64,000 bases of DNA from a virus. The DNA lies in IMG/VR virus record IMGVR_UViG_3300005918_000012; one strand, given 5' to 3'. Made by a program: the position numbers and the translations under genes. The first letter of the stretch is position 1, and each line of letters starts with the position of its first letter. This document shows positions 1-64,000 of the stretch, in pieces. The notes beneath the pieces were generated by a model, which searched no databases, was not told the origin of the DNA, and worked only from the letters and a program-made list of their open reading frames with translations.

Positions 1-74
1 GTATTTTAGCTAAATGAAAATATTTGGCTTAGTTTCTCCCACTTGTGGGTTGTTGAGGTAAGGAGGTATCAATC

Positions 75-419
75 ATGAAAACAAGGATTTTAAGAGCGTA
101 TAACTCAAAAGGGCATCCTGGACTTTATAAATTACAAGTCTACGGAGGTCTTTGGCCTTTTGCAAAATGGCATACTGTTTATGCTTTTTTTAAGAAGGTA
201 GATGGAGAATTGAAAACTCAGGTAGTTAAAGAGTGTAATCTGGACACATTACCTACAAAATGGAATGAAGGCCCAGAAGATTACATTTGTGAATTTAGTT
301 GGTCACAGGTAGTGATGGCAAAAGAGGTCTATTATTTTAAAACAGAAAAAGTTAAAACCAAGAAACTTTATAAGTGGGAACTATTGCAAGAAACTATGAC
401 TGACCGTAACAACGGCTAA
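75..419 (+). CDS. Hypothetical protein (114 aa)
   Basis: Strong SD AGGAGGT at 61-67; followed by an intrinsic terminator; no recognisable motif. Confidence 0.75.
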   Translation: MKTRILRAYNSKGHPGLYKLQVYGGLWPFAKWHTVYAFFKKVDGELKTQVVKECNLDTLPTKWNEGPEDYICEFSWSQVVMAKEVYYFKTEKVKTKKLYKWELLQETMTDRNNG

Positions 420-434
420 CCGAGAGGCTCAAAC

Positions 435-470
435 AAAAACCCCGACCATTTATTTGATCGGGGTTTTTTT
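435..470. terminator. Intrinsic terminator, probably bidirectional
   Basis: AAAAACCCCGA...TCGGGGTTTTTTT: GC stem with an A-tract on the left and a T-tract on the right, between convergent genes. Confidence 0.85.
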
Positions 471-514
471 GTTGGCTGGTTGACTCAAATTGAGTTTCTA
501 GTCAACCAGTCAAC
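471..514. repeat. 15-bp inverted repeat (second hairpin abutting the terminator)
   Basis: GTTGGCTGGTTGACT (471-485) vs AGTCAACCAGTCAAC (500-514), with one G-T pair. Confidence 0.8.
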
Positions 515-520
515 TAGAGT

Positions 521-2044
521 TTAACGTCTAATACTACGGAAACCACCAGCTCGTTCGGCATCAGCAATGACTTCTTGTACCAGTTTCAGATGTTCTTTGA
601 GTCGGTATTCGAGATCTCTGAGGGCTATCTCCTCGTAGGAGTCTGAGCTTCCTTGGCCTAAATACCATAGTGTTTTTTGCGTTTTCAAACTCAAGGGTAA
701 GATGAGTTGTGTAGGCATGTCTTCAAACTGTTTAGATTTCTTACCAGGGGTAACAACTTTAACAGCAGGGGCAAAGGTTATCGGGGCTTTGACATCCGGG
801 GCTGAGGTAAAGGTTATTGGAAAAGAAGTTAGTGGCATAACAACTGGTTTGGGTTTCATTTTCTTCGGAGCAACATCAAGGGCTTCCAAATCTTTCAGAA
901 TGGCATCAACATCAATACTTTCGGTAACAGATGCAACTTCTTGGTCAGAAATAGGTTCTTGATACGGGACAGCTACCCCGTTTGGTTCGTCAAGTTTTAT
1001 AGGGTCAGGTTGTGTTATTTTTTTATAACACAACCCTATTTCTTCTTTAGAAGGCATTAGTAAATCAGACAATTCTTCTTTTCTAAGCCATACTAAGAAT
1101 CGTTTTACTGATGTATAGATAGAATGCATTGTTGATTCGGCATAATCCGGGGAGATGTGTGTAAAAAAGTTCTGGACTGATTCTTTAGTAATATCTTCGG
1201 GTTTCGTTTTCTTACCGACAACGTCTGCAAAATCCTGAATGTGGTTCCCGTGGCTTTTTTGGTGAGTTTTACTTGCACGTTTGATTTTGGGGGGGAGATC
1301 TTTCAGATGTTGTTTTACCGCTGTTTTTAAAGTTTTGGTCAAATTGTCCTCCTTCACCCCATTATCTGTAGGGGTTGCTAGTATTTCTGGGAATTCTAAT
1401 GGGTTAAGGTCACTTGTTTTCGGGATGAGGTTTGAAACATATTCGTATTTTTTAGCACCTTCCATACCTGTATCTTTTATTTTGAGAGAACCTTCAGCCA
1501 AAAGTTGGTCAATCCCTTTTTTGGCATCGGTTTTTGAAACTTGGAAAAAATCCATAACATCCTTTAATGTTGGATATTGAGGATATTTATTGCCAGAGTG
1601 AGCCTGTTGATAACAGTACCGCATGTAATTCCGAACGATACTTTTTTGCCAGTCGTTTTTAAAGTTGGGAGTAAAGGGATCAATACTAGCATACCCACCA
1701 AAACATACTTTTTCAATATGCTCTCTTAATAGGAAACTTGGTTGATATCTAATGACACCAACACCATGTGTTATGTCAAGAAAACCTTTTTGAGTTAAAG
1801 ACTCCAGATATTCTTCTACAGACCCTGTTCTTAATTCTTTAATACGAATAGGGCGGTTCCAATTTTTATTTGCATACTTGGGATCTCTTAAAAACCCTTT
1901 CTGAAAAGCCTCGTTTTTCTTTTCTTTTTCTTTTTTCAAAAAAGAACAGATTTCTACATCTGTCCAGTGGCCGTGAAAGCCATCACCAGCTTGAAGCATA
2001 ACTTTGAAAAGTTCAAATCCGTGTCTGTTTATAACTTTTAACAT
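521..2044 (-). CDS. Putative DNA-binding protein: winged HTH + integrase N-terminal SAM-like (core-binding) domain + possible C-terminal ribbon-helix-helix; no recombinase catalytic domain
   Basis: wHTH-like YPTLKDVMDFFQVSKTDAKKGIDQLLAEGSL; SAM-like ...PEDITKESVQNFFTHISPDYAESTMHSIYTSVKRFLVWLRKE; no HxxR/Y motif downstream; AAAGGA SD-like sequence upstream on the minus strand. Confidence 0.6.
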   Translation of the reverse strand: MLKVINRHGFELFKVMLQAGDGFHGHWTDVEICSFLKKEKEKKNEAFQKGFLRDPKYANKNWNRPIRIKELRTGSVEEYLESLTQKGFLDITHGVGVIRYQPSFLLREHIEKVCFGGYASIDPFTPNFKNDWQKSIVRNYMRYCYQQAHSGNKYPQYPTLKDVMDFFQVSKTDAKKGIDQLLAEGSLKIKDTGMEGAKKYEYVSNLIPKTSDLNPLEFPEILATPTDNGVKEDNLTKTLKTAVKQHLKDLPPKIKRASKTHQKSHGNHIQDFADVVGKKTKPEDITKESVQNFFTHISPDYAESTMHSIYTSVKRFLVWLRKEELSDLLMPSKEEIGLCYKKITQPDPIKLDEPNGVAVPYQEPISDQEVASVTESIDVDAILKDLEALDVAPKKMKPKPVVMPLTSFPITFTSAPDVKAPITFAPAVKVVTPGKKSKQFEDMPTQLILPLSLKTQKTLWYLGQGSSDSYEEIALRDLEYRLKEHLKLVQEVIADAERAGGFRSIRR

Positions 2045-2114
2045 CTCTATCCTTTCGAGTTCCTGTTTCTTATTTTCTTATACCCTCTTTTTTCATTTTT
2101 ATTTAAAACAGCAC

Positions 2115-2142
2115 TTGACAGTGGCATTTTGATGGGTATAAT
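2115..2142 (+). promoter_or_regulatory. Consensus sigma70/sigmaA promoter for the MerR + VIT-vWA pair
   Basis: TTGACA (2115-2120), 16-nt spacer, TATAAT (2137-2142), then SD AAGGAG at 2154-2159. Confidence 0.85.
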
Positions 2143-2166
2143 AAGAAGCATGAAAGGAGTATGCCG

Positions 2167-2556
2167 ATGAAATATACTATGAGTGAGTTAGCGGAAAGAT
2201 CCGGGGTGACAGCCAGAACGATCCGCTACTGGATTGGAGAGGGTCTCCTGAAAGGTCCTTTGGGTGGTAAAGGGCATGGAGCCTATTACACTGACGACCA
2301 TTTGAAGCGTCTCCAAACTATTCAAGAAATGAAAAATGGCCAAGGAGATCAGGAAGGGATGACTTTGAGGGATATCAAGTCTACTCAAGATGGTTGCAGT
2401 AATCTTGAGTTCAAAGTTACTCGTCCGACACACATTTGCCCTATGGATGGGGTAGACCTAATAATTGCTGAGAATATTCCGTTACATTACCGACGTGCTT
2501 TTATCCAAGCTATAGTTAATGTAGCCAATTCTATTACAAACAGACGAAGGAGTTAA
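2167..2556 (+). CDS. MerR-family HTH regulator
   Basis: YTMSELAERSGVTARTIRYWIGEGLL..P.....A.YTDDHLKRLQTIQEM...GMTLRDIK is the MerR N-terminal pattern. ATG 2167 preferred over 2161 on SD spacing. Confidence 0.88.
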   Translation: MKYTMSELAERSGVTARTIRYWIGEGLLKGPLGGKGHGAYYTDDHLKRLQTIQEMKNGQGDQEGMTLRDIKSTQDGCSNLEFKVTRPTHICPMDGVDLIIAENIPLHYRRAFIQAIVNVANSITNRRRS

Positions 2557-2559
2557 GAG

Positions 2560-5070
2560 ATGAATCCATTTAATAATGAAGAAGAACCCAGAGGAAACGT
2601 CCTCATTGAAGCAGGGTCTGGTTTAGCCGTCCCCCTTACTATGCAGAGGATGGATTTAGCTGGTCGAGTAACTCCTGCAGGAGCAATGCTCAGAGTAACC
2701 CATCAATTCAAGACTGAGAGTGATGGTCCGATTGAAGCTATCTATACATTTATGTTGCCCCGGAACGGTACGCTCAGACGATTCATCGTCAAGGGTGAGG
2801 ATTTCGAGGTTGAATCTAAACTGGAAGTTCGTAAAGAAGCAAGAGCTAAATACGAAGAAGGTGTTGAAGCAGGCCATCTGTCCGTTTTGGCAGAAGCTAA
2901 CCCTGATGGTATGGTCTCCTTGTCCGTTGGTCAAGTACAACCGGATGAGTTGATAACGGTTGTGATGGATATCATATCTGGTGTGGAACTCAAGGATAAT
3001 ACTTACAGATTCCGATTCCCGTTCACTTTAGCTCCCAGTTATCATGCTAGAGCTACAACTTCTTCGACAGGGAAAATGCAACTACCGACAGATGTATTTG
3101 GTGATCTTATTTTACCTGAGTGGAAGGATGATGCCAGCGGTCTTCATCAGGTATCGTTCACGATGAATGTTGAAGCAGCCGGTAAATTAGATTGCGTCTC
3201 CTCACCATCTCATCGTATTCAAGTCAGACCAAATGGAGAAGGTTCTGTTGAAATCAAATTGTCAAGTGCCGGAGATATTCCGAACCGTGACTTGGTTATT
3301 GATGTGCAGGCTAAAGAAGTTGAAGCCTCTGTATTTGCCGATACTAAGCTCGTCTCCAAGAAGACCAGTAAAGATGATCCCAAGATTCCGAAGGATGCTC
3401 CCCGATGGGCAGCTCTTGTCCCATCGAGCCTGATTCCGAAGATGAAGACAACCCCCAGAAGAGTTTGTTTCGTCTTGGATGATTCCGGTTCAATGAGTGG
3501 AGCACCTATCAAGCAGGGAAGATTAGCTCTCCGAGCCTGTTTGTCAGCTCTTAGGCCGACAGATGAGTTTGGTCTGATGTATTTCGGATCAAATTACACC
3601 AAGTTTGATGACAACATGGCCAAGGCCACCGATGCCAACCGGAAACGGGCAGATAAATTCATCGATCCGATTGGTGCTAGTAGTGGTGGGACAGAACTGG
3701 CTGCGGCTCTTGGAGCAGCTATAAGTATTCTGGATGGTTCTGGTGGGGATATTTTCCTGATGACCGATGGCCAAGTGTTTGAGTCCAGTACCATTATTGA
3801 ACAATGTGCTGCTGCTGGGACACGAGTTCACGTTCTGGGTATTGGATCAGCCAGTCAAGATAGATTCCTTGCAAGTCTTGCTCGTCGAACAAATGGTCAG
3901 CAGGGGATGGTTGGAGTGACCGAAGATATTACTTCTAAAGCATTGGGACTTTTCAATGCTGTCAGGCAACCTGTCCAGACCAATCTGAAAGCTTATGTTG
4001 TTACAGGTAAGAAAATGGCTCAGGAGCATGAAGTAGATGTTATCTGGGACGGTTATCCTATTTTGCTGACGGATGACGGTACAACCGGTCTGAACGCCCC
4101 CACAGCTATATCTTTTACATGGGGCAAAGGGAAACAAGCCAAGAAGGTCAAAGTTCCTATGAATTACATCCAAGAAGTTCCGAATGGTCTTTCTTGTCTT
4201 CTGTATGCAGGTCGTCAGGTTGAAGATCTGGAGAATGCTATAGATGCCGCTCTGAAAGATAGCCCTGCCAGAAAAAATTCAGAAATTATGCTGAAGGCTG
4301 TTTCAACGACTTACGGGCTGGCTAGTCAAGTGATGTCCCTGATTGCCGTTGTAAAACGAGCAGGGGATCAAGCTGGACAGCAACCGGAACAGAGAGTTGT
4401 GGCCGTGGGTACTCCTGAAGGAATGGCTAACCGCCAAAATAGTAGGGGTATGCTCCGTGGGATGCTCGTTGATTCTTGTAGTGTGATGCTCGTTGATTCT
4501 TGTAGTGTGAGTGGAGGAAGCAGTACCCGTTATGGATCTTCACCATCGGTTAATTATTGTGCTCAGACCCTCGGATTTATGGATGGTGAGCCTGAGAGAA
4601 GTACACAACCACTAGGTTTCAGAACTAGAACCAAGAGCTCTAGCTTATCAAGTTCGATAACTAAGGATCTTGAGAATCTTAATGATTCCATTACTGCTTA
4701 TAGTGCAGATGAGGATTACGGTTTGGTTTGTTATATAGTCAAACTTCAATCTGATGGTGGTTTACCAGGCCTTACTCGGAAGAAACGTGCCCATGAGACG
4801 GCTATTCTGGCTTTGGCTGCTCATATGGAAGATCAGGGCAGTGATTCTCCGAGCTACAGCCTCCATATAGAGAGGATGCTGGAATTCTTGAACCATTACC
4901 TTGACCTGAATGCTGGTAAAGACCCAAACATGGCTCTTTTGGTTGGGATTATTGAAGCAGGTCAGACTGCTTTAAATGAGGATTGCAGACAGATTCTCTG
5001 TAATAGTCCAATGTCAGGTGACTCTGAAATAAACTGGGCTCACCTATCAGGTGCTTTATCCAGCCTCTAA
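2560..5070 (+). CDS. VIT + von Willebrand A domain protein
   Basis: VIT motif (IEAIYTFMLPRNGTLRRF...EARAKYEEGVEAGHLSVLAE); vWA with intact MIDAS (LDDSGSM, GGTEL, MTDG); C-terminal LQSDGG helical region; SD AGGAG; no signal peptide. Confidence 0.9.
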   Translation: MNPFNNEEEPRGNVLIEAGSGLAVPLTMQRMDLAGRVTPAGAMLRVTHQFKTESDGPIEAIYTFMLPRNGTLRRFIVKGEDFEVESKLEVRKEARAKYEEGVEAGHLSVLAEANPDGMVSLSVGQVQPDELITVVMDIISGVELKDNTYRFRFPFTLAPSYHARATTSSTGKMQLPTDVFGDLILPEWKDDASGLHQVSFTMNVEAAGKLDCVSSPSHRIQVRPNGEGSVEIKLSSAGDIPNRDLVIDVQAKEVEASVFADTKLVSKKTSKDDPKIPKDAPRWAALVPSSLIPKMKTTPRRVCFVLDDSGSMSGAPIKQGRLALRACLSALRPTDEFGLMYFGSNYTKFDDNMAKATDANRKRADKFIDPIGASSGGTELAAALGAAISILDGSGGDIFLMTDGQVFESSTIIEQCAAAGTRVHVLGIGSASQDRFLASLARRTNGQQGMVGVTEDITSKALGLFNAVRQPVQTNLKAYVVTGKKMAQEHEVDVIWDGYPILLTDDGTTGLNAPTAISFTWGKGKQAKKVKVPMNYIQEVPNGLSCLLYAGRQVEDLENAIDAALKDSPARKNSEIMLKAVSTTYGLASQVMSLIAVVKRAGDQAGQQPEQRVVAVGTPEGMANRQNSRGMLRGMLVDSCSVMLVDSCSVSGGSSTRYGSSPSVNYCAQTLGFMDGEPERSTQPLGFRTRTKSSSLSSSITKDLENLNDSITAYSADEDYGLVCYIVKLQSDGGLPGLTRKKRAHETAILALAAHMEDQGSDSPSYSLHIERMLEFLNHYLDLNAGKDPNMALLVGIIEAGQTALNEDCRQILCNSPMSGDSEINWAHLSGALSSL
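4461..4508 (+). repeat. Perfect in-frame 24-bp tandem duplication (MLVDSCSV x2)
   Basis: GATGCTCGTTGATTCTTGTAGTGT at 4461-4484 and 4485-4508. Confidence 0.95.
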
Positions 5071-5095
5071 TCTCTACAAGTTGTAGTAATCTAAA

Positions 5096-5127
5096 GGAGT
5101 GTTCTCTCACGAGGGCACTCCTTTTTT
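5096..5127 (+). terminator. Intrinsic terminator closing the MerR/VIT-vWA unit
   Basis: GGAGTGTTCTC-TCAC-GAGGGCACTCC followed by TTTTTT. Confidence 0.9.
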
Positions 5128-5140
5128 CCATTTTTGGGTT

Positions 5141-5175
5141 TCGTTATATTGCTTATATTGCCCGTAAGAGTGAGG
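5141..5175 (+). promoter_or_regulatory. Putative phage late-promoter motif, copy 1 (upstream of tail tube)
   Basis: TCGTT-N8-TATA-N12-GTGAGG; same spacing as copies at 36786, 47395 and 55735. Confidence 0.55.
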
Positions 5176-5247
5176 GTTAGAAATTTATGACTCTCCCTTC
5201 ACCTGTTAAATAGGTGTGGATCGAAACCGTAGATGGAGGTCTTTATA

Positions 5248-6084
5248 ATGCCGAATCTTGATAACAACACAGCAAACACCGGAGTAGGTGGAACATCGTA
5301 TATGTACGATTACGGGACAAGCCCGAACACCAGAACTGCGGTTAGCCAGAAAGTTCGTATTCTGACACCTCATGTTGGAAATACAACTACGATGGCTCAG
5401 ATGGGTGTGCTGTCTCAATTTAACCCCTCACAAAGCAGAACTGTTGAGCCTGTACGTGGTATAGGTTTCGGGGACAAGGTTTCCGAGCTGGTACCTTCCG
5501 TAACAGAACCGACAACTGGTAACTTTGAACGAGCACTCTTATACCTGTGTAACTTGTGGCAAGCCACTGGTTATGCTTCTGGTGTAGATGGCCCTGTTCG
5601 TTCCTTAGCTCATCACAAATGGCCTTTCGATGTTGAACAGCAAGTCGTGTTCAGTTCATTGGCTGATGAGGATCTAGGCGTTGCAAACATAGGTACTGGA
5701 AATGATGCCGGTACTTTCGATGGTGGTGTTAGCCAAGTCAATTACGGCAAGGTTACTCCAAATGAGAGCGTTACTGTTCCTGGTAATGGCGATCAAGGAC
5801 ATTCAGCCATCATTACAGTATACGAAGCCTGCTGGTTCAATAGCTGGTCAACCACTTTTGCCAAAGACTCTGGCCTTATTATGGAATCTGGTGATGTGAC
5901 CGTTACTGACGTACATGACTTTGCTTCTATCTATGGTGAGTTCATGGCTACTGGTAATGACCCAACGGTCGGACAACTTGGTTCCATTCGATATGCCGAA
6001 TCAGGCTTCGATGTAGCCGGTGTTGGAGGCCGAGTAAACGTAGGTGGTGAAGGCCAAGGACTCGTAGCTTTACAACAACCATAA
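5248..6084 (+). CDS. Tail tube protein (gp19/Hcp-like fold)
   Basis: Pattern G..SQFNPSQSRTVEPVRGIG...ELVP...ERALLY...PFDVEQ...TVYEACWFNSWSTTF......IMESGDVTVTDV; lies upstream of chaperone-like and tape-measure genes. GGAGGT at 5235-5240 favours ATG 5248 over 5233. Confidence 0.7.
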   Translation: MPNLDNNTANTGVGGTSYMYDYGTSPNTRTAVSQKVRILTPHVGNTTTMAQMGVLSQFNPSQSRTVEPVRGIGFGDKVSELVPSVTEPTTGNFERALLYLCNLWQATGYASGVDGPVRSLAHHKWPFDVEQQVVFSSLADEDLGVANIGTGNDAGTFDGGVSQVNYGKVTPNESVTVPGNGDQGHSAIITVYEACWFNSWSTTFAKDSGLIMESGDVTVTDVHDFASIYGEFMATGNDPTVGQLGSIRYAESGFDVAGVGGRVNVGGEGQGLVALQQP

Positions 6085-6089
6085 ATCCA

Positions 6090-6292
6090 TACTTTACTCT
6101 AACTGGGTAAAGTACAGGTAAACCTGGGAACAATCCAGCAGCCTGTTAAAACCGACATACTGACTGATAGACAAAAATTTTGAGCTTTTTACCTCCCCTC
6201 TTGGGATGGTTAGACAAATAAACTGACTGACTAACATGCTCATCTTGTGCTATCTAGGGCTGCTAAGGTTGTTTCCCTTTACAGAAGGGAAA
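6090..6292 (+). ncRNA. Candidate cis-acting structured RNA in the tube-chaperone intergenic region
   Basis: Hairpin 6090-6114; long-range helix 6126-6144 with 6257-6277; internal hairpin ACCTCCC-CTCTT-GGGATGGT; competing hairpin 6272-6292 over the SD of the 6302 gene. Confidence 0.5.
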
Positions 6293-6301
6293 TACGAATA
6301 A

Positions 6302-7546
6302 ATGGAACAGATTACACTTGATGCTCTGGAGAGTGCCCTCGCCCCTATCGAAGCCATCGGTAAAAGTGAGATTACTTTCAATGTAAACGGGTCGGACTCG
6401 AATACTATCGTGACGCTACGGATGCTTCTTCCAGAAGAAGGAATCATGGCTCAGAGGTATGCTTCGGAGGTCTTAGATGATAAGAATCAGAAAAGCCACG
6501 ATGCTTTGGAGTATCTGGAACGGTTCAAGATTGGCCTTCTTTCTTATTCTCTGGTGGCTATAGGTCCTCTCGATCTTCATGATGTTAAATACATTGAGAC
6601 AGGGGAGAAACTAGAGACAGGAGTAGCCATTAAGGAACCTACACATATTGCTATGCGTAGACTACTCCTTCGATGGACTCAGGATATCCGAACTCGGATG
6701 TTCAACAAACACTCTGAATTATTAACCAGAGTCGAAATGGCTGCCGAGAAAGCTATTGAGTTCGACCCTGTTGATCTAGCTCTTGAGATTGAAAGAGTTG
6801 AGAAACGTCTTGAAATGTTAAAGACGGCTCAGGAACAAGATCCAAATGCTGCTCCGTCCATTATTCGGGATCAGGTTAAAGACATTGTTAAAATGGATAA
6901 AATGGATTCTCAAGGTCGTCGAGAAGCCGTTGATAAATTGAGGGATAAACAGGCCGGTATAGTTACACCACAGGCGGAAGAACCAGTAGCCTCTGAGCAA
7001 GCTCCCGAGCAAGCTCCTGTAAAAGAGTCTTTTTATGAAGATGTTGGCACACCTCCTCCTGAACAAGAACCACCCCAAGCTCAACCAGAACCACTCCAAG
7101 CTCAACCTGAACCTCAAACTGCTCCCCAACCTACTCCACAAGCTCCGCCAGCATACCCAGATCAGTCGTTTGTTGATACAGGGGATACTGATGGGATGTT
7201 AGCTGCTGTAGAGGCTGAGAACCAGCGTTTGCTGGCTGCTCGTGCCGGAACTTTACCACCTGCTCCCGGGGCTATGAATGCAATGAGGGCAGAAAAGGTA
7301 GCCCAACAAGCACCTCACTTGGCTGCCCGAGTAGTAAGTGAAGAACTGCAATCTGAGGAACTCCAGATATTACAAGCTACTCGTAAAGCAATGGCCGAGC
7401 CTACAGAGAAGCTAGGAGATGTTGATGTTTTCAAAGCACCTACGGAAACCTTGGATCGTCGTCCCCCTGCTGATGCTCCCGTTAGATCGGCTGCTATAAA
7501 TAAATCTAACAATCCTCGGTTCACTCCAGTTAAAAAAGGTTTGTAA
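6302..7546 (+). CDS. Putative tail assembly chaperone-like protein 1 with Pro/Gln/Glu-rich C-terminal half
   Basis: Between tube and tape measure; N-terminal ITFNVNG...VTLRMLLPEE pattern; coiled coil; low-complexity linker with short tandem repeats (6995-7017, 7067-7108). Confidence 0.55.
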   Translation: MEQITLDALESALAPIEAIGKSEITFNVNGSDSNTIVTLRMLLPEEGIMAQRYASEVLDDKNQKSHDALEYLERFKIGLLSYSLVAIGPLDLHDVKYIETGEKLETGVAIKEPTHIAMRRLLLRWTQDIRTRMFNKHSELLTRVEMAAEKAIEFDPVDLALEIERVEKRLEMLKTAQEQDPNAAPSIIRDQVKDIVKMDKMDSQGRREAVDKLRDKQAGIVTPQAEEPVASEQAPEQAPVKESFYEDVGTPPPEQEPPQAQPEPLQAQPEPQTAPQPTPQAPPAYPDQSFVDTGDTDGMLAAVEAENQRLLAARAGTLPPAPGAMNAMRAEKVAQQAPHLAARVVSEELQSEELQILQATRKAMAEPTEKLGDVDVFKAPTETLDRRPPADAPVRSAAINKSNNPRFTPVKKGL

Positions 7547-7549
7547 CTT

Positions 7550-8713
7550 ATGCCACCATTGCCGAAAACAACACCAGAACAACGATCCTTATTATATAAG
7601 GACGTTGAAGATCTGATAAGTATGGGATTCTTGTCTCATTCTGTCAGTGTTGCTGGGTCACGGTTGTCTTTTCGGGCTTTGACTTCGGGAGATCTTTTCC
7701 TACTTAGAACTCACGGAGAAGATTTGGATTGGCAGACTTGGTTGGTAGCTTCATCCGTTTGGATGGTGGATGGTTATAACCTTTTAGGAGAACCTAATTC
7801 TGCATACCATATTCATAAAATGATTAAGAAAGTCCCTCCTGCTGTATTGGATGTTTTATTTAGTATTGTCAAGGGGTTATTCCTTCGGCAGGATAATGCT
7901 GTTGGTGCAACGGAGGCTTATTGCTATGAGAATGTTTCACGATTTAGGTGGAAGGCTGGTAGCCGTTCTTCTGTGGGGGGTAACTCAGGAATTCAAGGGT
8001 CAGAACGGTTTGGGCTTAACTCTGTAACACAGATGTGGAGTTTTTTTAATACTATTGAGGATAAACGTGAATATGATGAAACTCAATGGAACGGTTTTAA
8101 ACTGACAGCTTCGGCAACATCCCCTAAAGGAGTACAGAAGATTGATAAACAGGATCGGAGTCGTCATGAACAAGAAGAAAACCGCCGGCAGGATGTGTTG
8201 GATAGGTTTTATTATGTTCGTCGAGGGATCGTTTCTCCAGAATCTAAACCAACAGATAGTAACTCAATTTCCATTCGAGCTAAGTCTGTAGATGACCTTG
8301 AGGGTGAGATGCAGCGGTGGGTAAGTGGTGATGAGGATTTCCATGATAAGGTCGTTACTAAATATAAGACCGATATTACCCATAGGTATGACACTGAACG
8401 AGAAGACCGAGAAGTCCGACGGCAGTTGTTACAAAAGAAATATGAAGAAATGGAATTAGATACACGACCACAACCTCTGGTTGGTTATACTTTGGATCAG
8501 CTATCGGAGGTTGTAAAGAGTCGGAAGCCAGGTGTGGCTCAGATTCAAAATAACTTTAAAGGAACACAAGAGAAAATGTATCATCGTCATTTGCATCAAG
8601 CTGAAAAAGGTCTATTGAAGTCCGAAGGGGATCGTTTAGAAGCCCCACCTGCTGATATGGCTCTGATGGATTTGATCTCTGATCGAAAAGTTTCTTTCAA
8701 GGTGGAGGATTGA
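7550..8713 (+). CDS. Putative tail assembly chaperone-like protein 2
   Basis: Immediately before the tape measure; N-terminus (SVSVAGSRLSFRALTSGD...LVASSVWMVDG) loosely parallels the 6302 protein; same frame as 6302, separated by TAA-CTT. Confidence 0.5.
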   Translation: MPPLPKTTPEQRSLLYKDVEDLISMGFLSHSVSVAGSRLSFRALTSGDLFLLRTHGEDLDWQTWLVASSVWMVDGYNLLGEPNSAYHIHKMIKKVPPAVLDVLFSIVKGLFLRQDNAVGATEAYCYENVSRFRWKAGSRSSVGGNSGIQGSERFGLNSVTQMWSFFNTIEDKREYDETQWNGFKLTASATSPKGVQKIDKQDRSRHEQEENRRQDVLDRFYYVRRGIVSPESKPTDSNSISIRAKSVDDLEGEMQRWVSGDEDFHDKVVTKYKTDITHRYDTEREDREVRRQLLQKKYEEMELDTRPQPLVGYTLDQLSEVVKSRKPGVAQIQNNFKGTQEKMYHRHLHQAEKGLLKSEGDRLEAPPADMALMDLISDRKVSFKVED

Positions 8714-8717
8714 GAAC

Positions 8718-11700
8718 ATGGATACAGTAACAGCAGCTTTAGCTTTCACACTTGAGATGGAAACTAAGAATATGAATAAATCCATAACTGAGATGAAATC
8801 TATCCTGCAGAAAGGCACACATGACGCAGTTTCCAAAGGTTTGACTGAAGGACTTTCAGGGAAACAAATGCAAAGAGCTCAGAAAACTATGGAAGCTAAT
8901 GCTATAGAGATTTCTAAAATACAAGAAAAAATGCATGATGAGACCCTGAAAATTGAACTTTTCAAAGATAAGTCCAGTAAAAAAAGACAGTTAGAAGAAG
9001 CACAGTTTGAAAAAGACCGTTTAGGTAAAGACCTGAAGAATAAAGCTGCTGCTGCACAAGATCAATATGACAGGATTGATAATCTATCTAAAACACTTGA
9101 TGCAATGCATAAGAAAGATGAGAGTAGTCTCCAAGCTACGGTAGGAAAAACTGTTGAGAGTTTCGGTGAAGGGATGCATGAGATTTTTTCAGATATGTCT
9201 TCTGGGGATGTTGGTAATATTCTTGGAGTTATTGGGAAAGGTGCTGCTAAACTTCAGCAAGTACAAGCTAAAGCCGTAGCTGCTAAAGAAGCCGGTGCCG
9301 GTGGAGGTATGGCTAAGATTGCTGGGATAATGTCTAAACTAGCTCCTATTTTAGTGACTATTGGAGCTATAGCTGCTGGGTTTGCTGCTATCGTAAAAAT
9401 CATTATGGATGCCGATGCTGAAGCCAAAGGACTTCACAGAACTCTATTAGAGGGAGGGGTTTCTGTTGGAGATATGGTAGTAAAAGCTGGTGATCTTGAA
9501 CAGTCTTTTAAGGATATCCGAGAAGCTGCTATAGATCCAACTAATAACTGGGATTGGGGAACACAAGCAGCAGATCAGATGAAAATTATCGGTGCATTCA
9601 ATGAAACTGGATATACTATGAAGGAGATGGTTGAGAACATAGGTAAGGGTGAGACGCAAATGAATGCTTACCAGAGAGCTACAGCTTCAGCTCTGACATA
9701 TTCAAAGCTATTAGGTGAGTCGGCAGAAAAAGTAGCCCAAGATATGACGGGAATGATGGAGCAATTAGGTCATTCATTAAGTGGTGTTCGAGATAATTTT
9801 GCTGCTATTTATGATGCTGCTCAGATGAGTGGTTTCGGTACTAAACGGTTCTTTGGGATGGTTCTTCAAGCTACTACAGGGATGAGCATGTATAATGTTA
9901 GACTCGAACAAACTACGTCTATGTTGGTTAATTTGAGTAAGATTCTTGGAACTAAGTTCGGAGCTGATTTTTTCCAGAAGTTGACAGGCCAGTTTTCAGG
10001 GGATAGTGCTCAAGAAGGTATGAAGAAAATCCTGTTACGTGGTGGAGAAGCAGTATCAGCTACTCTACAAAGTCAGGCTGAATATACTGCTGATGGGGTT
10101 ATGGATATTTTCAAAGGGCATTTAGGAGATGACTTTTCTAAGGGGTTGAAAGATATTTTTGGTAAAGAAGGTACCAAGTTGGCAGACCAACTTGGTGATG
10201 CTGATACCAGAGGAGAAGGGATTACTTCCCTTGTGTCCATGTTAGGGAAAATGAGTGGTAAGGATCAAGGGGCAGCTTTTGTTGAAATTGAGAAGAAGAT
10301 AGGTTCTGATGCAGCCCGACAATTCCAGCAGTTGCTGATTCAGACAAATGGTATCAATGGCTCACAGGGAGAGCAGATAACAGCTCTGAGGGCTCTGGGT
10401 CCGGGTGGTGTCTTGGCAGATCAGATGACTAGGATGATGAAAGTAACCGGGGCTAAGAACATGTCCGAATTAGGAGAGAAGCTGAGTGTTATAAGTCAAA
10501 ATACGCTTGAAAGTATGGATGGGATGGATTCTGCAAATAGAGATCAAATGTTAGCAATGGCCACGAGCACTGGTGCCCACTGGAGTGATATGAAAAAACT
10601 CCAGGAAAGAATGGGAGCTGAGGAGTTTCAAGGTAAAGAAGGGCAAGCCAAGTTGTTAGCTGAACAGACAAAACAAATTAACACCTGGGGAGCTACTGCT
10701 ACTAAGGATGGTAAAATTTGGCAATCTAAGTTAGATAAAAACGGGGAGATTCAGAGAACTGGTTTTAAAGCACTGGAGGATGAAAAAGATTTGTTGATGG
10801 GCAGAGCAAAAGCTGATGAAAATATTAAAGAGATAATGACTGAACAGGAAGCCTTGGCTAAACTGACAGCAGATGCTACTACAGATATGAGTGCTTATTT
10901 AGAAATGGGTGTCAAGTATTTCCTGAATGGTATCTATAATACTACTCAGAGTATTTTAGGGGCTATAACAGGTAAGAGCTTAGAGCCTGATGAAATAAAA
11001 GCAAGGGATGAGGCATTAAATAAGCAGCAAGGTATTTCATCGAGTATTGTTGATTTGATAACTCAAAAAACAAAACAAATTGATAAGGTCCGACGGGAAA
11101 AAGAAAAAGCTAGTGGACCAGAAAGAAAAGAACTAGAGAAAGAGTTAAAAACTTTACTGTCTGATAAAATTGATGCAAAATCACAATTGAAAATAAGTCA
11201 GAGTATGGAAAGAGAGCTTCTAAAGATAACAGGCGGTGGTTGGTTTGGTAGGGACAAAACAACACCTGTTATGGAAAAAGAAGTCCGAGAAAAAGTAGTT
11301 AATGATCAATTAGGGCGTACCGAAAAGATATTGCATAAGACGATGAAATCAGACACTCCTGTAGCTTTCAATGAGCAGAAACTCATACAAAGATTACGGA
11401 AAAGTAACTCAGAAGAACTGGATGCATTATTAAAATTAAGAGATGAAGGTAAAGATTACAAAGAAAAGCTCTACGAACTGGGTGAAGAGGCTTATCAAAA
11501 ACAGATAGAGGCTGCAAAGACGTTATCCCACCAAGAAGGTCTTGATGCTGACACACGTCAGAAAAATCAAGTAGAAGCAGATCAAGGACAAACCACTAAG
11601 GAGAGAGCTTCTGCTTATGCAACGGCTGATCAAAAGGAACGACTCCGAAGGATACTTAGTGGTATAACGGACAAGAAAGTTTCTGATCGGATGGTAAATC

Positions 11701-12017
11701 AAGTTATAAATGGAGGACAGCTTAAAGGAGTGGACTCCGAGCAACTGATGAACACGCTGGATGCTTGGAACTATAAAAACCAAACTGGCCTAGAACCCCC
11801 AATAATACAAGGTCAAGATTTCATAAGCACTCCAAATGGTCAGCTTATAAATCCCTCAGATAAAGATACTGTAATGGGATTCAAAAAGAATGGTCCTATA
11901 GCAAAAGCATTTGGTAAGTCCGGTGGAGGTACCGTTAATAATTTCAACCTTTACAACGATGGTCAGCAGTCTTTAGCAGCCATTGTAAAAGCTCAACGAG
12001 CAGGAGTGATAGCGTAA
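8718..12017 (+). CDS. Tail tape measure protein (1099 aa)
   Basis: Helical K/E/A/G/M-rich sequence; hydrophobic segment LAPILVTIGAIAAGFAAIVKII; C-terminal DFISTPNG...DTVMGFKKNGP...GGGTVNNFNLY tail; position; SD GGAGG. Confidence 0.82.
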   Translation: MDTVTAALAFTLEMETKNMNKSITEMKSILQKGTHDAVSKGLTEGLSGKQMQRAQKTMEANAIEISKIQEKMHDETLKIELFKDKSSKKRQLEEAQFEKDRLGKDLKNKAAAAQDQYDRIDNLSKTLDAMHKKDESSLQATVGKTVESFGEGMHEIFSDMSSGDVGNILGVIGKGAAKLQQVQAKAVAAKEAGAGGGMAKIAGIMSKLAPILVTIGAIAAGFAAIVKIIMDADAEAKGLHRTLLEGGVSVGDMVVKAGDLEQSFKDIREAAIDPTNNWDWGTQAADQMKIIGAFNETGYTMKEMVENIGKGETQMNAYQRATASALTYSKLLGESAEKVAQDMTGMMEQLGHSLSGVRDNFAAIYDAAQMSGFGTKRFFGMVLQATTGMSMYNVRLEQTTSMLVNLSKILGTKFGADFFQKLTGQFSGDSAQEGMKKILLRGGEAVSATLQSQAEYTADGVMDIFKGHLGDDFSKGLKDIFGKEGTKLADQLGDADTRGEGITSLVSMLGKMSGKDQGAAFVEIEKKIGSDAARQFQQLLIQTNGINGSQGEQITALRALGPGGVLADQMTRMMKVTGAKNMSELGEKLSVISQNTLESMDGMDSANRDQMLAMATSTGAHWSDMKKLQERMGAEEFQGKEGQAKLLAEQTKQINTWGATATKDGKIWQSKLDKNGEIQRTGFKALEDEKDLLMGRAKADENIKEIMTEQEALAKLTADATTDMSAYLEMGVKYFLNGIYNTTQSILGAITGKSLEPDEIKARDEALNKQQGISSSIVDLITQKTKQIDKVRREKEKASGPERKELEKELKTLLSDKIDAKSQLKISQSMERELLKITGGGWFGRDKTTPVMEKEVREKVVNDQLGRTEKILHKTMKSDTPVAFNEQKLIQRLRKSNSEELDALLKLRDEGKDYKEKLYELGEEAYQKQIEAAKTLSHQEGLDADTRQKNQVEADQGQTTKERASAYATADQKERLRRILSGITDKKVSDRMVNQVINGGQLKGVDSEQLMNTLDAWNYKNQTGLEPPIIQGQDFISTPNGQLINPSDKDTVMGFKKNGPIAKAFGKSGGGTVNNFNLYNDGQQSLAAIVKAQRAGVIA

Positions 12018-12020
12018 CCG

Positions 12021-12707
12021 ATGGCTAAGAACCCACCAGTTTTCCGTTCGTCTTTCATGTCACCAGACGATGGATCAGATGAAGATCTCGGTATCAAACC
12101 CGTGGTCTTTGATATACTTGCAACTGACAGGGAAACATCCATCCTGCCGGATACGATGAAGTTGGTTCTTCATGTGAATCCTGAGACTATGTCTATTGGT
12201 TACACCAAGATCATTGAACGTATTCCAACTAAGGGTGGTTTTGTCGAACAGCATTTCGGTGAGGGTATAGATTCCTTAGAGTTTAATATGGCAACTGGTG
12301 GCTTCATGAGATTGTTCTCAGGGCTTTCAAATATTACAGGTGGTCCCGGAGCTCTTGATGTAGAAGGTAGCCGTCGGGAAACTATTGCATATGATAAATA
12401 CCTTGATGTGTTGGCACTATTTCATAACAACGGCTCTGTCTACGATGTGACTGGTAGGATTGTTTTTCAGGGTTTTATTAGTGCAACTTTTGATGGTGGT
12501 GTTTATCTGGGATTCTTTAATGATTTCAGTGTGGTTGAGGTTGCAGACAAACCATATCAATTTGCATTAACGACCAGTTTTACTATCCAACACGAGCTTG
12601 TTAGGATGCGTACAGATATGATGTACGGTACAGAGGCTTCGTCAAGTTTTCCTGTATTTGATATACTTAATCCTGATCTTTTGGATCTTGGCAAACGGAT
12701 AAAGTGA
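12021..12707 (+). CDS. Tail tube initiator / baseplate-tube junction protein, paralogue A (T4 gp48/gp54-like role)
   Basis: LHVNPETMSIGYTKII..IPTKGGFVEQHFGE...YLGFFNDFSVVEVADKPYQFALTTSF tube-fold pattern; follows the tape measure. Confidence 0.65.
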   Translation: MAKNPPVFRSSFMSPDDGSDEDLGIKPVVFDILATDRETSILPDTMKLVLHVNPETMSIGYTKIIERIPTKGGFVEQHFGEGIDSLEFNMATGGFMRLFSGLSNITGGPGALDVEGSRRETIAYDKYLDVLALFHNNGSVYDVTGRIVFQGFISATFDGGVYLGFFNDFSVVEVADKPYQFALTTSFTIQHELVRMRTDMMYGTEASSSFPVFDILNPDLLDLGKRIK

Positions 12708-12714
12708 GGGCATT

Positions 12715-14070
12715 ATGGCTGATATAATTTCATTAGAAGATGCCACAGCAGATGGTGGAAGTCCCTCGGCAGGGGAAGACCGAACAATGCTTATGGCTCA
12801 AGCGGTATCTAACCCACCAGCTCCCGTAGCATTCCAGTATTTGAATGTTGGTCCTGAGATGGCTATTGAAATGGAAAGCATCTCAACCGATCAGGTTGAC
12901 AATTCTGATAGTATGTTGAGGAATCTATCTCCTTTTGTAATCCAAGTTGAACCTCCTGCTTCTTTCCAAGCATATGCTTCTAACCCAGCATATGCCAACG
13001 GCCCTAGCATTGGGTTGTATGACAGAGCAAACGGTACTTCTAAGAGCTATCAGAAGGCCAGAGATGCTCTTTTTGAGAGTGATCCTTTGAATGGGGCTGC
13101 AAGTACACAGACTACAATGAATCCTGAAGATTATCTGGTATCAATCAGTGAGACAGAAACCTTAGCGGTGGGTGAACAGGTGGGTTCTCCTGACCCAAAT
13201 GCCGATTTACCTGTACAAGGGCAATCTTTATTACCGGATTTGCTAACTGTGATGGATATGAAGCTCCAAATTGCTAACATTATGAAGATTCCCCCGTTGG
13301 TGTTGCTGATTAATCCAACATCGTTCCAGATACAGTACACGAAAATCCAGCAATATCAGGATCGTAGTCGGTACGGGTACATTCTTCATACGTGGGGTGA
13401 GGATCAAGCTAAGATTTCATTTACGGCCAAGTGCGGAGCTTTCATATCCGGTGGCCGTGGGGTTCACGTTGCCAGTCGGAACGATTCAAAAGCTTGGCAG
13501 AATATGCAGAACCTGATGAGGTTTTACAAAAACAATGGTTACATCTATGATACTATAGGTAAATCCAATGCCCATTTACACGTAGGGGCTTTATCCATTC
13601 GATACGATGGGTTCATTTACTACGGCTCTATGGAATCATTTGCCTTTGAATTCAATGAGGACAATGAGCTTGGTGGTATGGAATTTAACATTGAGTTTAC
13701 AGCCAACGGGATTATGGATACAACTTCTGATACTAATATGGTATATCCGATGCGGTCACCTTTACCGAGCATTCTTGATTCCCGATATATGGGTTTAGGT
13801 AACCAGAATCGGGCAGGAGAATTTGCTCTTGGAGAACATGGGATAAAGACTCAAGGGAGAGAAGTGAGTCCGGGAGATGCTTTTGAAACTCTGGTTCCTC
13901 AAAAAGCTGCTAATCTTATAGATCCCACACAGGGGACTGTTATCTCTAATTCAACACAGGTTGGGCAACCTATCGGGGATCAGGCTATTCAAGAACCGTT
14001 AATAGGGGGTATTGCTGGGGAACTGAATCAAGTTGACCCAGTTAATGTTGCCCCGTTTGGAAGTGGCTAA
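12715..14070 (+). CDS. Tail tube initiator / baseplate-tube junction protein, paralogue B, with N- and C-terminal extensions
   Basis: LLINPTSFQIQYTKI...HTWGE...FYKNNGYIYD..G...YDGFIYYGSMESFAFE aligns by eye with the 12021 protein. Confidence 0.65.
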   Translation: MADIISLEDATADGGSPSAGEDRTMLMAQAVSNPPAPVAFQYLNVGPEMAIEMESISTDQVDNSDSMLRNLSPFVIQVEPPASFQAYASNPAYANGPSIGLYDRANGTSKSYQKARDALFESDPLNGAASTQTTMNPEDYLVSISETETLAVGEQVGSPDPNADLPVQGQSLLPDLLTVMDMKLQIANIMKIPPLVLLINPTSFQIQYTKIQQYQDRSRYGYILHTWGEDQAKISFTAKCGAFISGGRGVHVASRNDSKAWQNMQNLMRFYKNNGYIYDTIGKSNAHLHVGALSIRYDGFIYYGSMESFAFEFNEDNELGGMEFNIEFTANGIMDTTSDTNMVYPMRSPLPSILDSRYMGLGNQNRAGEFALGEHGIKTQGREVSPGDAFETLVPQKAANLIDPTQGTVISNSTQVGQPIGDQAIQEPLIGGIAGELNQVDPVNVAPFGSG

Positions 14071-17000
14071 TGAGTTTGGGATCAAGACCATATGTAGGAA
14101 CATGGCGGTTAAACCGTCAGCAAGTTGTTCAACACACCCCAGATTGCTTGGTGTATCTGAATGGGGACACAGCCTTGCCAGGTTGTGCTCGTTGTAATAG
14201 CAGAATTGATATCCAAGAGTTCATTACAGAGGTGTCTGTGGACGCAGGAACGGACCCTGGAGCTACTTCAGCTTCATTTACCTTGTCAGTACCTGTTCAC
14301 CATCATGATTCGTTTGCAAAGGACGCTCAGTTCATTTTACGACCTGGGTTAGAAGTTCATATTTATCAACGTGGGTATTTCCCGGTCGTAGGTTTATATC
14401 CTGAAACCGATGAGAAGATGCCAGCTTATCCGTACTATCATGTTTTCCACGGGGTTATTATTCAAGTAGGTGGTTCTTACAGTTCTGGTGTACAAACCTA
14501 CTCCGTTCAATGTGGCTCGATGTTACATTTCTGGCAGTTCCAGCAAGTTAGTACAAATGCAGCAATATATGCAAAAGCTCCAGATGAGTCCCATAACAAA
14601 TCATCCCCAGTAGGCCATAACTACACAGGTCAGCACCCTTACGAAATCATTTGGAATATCCATAACGATTTTGTCAGTGCTGCTGCTGGTATAGGGTTTG
14701 CTTTATCCAACCAGACAAATGTAAATGCTATGTTTGGAAACAAGTCTCTTTACTCTTATACTGCTAAGTATTGGGAGGAGCGGTTTCGGACAAGTACTAT
14801 CCGGCTGAGAATGCACGGGGCAACAGGGACGTTATTTAATGCTGAACAAGCTGCATTCATGGGGAGAGCTTCTAGTAAAGAACTTCTGAGGTTAGTTAAA
14901 AGCCGATTTAACCCAAGTAATACAGGGTCGGAATCGGGGCCAGCCCCATTCAGCGGTGCTAAAATCAGAGGCTCTTGGGCACCAGAAGTTTTAGATTCCT
15001 TTCTGTGGTTGGATAGATCTTCTTCTGGGAGAAAAAATATTGGTTTGAATATCGTAGAGATGCAAGCTTTCATTACTGATATTGGGATGTTTGGTCAATA
15101 CAATGAATTTGAATCCACTTATGAGAGTAAATTGGATATTGCCAATAAAATTTGTGATGTTGCAGGGTTTGAGTTTTATCAGGATGTGGATGGAGATTTT
15201 GTTTTCAAACCACCATTTTATAATATGGACACATCAAGCTCACGGACTTATTGTATTGAAGATATTGATATCATTAGCATTAACTTTGACGAGAAAGAAC
15301 CCGAAGTCACCTACATGACAGCCAAAGGTGGCCAATATAAGAATACTGTTGGTGCTGGTGGTGAGAATGAGTGGGGTGTTCGTGGTCAGTATGTGGATTA
15401 CCGTCTGGTAGCTAAGTACGGATGGCGTCCCGGAGAGTTTGAGACTGCTTACATCAACGATAGAGAGGCTATGCAACATGCTGCTGCTAACCAGTTAGAT
15501 ATTATGAATGCTGGTAGTCAGTCGGCTTCTTTAACTATCCCCCTACGCCCTGAAATCCGACCGGGGTTTCCTGTGTATATCCGATACTTGGATTGTTTCT
15601 ATTATTGCACCTCAATGTCCCACAGTTTTGTAGTCGGTGGGCAATGCACGACAACTTTACAGCTCAGTGCTAAGAGAGCTAAGTTCTTTGCTCCTGGTGA
15701 TGTAGATAAACCCAAGGCAGGGATTGATGCTATTCGTTTAGATAACCCAACGATGCCACCCAGACCTCTCCAAGTAGAAAACAACATGGGCTACCCAACC
15801 CTGATGGGGTTCCCGAATACTGTTATGTCCCTTGATCCTAATAGGATTGATCCTCGGTTATTATTAATGGGCGGTGGGGTTTTTAACATGAAGAATCCTA
15901 AGATGATGCAGGGATTTCTTCAGATGGCTTTAGATATGAGGGTTATCAATTATGCAGGTGGGGCTGATTCGGGTGATTATTTTGAAATGCAGATGGGAGA
16001 GAATAAGACAGTTGTATTCCATTACGAGATGGATGAAGCCAGTCAGCCTGCAGGTACTCATCCTTCAGCAATAAACCCTACGAATGCTTTTGATTTAGAT
16101 GCTGGTGTGAGTGAGTACAAAAAAATGGTAGTGAAGCGTAATGCTACTCAAGCAACACTGAAAATATCCATTGCTGCCGGACAGAAAAATGTGGATGAGT
16201 TAGCCCATAAGTATACGGCCATCCCAAGTGATAATAAAAATGCAGCCAAGAAAAAAGCAGCCTTAAAGAAAGTGCAAGAAGCTGAGAAAGCAGTAGGAGG
16301 GCTTCTGGATAGATTGGATGTTAACAGTGCAGCATTCCAAAAAGAATTGGATGGGTTGGATAGTAAAAATGCTGATGCTGTGAAAATTATTTATAAGATT
16401 GTTCAGGAATTAACGGATTCTAAAGATGGTTCTCGTGAAGATATAAATAGTACCAGTTTCATTTTAGGACTTCTTGCAGATAAGAAATCGACTCTGACAA
16501 ATGCTTCTATTCCCGGATCTTACCGATATTATTCGAGTTCTCATCCAACTCCTGCTCATCAAGGGATGTCGGGACTTACGATTAACTTTACTGATGATGA
16601 GGGTGATATAACACAACTTAAAGCTTCGTTCTTAAACCCTAGACTTTCAGGGGAAGGTTTCCTTAAAGAGGGTCCGCAATCTCCTTTAAATAAGGCTATT
16701 GATTCAAAGTTTGGGCAAATCCCGGTAGTTCAAGGAATTAAGATTTTAGATGGGAATCCTAATAAAAAAGGTGGGGTTATCGTCCCTACTTCTGAGATCA
16801 GGGCTTTGGCTTTCTCTCCTGTGCATTATATAGTTCCGAGAAAAAAGACTAAAACTAAAGAAGCTCCGAAGGCAATGAGTTTATCAACCAACTTCTATGC
16901 TAATTTAACAGCCTCCGCCGTGTCTGCTGTATCAGGAACAGGGGCTACTACAACATTACAGGGTGCTTTTAGTACTTGGATTGCTGAGTTAAATTCTCAA

Positions 17001-18140
17001 TTTACAACTATTGCTCAGGATGTATATTCAGAAGTTGCTCTCCCTTTGACCGTCACGTTGGTCCCAGTGAAGATCAAAGAAAGCATAATGAGCCTTTCAG
17101 ATACCCCTGATAATTTTAAATTGAGTGGTAGTAGTGTCGAATTTAGTACAACCCGTACAGCAACTGGGGCTGCCACTAGTAGTAGTGTTGAACCAATTAA
17201 ACAGTTTAGCAGCAGTGAAGGCATGTCTGTAGGTCAGTTCTGGAATGTAGTTGCTAAAAACCTTGTGAAAGCTTTAAAACATCAGCTTGATCTTAGTGTT
17301 GATTCTTGGAAAAAGAAGGTTAAGGAAAATGTACCTGTTGTAAATGTGAGTGAGGGTGACGTAGATATTTATCAAAATGCTGTAACAAAGTTTTTTACGG
17401 TGTTCCAAGGCGTCTATGGTCAAAGTAGTTCTGGTAAGACTCAAAAAACGAGTGCTAGTTTAACTAAAGATGTAAACACTTCCTGTCCTGTTTTCCCTGT
17501 CTCTGATGCCCGTGGGTATGAAGTATTCGGGGCTTTTCAGTACGGGAGAGGGGTTGATATCAATCCAAATGGGGTGTTCTCTAAACTAGCTTTAAGTGGG
17601 CCATTAGAGAAATTAGACGTTGCAACTAAGAATGCATTTATGAGTACGGCTTTTGCTTCGGAGGGGACTCTGGAGGGTAAAGAAACACAGGCTCTCGTAG
17701 ATAGTTTAAATAAAGCAAATTTAGGAGATTCTTCCTTAACAAGTATTCTTGCTAAAGCCCCAGTTTTAGAGGGTGATGCAGCCAAGACTCAGCTATTAGC
17801 TAATGACCTTCGGAACTGGTACATAAATAGAAGAGATGCTGTAACTAAGACTCAGGTACAGTTAACAAATGCTGCTTACACTTTGGCTGATCTTAAACCG
17901 GCTTCTCTCAGTATTTGTAATTGTAAAATGGCTGAGGCCAGTATCATTCTGGAAAGTGCTCAAGAGCAAGAGTTTGTTCCTGTAGTCGAAGGATTCATGG
18001 AGTTGCAGGGAGAAGATCCTGTAACAGCTGTTCAAGTTAAAGGTGCAGCAGCTGCTGGGGCAAACTGGACATTACATCAGCAGGCTTTACGTGGAGAAGT
18101 TTTGGATAAAAACTCTAACACAGCGAAGGACAAAATATAA
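14070..18140 (+). CDS. Baseplate hub (T4 gp27 / VgrG N-terminal-like) with ~800-aa C-terminal extension
   Basis: SASFTLS...EVHIY...VFHGVI; FEFYQDVDGDFVFKPPFYN; KYGWR; SLTIPLRPEIRPGFPVYI...SMSHSF...TTTLQLS. Directly upstream of the spike. Confidence 0.78.
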   Translation: MSLGSRPYVGTWRLNRQQVVQHTPDCLVYLNGDTALPGCARCNSRIDIQEFITEVSVDAGTDPGATSASFTLSVPVHHHDSFAKDAQFILRPGLEVHIYQRGYFPVVGLYPETDEKMPAYPYYHVFHGVIIQVGGSYSSGVQTYSVQCGSMLHFWQFQQVSTNAAIYAKAPDESHNKSSPVGHNYTGQHPYEIIWNIHNDFVSAAAGIGFALSNQTNVNAMFGNKSLYSYTAKYWEERFRTSTIRLRMHGATGTLFNAEQAAFMGRASSKELLRLVKSRFNPSNTGSESGPAPFSGAKIRGSWAPEVLDSFLWLDRSSSGRKNIGLNIVEMQAFITDIGMFGQYNEFESTYESKLDIANKICDVAGFEFYQDVDGDFVFKPPFYNMDTSSSRTYCIEDIDIISINFDEKEPEVTYMTAKGGQYKNTVGAGGENEWGVRGQYVDYRLVAKYGWRPGEFETAYINDREAMQHAAANQLDIMNAGSQSASLTIPLRPEIRPGFPVYIRYLDCFYYCTSMSHSFVVGGQCTTTLQLSAKRAKFFAPGDVDKPKAGIDAIRLDNPTMPPRPLQVENNMGYPTLMGFPNTVMSLDPNRIDPRLLLMGGGVFNMKNPKMMQGFLQMALDMRVINYAGGADSGDYFEMQMGENKTVVFHYEMDEASQPAGTHPSAINPTNAFDLDAGVSEYKKMVVKRNATQATLKISIAAGQKNVDELAHKYTAIPSDNKNAAKKKAALKKVQEAEKAVGGLLDRLDVNSAAFQKELDGLDSKNADAVKIIYKIVQELTDSKDGSREDINSTSFILGLLADKKSTLTNASIPGSYRYYSSSHPTPAHQGMSGLTINFTDDEGDITQLKASFLNPRLSGEGFLKEGPQSPLNKAIDSKFGQIPVVQGIKILDGNPNKKGGVIVPTSEIRALAFSPVHYIVPRKKTKTKEAPKAMSLSTNFYANLTASAVSAVSGTGATTTLQGAFSTWIAELNSQFTTIAQDVYSEVALPLTVTLVPVKIKESIMSLSDTPDNFKLSGSSVEFSTTRTATGAATSSSVEPIKQFSSSEGMSVGQFWNVVAKNLVKALKHQLDLSVDSWKKKVKENVPVVNVSEGDVDIYQNAVTKFFTVFQGVYGQSSSGKTQKTSASLTKDVNTSCPVFPVSDARGYEVFGAFQYGRGVDINPNGVFSKLALSGPLEKLDVATKNAFMSTAFASEGTLEGKETQALVDSLNKANLGDSSLTSILAKAPVLEGDAAKTQLLANDLRNWYINRRDAVTKTQVQLTNAAYTLADLKPASLSICNCKMAEASIILESAQEQEFVPVVEGFMELQGEDPVTAVQVKGAAAAGANWTLHQQALRGEVLDKNSNTAKDKI

Positions 18141-20578
18141 TGAGTAGTCCTATCAACCCAACATCTAATAATTCCGGGTATACAGGTGTCCCTTGGGGTT
18201 CTTTGATGGCTTCGGTAGCCAGACAAAAGAAACGTAAAAAAGATATGACCCCTGATAACAACTGGGGTCTGGGTACTGCTAAGGTTATCAATATCAACTA
18301 TGTTGAGATGTATGCCACTCTAAGAACTCTAACGGGAGCTTCACAGATTTTTGATAGAGTCCCCGTCCCTCTCACATTCCCTGGTATCGGAGCTCGTCAT
18401 TTTTTTGGAGCTATGCCTGAGATTGGTGATCGTTGTGTTATCGGGTGGATGGCTTCTGAGAGTATGTCCGTGGATAGTACTCGGACACCGGTTATCTTAT
18501 CTTGGTTACCTCAAGGCGTATGGACAGGGCAGGATTGGGTAACGGTCTCAGATTTCGGTCCTGATGAATATGACATCAATAACCCGAAAGATATGTCGAG
18601 TTTGCGGGGGGTTTACTCCCAAACTCGACACAAATTACGACATATCCAACCTGGTAATATCGTGGCTTCGTCTTCTCAAGGCTCTGATATGGTTTTGGAT
18701 GAGAGTGTGACTCTGGCCAATCGTCGAGGAAACGAGCTTATATTACGAGACCAAGATCAAGCTCTTGTGGCCAGAAGCCTTCAACAATTTCATGCTATGG
18801 CTGGGGCACGTATTTATGCCGGTATGGTCCAACGTGATGCTCGACTCCTGCCTGCAATGTGTGTATCTGACGGATACGAATGGGATAGTAAAACCCAAGC
18901 TTATGCAGGAGAAGCTATATCAGACAGCAATCTTCCTCCTGATCCTCAAGCAGGAGAAGGTTTTTATACTCCTTCTAAAATATTTCAAAGACGACAAACA
19001 ACCTTTGAAGATGGCAGCATAGCAGGTCGTCCTTTCCCAATACCATCTTATCTTGACCCCTACTCTTTCTTACAGAGGGGTGGGATCATTGATCATAGTG
19101 GTTACGTAGTAGAGGATAGTCATATCCCTGTAGTCAGTGATGCAGTATATGGCGGAAAACCTATCTTTAGAGTGGCTAATCAAGGACTTGAGAATGCCAC
19201 GACTCAACCTAACACCCCTACTTTGACAGAATACAGGATCGAAGTTGCTCACACATCAGATGGCCGTCTGCCCGTAACCGAACAGACGGACTTGTTTGAT
19301 GCTGAACGACTCTTGGACAGTACTCCTGAAACAGGGGGGTCGTCTGCAAACCAACCATTTATTGAATGGGTTATAGGTTCTGTAGTTGGTAATGACCCTT
19401 ATACTTCTAAAGGTCAATTAAGTTATGGCCTGCCCTTGGTCCCAATCATTTTTGACGGTGATGTCCCTGCTCCCAGATTGGAAGCAGCTAAAATCATGGC
19501 TACGAATGACGGCGGTACTTCAACTCCGATGAAAGATCAGGCAGCTATGTTGTTCAGGATGGCTCCCCCAGAGGGAGGTGCTGAAACATTCTGGTCTGTC
19601 AACAAACAAGGGCAATACCGAGGGTTCGTTGGTGGTGACGTTAAAAAGGATTCCGTCCACTTATACACTCAGGGGAATATGAAGATTGGATCTGGTGGTC
19701 GAGTAGACATCTATGCTTTAGGTGGTGTTCATTACCATGCTCTGGGCAAAGCCAGCTTGGAACTGAAATCTCCTGAAGGAGCAGTTACGATTTACGGTGG
19801 TGGTCCTATTAAGACTGCTGAAACCACAGTAGAACGTGCTTCTGGTACGGGTGGTGGAGAAGGTGATGTACCATCCGTAGACATCGGAGCTAAAACTAAC
19901 ATTCGAATACAGGCTGAGAAAAAGATTCTTCTGAAAAGTAACAACCACGAGACTCAGGCTACCAATGTAGCAATCACTGGCCATGAGAAAGTTGCTATCA
20001 ATGGTACGAAAACTATCAGTGAGACAACAGAGAATTATCAATTAACGGTCAGCTCACAGGCTTCTGAATCATACAGCGGACCAAAGTATTTAATGCCTAC
20101 TAATTTCCCACTCCACGAACGGGTTTATACGAGCCAATACCCTGGTTTCACAGGTGAAAAAGTCAAATACACTATGTGTGATCGTGAAGAAGAATTCAAG
20201 ATTCTCGGGAGTCACTCCACGAAGATGCAAATTGGAGATATGACGTATGAGACTAATTTAGGGAAGTGGTCGGCAAAGGCTCTGGCAAACTCTCTTGAAG
20301 TGGATTCCGCAGCAGGGATTACGGGTGAGGCCAAATTAGGAAATGTATCTTTCAAAGCATTAGTGGGCACAGCTACCCTGTCAGGGATGGCCTCGGCTAC
20401 CTTGGAAGCAAAAGCTGGTATAGCAACAGTTAGTGGTGGGACAGGTGTTACCTTGAGAGCTCCTGTTACGGGACCAGATCAGGGTCCAATTATCTGTGCA
20501 GGTTCTTTAGAACCTTTTACTAATCTGCCTTATACTACTTGGGGTATGGGTGCAAAAATGCATAATGTGACGGCTTAA
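18140..20578 (+). CDS. Central baseplate spike (gp5/gpV/VgrG C-terminal-like): OB fold + beta-strand repeats
   Basis: AKVININY...VPLTFPGIGARHFFGAMPEIGDRCVIGW is a gp5/gpV OB-fold signature; the C-terminal third is short alternating beta-strand repeats. Confidence 0.8.
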   Translation: MSSPINPTSNNSGYTGVPWGSLMASVARQKKRKKDMTPDNNWGLGTAKVININYVEMYATLRTLTGASQIFDRVPVPLTFPGIGARHFFGAMPEIGDRCVIGWMASESMSVDSTRTPVILSWLPQGVWTGQDWVTVSDFGPDEYDINNPKDMSSLRGVYSQTRHKLRHIQPGNIVASSSQGSDMVLDESVTLANRRGNELILRDQDQALVARSLQQFHAMAGARIYAGMVQRDARLLPAMCVSDGYEWDSKTQAYAGEAISDSNLPPDPQAGEGFYTPSKIFQRRQTTFEDGSIAGRPFPIPSYLDPYSFLQRGGIIDHSGYVVEDSHIPVVSDAVYGGKPIFRVANQGLENATTQPNTPTLTEYRIEVAHTSDGRLPVTEQTDLFDAERLLDSTPETGGSSANQPFIEWVIGSVVGNDPYTSKGQLSYGLPLVPIIFDGDVPAPRLEAAKIMATNDGGTSTPMKDQAAMLFRMAPPEGGAETFWSVNKQGQYRGFVGGDVKKDSVHLYTQGNMKIGSGGRVDIYALGGVHYHALGKASLELKSPEGAVTIYGGGPIKTAETTVERASGTGGGEGDVPSVDIGAKTNIRIQAEKKILLKSNNHETQATNVAITGHEKVAINGTKTISETTENYQLTVSSQASESYSGPKYLMPTNFPLHERVYTSQYPGFTGEKVKYTMCDREEEFKILGSHSTKMQIGDMTYETNLGKWSAKALANSLEVDSAAGITGEAKLGNVSFKALVGTATLSGMASATLEAKAGIATVSGGTGVTLRAPVTGPDQGPIICAGSLEPFTNLPYTTWGMGAKMHNVTA

Positions 20579-20580
20579 TT

Positions 20581-21183
20581 ATGGCTATTAACTCAGGAAT
20601 TATTACAGCAGCTTTGATCTCAAACCGAATGTCGGGAGGACTCCCGATGAGCGGGCCTGCCTTTGACAAGTTGGCTTTGGGTATCGGAATAGCTGTTCAA
20701 ACTTGGGGTGTTGGGAATCAATCAAATTTAGGTTTAATTGGAGCCACAACGGGTACAGTAGGAGCAGGGATTATAAATCCTGTCACAACTAAGTTAGTTG
20801 TACCTCCGGCAATGCCGGTTGTGTTACTTGCTTTGATAGGAGCTGGGATGGTTGGACCTTTAACTCAGCCTTTGGCTGCTATAGTAGCACTGGGGATTTC
20901 TCAGTCTTTTACAATATCAGCTCAGTATGCTGGTCCTTCGGCAGGAGTAGGTTTGGGAGCAGACGTTTCAAAAATCACGACCTCTAACGGGTCTACTTTA
21001 ATTACGGCTTTAATGAATGCCCTGACGGCAACTTCTGGTTCAGGTTCTGGTTTGTCAATTATGGCAACGGGTCTTGGAAATGGGATTGCTAATTTACTTA
21101 TGCTTGGAGCAGGTATAGGTTCTGTAAATGGACCCCCAGCCCCCGCACCTGGTGCAGGAACTTCAAAAAGTATGGTGGTATAG
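20581..21183 (+). CDS. Gly/Ala-rich spike-adjacent protein made of three internal repeats
   Basis: Three ~60-74-aa units (helix, G.G, helix LA.G.G.GI, Gly-rich hairpin GAG...K); almost no charged residues; directly after the spike. Confidence 0.6.
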   Translation: MAINSGIITAALISNRMSGGLPMSGPAFDKLALGIGIAVQTWGVGNQSNLGLIGATTGTVGAGIINPVTTKLVVPPAMPVVLLALIGAGMVGPLTQPLAAIVALGISQSFTISAQYAGPSAGVGLGADVSKITTSNGSTLITALMNALTATSGSGSGLSIMATGLGNGIANLLMLGAGIGSVNGPPAPAPGAGTSKSMVV

Positions 21184-24100
21184 ATGAGTTTCCAATTTGA
21201 CGGAAAAGTATTAGAAGGTGTACGGCAATCCCCAGTGAATGCTGCCACCACAGATGAACCTGGAACGGCAGTTATCCAAGATATCCGACCTCTGCCCCAA
21301 ACTTTTGAATTAGATGCCCCGGATTTGGTGTCTGTAGCTGCCGATCAGTATCGGGTAGCTGCTTTGGACACCCCTGGTTCAACCGTTATGGAGTATTTAG
21401 TTTGGGCACAGAATTCAGCTCAGTTAGCAACTGTTGATAACCCTGATTGGTGGACAGATGGTGGCACTGGTGAGGTACCTACTGGAGATTTAGATGTTAT
21501 TGCTTACCCTGCTACAGTTGATGAGGTTACACATACTGACGGGACGGCTAATGTTGTCATCGAGGATGAAGGAAATCGGAGCATTGGGTCTATTTTATGG
21601 CTCGTAGTTGCTCGTGGTGACGTGGAATACGATGATGACGGTTGGGTAGACTCCGATGATCCTACACAAGGCAGAGAAGGAGATAACCCTTACCTTTTCT
21701 GGCAGATTAATACTGCAAATCAGAACCCTGTATCTGGGATGGTTACTCTGACTCCTGCTCAATTAGTTCTTTTGGATGGAGGTCTTTCCATTGAACGTGG
21801 TGATAGGATTGTCAAAGTTGGATACACAGTAGCTCCCCCGAGGTTCTGGTGGACTCGTAACGACCGGTATGAACAGCGTTTCGGATGGAACGGTTCAACC
21901 CAGCGGTGGGAACCTTGGAAAGGTTCTGGGGTCAAAGAGTTGGGGTATCTTCTTTTAGATGAAGCCTCTTTCACGTTGAGTCCAAAAATCCAAAACCTCC
22001 CAGTTGGAGCAATTCTTCCGGGTGATGGCACACCTTCAGGTGCTGATAAATACTCAATGATCCGACTCGGTTCTGATCCCGGAGTAAATTCAACTCCGGC
22101 AGCTCCAAGTGATGAGTGGGCAGGCATTATGGTTAAACTTGATGATGCCGTTGAGGATTTCGATTTCAGTCAAGCCGGCACTCTGATTGCCGTTATGGGT
22201 CAGACCAATGGAAAACTGGTATTTAACCCGGCTTATGTGCTGCTTAATGCCGGAAATAAGATATGGTACTCATACAAGAGTTTTAATGCTGATGAGGATG
22301 GTGTCATAGGGAGCATTCAAGATGCTCGAACAGATGATTTGTATCTGGCTCCATTGCCTGGTCCAACTGATGCTCCACTCCTTCGGTACGGCAATCGGAC
22401 GTACCTTGATGCCGTGACGTTCAATACTGACGGTGAGATGGATGCCGCTGGTGATCCTGACGAGGGTCAGATATATTTGTCCTTATCAACTGGACGGTTG
22501 GTACTTAGTTACGTTGATCTCGGTAAAGTTGATCCTGATAATACTGCTACATTTTCTAAATACTATTTTGGAAACAAAGTGGTCTACGATGGAGTAGCTC
22601 TCTGTCAACGTCCTCAGCCGACAAAATCTCCTGTTCGTTTAGTAAATGCAGCAGGGAATCTCACAATAGATGCCTCTGATGCATACCTCCCAGATTCAGA
22701 AACATTACCGGACAGTTATAATCCTTCTGATTGGAACGATGCTTATAGAGGTTTGGGTGTCTCTGGGATATTACAAGTTCCCGATGAGTTGGGTGCTTTA
22801 CCCCAACTCCCAACTGGGGGTAGAGAAGTCCCAGTTCGACCAGGTGGTGATAACTATGATGATGGAACTAAAGACCCGAACATTGGGATGGTGAGAGCAT
22901 TAAAAGATACCGTAAGTGATACTATCATCTTTGGTAGGGATTATGCTGTTGCCGAAGTCATCCCTTACAGAATCCCAGATGACAAACCTTCAAAGATTCG
23001 TAGCCCACAGGCTTACGTCTGTCTTCAAAAAGATCCTAGTGACCAAGGTTCTGAAGTTCAATTTAGCCATACAGATGCCCATCGATTGAGTGGTGATTAT
23101 ATTTATTTTCTCCAAGCAGCTCTGACTCCTGCTATTTTTTCAATAGAAGCTAAGATTTATTCCCGGAACAGAGACATCTTCCGTTTCGATGGAGATGAGA
23201 TTTTTTATTTTAATGTGGATTCAGCAGATTATAGCTGGGACCCAGTTGCTTTGATGGCAGCTAATCCTGATAATACCTATTTCACGGCAGAGGAAGTAGC
23301 CGAGGATATGGCTACGGGTGCTCCTGTAACCGCTATGAATGGTCGGATTATTATCACTGGGGCGGTCTCGGTTGAGATTGGTTTCGGTGGGACTGATAAA
23401 GACCTCTCCGGTGCTACAGCCTTGGGATTCCTCCCCGGTTGGAAAGCTGTTGAGGGTGTCTCTTGTTGGTTACCTGATTCTGGGGTTAGTGTAGGTTTAT
23501 CTCGAAGTCCTGTTAATCTGGATAAATCGAAATCAACCTGTGATTTTTCTTATGTCGGGCGTGTCCAAGATGGTATTTTGAGTGATGGCTTACAGCCGAA
23601 TCCTTATTTCTTTTTCATCAATGCACCCTTACAAGATATTGCTGGGTACGATGACAATCTATTCTTCCGCTTGATAAGTTATATCGTTGATGGAGATGCT
23701 GTTAGAGTCGTCTTTAAGACTTTAGATCATTACAAGGACATCATCTATCGGTTCGGCCAGAAGAAGTTTGATTGGGTTGCTGAAGATTCTTATGTCCAAC
23801 CTGTCGAGCAGGCTCTTAACACCCTGACATTAGGGAATGTTGGGGTTGTCCCCGAAGCTATGGTCGGAGCTCCTGGGATTGGTGGTGGTCTGTATGTGAA
23901 TTCTGGGGAAGGTGGTTTTGTTCTTCAAGCTCAGGATGACGATTATATCCTACCGTTTGAGGGTGCCCCCGGAAATGCAACATTGATTCATCGGTTTGGT
24001 AGAAGAGTTCAGTTTGGTGCTCAAGGATCGTTCTCCGCCGGATCAGATCAATTTATAGATAACACCGTAGACTTCACAGACCCTGAAAAGGAAGTGCTTT

Positions 24101-27100
24101 CAGGTTATAGGCTCAAGATCACCAATGGGGATGCTGAAGGTTCATATTATATCACGGCTGTTACAGAACATACCCTGACGGTTACCCCCTCCTTCTTATG
24201 GGCTTCCGATCAGCCTGCTGCCTGGGAGTTGTTTGAGGGTTATACTAAAGATACTTACGACCCAATGGTCGTAGCTGATATGCTATATCAAGAATTCAAC
24301 CCCTTAACAGAAGAACCTTTTCAGATTCGAACATTGTCGTATGTAGGTAGGGTTCTTCCTGATTCTGCAACACAAGCAGCAAACCAATTAAAAGCCAATA
24401 TCCAAGGAGCTTTGTCCAGTGGCCGACCCATTAATGTGCGGTACGGAGCTGTAGCCCCGACTGATTCAAACACCGTTGCTTTAACTTGGCTGACGAAAAC
24501 TGATTTAGGGGTTATGGAAAATGGTTTGTTGATATTACCTGACGTAACTTCTCTCAGGTTTACCCAAGAAGCATTCAGCATTCAAGTTGGGACGGTCATA
24601 TTCTCTCATGGTGACCCAATACACCCCTTAGTAGGTGTTTCGGCCTTCAGCGTCGACCCTGGAGCTTCTATAGAGTATCTGACGGTAGATACTGAGTTCC
24701 CAAAAGGGCAGTTGAAGTTTGGTACTGAGGTTCTGGGAGCATATGCAGAGAGTCATGTTTTAGTTAATGATGATTTCCTTCCAGCAACGGAATTGGCTTC
24801 TTTACACGGTGAGATAAGTCCTTTGACAGGCCAGCTCAATTTATCTGAAGTTGACCTTCTAAGTTTTGCCGGAGAGAGAGCTTACTTCGTCGAGCAGATG
24901 GATACTCAGGAAGACCTTTCTGTTCAACCTATGAGCGGTAGTGTTGCTTTCCTTCGGCCTTTACCCAAGGGTGTGTTGGTTGAGATGGTGTATTATGCTG
25001 CTGACCTCGAAGGCCGTAAAGTACAATATCCTGTCCTTCGATTGGACGGGACTCCCGTACAAGATCAAACAGAAACTCGTCAGATCACAGAATTCCTGCC
25101 AGTGTTTATCCGAGACGAAGTGGCTGAACGAGAAACAGATCGAATCTTTTACTTCAATACGGACTATAATACTGTTTACTCTGACATTGACCCGATCATT
25201 TACATCAGATCCGCCCAGCAAAACTATAATGAAACCAACTGCTTAGTTGATTATATGCCAGATGGCAGAGGCCGATTGACGTTTATTACGTATGATGTTA
25301 CTTCCGATGTGAATGTTAAAGTTACATATGCTGTGGCAGAGTCTCAGGGTGGAGAACGTGCATACGAAACCAGCACGAAACCAGTCTATCGTCCACCTTT
25401 CTTCATTACAGCCGATCAGAACAGATTTGGTTTACACGGAGATAGAGAGAATGAGTTTGAAGCAGGCCAACTGCTCAGGTTTGGCAAAGAGAATTTCTAT
25501 GTAAAAGGAACTAAGTATTACCCAGAGGTATCCGATTCGGATGGGAACGTCACAGGAGATATTACCGCTGTTTATATTTTCCCTCAGACTATTCAGGAAG
25601 TCGGGAGTCGAGCTCCTGCTCGTGACGTTCTGACCTTGAAAACTCTGATGCCTATTACTCCCGTAGTTGATCCTAATGGAGATGTAGTTGGACCGAATGG
25701 AGAAGCAATAGCAGTCACGACAACGGCAGCCTTGGGGTTGATGTTTGAGGTAAGTATTATAGAGTATCCGTTCGAGCCGATCAATCGTGGTCAGACAGAC
25801 ATTGCATTCAAAGGAAATCTGACAAGTTTAGCTGTCCCCGGCCATATCCTTGAGTTCGGTGGTATCCCTTATACTATTGCTGGAGCTGAATTGTCTGATG
25901 ATGGTTCACGAACAGTTATTTCGATTGCAACCGGTATCCGACAGGCTTTCACTGTGGCAGATGACCCCACCGTTCGACTCACATGTCGTCCTGTATATCC
26001 TCCTAACGTGGTGGATTTGCTGGGGGTTGGGCAGTTTGTTCCTGAAGAAGGGTATGAGCTGGTTCAGTATGGGTTGACAGATGGAGATGATAATGTTCTT
26101 CCGGGGAAAACCTTGGTAGACACTGTGGATTATGCCTTTGATCTCTCTAATGGTTTGGTGACGCTCTTAGCTCCTATCCAAGAGCCTTTGAATGCTCCCG
26201 AGTCATTGAAGATGTCCTTTGTCAGGCTTCGGCAGTTAGCCCCTTACGTTCAAGAGGGTGCTATTATCAGGCCGACATATTCAGCAACCTATCAGAATAT
26301 AATAACCCCGAGTGAAGACAACGGGTTATTGGGGGCTACATTACAAGGACGATACACGTTCCGTAACCCTGACTCATTCTATTTCCGAATTGTTCCAATG
26401 ACTCAGTTCCTCGTTGAAGTGACTGAAGAAGTCATTAAGGAAATCACGAGTAAGCAGGCAGCCAGCGGAGCTCCTCAATCTGGTGGTGGGGATGATAACT
26501 GGCAGCAGGGTCGGATAGGTTTGAAATCTGAACGACGACACCTGATGAACAAAGATCGAATGGCTCGAACATTCTTAGATTTTTACAATACGACGACCAA
26601 TGCTTTTGAGCAATTTAGAGAAACCATATCAGGAGAGTTGGTTGGGGATCGTGATGGCAAGTTCCGATTCTGGATTGGCAAAGGAAATGAATGGCCGACT
26701 CCGGGTTATGAGGATGAGATCACGGGTGCTTTGACACCTCGAAATATTTTCACTGAGGTCTTTACCTCTCGGGCTGAGGGTTACGTTTACATACAGCCTT
26801 ATGATGCTTTGGTAGAACCTCAGTCCTTTGAGGTTTCAGGCTCTGAAATGACCGGTAAAGTTGTGAATATTGATGAACTTCATAGTATGATGGATGAGCA
26901 ACGTGATCTCGTAGCAAATGAGGTTGATGATATTGTTATGAGTCGGTACGATGCCATCTTCAAATGGAAAACAGGTTGGCCTTTCTATTCTTTCATTCTG
27001 AAAGGCCAGTTCTATTGGATGTATCAGACTCAGAAGTTCTCTCGGTTGTTCCCTTTGTTTACAAGAACATTCCTCAGAACGAATCCGGGAATCGATGCTG

Positions 27101-30100
27101 ATCTGGATGCTCAAGAAGTAGGCTTCTATTCGGCAGGGCGTTATGACTCTGAAGATGAGTATCAGAAAACAACGGGTAATACGATTGCCCAGTTAGCTAA
27201 TCCTGTAGTAGGGGATATAACTTCTGTCAAGTCCTTGTTCTTGAAGAAACGAAAAGCCCGTGCAAGAGTCTGGCAGTATTTCCCGAATGGTGTTCCAGCT
27301 GCTGCTTTCAGCCCAACCTCACCTGAAATTACTTCACCGTGTTTGATTGCTACGCCCGGTTGGATCAGTGATTTCCCAATAGACCCGACCACAGGGTTCC
27401 CTAACATATCACAATTCCTCATTAATAACGGGGACATACCTGATATTGAGACTGGTGATCCTGAGATGGCCGTCCCTCCGTTTGAAATTGGTGATCAGAT
27501 TGCTTGGGGCAAACCGACAGGTAGAGTATATGATGCTTTCTGCGGGTCTAAAAAAACAGATGGTGATTTTACAGGCTTATACGTTGAGAGTGTTCTCTAT
27601 GGGTGTGTCATTACATTCATGGATGTTGATGATGTGCTGATAACTGATCCAAATAACATCTTAGTTGGAACCAATGCTCAAACAGGTTTTCCTGCCGATG
27701 GGTTTATAGAACTGGGAGACACCGTTCAATCAATAGATATTTCAGGGACTGTTGAGATCAGCAATCCTCCTACTACTGAGGATATGGAACTGGTAGCTGC
27801 TAATCAGAGTAATTACCGACCAGGGTTCGATTTCCAGTACACTCAGGATGGTCAGATACTGGATGTAACATTACCTTCGAAAGACGACCCTCATTTCTGG
27901 CATTTGAAAGAGATGTTGGGACAGAACCCAATACCACCTTTGACTTGTTTAGACGGAGCCGTTGAATTTTACTATGACGGCCAGAACCCTCTATTGATTC
28001 CTGCCTTAGAAGGAGATCCCCAAGATGACTCCGGAGATTTTCATATTCCATTCCTGCAGGTGAAGAATACAGAACTAGACCGGTTCAACGAAGGTTCCAT
28101 TATTGCTGACAGTTTGAAACAAGATAACTTGGGTGTCGGCCTCTATCCTAACGAATGGTTGGGGAATGACGGCACAGTGACGACAATCCCCGCAGTTAAT
28201 CCCGGTCAAGAGAATATTGTTCCTGACGACCAGCCAGCTGCTTTACTGACTACGACAGATGTAGACCCTGCAACATTACCTCCGGGGTCGGCTAATCTTG
28301 ATGAATATGACCTGTTGTTTACCCAAGTGCAAGGGACAAGTCCTTTCACAACTAATGGGTTGGTAACTCCTGATCCAGGAGCAATGGGGATTCTTTCCGT
28401 AGGGCGGATAACTCCACGGAATGGGGCTTGGACACTTTCAAATGACGGCCAGCTCCCAACTGAAACTGGAGAAGGTTCTATGATCGAACCTCCACGGTTT
28501 GTAACTCAAACCAAAGATGGCTCTCCGATTCGGTACAAGATCGAAAATGCCATGGTGAGTGAAGAAAACACAGGTTCGTTGATTGGTATTAAGTTACGTA
28601 CTTACGATGCTGCCGCTCTGGCCACACATTATATGGTGTTGGATTTCACTGATATCAATATTGACATGAGTGGTTTGGATGCTATTTACAATGCTTCATC
28701 AAACAACACAATCACCGTTAAGCTCCTTTCACACGATGACTCGGCTGCTATTGTTGGTCCGGGTGGAGTACCAGCTCCAATCCCAGGTTCAGTATTACTG
28801 ACACTAGGGATTCAACAAAGCACAGGTCTGACAGTTACGAACTATACTGACCCTCCAGTAACGACCACGAACTTAACTAATGCCCAGTTCGGTGTGGACG
28901 GTGCTGTCATTGGGGCACTCTTGGGTGTAGACCCAGCGGATTACATTATTGGTAACGCTCGGTATGTCCTGCTGACTTTCAGTACCCTTACAACTCCTGT
29001 GGTGGATTTGATCTGGGATGTGCCGAACCCTCCTGTAGCTACAAGTACTCGTCCTGATTGGTTTATTCCTTATGGGGTGTCTGATTACTTGGGTGACCTT
29101 TATACCGAAGCAGATTACGGGATGGATTTTGTATTTGATGTGGACACCTACAATATAGCAGGGACGCTCGGAGAATCCACGACAGCTTATATTGGTTCTG
29201 ACCGCTTAACCTTCAATGAGGGCATTGATTTCAGCAAGGCTGAGGGACGTGGAGCAGTTCATCCCTTGAATCCTCTTACTGAGTTGGAAACTTTGTTATC
29301 TATTTATGAAGTGACTGTTGGACATAATAGTGTTCCGACCGTATATGCTTCAACTATCAACACATTCTGTAACGGTGATAATGGTGGGCTGCCCGTACCT
29401 TTCACTTTCCTTCCACGGGATGGTGTTGTAGGAGTCTTTGGCTCACTCGTCGTTCATGGATTTGAGGGTTATGACGGAGCTACAGGGAATATTCCTGTCA
29501 TCGGTAATCTGGCTACTTTCTCAGGAGCTGCTTCAAACAATAAAACTGCAACCTCCCTTCCTATTTGTGAGGGTACTGGATTGATGGAGAGTACTTTCTC
29601 AGGTATAACTGATGCCGAACTCTATGATAATAAGGTGTCAGATGCTATTATTACTGTGGGGGATGTTTCTCAGATAGAGTCTGGTGACATTCTAGTTATC
29701 AAACAAGACGTAAATGGGGAAGCTACAACTAAGGCTGGAACTTACCTTGTTCGACACGGTATTCCACAACATGATTCGGTAGGTTCCCCTACTGATGAGT
29801 GGTGGTGGTCAGCCCCTTCGTCAGTAGCAGATAATGAAACCGGCTGGTGTCCAGTTCATTTCCCCACCGTGGTTAGTTATGATGACGGAACTCATCAATT
29901 AACCATATCTGATCCAGCTCTTATCAGGCCGTTAGAGAGTGGGGTGAATTCTGAATTCCCGATTGGACACGAATATGGATTCCCAGAACCTGCAGCAGTA
30001 CCTACACCTGGTAATTATACGTTCGTGTATATTATCAGGAATGTTTCAGGTCTTTCGACAGCTGATCCAGGTGGTACTCTTGGTGATGTTGATTTTGATG

Positions 30101-32799
30101 CTGCCGTCACCACATATAAAAAATCAATACTTAGGCTTCAGTATGTTTCCATCAGTGTTGTTGCAGGTCAATGTGTTTTGGAGTTGGCCCCTCTAGGAAC
30201 GGAGGATGAGGCCTGTTATGCTGGCGGTGACCCTGCAGTAGCACCAGGAGATGTGAATGATCCTGTTATTCGGACGACTGCTGAATTAGCACTTTTGTTG
30301 GACGATGCTTACAAAGTATCAGGGATGAAAGCATGGCCAGTTAATGTTTCTGGTGAGAATTACGGTCTGCCTGCAAATAATGTGGTTGGTTATGATGACA
30401 CTGCTGGTGGGACTGTCATCAATGGTTTTGAGCGGTTGTATGTGGACAGTCGTTTGGTAGATACCACTCCGGTTTTATCGACGGCTGCCGGTAGTGCTAT
30501 TGTATCTGCATTTGCAGGTGCTGATGAATGGCTTCCTGTCACTTATGACCCTGAAACCAATAATGATTTCTACGAAGACCGAACTACTCCGGTTTATAAT
30601 TTGGTCGTGGGGGCATTGATTAATACAGTTACTACAACGACTTGGGAAACTTTAGATTGGCCAACAGGTGTTGATTATATTGGGCGTGATGCAAACATGC
30701 CTAATTTCTATAGTCATTGTCTGTTGCCTTCTTCTCATTTGACATTAGTTGATCCCAGCCAAGACCCGATCACTGACCCTGACCTTTATAACGGTCATCG
30801 GGCACAATCAGGCATTTTCCTTGAACCTTCATTCCCTCGGCAGGCTTTAAATCTGGTCGGGGGTCATCCGAAGGTTGTAGATGATAATGATGATCTACCT
30901 GACCCGACACTATTATCCGACCTTGAACGGGAGATCGGTGCTAGAGATTCAAACGCTTATGGGATTTTTGGTGGCCCACCTCTTACTTTTACAACACCCT
31001 CAGAAGTATCATTTGAAGTTCGACGTATCAGACGTTTCCATGATGTTCAGGATGTCAATTTAAAACTGGCACCTCTCCGTTACGTTTACGAGATTCGTCG
31101 TGGTCGAATTACTGACTATGACTGGGACCCGACAACTACAAATCAACGTGGTCTCGTGACAGCCGATAATTTCGTAATGAACTTTGACCCAGCTCATGTG
31201 TCAGGAACATCAAAAACTCCTGATGTCTGGAACGACGGTGAGACATATACTGGGACAAACCTCGGTACTTTTAAGACAGGCTTACGGATCAATGAAGATG
31301 TCAATGTCCATCCCGGAGATATGTTTAGGCTCCTGTCTGATGAAGATGGCTCTGTGTTAGAAGAAGTCAGGATTGAAAAGGTTCTTGAGATTGGCAAATT
31401 ACAACTGGCTGCTCCTGGACTTGTAACTCGGACAGCAGCTCAACTGGCTGCCGTAGGTGGCAAAATGAGATTCGAGATATTCCTTAACCGTGCTCCTGTT
31501 CCTTTAGAACAATCTGCTGAGGAACTCCTTGAATTGATTACCGATCAGGAAGTTTATCGGACGGATGCAGAGTATGGTGACACTGATGTTGAAGACCAAG
31601 GCGGTTACGTCCCAGAGATGACTGGCCCTGATTGGGATGACTTTGCTAACCAATTAAAAGATGACTCTGTAGACGGTGTTTCTCAGACCTTTAGTGGCCT
31701 TGGTATCCGTAAGAAAGACATCGTGATTATTGATGCAGCAGGCAAGATTCCTCAACGATCAGGAGATATCCCTTACATTCAAGAACATGGGATGCGTCCT
31801 ATCGGTGACATGGGTGTTTTCGGTCGTGAGGGTTATACAGGAGATGATGTTTTAAGTAATGTTTACGAAGCAGGTTCTACTGACCCCCGTGATGATAACC
31901 GTGGTTATTACCGGGTCACTAAGATTGAAAGTGATACCTTAACTGTCACAGGTGTCTCTACCTTTGCTGGTGATCTGAATGACGATGTGATCTTCGGTAC
32001 TGATTCATTACATCAATATGCAGTTTATCCTACCGTTCATAGTTCTCAGTTGAACCCCGACGGTGATGAGCGTCAGATGGATCTTCGTCCAACAAAATAT
32101 CGTAATGCTGAAGGTAAATTCAATTACGTTGGCAACTATCATTCAATGAGGCCGTTCTCTTACCGAGTCATTCGACCGTCACAGTTATTCACAGACGAAA
32201 CTATTGATTTGATTCTGATGATTCGAGAACGTCTGTTAGCTCTGATGGGATTGATTGGTCGTGGCTTTGAAGGAAAGAGTGGAGATTATTGGACGTTCCA
32301 GAAATTCAATCATATTGAAAACCTTGGAGCTACTTGGAATGCTGAAATCGGATTAGGATTACTTTCCAATGACTATATCCTTTCAATTCTGGGTCGAACG
32401 GACATCTCCCCATTCATGAACAATTCCTCTTGTATTTCGATTTTGGATCGTCGTTTCTGGGTACAGGACTCCCGGTTGGATTCCTTAACACCAACGGAAA
32501 CTGCTGACAACAATCCTTATGGAATGAGGCCTCTGGAAACCCCTCATATACCTTATACAGCCTATACTGACCCTACAGGAGAGCAAGTGCTTCCAGTACT
32601 GCCCGAAAAGATTGAAGAAGTGTTAGACCAACGGGATCAGTTCCGATCAGCTCGGTATGTGTGGCTGGCTTATAGAACCCATAAGATCTTAGGAGTTCTG
32701 GCTGGTATCAACCGATTTGACACTGAGTATTTACAACGCCGACAGGAGCAACTGGAAAACCTGATTAAGCAAGAATCTTTGGAGAAATTAACGACATGA
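21184..32799 (+). CDS. Giant (3871 aa) acidic, beta-rich putative baseplate/appendage structural protein
   Basis: Uninterrupted 11.6-kb ORF inside the baseplate cluster; D/E/T/G/P/V-rich; repeated GD.L.I...G.Y.V..V....LTV modules; C-terminal coiled coil. ORF is secure; function is inferred from context. Confidence 0.7.
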   Translation: MSFQFDGKVLEGVRQSPVNAATTDEPGTAVIQDIRPLPQTFELDAPDLVSVAADQYRVAALDTPGSTVMEYLVWAQNSAQLATVDNPDWWTDGGTGEVPTGDLDVIAYPATVDEVTHTDGTANVVIEDEGNRSIGSILWLVVARGDVEYDDDGWVDSDDPTQGREGDNPYLFWQINTANQNPVSGMVTLTPAQLVLLDGGLSIERGDRIVKVGYTVAPPRFWWTRNDRYEQRFGWNGSTQRWEPWKGSGVKELGYLLLDEASFTLSPKIQNLPVGAILPGDGTPSGADKYSMIRLGSDPGVNSTPAAPSDEWAGIMVKLDDAVEDFDFSQAGTLIAVMGQTNGKLVFNPAYVLLNAGNKIWYSYKSFNADEDGVIGSIQDARTDDLYLAPLPGPTDAPLLRYGNRTYLDAVTFNTDGEMDAAGDPDEGQIYLSLSTGRLVLSYVDLGKVDPDNTATFSKYYFGNKVVYDGVALCQRPQPTKSPVRLVNAAGNLTIDASDAYLPDSETLPDSYNPSDWNDAYRGLGVSGILQVPDELGALPQLPTGGREVPVRPGGDNYDDGTKDPNIGMVRALKDTVSDTIIFGRDYAVAEVIPYRIPDDKPSKIRSPQAYVCLQKDPSDQGSEVQFSHTDAHRLSGDYIYFLQAALTPAIFSIEAKIYSRNRDIFRFDGDEIFYFNVDSADYSWDPVALMAANPDNTYFTAEEVAEDMATGAPVTAMNGRIIITGAVSVEIGFGGTDKDLSGATALGFLPGWKAVEGVSCWLPDSGVSVGLSRSPVNLDKSKSTCDFSYVGRVQDGILSDGLQPNPYFFFINAPLQDIAGYDDNLFFRLISYIVDGDAVRVVFKTLDHYKDIIYRFGQKKFDWVAEDSYVQPVEQALNTLTLGNVGVVPEAMVGAPGIGGGLYVNSGEGGFVLQAQDDDYILPFEGAPGNATLIHRFGRRVQFGAQGSFSAGSDQFIDNTVDFTDPEKEVLSGYRLKITNGDAEGSYYITAVTEHTLTVTPSFLWASDQPAAWELFEGYTKDTYDPMVVADMLYQEFNPLTEEPFQIRTLSYVGRVLPDSATQAANQLKANIQGALSSGRPINVRYGAVAPTDSNTVALTWLTKTDLGVMENGLLILPDVTSLRFTQEAFSIQVGTVIFSHGDPIHPLVGVSAFSVDPGASIEYLTVDTEFPKGQLKFGTEVLGAYAESHVLVNDDFLPATELASLHGEISPLTGQLNLSEVDLLSFAGERAYFVEQMDTQEDLSVQPMSGSVAFLRPLPKGVLVEMVYYAADLEGRKVQYPVLRLDGTPVQDQTETRQITEFLPVFIRDEVAERETDRIFYFNTDYNTVYSDIDPIIYIRSAQQNYNETNCLVDYMPDGRGRLTFITYDVTSDVNVKVTYAVAESQGGERAYETSTKPVYRPPFFITADQNRFGLHGDRENEFEAGQLLRFGKENFYVKGTKYYPEVSDSDGNVTGDITAVYIFPQTIQEVGSRAPARDVLTLKTLMPITPVVDPNGDVVGPNGEAIAVTTTAALGLMFEVSIIEYPFEPINRGQTDIAFKGNLTSLAVPGHILEFGGIPYTIAGAELSDDGSRTVISIATGIRQAFTVADDPTVRLTCRPVYPPNVVDLLGVGQFVPEEGYELVQYGLTDGDDNVLPGKTLVDTVDYAFDLSNGLVTLLAPIQEPLNAPESLKMSFVRLRQLAPYVQEGAIIRPTYSATYQNIITPSEDNGLLGATLQGRYTFRNPDSFYFRIVPMTQFLVEVTEEVIKEITSKQAASGAPQSGGGDDNWQQGRIGLKSERRHLMNKDRMARTFLDFYNTTTNAFEQFRETISGELVGDRDGKFRFWIGKGNEWPTPGYEDEITGALTPRNIFTEVFTSRAEGYVYIQPYDALVEPQSFEVSGSEMTGKVVNIDELHSMMDEQRDLVANEVDDIVMSRYDAIFKWKTGWPFYSFILKGQFYWMYQTQKFSRLFPLFTRTFLRTNPGIDADLDAQEVGFYSAGRYDSEDEYQKTTGNTIAQLANPVVGDITSVKSLFLKKRKARARVWQYFPNGVPAAAFSPTSPEITSPCLIATPGWISDFPIDPTTGFPNISQFLINNGDIPDIETGDPEMAVPPFEIGDQIAWGKPTGRVYDAFCGSKKTDGDFTGLYVESVLYGCVITFMDVDDVLITDPNNILVGTNAQTGFPADGFIELGDTVQSIDISGTVEISNPPTTEDMELVAANQSNYRPGFDFQYTQDGQILDVTLPSKDDPHFWHLKEMLGQNPIPPLTCLDGAVEFYYDGQNPLLIPALEGDPQDDSGDFHIPFLQVKNTELDRFNEGSIIADSLKQDNLGVGLYPNEWLGNDGTVTTIPAVNPGQENIVPDDQPAALLTTTDVDPATLPPGSANLDEYDLLFTQVQGTSPFTTNGLVTPDPGAMGILSVGRITPRNGAWTLSNDGQLPTETGEGSMIEPPRFVTQTKDGSPIRYKIENAMVSEENTGSLIGIKLRTYDAAALATHYMVLDFTDINIDMSGLDAIYNASSNNTITVKLLSHDDSAAIVGPGGVPAPIPGSVLLTLGIQQSTGLTVTNYTDPPVTTTNLTNAQFGVDGAVIGALLGVDPADYIIGNARYVLLTFSTLTTPVVDLIWDVPNPPVATSTRPDWFIPYGVSDYLGDLYTEADYGMDFVFDVDTYNIAGTLGESTTAYIGSDRLTFNEGIDFSKAEGRGAVHPLNPLTELETLLSIYEVTVGHNSVPTVYASTINTFCNGDNGGLPVPFTFLPRDGVVGVFGSLVVHGFEGYDGATGNIPVIGNLATFSGAASNNKTATSLPICEGTGLMESTFSGITDAELYDNKVSDAIITVGDVSQIESGDILVIKQDVNGEATTKAGTYLVRHGIPQHDSVGSPTDEWWWSAPSSVADNETGWCPVHFPTVVSYDDGTHQLTISDPALIRPLESGVNSEFPIGHEYGFPEPAAVPTPGNYTFVYIIRNVSGLSTADPGGTLGDVDFDAAVTTYKKSILRLQYVSISVVAGQCVLELAPLGTEDEACYAGGDPAVAPGDVNDPVIRTTAELALLLDDAYKVSGMKAWPVNVSGENYGLPANNVVGYDDTAGGTVINGFERLYVDSRLVDTTPVLSTAAGSAIVSAFAGADEWLPVTYDPETNNDFYEDRTTPVYNLVVGALINTVTTTTWETLDWPTGVDYIGRDANMPNFYSHCLLPSSHLTLVDPSQDPITDPDLYNGHRAQSGIFLEPSFPRQALNLVGGHPKVVDDNDDLPDPTLLSDLEREIGARDSNAYGIFGGPPLTFTTPSEVSFEVRRIRRFHDVQDVNLKLAPLRYVYEIRRGRITDYDWDPTTTNQRGLVTADNFVMNFDPAHVSGTSKTPDVWNDGETYTGTNLGTFKTGLRINEDVNVHPGDMFRLLSDEDGSVLEEVRIEKVLEIGKLQLAAPGLVTRTAAQLAAVGGKMRFEIFLNRAPVPLEQSAEELLELITDQEVYRTDAEYGDTDVEDQGGYVPEMTGPDWDDFANQLKDDSVDGVSQTFSGLGIRKKDIVIIDAAGKIPQRSGDIPYIQEHGMRPIGDMGVFGREGYTGDDVLSNVYEAGSTDPRDDNRGYYRVTKIESDTLTVTGVSTFAGDLNDDVIFGTDSLHQYAVYPTVHSSQLNPDGDERQMDLRPTKYRNAEGKFNYVGNYHSMRPFSYRVIRPSQLFTDETIDLILMIRERLLALMGLIGRGFEGKSGDYWTFQKFNHIENLGATWNAEIGLGLLSNDYILSILGRTDISPFMNNSSCISILDRRFWVQDSRLDSLTPTETADNNPYGMRPLETPHIPYTAYTDPTGEQVLPVLPEKIEEVLDQRDQFRSARYVWLAYRTHKILGVLAGINRFDTEYLQRRQEQLENLIKQESLEKLTT

Positions 32800-33032
32800 A
32801 ACCAAACCTAAGCCCAGAAGACCTGATAAAAGAATTGAAAAAGATAGGCATTGACCCTGATCGTTGGGTTAATGTTGAAGAAAAGATGGTCAAGCCTATA
32901 GCTTTAGAGCATCAAACGAAATTGTTGGTGCAGCTAAAAGGAATGTTTGAAGGGATTGTAGAACAGGACCGTAAAAAAATACTATCTCTTAAAGAACAAG
33001 TAGAACGACTTAAACATGGTGGAGGTGTCTAA
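32796..33032 (+). CDS. Small coiled-coil hypothetical protein
   Basis: ATGA overlap upstream, TAATG overlap downstream; GGAG SD; heptad-like C-terminus. Confidence 0.75.
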   Translation: MKPNLSPEDLIKELKKIGIDPDRWVNVEEKMVKPIALEHQTKLLVQLKGMFEGIVEQDRKKILSLKEQVERLKHGGGV

Positions 33033-35917
33033 TGCCAAATGAACCACAATGGGGCACCGTAACTATCGAAGTTCCAGATTTCCTGAAAGATACCAGAAAT
33101 GCTATTAACAGTGTAGCTGAGTTCCTCGTTACAATGTTAGACATCGTTCTGGCTTCCCTGCAACTGGTCAAAGCATTCTTGACGGCTTACATTGACCCTA
33201 TAATGTCTCTGCTTCAAAAGATCATTGATGAAATTAACGGCCTCATACACGATATCCGCCAGATGGGTATATATATCACGGGTGACTGGAAACTCATGGA
33301 GTACCCTTTTGATGATATCAGAGGCGGTTACGATGCCTTTGAACGTCGAATGGTGGCTAAACTGACGGACAGAACAGATCCTACACGACCAGATATTTCA
33401 GGTAGAACACAAGTTTTCGGATTGTTTTTCTATCTGTCTGTGGATATTTCAGACATTCAACGCTTGATTGCATTCATCATGCGTCTGGTTGGTTTCTTCA
33501 AGCAGGAATGGACCGGAAATACTTTGCCCTCAGTTATCATTAATGAAATCAGGTACGGTTCGGATGCAACGGACGCTCTCTTACACCCTGTCTCAATGGG
33601 TGAAGCTTTCAAACAGTTGGCTGGTTCAGGAGATGTCCCTCAAGTTGCTCAGGTTCGATTCAAAACTTACACTCCGAACAAGAATACTCCTTTCAGCCCC
33701 TTCCCCTCGAATGCTTTAGGTCCAGATGGTTTTGCCATTACGGTATCCACATTCCCTGATGGGATTAAAGTTCAGTATGATAAACCTCGGTCAAACACTA
33801 CGACTGATGATGAAGGCAAGCAACCTCGTGATTATGGAGTTGTTCGTGGCACGGATGGTAAGCCTGTTGTGTTGTATGGTGGCACAGGGCTGGATAAAAC
33901 AGGTATGTTGGAGTTACCTACGGATTTAGGCTACAATCATGGGACTCAAAATGGCGGTCCTGTTGCAGGAAGTACCCGGATTTATGGATACACCACTCCG
34001 GCAGCTAATGCCCCGATCCCTCTTGATATCATGGATGGGTATTTCCAGAAAACTTTCTGGCTGGATAAAACCGAAGTGGCTTTCCAGTCTTTCACTGAGG
34101 AATATTCTTTTAACATGAGTTTTGATGATATGCCCTATGAAGGGGATATTGTTGTTAATGAAGACGGGACTGTGGAAATCAAACCTGTACTTTTACCTGG
34201 GTCAGAAGGGGCAAAACAAGCATCCACTGTCTATGTTAGAGTTGCTGCTTGTAATGAAAATGCTCTTGAGAAGTTTAAATATGATTTTGCAAATACACAA
34301 GTCACTAAGATGGCTGCTGCTCCTGGATATATTGTGGTACCTCCTAAGACAGGGTGTGGAGATGTCACTGACATCGGTGCTTGGTCACAACCACAGCGGA
34401 TAACTTTCCCAACTGCTGATACAGCAATGTATTTGGAATCTGTTAAGTCGGCTCTGGTAGTCCTTTTCCTTTGTCGGCCTGATCTGGTTACAATGGAAGA
34501 ACTTAAATTAGTCCTAACCCCTGAACAGATTAAAAAAATAGAAAACGATCAGCTAATTGTTGAAGGTACTGCTAATAAAGCCTGTGGTTTAGAAGGTTTG
34601 AAACAACTACTTCAAGTCTTGTATGATGGAGTACATGGTCCGAGTTACCAATGGAAACGCTCAGGAGAAGAACCTTTAGATTTTAGGTTTTCTCTTGATC
34701 GTCGAGTACGGAAATTTGTTCAGGACATGTATGCTAAGACAGGACCCCAGCCGGATGTTGAAAGTTTTATAGTTGAAAATACCACAAACCTCCGAACTGT
34801 TCAATGGAAAAATATCCTTGAAGATGCTGAAATAGACACGACTAATGTTACGGAGGCTTTTGAAAAAGCTACTCTTTTGGAGTCCATCAATAAAGACACC
34901 GATGCAGGAAAAGATTTGACATCTGGATTGGCTATCAATCCTTGGTGTATGGGTGTGAATGGTGATATGGCATTACAGAGAAATGGTTTAATTACTGGCC
35001 GTACTCCACAAATGTTTGAGGCTTTTACTGGGGATTCCATAGTGTTACGGGATTCTGTCCCAAAAGCAGAGATTGATGAATACTTGGCAACACTCCCTGT
35101 CAATATTGCATCTATGTACCGAGCATCTTTTGTAAATGAGGATGGGGATATAGAGATCAATTGGCTGAATAAAAAGGCTATGGAATTAATGTTGAGAGGG
35201 CTGGTTGAAGGATCTGCCGACCGTTCTCCTGTGGTATTTTCAAATCAAAATGAAATCAATAAGATCATAGATCAGATAGATACCATCCACTCAAACCCAA
35301 ATCGGATTGTATTTGCTCGGACTCTCCTGACTAACTATAACGACGGCATACTCATTGAGGAAGCTAAGATTGCTCTGAGTATGGCAGGGAACTTATGGAA
35401 ACGTGGTGATGACGGGGCGTGGATTGCTATCCGATTCTTGGATGTAATGCCGGGCATCGATGATTTCCTTGAAACCATCCGTAATTGGATTGAATCTATT
35501 AAGAATGCTATCGGTTCTATTGTTGACACAATCATTAAGTATATTGAATGGTTAGAAGCTCGTGTTATTGAAACTCAGCAGTTGATCCGACGAATCAATG
35601 CTCTGATTCAGTCCCTTCTGGGTAATTTATTCCAAGTTCCTGCATGTTCTGCTTTGATGTGTGTGTCAAATGGAACTGACGGGTTATTGGCTGACTATAT
35701 GAATTCAAAATACAAACCGAGTGATGGTCCTTTGGCTTACGGAGCAGGTTTAGCTTTAGTAGTTCCATTGATGCCGTCATTTGTTTACGATCTATTGTTA
35801 TTATTCTTCAAGCCCAAAGATGGTCTTGCAGGGGCTGCACCCTCAGATGGGATTCCATTGGAAGGTCTGCCGGGACCCCCGGGAGAAACTGAAGAAGATC
35901 CCCCAGATGTTTTATAG
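33032..35917 (+). CDS. Hypothetical virion protein with amphipathic/hydrophobic helical termini (961 aa)
   Basis: SD GGAGGT; N-terminal LDIVLASLQLVKAFL...LLQKIIDEINGLIHDI; C-terminal helical bundle and hydrophobic GAGLALVVPLMPSFVYDLLLLFF. Confidence 0.65.
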   Translation: MPNEPQWGTVTIEVPDFLKDTRNAINSVAEFLVTMLDIVLASLQLVKAFLTAYIDPIMSLLQKIIDEINGLIHDIRQMGIYITGDWKLMEYPFDDIRGGYDAFERRMVAKLTDRTDPTRPDISGRTQVFGLFFYLSVDISDIQRLIAFIMRLVGFFKQEWTGNTLPSVIINEIRYGSDATDALLHPVSMGEAFKQLAGSGDVPQVAQVRFKTYTPNKNTPFSPFPSNALGPDGFAITVSTFPDGIKVQYDKPRSNTTTDDEGKQPRDYGVVRGTDGKPVVLYGGTGLDKTGMLELPTDLGYNHGTQNGGPVAGSTRIYGYTTPAANAPIPLDIMDGYFQKTFWLDKTEVAFQSFTEEYSFNMSFDDMPYEGDIVVNEDGTVEIKPVLLPGSEGAKQASTVYVRVAACNENALEKFKYDFANTQVTKMAAAPGYIVVPPKTGCGDVTDIGAWSQPQRITFPTADTAMYLESVKSALVVLFLCRPDLVTMEELKLVLTPEQIKKIENDQLIVEGTANKACGLEGLKQLLQVLYDGVHGPSYQWKRSGEEPLDFRFSLDRRVRKFVQDMYAKTGPQPDVESFIVENTTNLRTVQWKNILEDAEIDTTNVTEAFEKATLLESINKDTDAGKDLTSGLAINPWCMGVNGDMALQRNGLITGRTPQMFEAFTGDSIVLRDSVPKAEIDEYLATLPVNIASMYRASFVNEDGDIEINWLNKKAMELMLRGLVEGSADRSPVVFSNQNEINKIIDQIDTIHSNPNRIVFARTLLTNYNDGILIEEAKIALSMAGNLWKRGDDGAWIAIRFLDVMPGIDDFLETIRNWIESIKNAIGSIVDTIIKYIEWLEARVIETQQLIRRINALIQSLLGNLFQVPACSALMCVSNGTDGLLADYMNSKYKPSDGPLAYGAGLALVVPLMPSFVYDLLLLFFKPKDGLAGAAPSDGIPLEGLPGPPGETEEDPPDVL

Positions 35918-35926
35918 GAGGTTACT

Positions 35927-36784
35927 ATGAGTTCTTTTGATAAAATGGTTACTTGGCCAGTTGGGTATTTCCGAAGCACGACCAGTTGGCTTTTACGAAA
36001 CCGAAAAGAAATAGGGGCTCGGATAAGTACCCTCCGAGCTGAGATTGATCGTATCGGTCATGTTTCCGTTGGTTATGAAGTTTCAACTTCGGAAGATGGG
36101 AAAACTGAAACTCGGAGTTCTCTGGATGTGACAAGGGGTTCTAATGTTGGGATGTTGATGCAGGCTTATGTGGCTAATGGAGGGAATCCTTTAGATATTT
36201 CCCCATTTATGCACCCACAAGAGAGCTTTCCTCACGGCGGTGTTGTTTATCCTCTGTCTGTGGATGACCATGAAGACCATTTGCCTGTCATGATTAAAGA
36301 CGGGGACACAGAAACAGATTCTGGTTATGGAGCTTCTATGGGTGGTTGGTTGAAAACCGACCGGTATTATGCACCCCGACAAGGTGGCCGTGTTGATCAG
36401 GGTTCATATGATTCTGATACAATCGTTACCGGAATGCATCAGGTTCGGAAATGGGCTAATCAAGAGATCAAAACCCGGCTTCAAGATATGGAGTGGAGAA
36501 TTATGAAACAGTGTGATTTGAGGGAACAACTTACAAAGGAAGCTGACGATGTTCTTCGTGAAGCCTTCGGAGGTGTCGTCAGTGGTGTAGATGAACCTGA
36601 TGACGGTCGGTTTGATAGTAACCTTCTGGTACAGAACATCGTTCAGGAAATGTACCAGCTAATTTATCAGACAGGTGAAAGTGGGTTAGTTTCTTCTTTT
36701 GCTCCTAACCCCCTAGTTCCGCTGTATGGATTCACATTTAAGAACGTAGAATCAGAAATGAACCGGTTTGAGATGGGCTGCTGA
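35927..36784 (+). CDS. Hypothetical protein (285 aa), probably virion-associated
   Basis: SD AGGAGG; two short coiled-coil segments; within the baseplate cluster. Confidence 0.65.
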   Translation: MSSFDKMVTWPVGYFRSTTSWLLRNRKEIGARISTLRAEIDRIGHVSVGYEVSTSEDGKTETRSSLDVTRGSNVGMLMQAYVANGGNPLDISPFMHPQESFPHGGVVYPLSVDDHEDHLPVMIKDGDTETDSGYGASMGGWLKTDRYYAPRQGGRVDQGSYDSDTIVTGMHQVRKWANQEIKTRLQDMEWRIMKQCDLREQLTKEADDVLREAFGGVVSGVDEPDDGRFDSNLLVQNIVQEMYQLIYQTGESGLVSSFAPNPLVPLYGFTFKNVESEMNRFEMGC

Positions 36785-36785
36785 T

Positions 36786-36818
36786 TCGGTGTAAAGCCTA
36801 TAAAAACCTATCAGTGGA
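36786..36818 (+). promoter_or_regulatory. Putative phage late-promoter motif, copy 2
   Basis: TCGGT-GTAAAGCC-TATA-N11-GTGGA, upstream of the AAGGAGG SD of the 36837 gene. Confidence 0.6.
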
Positions 36819-36836
36819 TTAAGGAGGAGTCCTTCA

Positions 36837-38015
36837 ATGAGTCGAGAATTTCAAATCGCGTGGCCGTGTGACCACCGGACAGTCGAGGAAAGTGTTCAAC
36901 TTGGCACTGACCGACGTTCGTTACTCACAAGGCAGCCTATAGCGGGGTCAGGAACCGTCCGAGTGATGGTTAATGATGAGCTGTATGTTCCTACCGGAGG
37001 TTTGTTCTCTGCTGCTCAATTATATAGTACTGCTTCGGGACCGTTCGATCTGACTGAGGGTGATGACACTCTGACAGTGGAGACTCCTGTAGGTTCCAAA
37101 ACTATTTCATTCGGGATCACTGGGGTTGCTCGAATGACCACCGACCAAGTTATTAGCTACCTCAAAAAGAATAGTTTTCAAGTAGCTATTGTCGAAAACG
37201 TCAATGGGCATTTAGTATTCTCTGACGGTTCAAAGATCGGGCCTGATTCTTATGTAAAAGTAAGTGGTCGAGCTGCCGAGTCCTTGGGCTTCGGGTCCTC
37301 TGAGTGCAATAAAGGAGCTTCAAATCAACGTGGTGCCAGAGGTATTCAGTTATACCCAAGCTGGAATCTTGCCAGGCGTCCTGATGATTTAGTGAATCGT
37401 TTCCCAGTATTTGATTACCCTGTGAAAGGGAATCCTCTCTTCAAGGTGTCTTATACAGTCATTCCAGAGAGATGTCTTCGGTGTGGTGGTTCTTGGGTTG
37501 AGAATGATTATCGTTACGGAACTGATGGTCAGTCCCTTATGATTGAGAATGAGAATCTCTTATATCAATCTTGTTTGAAGATGTTGTTAACAGACATCGG
37601 AAGCAATCCATATCATACGTGGTATGGTACTAATATTATGAGTAGGATTGGAGCAAAGGCTATCTCTGGGGTGTCCATGTTACTGAGTGAGGATGTCCGA
37701 AAAGCTTTGTCTAAATACCAATCCTTACAGGTTGAACAAGGAAAATATCAAAAAGTTACATTGAAGGAGCAGCTGTATTCCATTTTGAATGTTCAAGTAG
37801 CTCCTCACAAGCAAGACCCTACAACATATTTGATTGATGTAACGGTTCAGAATGCTTCGGGAAAACCTGTGGCTTTGAGTATTGTTTATACAGCACCTTC
37901 AGCGGTGTCTTTAATGGGATCGAACGGACTTATGTTGGGAACCCAGTCGGTTGGGTTGGAAGACGATAGAGTGTATCCTAACCAACTGACTATTAACGGT
38001 GTTCCTACGGAGTGA
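36837..38015 (+). CDS. gp25/gpW-like baseplate wedge (sheath initiator) with N-terminal extra domains
   Basis: C-terminal LYQSCLKMLLTDIGSNPYHTWYGTNI...EQLYSILNVQV...DPTTYLIDVTV is gp25-like; directly upstream of baseplate J-like gene. Confidence 0.75.
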   Translation: MSREFQIAWPCDHRTVEESVQLGTDRRSLLTRQPIAGSGTVRVMVNDELYVPTGGLFSAAQLYSTASGPFDLTEGDDTLTVETPVGSKTISFGITGVARMTTDQVISYLKKNSFQVAIVENVNGHLVFSDGSKIGPDSYVKVSGRAAESLGFGSSECNKGASNQRGARGIQLYPSWNLARRPDDLVNRFPVFDYPVKGNPLFKVSYTVIPERCLRCGGSWVENDYRYGTDGQSLMIENENLLYQSCLKMLLTDIGSNPYHTWYGTNIMSRIGAKAISGVSMLLSEDVRKALSKYQSLQVEQGKYQKVTLKEQLYSILNVQVAPHKQDPTTYLIDVTVQNASGKPVALSIVYTAPSAVSLMGSNGLMLGTQSVGLEDDRVYPNQLTINGVPTE

Positions 38016-38019
38016 TGAT

Positions 38020-41000
38020 ATGACGACAGAAGATACAAGAACACCAAAATTCTATGGACCTGATAATGTTCTCAGGACCGAATACATTTTTTCGACCGAT
38101 CAGTCGTTTCGTACTTTCACAGGAATTGTGGATGCTGACACTGTAGATGTCCAAGTCTCCCTTCGTGGGGGTGCTTTCACGTCTGATCCTGATATGGTTT
38201 CCTTTGAAGGGACAGAATTCATTATTCCTAACCCTTCCGCTTTCCCTGACGGCCTTCAACTTCTTCCGGGTGAGAACCCTATAGAAGTCCGAGCTGTTAT
38301 GTCCAACGGGAGTACATCCTCAATAGGAAGCATTCAAGCTAACCTATCCTTAGAACAGGATGTGAAAGCCGGAGTTATAGCTCCTAGTGGTATCTATGTC
38401 GAACGATTAGACCAATTGGTTCAGATATATGTGGATGGGCTTGTAGATACCAACGTCACAGGATATCAATTTTATGCTTCAACCGAACCTGGTGGTGGAG
38501 CTGTAGGGTATCGAAGGATCTCAATATCTCCAGTTATTTCTGGGGACACTTATGAAAAAACGGCTGACCTTGGGGAATTGAGTGTAGATGCTCAGGTTGC
38601 ACGGGATGAAGACGGAGAGATGCTCTCAGAGCCTCAGTATATTCATATGCTCAGTACTCAGGTTGACCGAACAGGGACAATCTTTCAAACAGATTTGAAT
38701 CAACGTATCAGTATACCTGATACCGTGGAGCAGTTTAGAACGAGTATTGCTTTTGAATCAGTGCAGGAACTCGAACGGTTTTCTTTTGTCCATAACCGAC
38801 AAGCTACCCCCCTGATAACAGAGACTTACCCAGCTGTCCCTTATGCAGATTTTTCAACTTTGTTGGATACTGACCCGATATATTATGTGGTCACGGCTCT
38901 CTATGTGATTGATGAGAAAGAATATGAATCAGCTTATTCTCCCGAAGTGTCTGCTACTCCTATTATAGTATCTCCTTTGGTGTCGTCTTTACCATCAGTT
39001 TCCCGACAGCAGATTGTTCAGGATGTCACTTTATCTATTCACCGGTCACACCCTGAATTGGATGTGAAGCCCGGTGCTATGATTCGGGACGTATTTGTAG
39101 ACCCATTCTCAACAGAAGCTGAACGTATCCGATTTATCTTGGGGTTCGTCCAATCTTGTCAGGCATTCTCTACATTACTTGATATTGATGACCCTAACAA
39201 TACAGGAACGTCACTTGAAGTAACTAACTCTCCATATAAACTAGCTTTGAAACAGGCTTTCTATCTGCAATCCAACATAGATGTGCAGAATATGATTGAC
39301 AATGCATTCGACAAACTGGCTTCTCAACGGGGGGCTGTTAGATTGATTGGTAAGCGTTCTCGTGGTGAAATCACAGCCTACGTTACAACCAAGCCTGTCA
39401 CTTCTATATTTGTTCCTCTAGGTTCTGTTGTTACGGCAGGTACTCAAACATTCAGGACTACCTCTGCTGGTTATATTACTTCGACAGGCATCGGATCATC
39501 TTATGATCCTGTTACAGGCCGATATTTCATTCAGTTATTCATTCAAGCTGCTGACACAGGCACGGGTGGAAATTTAGCTGCTGGTCAAATCAGGTCTTTC
39601 CAAGGCGGTCCTGCAGGAGTTTTATGTTATAACTCCGTTGCAACCTACGGTGGTCGGGATGCTGAAACTAATCATCAGTTGGCCACTAGGGCTGACGGTG
39701 TTCTTTCTAGTGTAGATACAGGGACTTACCGTGGATATGTCCAGACCACAAACGATATTAGTGGTGTGTTGGAAAATACCGTAGTAGATGCAGGGCATTC
39801 TTTGATGCTTCGAGATTACAACCCTGAAACTGAAAAACACACAGGTGGTAAAATAGATGTGTGGATACGTGGTGAAAATCTGGCCACAATTAAAGACAGT
39901 TTTGCTTTTTCCTTTGAGATTGTGAACCGAGGTCAATTTGAACCTCTTGGTTCATTAGCAGACCTTCGATTCCGAGCGGTCAACTCAAACTTGTCAGTTG
40001 ACAACCCCATCATGGAGATGTTGGATAATGAAGCTTGGGGATTTATGTTTGCTGATGATACCACAGGCAAAATATTTGATCTCACTGATGTCGAGATTTT
40101 GACTTATGACACAATTCAGTTATCGGCTGATTACAATGACCCGGAGAATATTGCTCTGACAGACGTGTTCCGAGGATCATACCGGTATCGAACGAGCAGT
40201 GCTTATGTCTTCCAGCGTCAACCAGTACGATCCCTGACCAGCTTGGTCGGAACTACTGGGACTGTAGACCCTGATTATTACAAGCTTTTTGCAGGCAGCC
40301 CGCCTTTGGATTTAGGGCGTTCTGAGGAATCGGGTGATTACTTACAGGTAGTTCAACCTGTGGGTGAATACATTTCGATCCCTTCTGGTGATCCTATTGA
40401 GGTTTCCGATGAACGCCACGTCTTGTTAGATGGGACTGAGTATCTGGATAACCTTGGGATTAATCCAATCACGGTTCGAGTTTATAACGTGGAAAGGTCT
40501 ATAGAATATTATGGTCCTTATCATCCTGATGGAGAACCTGATTATTCATTCGTGGATGAGTCTGGTGATTACCCATTAGGCATCGTACCTACTACTTTGA
40601 GTAGATTTACAGAAGGTCAAACGATTTCAGTAGATTACAGCCACGATGAGAACTTTGTTGTTACTTATGTAGTCAACTCCTTAGTTGGGACAGCCCAGCA
40701 GGATCTTGATGCTACTCGGAATATTATGGCCGATGTTCTGGCCAAAGACTCTTTCCCGATTGGGGTTGATATTACTGCAACTATCGTCACCACGAGTAGC
40801 ACGGCAAGTAGTAATGTGACTGTTGTGGATAGTAATGTTCGGACAGAACTCTCTCGGTTGTTCGGTACTTTCAGTCAGGGGACTCCTGTTAGGCAATCGG
40901 ATATTATCAAGGTTATAGATAAAGTTGATGGTGTTTCCTATGTCGTTGTACCTTTAACTGAGATGAAGCGTACAGACGGCTCTCAGGCTCTTTTAGAACC

Positions 41001-41547
41001 TGTTTTGACAGACACTGAGATTGATTTCACAGAGATCACGTATTGGGCTACGGATTTGATTAAGGTTTACATTCTGGAGAATCAGTTAGAGTCCGGATGC
41101 GTCAATGGTGGTGGTGAGTTTAATGAAACTAAAGGGGTCTATTTTAATTATATTTCCTTGGAAACATACAACACGACTCCAGATGCTCACGGCATTCCGT
41201 TGAATCGGAGTACCTACGGTGCTTACATCATCGGAAATGATGGCATGAATATTCAAGGTTACAGTGATGATGCAACTTTAGCTCTCCTTTATCCGTTTGC
41301 TACGGATGCTGAACTCTATCAGCATCGAATTGATCTTACGGCAAACAGGGTGTTAGTGGCACTTCCTACAGCCGTGACTCCTTTAGATAATGATTTCTTA
41401 GTAACTTATGTGGTGTCTGGTGATACAGGGGTGAAGAATATTAACCCTAACTCCATTCAATACCTCCAACTGGGGGATTTAGATTTCACTTATGATGAGG
41501 ATACAGATTCCTCGTTAATGGTTAGCGGAGGGCGTCGGAGTACCTAA
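38020..41547 (+). CDS. Baseplate J-like wedge (P2 gpJ / T4 gp6 class) with N-terminal Ig/FN3-like domains
   Basis: DVKPGAMIRD; DKLASQRGAVR; VPLGSVV...FRTT; QAADTGTGGN; GGRDAETNHQL; GKIDVWI; late IDKVDGVSYV. FN3-like APSG...VTGYQFY...YYVVTA...ESAYSPEVSATP. ATG 38020 has a GGAG SD (track starts at 37999). Confidence 0.88.
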   Translation: MTTEDTRTPKFYGPDNVLRTEYIFSTDQSFRTFTGIVDADTVDVQVSLRGGAFTSDPDMVSFEGTEFIIPNPSAFPDGLQLLPGENPIEVRAVMSNGSTSSIGSIQANLSLEQDVKAGVIAPSGIYVERLDQLVQIYVDGLVDTNVTGYQFYASTEPGGGAVGYRRISISPVISGDTYEKTADLGELSVDAQVARDEDGEMLSEPQYIHMLSTQVDRTGTIFQTDLNQRISIPDTVEQFRTSIAFESVQELERFSFVHNRQATPLITETYPAVPYADFSTLLDTDPIYYVVTALYVIDEKEYESAYSPEVSATPIIVSPLVSSLPSVSRQQIVQDVTLSIHRSHPELDVKPGAMIRDVFVDPFSTEAERIRFILGFVQSCQAFSTLLDIDDPNNTGTSLEVTNSPYKLALKQAFYLQSNIDVQNMIDNAFDKLASQRGAVRLIGKRSRGEITAYVTTKPVTSIFVPLGSVVTAGTQTFRTTSAGYITSTGIGSSYDPVTGRYFIQLFIQAADTGTGGNLAAGQIRSFQGGPAGVLCYNSVATYGGRDAETNHQLATRADGVLSSVDTGTYRGYVQTTNDISGVLENTVVDAGHSLMLRDYNPETEKHTGGKIDVWIRGENLATIKDSFAFSFEIVNRGQFEPLGSLADLRFRAVNSNLSVDNPIMEMLDNEAWGFMFADDTTGKIFDLTDVEILTYDTIQLSADYNDPENIALTDVFRGSYRYRTSSAYVFQRQPVRSLTSLVGTTGTVDPDYYKLFAGSPPLDLGRSEESGDYLQVVQPVGEYISIPSGDPIEVSDERHVLLDGTEYLDNLGINPITVRVYNVERSIEYYGPYHPDGEPDYSFVDESGDYPLGIVPTTLSRFTEGQTISVDYSHDENFVVTYVVNSLVGTAQQDLDATRNIMADVLAKDSFPIGVDITATIVTTSSTASSNVTVVDSNVRTELSRLFGTFSQGTPVRQSDIIKVIDKVDGVSYVVVPLTEMKRTDGSQALLEPVLTDTEIDFTEITYWATDLIKVYILENQLESGCVNGGGEFNETKGVYFNYISLETYNTTPDAHGIPLNRSTYGAYIIGNDGMNIQGYSDDATLALLYPFATDAELYQHRIDLTANRVLVALPTAVTPLDNDFLVTYVVSGDTGVKNINPNSIQYLQLGDLDFTYDEDTDSSLMVSGGRRST

Positions 41548-44500
41548 TGGCTGATAAACCACAAGATAAAAATCTATTTCCGTCTTCTATTCCTCAGAAC
41601 CCATCTTCTCTGAAAGATAGCCAAGATCGAAAAAATGCTGTCCGGAGTCAAGTTGATCGGATTATGTCAGCATTTATGAAAGTGCTGCCGAGTAACCTGG
41701 TCTCTCAGGTATCCGGTCCATTCTACTCCCTTCAGTTCCAGTCAGCAGCCGAGGAAATTGCTGATTTCCAGATAACTGCTCAGGAAATGATGGCTGATGC
41801 TTTTACTGATTACACTCGACCTGAATATCTCTGGCAGATTATTGGCTCTCTGGTATTTCCAGATGCCAAAACTGATGGATGGCCTGACATTGAGGGTGAT
41901 TTATCATACCGTGATTTCCTTCAAAGAATGGTGCTGCTCCTTCTTCAAGGGGCAAGGCCGGATGTTATCAAGGACGGAATTGAGTTACTGACAGACGCTA
42001 CGGTTGAAGTAATTGAACGTGGCATCGAAGCCCGGAAACTCAAAGGAACATCAGCTTGGAAGGGTGATGATCAGTTCACCTTCGAGATTAACATCAGTGA
42101 AGAAGCCGGTACAGTTGATATCGATGGGGTGGATATCCCTATTCAGAAATTCCCTTCTGACGACCCCTTCAAGTTAGCTCGGAATGTTCAGATAGTTCTG
42201 AGAGCTCTAAAGCCCGGGCATACTTTATACGACTACAGACATTTATTCTATGATTCATTCCAGACGTTGTTCACAGATACTTGGTCATATGATTTTTCAA
42301 CCTACCATTATCAAGATTTCCGTCGTTTTTGGTTAGGTGCCAAGAGTGTGACTGGAACGGCTGGGGAAACTCTGGTTGATAAAACTTTGTTCACGGATAC
42401 AACACGGGATTTCACATCTATTCAACCCGGAGCTATCCTGACGATTCTGGATGGACCGAACTCCCTTCATGTAGGGACAAATGACGGAATCCCTGTCCAA
42501 GTACCCGAAGATTACACAGGGAACTTCCGAGTAGACGAAATTCTTTTCTTCCCTGTTGGGGATGATTCTGTTCCACGAGCATATACTACTTCACCAACAC
42601 TGTTAACCGGAACGGCTACTGTAGTTGGTGATGAGTTAAACGATCCTTACCAGAATTGGGCAAATGCTGTTGAGGGAGAGACCCTCACATTTACAGCCGG
42701 ACCGAACTCAGGTTCATACAGATTGAAGACCGTAGCAGGCGTAAACGGTGGTCCTGTTGGTTTTGTTACTGAGTCATCTACCAAAGTAAAAATAGCTCCT
42801 AGTATCCTACGGTTATCAAGAAGGATGGCTCAAGCAGCTGAGGGTCAGACTTATCAAGTTGATGTTGATCGGTTAGGTGTTCAGACACCTCGTCAAGTAG
42901 AAGTAGAGGATGCCAGTGTTTCCTTTATAGGTTCTTCTGGTACCCGTGATTACATCATGACTCAACGTGGCCCACTGACTAAAGATTGGGGTGATGGGAC
43001 TCCGGCCACGAAACAAGATGTGGAAGTTTCAGTAGATGGTTCTGTAGTTGCGGTATCTGAGGTCAATCCTTATTTAGGTAAAATCACTTTAGCTACCCCG
43101 ATTGCATTAAGCACCCCACCACCTGAAGTCAAAGTAAATTATTACTGGATGGCCACTCCTATGATAGGTCTGGCCGGGCTTAATACTTCAGGCTTAGTGT
43201 TGAACCAGTGGGATAGACAAGCTGGCCACACAATGCCAGCTAATCATGGGCAGCCTCCTTTAGGACCGTTACATACACCACCACAACCTCCACAAAGTCC
43301 TATTGCTGAGGATGATGAGATACCAACACGATTCCCAATGGGGATTGTCTTAGGACCGATTGGCCGTCCTGCACCATTGCAGATTGGCCATAGATATATT
43401 GGTTTCGAGAGAGATGCCTCTTCTCTGTTGAATGATCCTACAAGTATGGTTTTGAATCAAAATCCTTTCCAGACCGCTGAGGATGACTTTGAACGGACAA
43501 TGACCGGTGAGACAGTTGCTTATGAAGGAACTGAAATCCCGGTAGAGTCTTCTCCAATATGGTTGCTGGAAGGTCAAGATAATGGCTATGTAGATGTCGG
43601 CCTTGGAACTTACACCTTGATAGATGCTCTGCCGGCTGAATTTGAGCCTGACCTCCGAACTGTGACAATGTATCATCGGGAAACGGATCTTACTTTCCCA
43701 GCAGCAGCTACTTTAGCTGCTAGATTTATTGTTGAAGATTACACCCTTGAAGGAGTATTTACCGGCATAGGGTTCGGACTCCACGATAACCATAACTTAT
43801 ATCAAGTAGGACTCCTAGTTATAAATGGTGTCCGGCATCTTGGTGTTTTGTCTGATCCGAAGAAACTTGAGCTTCGTGAGGCTTGGATTTTAGGTCCCAC
43901 GTCAGCTTCTTCTGTGTCAGGTGCTCATATAATCAGTATTAATACTGATTTAGTTCCGCTTGGTTTCCAATCTGGGATGCAATTTCAGATTTTCGACCAT
44001 GCTCAAGCTGGTGTTTATACTGCTACCTCTGTTGTTCATCAATGTGAGGGTTCTACTACAATCACCGTCGAGGAAGCCTTCCCAGCAGACTTTAAACTAT
44101 GGGATCAGGACAATCCAGAGGTCGTGTTCGAAGTACGTTGGGACGAGCATCCTCTAACTTACCGTTTTGTAGCAGACCTTGAGAATGAGATTGCTTCTTT
44201 AGAGATATCAGGAGAGATATCAGCAACGGCTTTTGATCTGAATGGGGTAACAAACCCTTGGCCTGTTCCGTCTGAGTCGGCTCTGGTTCTGGATACCTCC
44301 GGTACAGGCCAAGCATTCTGGGGTTCTCTGAGTTATCTTGCAGCTAATCAGACGAAATGGTCATTTTTCCGTTATGGGATTACCCCAGATTTTACGACTT
44401 TGAATGTACCAGCTATTGTTGTTCAGACAGAAATGGGCGTCATTCCTCAAGATAATCCTGACTATCCTTGGTTTACTACTCAGTCCTTCGGTACAGGGGT

Positions 44501-47393
44501 GATTGACCAGACAGGAGATACTCTCCTTCTTAAATCTCCTGTAGCCAGTGAGACTTTGGAATACACATTTGGATTCTCTCGGCTGGAACCCTTCATGAAT
44601 GAAGGTGCAGGCGTTGATGTTCGAGCAGAGTTTCGATTAGACTCTGGTGTTTTAGGGTCTGGGGATGCTGAACTCGTTATCAATAATGGAACTAAAGAGG
44701 TTCGATTAGCTACCCTTCTATATGCCGAAGGATACTCCGGGACAGAATACCGTCGATTGTTCTCTATCCCTACGGTCACTATGGCTGGTCTTCAAGACCC
44801 AGACCAACAGGACTGGGAGATTATTTCGGGATCAGATGCCACAGTTCTCCGAAGTGAATATGACCTTATTATTACACAAGGAGCTGACCAGACTCAACGG
44901 TATCGAGCATACCTCGATCTTACTGATTTCACTGTGGATTCTGGTTATCGTATTGTAGAATCTCAGATCGGTGTGGACGATTACACAGCAGATTCCAGTG
45001 ATCTGACAGGCATCTTTTTCCAAGCAGATATTGGACCGACCCACTCAATGAATTTGAGACTCAAGGCCGGAACAACTCCAACTATTCAAATGCTTGATCT
45101 AGCCGGTACCATTGTTCATGAATATGACTTTGATTGGACAGATGAGGAAACCCACACTTACAGAGTTGTAGGTGCTACAGGAGCCTTGTCAGTATTCGTT
45201 GATGATGTGTTAATGCTCCCTACCTTGGATATAGCTTTGTTCTCAGGAGGTTCTGGGACAAACACTACTATTCTGTTTGGGGCTACAAGCCTTACAGGTA
45301 TTTCAAGTACTGTTCGGTGGAGGACAATATCCTATCATCCAACTCCTGCTGCGGGATGTTTCCGGACGGTGGGTATTTGGAATGGTGGGGAAAAAGATCA
45401 TATCAATTCCTGGGAAATCCCTCGGATAGATACCTCTACAGCTCCAAACTCAGCTCAGGTTGGACCGAGTGTTGTAGAGATGGATTGGCTTTCAGATCAG
45501 GAGTTTAGACTCCTTCTGAACCCTGACTGGGGTGTTACGATGTACCGGCCTGACCTTAGCCTTCCTCCGTATTACCAACCGGAGTCGGATGTGGTCGGGA
45601 CAGGCTTCATTAATCAAACGAACGAACCTTCCGCTGGGTGGATCAACCTTCAATATTCTCAGCTGCCTGATGTGGATCAAACCTTTGGCTCGATTGAGTT
45701 CGGATCTTTTGATACTCAGTCTGTCACTCAACAGAGATGGAGTTGGGTCAGGTATCGAATCTTTAAGGCTCTGACAAATGATTTCATAGCCCCTCAACAT
45801 ATGATCCTTAACTATGCCAACGTCATTACCAGCGGAGAGCTGACCAAAGACATAACGATGGAGAATGTCATCGTGCAGACGATTGATACTCGTCGGGTGT
45901 CTCTGTTGCCAACTCACCTGTATGCTGAGGATATTTACAAGATTGTGGATGAGGGGACTATTTATACTCGGGAGTCTTGGACTTTTGACCCAGAAACTCA
46001 GTTGATTATGTTGGGTCAAGATGCCAACTACAACGATCTGTATTTCTCTGGGGAACATGTCCCAGTTACTATTATTTTCCAGGCAGGTAAACCTGTTACC
46101 ACAACTTATCTTGAGAATCAGCCTCTGGCCGATAGTGTGACTCGATTGAATGAGGGTACTCCCCCAATTCCGTTGCATCAATCCAATGGCATTGACAAGG
46201 AGATCATTTATAGGGATCTTTTAAACGACCCTTATGACCCGACAGACACCAGTGTGATGGATAATCCTTATAGGGTTCTGGAACATGAAGTTGATGCTGA
46301 AACCTTGTATGAGTCTATGCAGTTCATGGAAATCTCAAATGGTGGCCAGAGGGGCCTAATAAAGATTGCAGGAGAAGGAACTCTCCCCGAAGGTTTCTCT
46401 GGATACTCTGAAACTGAAGGAAAAGCAGTCGGTGCTTATGTTTTAGAAACGTCAGGTACAAAGTTCAACGAGAAAGCAGCTTTCCCTAAACCAGAGCCTT
46501 TTGAACAAGGCGGAGGCTCTCCAGGTCAGACTCTGTTCTGTAGTGGTGGAGATTATATGGGGCCGACAGCCGTAAATATTGGTACCGTTGGGAGTCCTGT
46601 TTGGGTAGCTGGGGTGGATGCTCCTTTAGGTGGAGTTCTTGGTCCAGGTTCTGCTATCTTAAATCCGAACTTCCCCTCTGAAAATGCAACTCGTGGAAAA
46701 GATGAAGGTAAAGTTAATCGAAGTACTGAATGGTACATGAGAATTGACCCGTTGACAGAAACAATTCAATGGCCTTTGATGGATAATACTCCCCCAAGCG
46801 GCCCCCCAGAAGACGACCCTAATATTAACGGAACCCCAAACCCAAGTGGTGATGGTGCTTGTTTAGCAGTCTTGACAGGTGGTTCTGGTTACTCTGAGGT
46901 TGAGACAGATTGGTGGTTCTGGGAATCTTTAGTAGATGAGCCAGGTGTAGGGTATTTATTGTTCCCTGGAACTCTTACTGACGGCACTCAAGTAACAATA
47001 CGAAATGAATCTCTTTCTATAGAAGCTACTTTCACAGCTAGGGCGATTCCCGTAGGACCAAACGACTTTGGTATTTTAATTAACCCTAATGAAAATCTGG
47101 CTGAGATTATTAGTGGGAACCCATTTCATGTGCCACCTATTAGCCCTAACCCTGTTATCAGCCCTTATGTTACGGCTACCGCAACGATGGTGGGTATGGT
47201 AAAGGCAGTGAAAATTACTGCTGTTAATCCGATTACAATAACTAATATTCTGGTTTTAGAAACCAGTGATCCGAATAGAATTGGTTTATCGGGTGTTGTT
47301 TTTGATGGTCCAGAATCAGGAAGTTTAGGCGGTGATGTTTTGCCTCCAGGGGTAGAAGTCAGTTTCACAATTTATGCCGCTACAGGGGTTTAA
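41547..47393 (+). CDS. Baseplate wedge partner (P2 gpI / T4 gp7 class N-terminus) with long beta-rich, LamG/ConA-like extension (1948 aa)
   Basis: YRDFLQRMVLLLLQGA...IKDGIELL...RALKPGHTLY resembles the KPAHT motif of the gene following baseplate J; later DWTDEETHTYRVV....LSVFVDD is LamG-like. Confidence 0.7.
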   Translation: MADKPQDKNLFPSSIPQNPSSLKDSQDRKNAVRSQVDRIMSAFMKVLPSNLVSQVSGPFYSLQFQSAAEEIADFQITAQEMMADAFTDYTRPEYLWQIIGSLVFPDAKTDGWPDIEGDLSYRDFLQRMVLLLLQGARPDVIKDGIELLTDATVEVIERGIEARKLKGTSAWKGDDQFTFEINISEEAGTVDIDGVDIPIQKFPSDDPFKLARNVQIVLRALKPGHTLYDYRHLFYDSFQTLFTDTWSYDFSTYHYQDFRRFWLGAKSVTGTAGETLVDKTLFTDTTRDFTSIQPGAILTILDGPNSLHVGTNDGIPVQVPEDYTGNFRVDEILFFPVGDDSVPRAYTTSPTLLTGTATVVGDELNDPYQNWANAVEGETLTFTAGPNSGSYRLKTVAGVNGGPVGFVTESSTKVKIAPSILRLSRRMAQAAEGQTYQVDVDRLGVQTPRQVEVEDASVSFIGSSGTRDYIMTQRGPLTKDWGDGTPATKQDVEVSVDGSVVAVSEVNPYLGKITLATPIALSTPPPEVKVNYYWMATPMIGLAGLNTSGLVLNQWDRQAGHTMPANHGQPPLGPLHTPPQPPQSPIAEDDEIPTRFPMGIVLGPIGRPAPLQIGHRYIGFERDASSLLNDPTSMVLNQNPFQTAEDDFERTMTGETVAYEGTEIPVESSPIWLLEGQDNGYVDVGLGTYTLIDALPAEFEPDLRTVTMYHRETDLTFPAAATLAARFIVEDYTLEGVFTGIGFGLHDNHNLYQVGLLVINGVRHLGVLSDPKKLELREAWILGPTSASSVSGAHIISINTDLVPLGFQSGMQFQIFDHAQAGVYTATSVVHQCEGSTTITVEEAFPADFKLWDQDNPEVVFEVRWDEHPLTYRFVADLENEIASLEISGEISATAFDLNGVTNPWPVPSESALVLDTSGTGQAFWGSLSYLAANQTKWSFFRYGITPDFTTLNVPAIVVQTEMGVIPQDNPDYPWFTTQSFGTGVIDQTGDTLLLKSPVASETLEYTFGFSRLEPFMNEGAGVDVRAEFRLDSGVLGSGDAELVINNGTKEVRLATLLYAEGYSGTEYRRLFSIPTVTMAGLQDPDQQDWEIISGSDATVLRSEYDLIITQGADQTQRYRAYLDLTDFTVDSGYRIVESQIGVDDYTADSSDLTGIFFQADIGPTHSMNLRLKAGTTPTIQMLDLAGTIVHEYDFDWTDEETHTYRVVGATGALSVFVDDVLMLPTLDIALFSGGSGTNTTILFGATSLTGISSTVRWRTISYHPTPAAGCFRTVGIWNGGEKDHINSWEIPRIDTSTAPNSAQVGPSVVEMDWLSDQEFRLLLNPDWGVTMYRPDLSLPPYYQPESDVVGTGFINQTNEPSAGWINLQYSQLPDVDQTFGSIEFGSFDTQSVTQQRWSWVRYRIFKALTNDFIAPQHMILNYANVITSGELTKDITMENVIVQTIDTRRVSLLPTHLYAEDIYKIVDEGTIYTRESWTFDPETQLIMLGQDANYNDLYFSGEHVPVTIIFQAGKPVTTTYLENQPLADSVTRLNEGTPPIPLHQSNGIDKEIIYRDLLNDPYDPTDTSVMDNPYRVLEHEVDAETLYESMQFMEISNGGQRGLIKIAGEGTLPEGFSGYSETEGKAVGAYVLETSGTKFNEKAAFPKPEPFEQGGGSPGQTLFCSGGDYMGPTAVNIGTVGSPVWVAGVDAPLGGVLGPGSAILNPNFPSENATRGKDEGKVNRSTEWYMRIDPLTETIQWPLMDNTPPSGPPEDDPNINGTPNPSGDGACLAVLTGGSGYSEVETDWWFWESLVDEPGVGYLLFPGTLTDGTQVTIRNESLSIEATFTARAIPVGPNDFGILINPNENLAEIISGNPFHVPPISPNPVISPYVTATATMVGMVKAVKITAVNPITITNILVLETSDPNRIGLSGVVFDGPESGSLGGDVLPPGVEVSFTIYAATGV

Positions 47394-47394
47394 G

Positions 47395-47429
47395 TTGGTA
47401 ATACCTCTATCTTAACCACCCTTGTAGGA
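47395..47429 (+). promoter_or_regulatory. Putative phage late-promoter motif, copy 3
   Basis: TTGGT-AATACCTC-TATC-N12-GTAGGA immediately after the 47393 stop. Confidence 0.55.
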
Positions 47430-47448
47430 ACTTATAAAGGAAAAGATT

Positions 47449-47646
47449 ATGTTTTTTAAAGAACGGATGAAAAATATGAGTCAGGGGATGAAATCTATGT
47501 TGCAATCTCGTTATGAAGAGGTCGTCCCGTTGATGTCTAAAGCTAACGGGTCATTTCGTCTGAAAATGTGGGATGCCAAGACAGGGGAAATATTAGTAGA
47601 GTGGGATAAACTTAATAAAAAAAGGATTAAGTCATGTTTGATGTGA
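47449..47646 (+). pseudogene. Truncated 5' fragment homologous to the start of the 47634 gene
   Basis: Own SD (AAAGGA, 7 nt before ATG); encodes KMWDAKTGEILVEW, identical to the next ORF, then ends after running into that gene's SD. Confidence 0.65.
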
Positions 47647-47732
47647 ATGAGAGAGGATTAACAAGATCTGCAAAAGGTCGTTTTTTTGTGAAAATGTGGG
47701 ATGCTAAAACAGGGGAAATATTAGTAGAGTGG
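47561..47732 (+). repeat. 44-bp direct repeat, 42/44 identical, 128 nt apart
   Basis: 47561-47604 vs 47689-47732; both differences are synonymous (GCC/GCT, AAG/AAA). Confidence 0.95.
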
Positions 47733-48224
47733 AATAGACCTCAAGTAATCACATTAGATGCTGGAATTCAGGCAGCCGGGTTGTTTAAGAACAGTTTGGA
47801 GCCTACAGCATTAGCTAGTAACGGTATTGCAATGTTGGCTATTGGGACAGGAGCCGCAGGTAACCCTATAAACCCAGATGCTCCTGACGAACGTCAACGG
47901 GCATTGAATATTGAGACAACTCGTAAAGCTTTTTCATCCAGTCAGTTCAGAACTGCTGCTGGTGTTGCTGTTGCTTATCCGACGAACATTGTGGATTTCA
48001 CGACTGTTTATGGAGAAGCTGAGGCTGTTGGTGCTTTGAATGAGATGGCTTTGATACGTCCAGCCACCCCTGCAAATCCAATCCCAGCAGCATTCGGCGG
48101 TGTTGATTATGATGCTACATTTGACACCGCTAGCTATGATCTGATGGCTAATTACCTGACATTCGGAGTAATCACGAAGCCCTCGACGGCCATTTTGTCG
48201 ATAACGTGGCGGTTAACATTCTAA
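47634..48224 (+). CDS. Tail fibre attachment / collar-fibre N-terminal-like protein
   Basis: VITLDAG...LAIGTG...L..E..RK...F...Y...EAVGALNEMAL...TF.VI.K......ITWRLTF pattern typical of small genes between wedge and fibre genes. Confidence 0.65.
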   Translation: MFDVNERGLTRSAKGRFFVKMWDAKTGEILVEWNRPQVITLDAGIQAAGLFKNSLEPTALASNGIAMLAIGTGAAGNPINPDAPDERQRALNIETTRKAFSSSQFRTAAGVAVAYPTNIVDFTTVYGEAEAVGALNEMALIRPATPANPIPAAFGGVDYDATFDTASYDLMANYLTFGVITKPSTAILSITWRLTF

Positions 48225-48259
48225 TTTGCCGAATTATGAAAACCGTCAGAAGGTGAGAT

Positions 48260-51200
48260 ATGGCAACCAAAGATTATAAAAAGAATTACTCTGGGATTCG
48301 TGGGGCAGGGAGTGTACTTCCTGTTGATAATACAGTTTCCAGAAATTTAAGTGCTGGGGACAAATCTCTTGAGTCTGTCATTTGGCAGTCCGGTAAACCT
48401 ATCCTTGATTCCGAGCTTGAGATACATCAAGATGCAGCTCGGTGGGAGAATCGTCTTTACCGTTCCCAACATATGAACTCCGGCTGGCTTCGAGGTCAGT
48501 CCCGAGATGATGGGTATCTTGAGTATACCACAGTAGATGGCTCAGGTATATCTGATGATTCAGGTGTCTCCCCACCTCTGATTGATGGGACTACTCTGGT
48601 TAATTCTTTTGTTCTTCCGAAATTGACAGCTTTAGTAGCTGGTCGGATGATTGTTATTGAATATACAAACACAGAAACAGCAGAAGCAAATCTAATCCAA
48701 TTACCAGAACCTCGGCTTTATGCAACGGGTATAACAAAACGTACTGATTTCGTATGGTTAGAAGTCTGGTTGTCCTTGGTAGCTCCGAGTCCCCGAGCTT
48801 CCGGTTATGTTCGAGTAGTGGATGCAGACCCCGCTGTTTTAGTTACAGGTGGAGCAGTTATCACTCTCAACGGAGTTTCGATCACAGCTACTCTGACAAG
48901 TCCTGCTCCGGTAGGTTTCTTTACAGTTACTTCAAATGATGAAGTAACTACGGCATCAAATATTGTGACAGCTCTTAATGACCCTGCAAATGGCTTTGAT
49001 GGCTTCATAGTAGCCAGAGCTAATGCAGATGAAGTTTGGATTGAGGCAGTTGTAGCGGGCGTTACTGGAAATGCTATTACCCTGAGTGCCACTACAGTAG
49101 GTCTTTTAGCTTCTGGGGTGACATTACTAAACGGTGCAGACAGACCAAATAAACCTGCAGCTGACCAAAGCAAACTGTTTCGACATGGAAACACTCTGTC
49201 ACCTGAAAGTACTTGGCTTGATGATGAGATGATTGATCCTGTTGTGAATCAGGAAACTGCTCAACGTGTTCAAGTTCAATATAGATTCAGATACACAGAT
49301 GCAGAAGATATCAATTATAAAACTCACCCTGATGGGTTCTCTAATGGGGTGTCGGGAGATCCTACTACCCCTCTAGTAATTGCTCAGGGTCCACGATTGA
49401 CACCAGCCTTAAATGTAGGTGGTAGCCGGACATATCCTTTCGTACCAGCCGATCAAGATTCTGATTGGTTGGAGTCCGATGCTGTAGAATATGCTATTAA
49501 AGATAACGGTTTGTGGGTTTCAGGAAACGGTTCAACTCAATCTGTGGAAGATTTGGGTACGCTTGATGGGTATGTATATGCAATCCCTCTGTGTTTCGTT
49601 TTCCGTCACAATGATGTTTCTTCTATTGGAACAGCTCAGTATGGGTTTGATCCCGATGATAATAGTAACGGAGCTCCTCTCCATGACCATCTTTCTTATG
49701 ATGGTCCTTTAGGGGTTATTGGAGTAGGTCTTTCTGACCGTCCCGATGGTGAGTTTGCTGATGTCATTACTCAAGAGAACCTTTTAGATCTCCGCCGTTC
49801 AATCGTTCCCCCGGGAATTGATTTAACCAGTGAGCTTCAATATCAAATACAGTCCCTTCTGGATGCCAATAATCAGACTTGGGCTATAGATTCTCATGAA
49901 AAACATTCTTATTCAGGTACTGAAAACGGAGATGTTTCAACAAGGTGCTTGGTTTGTGATACTATAGGTAGAAATACCTCTCAAGCAGGAGAACACACCA
50001 GAGATTTCGACCATATCTCCCGACGTTTTGGAGATAACCCTGTTATAGAACGAGTGGTTTTTTCTTACTGGCCTGGTGATCGTGTAGCAGCAGCTGTTCC
50101 AGTTACTCCCGGACTTGCCAATGATGCCAAGTATGTTACAAAAGCTGGCGGTTCTGTTTCTGATGTTTGGACAGAAGGAGATGTTCTTCATCTTGATCTG
50201 GCAAATTTCGATACCGGTGGCCTCGGATCATTTTTCCAAGGTGGGTCAATGGGCGGTTTACCGTTGCCATGGGGTCCTTTTTACTTTACAGATGTTGTTC
50301 CTCCGGGGACAGTAATTAGTGATGTACTTTCGATTTATCACGATGACGGAAATTATAATGTAGTTTACGATCAGCAAGTCGAAGCTTCTTCAATAAGAGG
50401 AATAGGCACGAGCCATCTGGAGATACATTTGGATGCCAACGACACTCCTGTAACAGGAGGTTTAAATGTGGCTGAGTATCCGATGGTGGATAGAGATGTA
50501 ACTTTCCCCGGAACTGGTTCACAACGGCGTATCTTTATTGAAGTCGAGATTAGTTACCCAATAGGGGATGAACTACATCAAGGGCTGACAGATACTCCTT
50601 TGCTTGATTTAACTACTCCTGATGAGATAGTTTATAATACCGACCCTGCAAATTCAGGAACGGTGGGTGATTTTCTTCCGGGTCCCGGAAATGCTATTGT
50701 AGTTGATCAGTTACAAGCCCCAGCAGATACAGCTTTAAGAAACCCTCCAGGCTTCCGAGAAGGCTTTAGAGAAGTTCGGTTGGATTATGTGACTGATGCA
50801 ACAGATGACGTGACTTTGCCTGATACAGACCCTGTATTTGAAGAAGCCTCCATATTGAATCCGTTAGGTGGATTGGTCAGTCGTAACAAACAAAATGTTT
50901 ATACCCCTCGTCGTTTGTATGGGGAGCATTACAGTTCCGGTGGTGGTTACCCGACCGTTTACGATGTTCCGGCAGCCGTTAATGTTAATGTGGATTACGA
51001 TCTTACCGAATACGGCAGTAGTTCTCGGAAAATTGTACTTGAAACTGCTAATCTGTCAGGAGTTGGTAACACTCTTTGTGACGTGGAATACTATCCTCAA
51101 GACCCGATACCCAACTATGGAGATGCAGGTTACAGTGTGATGATTTATTACCGTGCAGCAGCTCCTCAGACGGCAGGAGTTATTGATGGTATTATGGATA

Positions 51201-51880
51201 CTGATAATGGTGGGACAGTTCCAACAGAACTATCCATCGAGCCTCTAGCCATTAGCCCTCATACTTGGACTTCTCAGGTAGGGATGGGTTCGACAGATGC
51301 TGCTTTCCCGTATGCTTCTCCACTGGATCAGATTCCGATTATGGAAGGTAAGCCTACTTTGGATACTTTGCCTACTATTGGAGAGTGGCATTTCTGTGCT
51401 TCGGCCATGGTTACTATTGATGATTTCAATACTGATACTGGTATGTTGGCTTTGCAATCCATGATTCAAGCTGACCAGCAACCGACTTGGACTTTGGGTG
51501 GTGATGATGCTTATCAGAAACCTTACAAAGATAATGAGTTCAGGGCATTGTATCCTTACGTAACAGGTTTAAATGGCTATCGTCCAACGATTATGGCTCA
51601 ACCTTTGTTTGGTTCAACCAGACATAAAGTATTCGTACCTGTTCTAGCACGGGTGAAAGAAACCGTACCTGGTGCTCTGAATGGTATCTTATTTAGACAG
51701 GATGAGTTGGTTTTAGTTGTATTGACCCGATTTGCAGAATTAGATGAAGACAATCATATCCGATTCGTTGGTGGATTAGCTTCGGACGGCTCAGAGGGTG
51801 ATACTGATGCTTATGCAAATAGAACTTGTGCTGCTGTGTATAGAACCCGCAACCTGCTTTTGACTGTGGGTGGAAGATAA
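48260..51880 (+). CDS. Baseplate-anchored tail fibre/appendage protein A (1206 aa)
   Basis: N-terminal VIWQSGKPILDSELE anchor-type motif; RTDFVWLEVW; ETAQRVQVQYR; DGYVYAIPL; RPDG.FAD.I....LLDLR. Paralogue of the 62285 ORF. Confidence 0.65.
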   Translation: MATKDYKKNYSGIRGAGSVLPVDNTVSRNLSAGDKSLESVIWQSGKPILDSELEIHQDAARWENRLYRSQHMNSGWLRGQSRDDGYLEYTTVDGSGISDDSGVSPPLIDGTTLVNSFVLPKLTALVAGRMIVIEYTNTETAEANLIQLPEPRLYATGITKRTDFVWLEVWLSLVAPSPRASGYVRVVDADPAVLVTGGAVITLNGVSITATLTSPAPVGFFTVTSNDEVTTASNIVTALNDPANGFDGFIVARANADEVWIEAVVAGVTGNAITLSATTVGLLASGVTLLNGADRPNKPAADQSKLFRHGNTLSPESTWLDDEMIDPVVNQETAQRVQVQYRFRYTDAEDINYKTHPDGFSNGVSGDPTTPLVIAQGPRLTPALNVGGSRTYPFVPADQDSDWLESDAVEYAIKDNGLWVSGNGSTQSVEDLGTLDGYVYAIPLCFVFRHNDVSSIGTAQYGFDPDDNSNGAPLHDHLSYDGPLGVIGVGLSDRPDGEFADVITQENLLDLRRSIVPPGIDLTSELQYQIQSLLDANNQTWAIDSHEKHSYSGTENGDVSTRCLVCDTIGRNTSQAGEHTRDFDHISRRFGDNPVIERVVFSYWPGDRVAAAVPVTPGLANDAKYVTKAGGSVSDVWTEGDVLHLDLANFDTGGLGSFFQGGSMGGLPLPWGPFYFTDVVPPGTVISDVLSIYHDDGNYNVVYDQQVEASSIRGIGTSHLEIHLDANDTPVTGGLNVAEYPMVDRDVTFPGTGSQRRIFIEVEISYPIGDELHQGLTDTPLLDLTTPDEIVYNTDPANSGTVGDFLPGPGNAIVVDQLQAPADTALRNPPGFREGFREVRLDYVTDATDDVTLPDTDPVFEEASILNPLGGLVSRNKQNVYTPRRLYGEHYSSGGGYPTVYDVPAAVNVNVDYDLTEYGSSSRKIVLETANLSGVGNTLCDVEYYPQDPIPNYGDAGYSVMIYYRAAAPQTAGVIDGIMDTDNGGTVPTELSIEPLAISPHTWTSQVGMGSTDAAFPYASPLDQIPIMEGKPTLDTLPTIGEWHFCASAMVTIDDFNTDTGMLALQSMIQADQQPTWTLGGDDAYQKPYKDNEFRALYPYVTGLNGYRPTIMAQPLFGSTRHKVFVPVLARVKETVPGALNGILFRQDELVLVVLTRFAELDEDNHIRFVGGLASDGSEGDTDAYANRTCAAVYRTRNLLLTVGGR

Positions 51881-51892
51881 AGGAGATTCGGG

Positions 51893-54800
51893 ATGCCGAG
51901 AAATGTGAATCCGAAAAATATTAAACTTGGTTCAGGGCAAACAGTTCCTGACCGAGGTGCTGAAGTTGGTTTAGATGCCGGAGCAGCAACGGGCGGTGGG
52001 GGTGGTGGGGATGCTAGTTTAGTTCTGGCAGCTCTGAAAGCCCACATCATTGACCCGAAAGATGCTCATAATAGTTCAGCTATCAGCATCGAACCATTTT
52101 CTCCGTTTGTCGGTGATGATATAGAGAGCCTCAGCCAAGAAATTGGTGGGGGTATGCCTTACGAACCTCCGAAGTTTGGTCAATACAGCCGGTACGTAGA
52201 TTTCCATTGTATTCCTGATTGGGGTTCTCTGAAATTGAATGACACTCCGATTTTTCTTCGGGATGGGGACTTTGATGATCTCGTTAACCTAAATTCTTCA
52301 AGGGATACATTTCCTTATTTTCTAGCTATTCCTTCTCCCACTATTGATTTCACGTTATTGAATTACAATGTAGGTTTGACAGAGAGTCAAGATTACTCTC
52401 CCGGATTTACTCCTTCGAATCCTTGGGTTACTCCGGAGTTCGATGGGCAGGTTCAGAACTCAAAATACGATATTGCTCTTTATGGAACGATGTTCCCCGA
52501 AGGAGCTGATGTTTTTGCAGACAGGCTTTTCAATTACCCAACTGTTTTAGGAGCAGATAATCCTTTTTCCGGTTATGAATCAGGTGGCTCCGGTCGGTGT
52601 TATTCTGGCGGTTTCACTCGTACTGACGGGGAAGTTCAAAAGACTTTCCGTATTATGGAGAATGGTTTAACTGGTGCAGAGCCTTGGCCGATGTTAGCTA
52701 CGATTTCTGGGTGTGTTTATCCTGCTGATCGTGGTGTTCTTGCCCTTTTACATTTCCCGCATTTAAGTGCTCCTACTTCGACTGATCCTTGGTCGGATCA
52801 AATGAAAAGTGATTTCCTTAGTCAAGATTTACTCGACCGATGCATAGCTGCCCTTCTATTGGGTCAAGGTGTTTTGGGAGATGCTTGTATAGGAGATGGT
52901 TCTGTCGGTGCTTCTGGGACTTGTGACGGTGAATGTGGTGGGATATTTGGTCCGGGTGTAGATGATGAGGCTGAGTATGACCCCTTTGCTTTCCCTGGGA
53001 GAGCTTCGGGTCAATATAATCTGAAAGAACTTCATTCTGGGATCTCTTTGGTTACTCCAGCTCAATTACCTGAACCTTGGAACCATCTGACAGGTCAAAC
53101 TCTTGGTGCTAAACGAGAAGATTATGTGGCTACTGGGAACTATTACCCGGCAGCAGGCCAAGTCCGACTTGGTTCTGATGCTGATACCAACGGTGGTGTC
53201 ATCCTACAATGGGGTGTTCCTGTTCTGGGTGGTACTGATGAAGCCTATGATGGTGTTATTACTGGTTTTTCGGATTACCCAGCTATTGGGGAACTTGGGA
53301 ACTCGGCCATACATGACTCTAATTTCTTTAAGTATCGTTTGCCGACACTGGACGATTACTCGGATGTTTCCGGGATAAAATACACACCACAAAGCCCGCT
53401 TTCTCCTTTAGGTGGTGAGGGTGCTCGTTACTTCTATGCTACTGGGGCAGTTATTCCAGATAACACCCCTTATGATTATGGAACGACTACTACAAGTAAT
53501 TTCGATACGGCTGGAAACTATCCTCCGTTCCAACAAGATTGTATTACTTGGCAGGTTGCCCGTTACAGACATACATTTGCTTTGAACGGAACTGAGTCTG
53601 TGAGCAGCCCGTTGGGTTCTTATGCTATGATGCATTTCAAATCCGAACGTGACTTTGAGGCTTTCGTTGAAGAAGGTGTCGTCCCTGAAGAATATTACGG
53701 GATTCATTTCTTGACTGACCACTCTAATGTGGTGAATGATTACTTAACTGAGACAACTGATCCTGTTTATACTGGGGTAGTTCCAGGTTTCGGTTGGGGT
53801 TCCAGATTCTTTAATGGTATCAAGAACGAAGTCTTTGTGGGCGGTGCTATAGATTCTCATGAAGTTAATCGTGCTGGGGATATCGTCACTAATGAGTTTA
53901 CGTGGTCGGCTACAGGCATTGCAGGTAGTCCAGGATATACAATGATATCTGGTATTGGATACTTTACTCCTATCCAAACTGTTTTAGGAGCAACTTGTTT
54001 CTGGGTTGATTCTGTGGATGTAGAAGTAGATAATGCTTGGGTCAATGGCTACAGAACAGATAGTGCAACAGCAACAGGGACTCCTCCTGTCGATCCGCCA
54101 GCATTAGAAAACAGTCCTGATCCAGGTTCAATGAACTTCAAACCTTTCACTTCGAGCGTGGCTGCCGTACCTCTGCCTGTTTCTTACCCAGGTGATTTTT
54201 ATCGTCATGATTATCAAGTAGAGTTTCCATTTACCTATCTTGGTTCAAACGGTGGTGGTGTTTTCAGTTTAACAAACGGTCCTGCTACTGTGGATGCTTT
54301 AGTGATCTCGAACAGTGACCCGATTGCTTTAATAGGTGATGACAATCCTTCATTCTCAGTGAATGCAAAACCTTGGTTCTATATCCGTCGTCCTCTGACA
54401 CACGGAGTTGATTGGGAAAACGTCATTCAACCGGCATGGACAGAAGCTACCGGACACGGCTTTGATCTTCTTGATGCTGGTGGAGATACCATTCTATTTC
54501 ATTCTACAGGTTTCTACTGTGATGATATTGCTGACGAAACTACAGGCCATGGAGAATACGGTAACTTTGTTTCGACTAATATAACTACCACTTTCACCAT
54601 TGACCATTACCCTGCATTTGATTCTCTAATGACAGCGGAGAAGGATGTTGAAGAACGCTTCTTGGATGAGATATATCGTCACCAAGCGGATGTTGATCTC
54701 AGCTCCATCACAGCTCCATACAAACCTATCTTCTTAGCATTACGTGGACCAGGGATGGGTACTTGGAATTCTGGTTTGGTACCAGTTCCAGTTCAAGCAG

Positions 54801-55729
54801 GAAAATATAGTGTAGCTGCTGATTTCCCAGCTCCTTGGGACACATTAGGTTTGGTTTTAGGGTCTCAGGTCGTTGAAGCAATCAACAATCTTTCATGGAC
54901 ACAGTTAGAGAAGAATCAAGATACCCTAAAAGACTCAGAACTAGATAATGAGCTTCAAGTTTGTGGGTTACCTCCGAGGAATCCCCCAGTGTTGGATTGG
55001 GCAGAAGTTCCTTACCCCTCGGCTGGTTTATTGAGATACCCAGCTATAGATTATACGGCATTACCTATCCGTCCAGATAATACAGATGTTACAGCAGTAA
55101 CTCTTTTGGATTACTCTGGTTCGTATGGTGCATATGACAAGAATTACGTTCGATTCTTTGATGCTGCCTTTAGCCGATGGAGTTCTTCAAGTTCTACACC
55201 TCCAGTTGATGCTGCCGGACAACCTTTCGTGACGTTTAGGATTGATGGTATTACATTAGAAGACCTCACCTACGTGACTCCGGGGCCTGGTACAATAACT
55301 TCGGGAGGGTTCCCAGCAATAGCTTTCCAAGTGAAAGTCCCTGGACTGACAACTTGGATGGATGCTGGCCGTCCTGACGGCTCTGGTCCAAGTAAACAAG
55401 ACCTAGATTTTGATGGTGCTGGTTGTCAAGTGATTGGGCAACATACTTTTGACAGTATTGACTCTGAGACGGGTATGGTGTACTGTCAGATTATGGTGAA
55501 TGTTGGTCCTTTTGCAAATTTAGGGACAGGCATTTCATCGGGTGTTGCATATGAAGTACCTGTAGGTGTAAAAGTAACAATGGCCGAAATGGTTGCCGAA
55601 CAATATGACTTAACGGCCAATTTCGACGGATCTAAGGTAGGGGCAGGAGTAGCTGCCTCTGAAGTTCGTGGGATCACAGGGATTAAAATTGTGCATCCAA
55701 CTGAAGTAGAAACAGCTCCTACATCTTAA
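51893..55729 (+). CDS. Acidic beta-rich putative tail appendage protein (1278 aa)
   Basis: SD AAGGAG; Gly linker then LKAHIIDPKDAHNSSAIS, a His-pair motif seen in trimeric phage fibre necks; within the fibre block. Confidence 0.55.
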   Translation: MPRNVNPKNIKLGSGQTVPDRGAEVGLDAGAATGGGGGGDASLVLAALKAHIIDPKDAHNSSAISIEPFSPFVGDDIESLSQEIGGGMPYEPPKFGQYSRYVDFHCIPDWGSLKLNDTPIFLRDGDFDDLVNLNSSRDTFPYFLAIPSPTIDFTLLNYNVGLTESQDYSPGFTPSNPWVTPEFDGQVQNSKYDIALYGTMFPEGADVFADRLFNYPTVLGADNPFSGYESGGSGRCYSGGFTRTDGEVQKTFRIMENGLTGAEPWPMLATISGCVYPADRGVLALLHFPHLSAPTSTDPWSDQMKSDFLSQDLLDRCIAALLLGQGVLGDACIGDGSVGASGTCDGECGGIFGPGVDDEAEYDPFAFPGRASGQYNLKELHSGISLVTPAQLPEPWNHLTGQTLGAKREDYVATGNYYPAAGQVRLGSDADTNGGVILQWGVPVLGGTDEAYDGVITGFSDYPAIGELGNSAIHDSNFFKYRLPTLDDYSDVSGIKYTPQSPLSPLGGEGARYFYATGAVIPDNTPYDYGTTTTSNFDTAGNYPPFQQDCITWQVARYRHTFALNGTESVSSPLGSYAMMHFKSERDFEAFVEEGVVPEEYYGIHFLTDHSNVVNDYLTETTDPVYTGVVPGFGWGSRFFNGIKNEVFVGGAIDSHEVNRAGDIVTNEFTWSATGIAGSPGYTMISGIGYFTPIQTVLGATCFWVDSVDVEVDNAWVNGYRTDSATATGTPPVDPPALENSPDPGSMNFKPFTSSVAAVPLPVSYPGDFYRHDYQVEFPFTYLGSNGGGVFSLTNGPATVDALVISNSDPIALIGDDNPSFSVNAKPWFYIRRPLTHGVDWENVIQPAWTEATGHGFDLLDAGGDTILFHSTGFYCDDIADETTGHGEYGNFVSTNITTTFTIDHYPAFDSLMTAEKDVEERFLDEIYRHQADVDLSSITAPYKPIFLALRGPGMGTWNSGLVPVPVQAGKYSVAADFPAPWDTLGLVLGSQVVEAINNLSWTQLEKNQDTLKDSELDNELQVCGLPPRNPPVLDWAEVPYPSAGLLRYPAIDYTALPIRPDNTDVTAVTLLDYSGSYGAYDKNYVRFFDAAFSRWSSSSSTPPVDAAGQPFVTFRIDGITLEDLTYVTPGPGTITSGGFPAIAFQVKVPGLTTWMDAGRPDGSGPSKQDLDFDGAGCQVIGQHTFDSIDSETGMVYCQIMVNVGPFANLGTGISSGVAYEVPVGVKVTMAEMVAEQYDLTANFDGSKVGAGVAASEVRGITGIKIVHPTEVETAPTS

Positions 55730-55734
55730 CTGAG

Positions 55735-55768
55735 TCGGTGAAATGGTTATAGTCACCCCTCGGTAGGA
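55735..55768 (+). promoter_or_regulatory. Putative phage late-promoter motif, copy 4
   Basis: TCGGT-GAAATGGT-TATA-N11-GTAGGA upstream of the 55796 gene. Confidence 0.6.
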
Positions 55769-55795
55769 TGTATGGTTTGAACATGAGAGGCTGAT

Positions 55796-58700
55796 ATGGC
55801 ATTTGATCCAAATAAAGTGAATTTAGGGGCTGACCTTCTAACGAATCCGACAGCTTCAGATAGAGACCCTTGGCAGGAAGCGTTTAAGCGTTTCTCTGCT
55901 GTTCCTGACTCCAAGACTTTACGGGCATCCGAAGCTCTGTCTGGGATGACAGGCTCGTGGGCTGCTCAATATAAATTTGGTCCTACAGTATCTGATAGCT
56001 CCACACAACCTGAACCGACAACACCTTCTAATTTCAGTATGAAGTTGAATAAACTTGGGCGTCCTGGTATGCCTGAGATCGATTTCGTTCCATATAGTCA
56101 CAACACAAACCGATTCGGTAATAAAGGTGGGGCACTTCTTGGTGAACCTATTTCGTTCTCTGTAGTCGGCCCGACTGCTAAAGTTGGTGGTGAGAAAATG
56201 GTATGGCAGTGGGTAGTTGATATAACTACTGTGCCTGGCAGCACTATCGTTCGTTTGGATGATATTGTTGTGGATACCTCAATAGCTACTTGGTCAACGA
56301 CAGCTCTAACTTTAGATATATCGGACTATTATAATATCCAGGCTGCTGATTTTGGTGAAGATGCACGATTTGATGGTGGTTTGTACTTAATGGTGAGTGA
56401 GACCGGAAAAACCGAGGAAATAAACCCTGCTGCTCCTGTTACGGGTGGTATTGGTGACGGGGCTATCATTGATGATGGTATCACGACCAGAGTACCGATT
56501 ACGGCATTAACTTCAAGCAGTAAAACGGAATTGTTCCGTGTTACAGGTTTGTATGAAAATGCTGGTAATGTTCTTGGGTTTATTCTGGATACCAGCAAGT
56601 ACTTGGAAAGTTACTTCTCTATACAAGGTAACCCAGCAGAACCAGATATTATTCGTCATATTACATTGGTAGAACCGGCTGCTACTCGTTTGGTAGCTAT
56701 TCCTGACTCTGGGGATGGGCGTGGACAAGAACAAGTGTTTGCATTTACACCCCCACGTCAAGCATTAACGTCAGAACACCAACCATTAGCTAATGAATGG
56801 AATCCTTCTGCTTCACCATGGCCTGCTGAATATCCTTGGGGTGTTGAAGCAAGTGATGGGCTTTCGTTATTTTATTATGATTACGGTCCTCAGTTGCCTG
56901 TTTTAAAACCTTATGCTGAATGGTCTGATGTTTATTTGACAAACAGCACAGTATGGGCTGCTGCTAATGGGATCTTAGGTTCTATGGATATTATCTGGTC
57001 AGCCGATGCTACAGATGGTGAGCCTGTTCCTGAAGTAGGGGATGTTCTGAAAATACATTCCATTAAAACGAATGATAGTACTGTATGGGTTAATACCGAT
57101 AGCCGTTCTGTAAAATGGGGTAGTCTTCTTGGATTCTTTGAAGTTATAGTAAATACACAAACAGCCTCAACCAGTTACACCTTAACTTTGAAACGGTATG
57201 CCGAAGTAGAGCCTGAAACTGGAAACTCTATGTGGGGAACCAGCATACAATTTAGTGCTGATGTCACTACTTTTGTTCCTCAGTTAAAATGTTCTATCCA
57301 TAAGCCTGTTAAAGAACTTTGGAACAGTCCTTGGTTTGATGCAGACTCATTAGATTCTACACGTATAACGAACCTTATTGACCCCAGATGGGTCGAACGG
57401 GCAGGATACACACCAACGGTATCAACTGACCCTACAGTCAGAGATATGGGAGTAAGTCCTTACCGTCCTGACAGAGCTATTTTTGATACAGCTTCTTCCG
57501 GGATCGGGGCTGCCGGAACTAATGCCAATCCAGGAAACCTTCAAAACTTAGGTTTCCGAGTGGTATTATTCCCAGGTAAAATAAAAACAATCCCTACTGC
57601 CCTTGGTGGCACAGAAGATATTATTGCTCCTGATTGGGACCGCCCGATCACTTCAAATGAGTTGGTAATTGATCCAACGGTTACTGAAAAACAGTATGTT
57701 GAAGTGGACTATGCAAACGGTTTCGTCCGTTTGTCACATCCCCCACAAGCTGTGGATGTTTCGGATGCCGGTGCTGGTGATTTAGCTCCTGCTGACGATA
57801 TCTTTACGCTCGGTACGGATGATAATCCTCGTGGTGAGCAAGTATTGTTTGCAGCCTGTGTCCCTTACACTCAGGATATCGGACAAATCGGTACTGGCCC
57901 TCGTGTGACCTCGAACCCTTCGTCTGTGTCTGATACAGATGCTTGTGCCGGAAGTGCTAACAGTGCTGGCTCAGGTGAGTTTTATGATGTGTATGGTGAC
58001 AGAGTAGCATTTGATGTTGACACGATTTCAGAACAAGTCTTGAATTGTATAAATGTTGTCGGTACTTCAGATGAACAACTGACTCTGACTGGGTTAGTTG
58101 CTGACCAGCTTCCTCCGACAGGATTCTTTGAAATATTCCAAAGTGGTGACCCTGTTCTCACAACGGGCAGCACCCGTGGTTCTTTGTTCAGTTACTACGG
58201 AATTGAAGAAACTGGTGGTGATACTATTCTCCACGGTGTTCACGGTGGTTTAGAATCCGGTGTTGATATTGTAACTATTAATTCTGCTGCTCCAGCTCAG
58301 ATTATTCTTCGACGGGAATTGTTTACACCGAATGACCGTTACGGGACAGCAACAGTTCGATACCAAGATGATGTATCTTATGGTGATGCTAAACGAGCCG
58401 GAGTCTTCCGGTTCACAGGAGTTGAAACTGTAGTAAATCTTGATGGTTCTATAACTATTCAGATTCAGGATAGTGCTGCAGATGCTTACGACAACTTAGG
58501 TGATTTGTTTTCATCTTGGGTGTTAGATGGTGGTGAGTTAACTGGCCATAGAGTACCTACCAATCACGACTACATTAGCTATACCGAAACAACCGTTATT
58601 TATCAAGGACATAGATTGGTTATTCCTGCAGGGGAGTTTTGGTTTGCAGGGATGTCGGGGGATGGTTATTTGTACATTGATGGGTCTGATTGTTCTGTTA

Positions 58701-61432
58701 ACCAGTCAGACAATATTCCATTACCAGACCCTGAGTTCATTCTTTTAGGGGCTTACACTCAAAATGTTTTTGCAGCACCCTTTACATTTGATTTAAGACA
58801 TCCTTTGTTGGATATTGACCGTCGATTGGATATCTTCGTAGGTCTTCGAAATGATGGGTCTGGCGTTCCTTTGGCAGGACCTCATTTTTCAACTTTGACT
58901 GATGCCGTTACTTATGCTAATGAGATTCAGAACCCATTGGTAGGAGAACCTGATTTCAGAGTCAGAATCCGAGTAGTTGGTTACACCGATGAACCTGAAG
59001 CAGGGTTACCTATTATGATAGGTACGGATGGGTTGATGATTGAATCTGACCCTCTACTTGAAGATGCTATCCAAACTTCTATCACTTGGGATGCTGATGA
59101 TAAATGCCTGATTGATTTGAATGGTCACGATGACTTAACTTTTGATGGGTTATCGTGTCACAATACCAGTACAGACTTATCTCAAACAGAGCCTTTGAGG
59201 GCATTGTTTACCAATACTGGAGGTTCTGTAGAACGGTTGACTGTTAATAATTGCCGATTGGTTGGGTCACAAGGTTTCATGGTGATGACTGCTAATCCAA
59301 TTGAAGATAGCCATATAACAAACAATTATGGTGAAGAATTATTGGATTTTGGTATCTATCTGACTAATGAGTCTGATGATCCTATTACAATGACTATTAC
59401 AGAAGTTACTACTATCAATGTTGATGCTGGTGAAACTATAGATATTCTTTATGGTGGGGAGTCTCTTACAGTAACGGATTTAGGTGGGACTATTACTTAT
59501 AATGTCGGGACTGATACTTGTACAGTGGCAAATGACCCTGGTGCTGGGGATTCTTTTATTATTAAACCTAATCAGACTGCTCGTATAATAGCTAATGGGG
59601 GTGGTTCCATTGTTCGAGGTGCCGATACTATTGCATTTGAGGAAAACACTGTTGGTAGTATTTTTCACTCAGTAGCATCTTCAGTTGTTATTCAAATGGC
59701 TGGTAGGTTACTAGAACGGACAGTTATTCAGGATAACACATTTATTCAAGCGGGTATAATTGGAAACATGGCCGACAATGACCACACATTAGCAGTGGCA
59801 GTAACCGCTACTATAACAACAACAGCCGGATTTGATTTAAGAATTGGTGATGCTTCCAAGAGTATAACTATTCCTGCAGGTACCTCTTCTTGGGTTATTG
59901 ATAATGATGGTACAGATGCTAAAGTTTGGGAGCCACCCGGTCCAAGTCTCCAGGTCGTTTTCCCAGCAGATATGGACACTGCTGCATTTTATCCTGTACC
60001 AGGGTCAACAGGCACAGCTACTATTAGTATCCCAGGACAGGAAGATATTGTTATGACTCCTGATACATGGGGTTATATGTATTATTCAACGGGGGTTGCC
60101 CCAACAAGAGAATTACGTATTGTACACGGCCCCAACGGAGTAGCAACAGCTGGTGGTATTGTAGCATACACAGGTCTTCTTGTAACTCCTTATTGGGATC
60201 TTTTGGTTGGTAGTGTTATGGTAAACATGCATAATAAAATCAACCATAATATAATTAAAGGATTCCATGTTGGTATTTTTGCAAATGTTATCTGGAATTC
60301 TGATGTGGAAAACAATTATATTTCGGATACCAAAAATGTAGGTATTTATTTAGGTGCTTATGCTGGATACCACAACACCAATAATAATGTGTTAGAAAAT
60401 GTATTTACGGTTGACCAATTAGATATCGAAATATTCCAATGGCCTGGTCAATTTTCTGTGACGCCAGTCTTACCTGTTCCAACAGGGTTCGGGGAGGCTG
60501 AAAAACATGGATTAGTTGCTAGTGGTCTTTATAGTGAGATCAACTCAAACGTAATCTCAACAGCAGCAGCTTTATCAACTGGTGAGGGGACTCCACCATC
60601 TTATCCCATTTTAGATATTTGGATGTTCGGGGGTTGGCTTGATGCCAAATTAAATACTCTGAGTTGGTGTCTTGGTGGTGAAGGGTATGCTCTGGGAGTA
60701 GAAGATAATACCATCTTGAGTTATGGTGGTACTGGATATGCTTTTGAGGCAGGTGTGGTAATTTCAGCAGCTTACAGTACAATCAGGGGAAATAGTTGTA
60801 CTTATGATATTATATTAAATGAGTCATTAGGTTCTGTTATTGCTCATAATTTTGCAAGGGATGTTTACACAGCAAATCCTAACTTAGCAGTGGCCGTTGG
60901 CAGTTCTTATACAAACCTTACAGGGAATCGGGTTAAGGATATCTATTTAAACGGGCCATTAGGGGATGAGTCCACCAATTGTACGGTGGATGCAAATACA
61001 ACTTCTGGATCTATTTTTAATGGTGACCCTGGATTAGGTCCTAATGGGACACGTATTGTTAATAATATGGTAGGTACTAATATTACATCTTTTACAAATG
61101 GTACAAATGCTAATATTCTTGGGAATACTGTATTGGGTACCATTGATGTTAATGCAGATGGTTGTATAGTGAGTAATAATTATGCAACTACCATTGATGT
61201 TAATGCTGTTGCAGGTCCTCCTGATGTTAGAAAAGTAATTTTGATGGGGAATAATGCTCAGGTGATTACAGGGGAAACTGCTGCTGCTACACCTAACAAT
61301 GTTGTGGCTATAGGAAACACTGTATCTGTTGCTGATTTAGGTGCTGGTGCTGGCCTGAACTTTTTTGGGCATGATCCAACAGGAGTTCATAATTCAGTTA
61401 ATTTTGAAGAAGCACACAATCGAACTTGGTAA
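55796..61432 (+). CDS. Tailspike/receptor-binding-like protein with C-terminal right-handed parallel beta-helix (1878 aa)
   Basis: HFSTLTDAV cap, then Asn-ladder coils (ITNNYG, IQDNTF, INHNII, VENNYISDTKNVGIYL, IRGNSC, ILGNTV, VSNNYA, AIGNTV); TIDVNA encoded twice by an 18-bp repeat (61138-61155, 61189-61206). Confidence 0.72.
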   Translation: MAFDPNKVNLGADLLTNPTASDRDPWQEAFKRFSAVPDSKTLRASEALSGMTGSWAAQYKFGPTVSDSSTQPEPTTPSNFSMKLNKLGRPGMPEIDFVPYSHNTNRFGNKGGALLGEPISFSVVGPTAKVGGEKMVWQWVVDITTVPGSTIVRLDDIVVDTSIATWSTTALTLDISDYYNIQAADFGEDARFDGGLYLMVSETGKTEEINPAAPVTGGIGDGAIIDDGITTRVPITALTSSSKTELFRVTGLYENAGNVLGFILDTSKYLESYFSIQGNPAEPDIIRHITLVEPAATRLVAIPDSGDGRGQEQVFAFTPPRQALTSEHQPLANEWNPSASPWPAEYPWGVEASDGLSLFYYDYGPQLPVLKPYAEWSDVYLTNSTVWAAANGILGSMDIIWSADATDGEPVPEVGDVLKIHSIKTNDSTVWVNTDSRSVKWGSLLGFFEVIVNTQTASTSYTLTLKRYAEVEPETGNSMWGTSIQFSADVTTFVPQLKCSIHKPVKELWNSPWFDADSLDSTRITNLIDPRWVERAGYTPTVSTDPTVRDMGVSPYRPDRAIFDTASSGIGAAGTNANPGNLQNLGFRVVLFPGKIKTIPTALGGTEDIIAPDWDRPITSNELVIDPTVTEKQYVEVDYANGFVRLSHPPQAVDVSDAGAGDLAPADDIFTLGTDDNPRGEQVLFAACVPYTQDIGQIGTGPRVTSNPSSVSDTDACAGSANSAGSGEFYDVYGDRVAFDVDTISEQVLNCINVVGTSDEQLTLTGLVADQLPPTGFFEIFQSGDPVLTTGSTRGSLFSYYGIEETGGDTILHGVHGGLESGVDIVTINSAAPAQIILRRELFTPNDRYGTATVRYQDDVSYGDAKRAGVFRFTGVETVVNLDGSITIQIQDSAADAYDNLGDLFSSWVLDGGELTGHRVPTNHDYISYTETTVIYQGHRLVIPAGEFWFAGMSGDGYLYIDGSDCSVNQSDNIPLPDPEFILLGAYTQNVFAAPFTFDLRHPLLDIDRRLDIFVGLRNDGSGVPLAGPHFSTLTDAVTYANEIQNPLVGEPDFRVRIRVVGYTDEPEAGLPIMIGTDGLMIESDPLLEDAIQTSITWDADDKCLIDLNGHDDLTFDGLSCHNTSTDLSQTEPLRALFTNTGGSVERLTVNNCRLVGSQGFMVMTANPIEDSHITNNYGEELLDFGIYLTNESDDPITMTITEVTTINVDAGETIDILYGGESLTVTDLGGTITYNVGTDTCTVANDPGAGDSFIIKPNQTARIIANGGGSIVRGADTIAFEENTVGSIFHSVASSVVIQMAGRLLERTVIQDNTFIQAGIIGNMADNDHTLAVAVTATITTTAGFDLRIGDASKSITIPAGTSSWVIDNDGTDAKVWEPPGPSLQVVFPADMDTAAFYPVPGSTGTATISIPGQEDIVMTPDTWGYMYYSTGVAPTRELRIVHGPNGVATAGGIVAYTGLLVTPYWDLLVGSVMVNMHNKINHNIIKGFHVGIFANVIWNSDVENNYISDTKNVGIYLGAYAGYHNTNNNVLENVFTVDQLDIEIFQWPGQFSVTPVLPVPTGFGEAEKHGLVASGLYSEINSNVISTAAALSTGEGTPPSYPILDIWMFGGWLDAKLNTLSWCLGGEGYALGVEDNTILSYGGTGYAFEAGVVISAAYSTIRGNSCTYDIILNESLGSVIAHNFARDVYTANPNLAVAVGSSYTNLTGNRVKDIYLNGPLGDESTNCTVDANTTSGSIFNGDPGLGPNGTRIVNNMVGTNITSFTNGTNANILGNTVLGTIDVNADGCIVSNNYATTIDVNAVAGPPDVRKVILMGNNAQVITGETAAATPNNVVAIGNTVSVADLGAGAGLNFFGHDPTGVHNSVNFEEAHNRTW

Positions 61433-61442
61433 AGAGGTTTAG

Positions 61443-62270
61443 ATGAGAGTACTTGTAGATCAAAAAGAATTGATGGTAGGTGGCCCAATAGCAGTTCCAT
61501 CTATCACTCAGATTGGTAAAACTCCCACACCCGAAGACGGTTTGGCCATCAATGGCCGTTTTGTTCTTCCTGTTGTGGATGGGGTTGAGTTTCAGGTTGA
61601 GTCTGATTCCTACGTTCTTCCCGTTGACGGAGAAGACATCAGCAGTCAGGCTTTCGGTTACCTGTTAGCTACTTTCCCGATGTACGGGCATATTTTCTTT
61701 AATCCTTTCCTGACTTATGAAGATATTGAAAATGATGGTGGTATTGATTACACAAAAACTTTCAAGGATGACAGTAGCACACCTCCAGACCCTCCGGTAT
61801 ATTATAGCTCTCGGTTGCAGACCGGCAGAGGTATCTCAGAGGGTTCTGATGCGGGACTTTTCCCAACCCATACGGCTTTGTTGCCGATTAATAATACTTT
61901 AGGTGCTGGTTCAGATCGTCCAGGCCTTATGGTAACAAGAGAAATTGATCTGACCCCTTATACAGGGTTAGCTGGGACTGATGAGTTTTGTCTTTATTGG
62001 AAACTATTTGATTTTGAAGTCAGTGAGGATCATGCTGGAGATTACGGTGTTGTGGGTGATAATACTCCTGCAATCCGTCGAATTTTCGAGACAGACCCAG
62101 AACCGGATGACTTAACTGTCTATATTTCTCCTGATAATGGAGTACATTGGTGTGAGGCAGGGTTTTTAGAGCCCGTTGCTTTCACCTTGAAAACTACAAG
62201 CATTCGTCTGGCTTTCCTGAATAGGGGAGACAGCAAAATCCACATTGCCAACTTTGCGGCAATGTTCTAG
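61443..62270 (+). CDS. Hypothetical tail-associated protein (275 aa)
   Basis: SD GAGG; acidic, beta-rich; C-terminal VYISPDNGVHW Asp-box-like motif. Confidence 0.6.
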   Translation: MRVLVDQKELMVGGPIAVPSITQIGKTPTPEDGLAINGRFVLPVVDGVEFQVESDSYVLPVDGEDISSQAFGYLLATFPMYGHIFFNPFLTYEDIENDGGIDYTKTFKDDSSTPPDPPVYYSSRLQTGRGISEGSDAGLFPTHTALLPINNTLGAGSDRPGLMVTREIDLTPYTGLAGTDEFCLYWKLFDFEVSEDHAGDYGVVGDNTPAIRRIFETDPEPDDLTVYISPDNGVHWCEAGFLEPVAFTLKTTSIRLAFLNRGDSKIHIANFAAMF

Positions 62271-62284
62271 TGAAGGATTGACAC

Positions 62285-64000
62285 ATGAGTAATTACGGAT
62301 CAGATATATCTAGGACACTTGATGCTGTAAACAGACAGTTCTCTAACATCCTGTTTAGAAAAGGGAAGCCCCCATTAGATGCTGAGTTCAATCTTCAAGA
62401 TGACATATGTTCTGAGGAGATGAGAGATGTTGTCCGTGCAATGATGCCTTCAGGCTTCGTTATGGACCCGACACGCTCTCTGGAAGATTTCCAATTCGAT
62501 CCTACATGGTCGAATATGTTCGTTCTGGGCAACCCTATGAAACGAACTATTGGTGCAACTACCACAATCGAACCGAACCCTGTCATCTGGGCTAATGTCA
62601 ATGGTTGGATGATTCCTGTAACAGGGACAGATATTGATGCTGCTGCCACTTGGATAACAGACCAAGGTGCAGCTACAAATATTGTTCGTTTGACTCCACC
62701 TCCTGAATCTGATGCTCGAATTGATTTCGTATTCTTGGAAGCTTGGCAATCCCGGGTAGATGCTAACCCAGCAACCGTTAACAAACCTGCTGCCGATAAG
62801 CTCTGGAAATATGGTAATACCAAGTTCGGTGGGACTAATCTCAGTGACGATCTTGAAGATCCTACTATTGGTTATCAGACTACAGCTCGTGTGCAGATTC
62901 AGTACAGAATCCGAGTATACAGCTCAGGTGCGGACCTTACCAATTACCCTGACGGATTAGGATATCCTAATATTCATGGCCAAGGAGCCGAAGATAGTCC
63001 TGTTTCAGGATACCCCTTCGAGAATATGCGTCAAGAACTGGGAGACCCTTCTCTGTGGAGAGCTGGAAGCCCAACTTCGACCGATATGGGAACCATTGAC
63101 GGTTACACCTATGCTATTCCAATCTGTGCTATTTTCCGACGGAACTCACGGTCATATGTGGCTGTGGCTGCCGGTGGAACTCCGAATCATAACGGTAGCT
63201 TTAACCGTATGCCTGGAACTGGCTTGCTGCCTGATCCGTTAGTTGGTGCAAAACCTCTGACAACGGCAATAGTTGATGGTGTTCTGACTCATGATGGTAT
63301 TCTTGCTTCTGATGGTTTCAGTTCTGCTAGTTTGGTTATCCCTACGACCCCTGCTGAGATTCAAAGACCTTACGGGAACTCAGTTACGTTTGATATTGCT
63401 GTGGATGCTCTGGACGGTTCTGGATTAGAAGACACTCAACACAGTGGACTCTATGTTAAGATTGATGATGAGATTCTCAGTGTCTCTGCTGTAGATACTG
63501 TTGCTGGGACTATCACAATCCCTGTAAGTGGTCGGGGAAGATTCGGTTCTGCCGTTACAGGTCATAATAAAGACTCTGTTATATCTTTCTTCAATACTCG
63601 ACCCGATGGTTTATATGCCGATCAGATTGCTGATAGTGATCTGTTGGATCTCCGTCATGGTATCAATGCTAATGACTGGGACTATGGCCGTTTGCTAGAA
63701 CGTGGGGTCACTGACCTCTTGACTGGTAAAATGAAAACAACTTGGAAACGAGAATCTGCTGGTGGCACTCAAGGTCCTGTTATACATGAAGTGGATGCTT
63801 TGTATGCTAATGATGCCTTACACCCAGCCGGTACTGACCCAGTAGATGGACCAGATGGCGTTCGGACGGTGTGGTCAGATGCAGCTGCTGTTCAACCAAA
63901 CGTCACTATCCTATTAGATAACGGAGCTCCTATAGTTCCGGGTCCTCAAACAGTTGATAGTTTCAATGCCTCTGTAGAGTGGGACGTTGCTCCTGGATTT
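62285..64000 (+). CDS. Baseplate-anchored fibre/appendage protein B, 3'-truncated by the window edge (572 codons visible)
   Basis: Hand translation of several segments in one frame: MSNYGSDISRTLDAVNRQFSNILFRKGKPPLDAEFNLQD...RIDFVFLEAW...TTARVQIQYRIR...DGYTYAIPICAIFRRN...RPDGLYADQIADSDLLDLR...FNASVEWDVAPGF; SD AAGGA. Absent from the ORF track, presumably for lack of a stop. Confidence 0.88.
   Translation, partial: MSNYGSDISRTLDAVNRQFSNILFRKGKPPLDAEFNLQDDICSEEMRDVVRAMMPSGFVMDPTRSLEDFQFDPTWSNMFVLGNPMKRTIGATTTIEPNPVIWANVNGWMIPVTGTDIDAAATWITDQGAATNIVRLTPPPESDARIDFVFLEAWQSRVDANPATVNKPAADKLWKYGNTKFGGTNLSDDLEDPTIGYQTTARVQIQYRIRVYSSGADLTNYPDGLGYPNIHGQGAEDSPVSGYPFENMRQELGDPSLWRAGSPTSTDMGTIDGYTYAIPICAIFRRNSRSYVAVAAGGTPNHNGSFNRMPGTGLLPDPLVGAKPLTTAIVDGVLTHDGILASDGFSSASLVIPTTPAEIQRPYGNSVTFDIAVDALDGSGLEDTQHSGLYVKIDDEILSVSAVDTVAGTITIPVSGRGRFGSAVTGHNKDSVISFFNTRPDGLYADQIADSDLLDLRHGINANDWDYGRLLERGVTDLLTGKMKTTWKRESAGGTQGPVIHEVDALYANDALHPAGTDPVDGPDGVRTVWSDAAAVQPNVTILLDNGAPIVPGPQTVDSFNASVEWDVAPGF

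Follow-up and report, generated by a model that had tools for sequence, protein, structure and literature searches.

A greatly enlarged baseplate operon of an uncultured huge myophage, with a giant protein and partners that no solved phage explains

Almost everything known about huge phages comes from sequence, and few jumbo-phage baseplates have been solved. What, then, is encoded by a run of tail genes that spends more than 16,000 amino acids on the tip of a tail? The window analysed here (64,000 nucleotides, IMG/VR virus record IMGVR_UViG_3300005918_000012) raises this question, and the original prediction had put the sum at about 16,500 aa from the hub gene to the window edge. We counted 15 open reading frames (ORFs) from position 14070 to the edge, which gave a close sum of 16,412 aa, and 18,118 aa from the hub to the end of the operon when the last gene was completed from the source contig. 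All the ORFs named in that prediction are uninterrupted, nearly abutting frames on the plus strand, and the gene calls of the source contigs include the two small ORFs at 32796-33032 (78 aa) and 47449-47646 (65 aa). Identical proteins recur on several independently assembled contigs, the longest of 402,136 bp, which rules out an assembly artefact. Orthologous sets of about 18,100-18,500 aa were found in three relatives (G001-G003) and of at least 13,000 aa in a fourth (G004, complete, 312 kb); these similar totals indicate that the large module is not due to chance. In unique residues the tail-tip module is 3-4 times as large as in phage G (4,578 aa in the genes that could be assigned, against 18,118 aa here) or in phage 812 (5,954 aa in all).

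The genes from the tail tube to the tip of the spike are the following.

5233-6084, plus strand: tail tube protein, 283 aa (family profile against phage G gp179/gp180, E 1.6e-8/1.5e-10; 40% to Tunturi_5 gp329)
6302-8713, plus strand: two probable tail assembly chaperones, 414 and 387 aa (function inferred; they lie between tube and tape measure, an order kept in relatives)
8718-12017, plus strand: tape measure protein, 1099 aa (identified from its location and the character of its sequence)
12021-14070, plus strand: two tube-initiator/spacer proteins, 228 and 451 aa (mutual paralogues, E 1e-11)
14070-18140, plus strand: baseplate hub, 1356 aa (Tunturi_5 gp254, E 8e-50; phage G gp185, E 9e-10)
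18140-20578, plus strand: central spike, 812 aa (position; hhalign with Tunturi_5 gp253, probability 85, E 6.5e-6)
20581-21183, plus strand: predicted monomeric non-PAAR spike tip, 200 aa (three Gly/Ala-rich repeats of about 65 aa)

Homologues of the myophage core were detected for the tube, the tube initiators, the hub, the spike (the weakest of these assignments), gp25, J/gp6 and I/gp7. The initiator/spacer pair matches phage G gp184, Tunturi_5 gp255/256 and, weakly, 812 gp115. The conservation pattern of the hub separates a conserved core (residues about 1-590) from a variable C-terminal extension of about 770 aa with a coiled-coil-like stretch, and 2 of 15 members of its family match the PHROG 'baseplate hub'. 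The N-terminus of the spike gave a weak match to the 812 spike (E 0.003). Across the window proteins, Pfam and PHROG scans returned Baseplate_J, gp25-like, phrog_5417 and weak tail matches and nothing else.

The wedge genes follow further downstream.

36837-38015, plus strand: gp25-like sheath initiator, 392 aa (phage G gp187, E 1.6e-25; Tunturi_5 gp242, E 6e-30; 812 sheath initiator, E 1.8e-5; PHROG baseplate)
38020-41547, plus strand: Baseplate J/gp6-like wedge protein, 1175 aa (Pfam Baseplate_J, E 7e-11; phage G gp188, E 4e-51; Tunturi_5 gp241, E 3e-93; 812 wedge, E 4e-6)
41547-47393, plus strand: gpI/gp7-like wedge protein fused to an appendage, 1948 aa (N-terminus: phage G gp189, E 9e-26)

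The gp25-, J-, gpI- and hub-like labels given earlier are therefore backed by profile matches, including Pfam Baseplate_J and PHROG baseplate. In solved baseplates, J and gpI proteins form 2:1 wedges. The gp25-like protein carries an N-terminal addition of about 180 aa, while in the gpI-like protein only residues 1 to about 460 are wedge; near nt 42930 they are joined to an appendage of about 1490 aa. This appendage is a separate gene in most relatives (split in 29, fused in 9; the tree requires 5 changes or more), and the fused form was found on 5 contigs. The 1948-aa 'gpI' is thus a recurrent fusion of a wedge gene of about 460 codons with most of the gene downstream, and it pinpoints a physical junction that is open to modelling. 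Splitting of the wedge gene by an intron or mobile element is disfavoured: the intervening genes (915 and 1052 aa) show no sign of a nuclease or reverse transcriptase in their sequence and are absent from G003, which is still split.

These data identify the module as the contractile-tail baseplate/adsorption operon of a huge myophage of about 400 kb. The original prediction had suggested a search for a capsid to separate a phage from a tailocin or extracellular contractile injection system (eCIS), and a capsid-less machine might be read from the window, which holds no capsid gene, and from Pfam Terminase_6N, which had no match in five related records. However, the source contig measures 402 kb and its syntenic relatives 300-650 kb; the two examined whole, G003 (536 kb, 68 tRNAs) and G004 (with direct terminal repeats), encode a prohead protease and a major capsid protein 46-49% identical to that of Tunturi_5. 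A further member of the clade, LR745208 (GWB1_PHAGE_COMPLETE_CIR-CU-CL_55_23, 485 kb), is a curated complete phage genome (Al-Shayeb 2020, PMC7162821). These findings largely exclude an eCIS or tailocin, and we give such a reading next to no credence. The clade is large, uncultured and distantly related to phage G and Tunturi_5. The moraphages, described as T4/Lak-related (PMC12619734), are taken, on that description, as a different lineage.

Is the size in itself exceptional? The original prediction had measured the conserved proteins against their P2-type counterparts. They are enlarged indeed, but P2 is the wrong yardstick because the baseplates of phiKZ and Goslar already reach about 100 nm; the cores of phage G and Tunturi_5 are also enlarged already, and part of the length seen here is gene fusion. 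The mismatch drawn between the baseplate and the tape measure is no anomaly either, since baseplate size is independent of tail length, as the huge baseplates of phiKZ (107 nm) and Goslar (about 100 nm) illustrate. The tape measure protein has no profile or database match and its orthologues span 778-1499 aa (median 1142). From its length we predict a tail of about 165 nm; the 160 nm estimated before fits the related isolate Tunturi_5, whose 1106-aa tape measure goes with a 167-nm contractile tail (PMC11924767), whereas phage G has a 2893-aa tape measure and a 450-nm tail. Large jumbo-phage baseplates and the accretion of domains on tail proteins are already described, and no principle is overturned by this locus.

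The remaining genes of the window extend from the wedge to its edge.

47449-47646, plus strand: ORF of 65 aa (stretch of about 14 residues in common with the start of 47634-48224)
47634-48224, plus strand: T4 gp8-like arm-segment protein, 196 aa (33% to phage G gp190, E 4e-11)
48260-51880, plus strand: tripod-like large protein A, 1206 aa (paralogue of 62285, E 1e-17; phage G gp211, Tunturi_5 gp247, E 1e-36)
51893-55729, plus strand: conserved acidic beta-rich protein, 1278 aa (orthologues in G001-G004 and LR745208)
55796-61432, plus strand: protein of 1878 aa (conserved N-terminal 1200 aa or so; variable C-terminus with beta-helix-like Asn-rich repeats)
61443-62270, plus strand: protein of 275 aa, immediately ahead of tripod-like B in all the relatives compared (G001-G004 and the rearranged LR745208)
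62285-64000, plus strand: tripod-like large protein B, 2135 aa as completed from the source contig, of which the first 572 lie in the window (phage G gp211, E 5e-47; Tunturi_5 gp247, E 1e-58)

The order of J, gpI, gp8-like and large protein equals that of phage 812. In the Herelleviridae (Staphylococcus phage 812, Listeria A511; PMC13433997), the wedge is likewise followed by a long gp7-like arm scaffold, a gp8-like arm segment and a large tripod. Homology to 812 is detectable for the wedge and the sheath initiator. The links to its tripod and arm segment are weak: in tripod-like B a 33-aa N-terminal motif alone aligns with the 812 tripod (E 0.0017 versus 0.3-0.76 for controls), and the gp8-like protein gave a weak hhalign match to the 812 arm segment (E 0.023 versus 0.25-0.92). 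Hhalign found no alignment between the appendage and 812 gp117, the arm scaffold, and 812 differs further by its enzymatic hub, spike and weld. Pfam gave no match in the window proteins to the gp8-like arm segment PF25691, DUF4815 or BW3TFN, and PDB profile searches with the hub, the spike, the tripod-like N-terminus, the gp8-like protein and the spike tip returned nothing significant. The appendage is a probable arm scaffold and the 1278-aa protein, which has no database match, a probable peripheral or attachment part. The 1878-aa protein, without a Pfam match, is a candidate receptor-binding protein; its orthologues in G002 and G003 align only over residues 1 to about 1200.

Phage G (Donellivirus, Bacillus/Lysinibacillus, JN638751; PMC12484599, PMC8570332) has a homologous tube, initiator and hub, and keeps gp25 (gp187), J (gp188), gpI with a C-terminal appendage (gp189) and a gp8-like protein (gp190) in the same order, plus gp211; in the region compared one protein of the gp211 type was found, against two here. 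Its gp188 and gp189 were found in virions, while gp190, annotated as T4 gp8-like, was not detected in virion proteomics (PMC12484599); PMC12484599 and PMC8570332 contain no description of the baseplate structure. Tunturi_5 (Tunturiibacter phage, PP885688; PMC11924767), the closest isolate and one imaged by stain electron microscopy only, shares the tube (40%), hub, spike, gp25, a 1239-aa J, gp8-like and gp211-like proteins and a 1204-aa sheath; its gpI is only 344 aa long.

At the tip of the spike, the 200-aa protein is predicted to form a pseudo-threefold, non-PAAR cap. Repeats 1 and 3 align with each other (hhalign E 2.9e-5), and no PAAR match was found in Pfam, PHROG or PDB, nor a PAAR motif. 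The C-terminus of the spike was modelled as a trimer with pLDDT 91-92, and its modelled complex with the tip scored 0.78 as compared with 0.02 for the best of 3 controls; the score mark applied was attained in 58 of 80 solved pairs but in 2 of 110 mismatched ones, figures that are no more than approximate here. The runs shared at least 95% of the contacts with partner pLDDT of at least 93. In the model, patches 21-31, 89-98 and 152-161 of the tip would grip residues 790-801 of the three spike chains.

Between the spike tip and the wedge lie four genes, in which the original prediction had recognised no counterpart.

21184-32799, plus strand: giant protein, 3871 aa, 424 kDa, a probable extra baseplate scaffold
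32796-33032, plus strand: helical/coiled-coil ORF, 78 aa
33032-35917, plus strand: partner protein, 961 aa (99 homologues; AF2 pLDDT 83)
35927-36784, plus strand: helical/coiled-coil partner, 285 aa (20-80% identity in 22 relatives)

None has a counterpart in solved or cultured phages. Searched against 50,697 GenBank phages, the giant gave a single match, to an uncultured phage. Neither the giant, its partners nor the spike tip has a homologue detectable by profile comparison in phage G, and profile searches and hhalign detected no giant, 961-aa or 285-aa homologue in Tunturi_5, where RCC1-annotated proteins occupy the giant's slot; hhalign did not bear out Tunturi_5 gp243 and gp244 as equivalents of the 285- and 961-aa proteins. 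Phage 812 also lacks a giant. An argument against a scaffold role is that the baseplates of phage G, Tunturi_5 and 812 work although neither giant nor partners could be detected in these phages. Alignments of the 961-aa protein and of three segments of the giant gave nothing significant in PDB profile searches (a weak gasdermin match, E 0.18, was treated as chance), Foldseek searches of the PDB with the giant-segment and 961-aa models returned generic Ig/FN3 strings only, and atlas searches no named relative. This absence of relatives is not evidence of new folds. The giant and its 78-, 961- and 285-aa partners are unexplained by any solved phage.

In the giant, small beta domains follow one another like beads, and helical cores lie in the region of residues 1740-1820 and at the C-terminal end; eight domain profiles revealed no internal copies, which lends no support to a tandem repeat of one module. 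Residues 1296-2300 (1005 of 3871), folded with AF2, gave pLDDT 86 and pTM 0.56. The best fold matches, to a K1 lyase tailspike (Z 10.1, rmsd 2.3, 79 aa) and the JBD30 baseplate (Z 8.4, rmsd 2.6, 83 aa), concern single small domains near the level that common arrangements reach. Where named, BFVD matches are mostly phage tail or virion proteins; a small barrel module is common to the giant and the wedge appendage, and the giant's pI of 4.3 is that of the J and gpI proteins. Such beads on a string, the low overall pTM and a resemblance (Z about 6) to T7-like fibre anchors and to docking domains of TSP4 would also suit a reading in which the giant and the other large proteins are long flexible fibres or a branched fibre network (phiKp24, CBA120-like) on a plate of ordinary size, or sheath appendages, with no rigid tier; the sheath likewise carries added domains (1771 aa). 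However, conservation of the giant extends over its whole length (30-45% in about 90 homologues), unlike that of host-range fibres, which swap their tips, its sequence contains neither collagen repeats nor a long trimeric coiled coil, and its gene is linked to those of the spike tip and helical partners rather than to the downstream fibre genes. We consider the fibre explanation rather unlikely.

The linkage extends beyond the window. The slot next to the spike tip, partners and wedge genes is kept in G001-G003 and in distant contigs with versions of 2.2-2.3 kaa, and in the rearranged G004 the giant travels with the spike tip and both partners; distant relatives have a gene of 52-78 aa in the slot of the 78-aa ORF, a correspondence of position only. 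LR745208, unannotated in GenBank, has most of the module, including a giant of 3642 aa, rearranged into several blocks; the accessible part of PMC7162821 holds no discussion of this tail module, and a literature search on the accession found no paper naming it. The giant lies apart from the wedge genes in LR745208 and in a relative of 648 kb, which speaks against the scaffold reading. This mobility of the giant module is one point in favour of a role for the giant and the 961- and 285-aa proteins inside the particle or in ejection, as a trans-envelope conduit or membrane anchor, or else as assembly scaffolds that mature virions lack. Another is the 961-aa model, in which N- and C-terminal helical hairpins pack together beside an FN3-like domain (163-460, with inserts; VIA FN3 Z about 8.7, a generic level) and a helical domain; the hairpins are amphipathic and resemble WXG100-like bundles, again at a generic Z of about 8. 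The 285-aa partner has no database match. Whereas the ejection proteins known so far consist mainly of helices, what was folded of the giant is mostly beta with tail-type domains, and Pfam and PHROG scans and the domain profiles revealed no polymerase motif or enzyme family, so that an ejected or transient role appears improbable.

We favour, as the reasonably probable reading, a known wedge-arm baseplate to which an extra scaffold tier has been added, and we infer that the giant is present in virions. Homology shows a normal myophage core, made up of the tube with a pair of initiator rings, the hub and spike, gp25, and the wedge proteins J and gpI; the gp8-like protein and two large gp211-like paralogues come after it. 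One 200-aa chain with three repeats would cap the spike trimer in place of PAAR. By analogy with 812, A511, phiKZ and Goslar, the gpI-fused appendage may form an arm scaffold that extends outward under a coat of gp8-like dimers; the arm would carry both tripod-like proteins together with the attachment proteins of 1278 and 1878 aa, and attachment of these to the cell would rearrange the wedges and fire the sheath. Least certain is the place of the giant, which with its 78-, 961- and 285-aa partners may build an additional six-fold tier around or below the spike. Six giant chains, an assumed copy number, would amount to about 2.5 MDa; their helical cores would oligomerise and the strings of beta domains would stiffen the plate and provide sites for docking or adhesion, a role filled by many copies of small proteins in phiKZ and Goslar.

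These two jumbo myophages (Chimalliviridae; PMC13250141, PMC13742148) have multi-tier baseplates of about 100-107 nm with gp8-like spokes, a monomeric tip on the spike and, surrounding the spike, a lower tier; the module described here would work in a similar way. Their periphery, however, is made of many copies of smaller proteins (e.g. gp27, 898 aa) and not of a 3.9-kaa chain; tblastn of 50,697 phages and PDB profile searches gave no match to their tail proteins, and a remote fold likeness is possible. A third tier or cage of single 2.2-4.1-kaa chains and two helical partners around a spike with a new pseudo-threefold cap may be an undescribed virion architecture and a way of making a very large baseplate independent of that of phiKZ, a proposal that we hold tentatively, at slightly less than even chances. 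Of the unusually massive baseplate and undescribed architecture put forward originally, the oversized module and the unmatched giant stand, whereas the giants' place in the virion is presumed.

The adsorption machine of this clade is not readable from T4, 812 or phiKZ, and the clade is widespread: we found 94 homologues of the giant, most of them full-length (median 3701 aa), and, in a separate count, about 367 giant-protein clusters, with contigs of up to 648 kb. If the favoured reading is true, a contractile tail of ordinary length would be fitted with a multi-megadalton tip made of very long single chains, and the locus would add a non-PAAR spike-tip family and marker genes for proteomics and tomography.

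The 65-aa ORF appears, from its sequence, to duplicate the start of the gene that follows it. Just upstream of the window on the source contig, a 1771-aa gene was assigned to the sheath because it agrees in size and position with the 1770-aa gene of G003, which is homologous to the Tunturi_5 sheath (E 2e-55); as compared with the 579-aa sheath of phage G, this sheath carries added domains.

An ORF map of the window recovered all the genes named in the original prediction, and the 15 ORFs between 14070 (hub) and the window edge total 16,412 aa. On the source contigs, two genes of 78 and 65 aa are additionally called and the last gene is complete at 2135 aa, giving 18,118 aa from hub to operon end. 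Letter-identical proteins occur on several independent assemblies (longest, 402,136 bp), which confirms both the long frames and the 1948-aa gene. The large outer proteins (window 21184-64000) are acidic (pI 4.3-4.6); the pI of hub, spike, gp25 and tape measure is close to neutral. The main genes are:

5233-6084, + strand, tube
8718-12017, + strand, tape measure (1099 aa)
14070-18140, + strand, hub
18140-20578, + strand, spike
20581-21183, + strand, 200-aa gene
21184-32799, + strand, 3871-aa giant
32796-33032, 33032-35917 and 35927-36784, + strand, its 78-, 961- and 285-aa partners
36837-38015, + strand, gp25-like
38020-41547, + strand, J
41547-47393, + strand, 1948-aa gpI-like
47634-48224, + strand, gp8-like
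48260-51880 and from 62285, + strand, tripod-like

With the tube protein as query, 38 IMG/VR loci were retrieved. The whole operon is colinear between the window and the related genomes G001, G002 and G003 (536 kb), at about 27-84% identity. A fourth, G004 (312 kb, direct terminal repeats), holds nearly the full gene set in three blocks, with a giant of 3007 aa. The check for capsid and terminase that had been proposed was run on the relatives: the capsid protein of G003 and G004 shares 46-49% identity with its counterpart in the isolate Tunturi_5, and a Pfam terminase search gave no match. Both genomes also encode a prohead protease and a 1600-1770-aa sheath, and a 1771-aa gene (L192:1928-7243) occupies the sheath position directly upstream of the window. 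With capsid, prohead protease and sheath, these 312-536-kb genomes speak against an eCIS: the operon is that of a huge myophage. The putative 1771-aa sheath is about three times the phage G sheath, and in the N-terminal third of its G003 orthologue a beta domain weakly resembles DUF2460.

Family profiles matched, in the cultured phage G, gp179/180 (tube), gp184 (initiators), gp185 (hub), gp187 (gp25), gp188 (J), gp189 (gpI with appendage), gp190 and gp211. They also matched the equivalent proteins of Tunturi_5 and, in phage 812, the sheath initiator and the wedge. For gp188-190 of phage G the annotation reads P2 gpJ/I-like and T4 gp8-like, and gp188/189 were detected in virions (PMC12484599). 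The window shares with 812 the gene order J, long gpI, gp8-like, large protein, which in 812 are wedge, arm scaffold, arm segments and tripods (PMC13433997). Compared directly, the 812 arm segment (gp8-like, E 0.023) and tripod (a 33-aa motif, E 0.0017) gave weak matches that still exceed controls, so that the arm-and-tripod reading of the outer genes is an analogy. A 65-aa ORF (47449-47646) duplicates about 14 residues of the gp8-like gene start, and relatives have a single 215-225-aa gene, which suggests a recent local duplication or split. In the hub family (14070-18140), the cysteines C39/C42 and C1283/C1285 are nearly invariant and may bind metal, and residues around 640-830 look coiled-coil-like. 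In a close relative, with a giant of 83% identity, a further gene of 270 aa (L103:1949-2761) lies between second initiator and hub.

The 1948-aa gene joins a wedge of about 460 aa to most of another gene, which is separate in 29 of the 38 relatives. On the tree, the starred branches require at least 5 switches between the fused and split states, and this repeated fusion or fission suggests that wedge and appendage proteins adjoin in the particle. Between the two genes, G001 and G002 have an inserted 915- or 1052-aa gene (G002, L058:6839-9997), absent from the window, a candidate swappable receptor-binding gene. The inserts have a common N-terminus of about 270 aa (weak PKD-like match) and unrelated C-termini.

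The 200-aa protein encoded after the spike has three Gly/Ala-rich repeats; a PAAR match was sought in it and none was found. Modeled with three spike C-termini, it scored 0.78 (best control, 0.02). Of 80 solved and 110 mismatched pairs, 58 and 2, respectively, reach the mark used; for this job these counts give a rough guide only, and a pass may also reflect an undetected resemblance to some solved complex. Runs agreed in at least 95% of contacts, with a partner pLDDT of at least 93, and three evenly spaced patches grip spike residues 790-801 of the three chains. The model supports a predicted monomeric, pseudo-threefold spike cap.

Homologues of the giant number 94 (median 3701 aa), with conservation along the whole length. 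Its profile matched 367 clusters, including a 2.0-2.9-kaa group; in two members that were checked, the genes run giant, small gene, ~710 aa, ~205 aa, gp25, J, gpI. Among 50,697 GenBank phages it was found only in LR745208 (3642 aa), reported as a curated, complete 485-kb phage genome (Al-Shayeb 2020, PMC7162821). There the module is split into blocks, with the giant and 961-aa genes inverted, and the 200 kb examined (185-385 kb) gave no spike homologue. In the rearranged G004, spike-tip gene, giant and both partners stay together as one block, which links the module with the spike end of the baseplate, though in other genomes these genes are apart. An AlphaFold2 model of giant residues 1296-2300 (pLDDT 86, pTM 0.56) shows small beta domains in a chain around a helical core. 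Its best fold matches are to single domains, from a K1 lyase tailspike (Z 10.1, rmsd 2.3, 79 aa), from the baseplate of JBD30 (Z 8.4) and from further tail parts; TSP4 docking and T7-like fibre-anchor domains reach Z about 6. These modest scores point to tail hardware, with no family named. The modeled 961-aa partner comprises packed terminal helical hairpins, an FN3-like domain and a helical domain. That the module consists of internal or transient proteins seems very unlikely.

The predicted tail of ~160 nm agrees with the tape measures of Tunturi_5 (1106 aa, 167 nm; PMC11924767) and phage G (2893 aa, 450 nm), which make an estimate of ~165 nm sound. The supposed mismatch between baseplate and tape measure is no anomaly, since in phiKZ a 107-nm baseplate sits on a tail of 215 nm and the Goslar baseplate is ~100 nm (PMC13250141, PMC13742148). 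The cores are indeed inflated relative to P2, but cultured relatives already have large J (619-1239 aa), gp25 (253-301 aa), hub (840-883 aa) and gpI (up to 1109 aa), and domain accretion is described for jumbo-phage sheaths (PMC9230969). As for hypertrophy, the 18,118 unique residues exceed those of phage G (4,578, assignable genes only), 812 (5,954) and Tunturi_5 (about 10,000, plus 4,462 in annotated fibre genes); part of this excess is gene fusion. We consider that the operon shares its ancestry with phage G and Tunturi_5 and works like the arm-bearing baseplates of 812, A511, phiKZ and Goslar; none of these phages matches its gene set. A flexible fibre network formed by the large proteins is an unlikely alternative reading of this mass. 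Probably, a known baseplate core would bear an additional, putative scaffold tier.

Three genes occupy the sheath-tube gap (window 521-5070): one on the reverse strand (507 aa) that encodes an integrase SAM-like domain, one for a MerR regulator and one for a VIT-vWA protein of 836 aa; G003 has none of them, G002 the VIT-vWA protein alone and G001 all three. G003 carries 68 tRNA genes; one of them has a stop anticodon (TTA), and for another the anticodon is called as four bases. The same genome has a second capsid-like fragment, of 214 aa, at about 323 kb.
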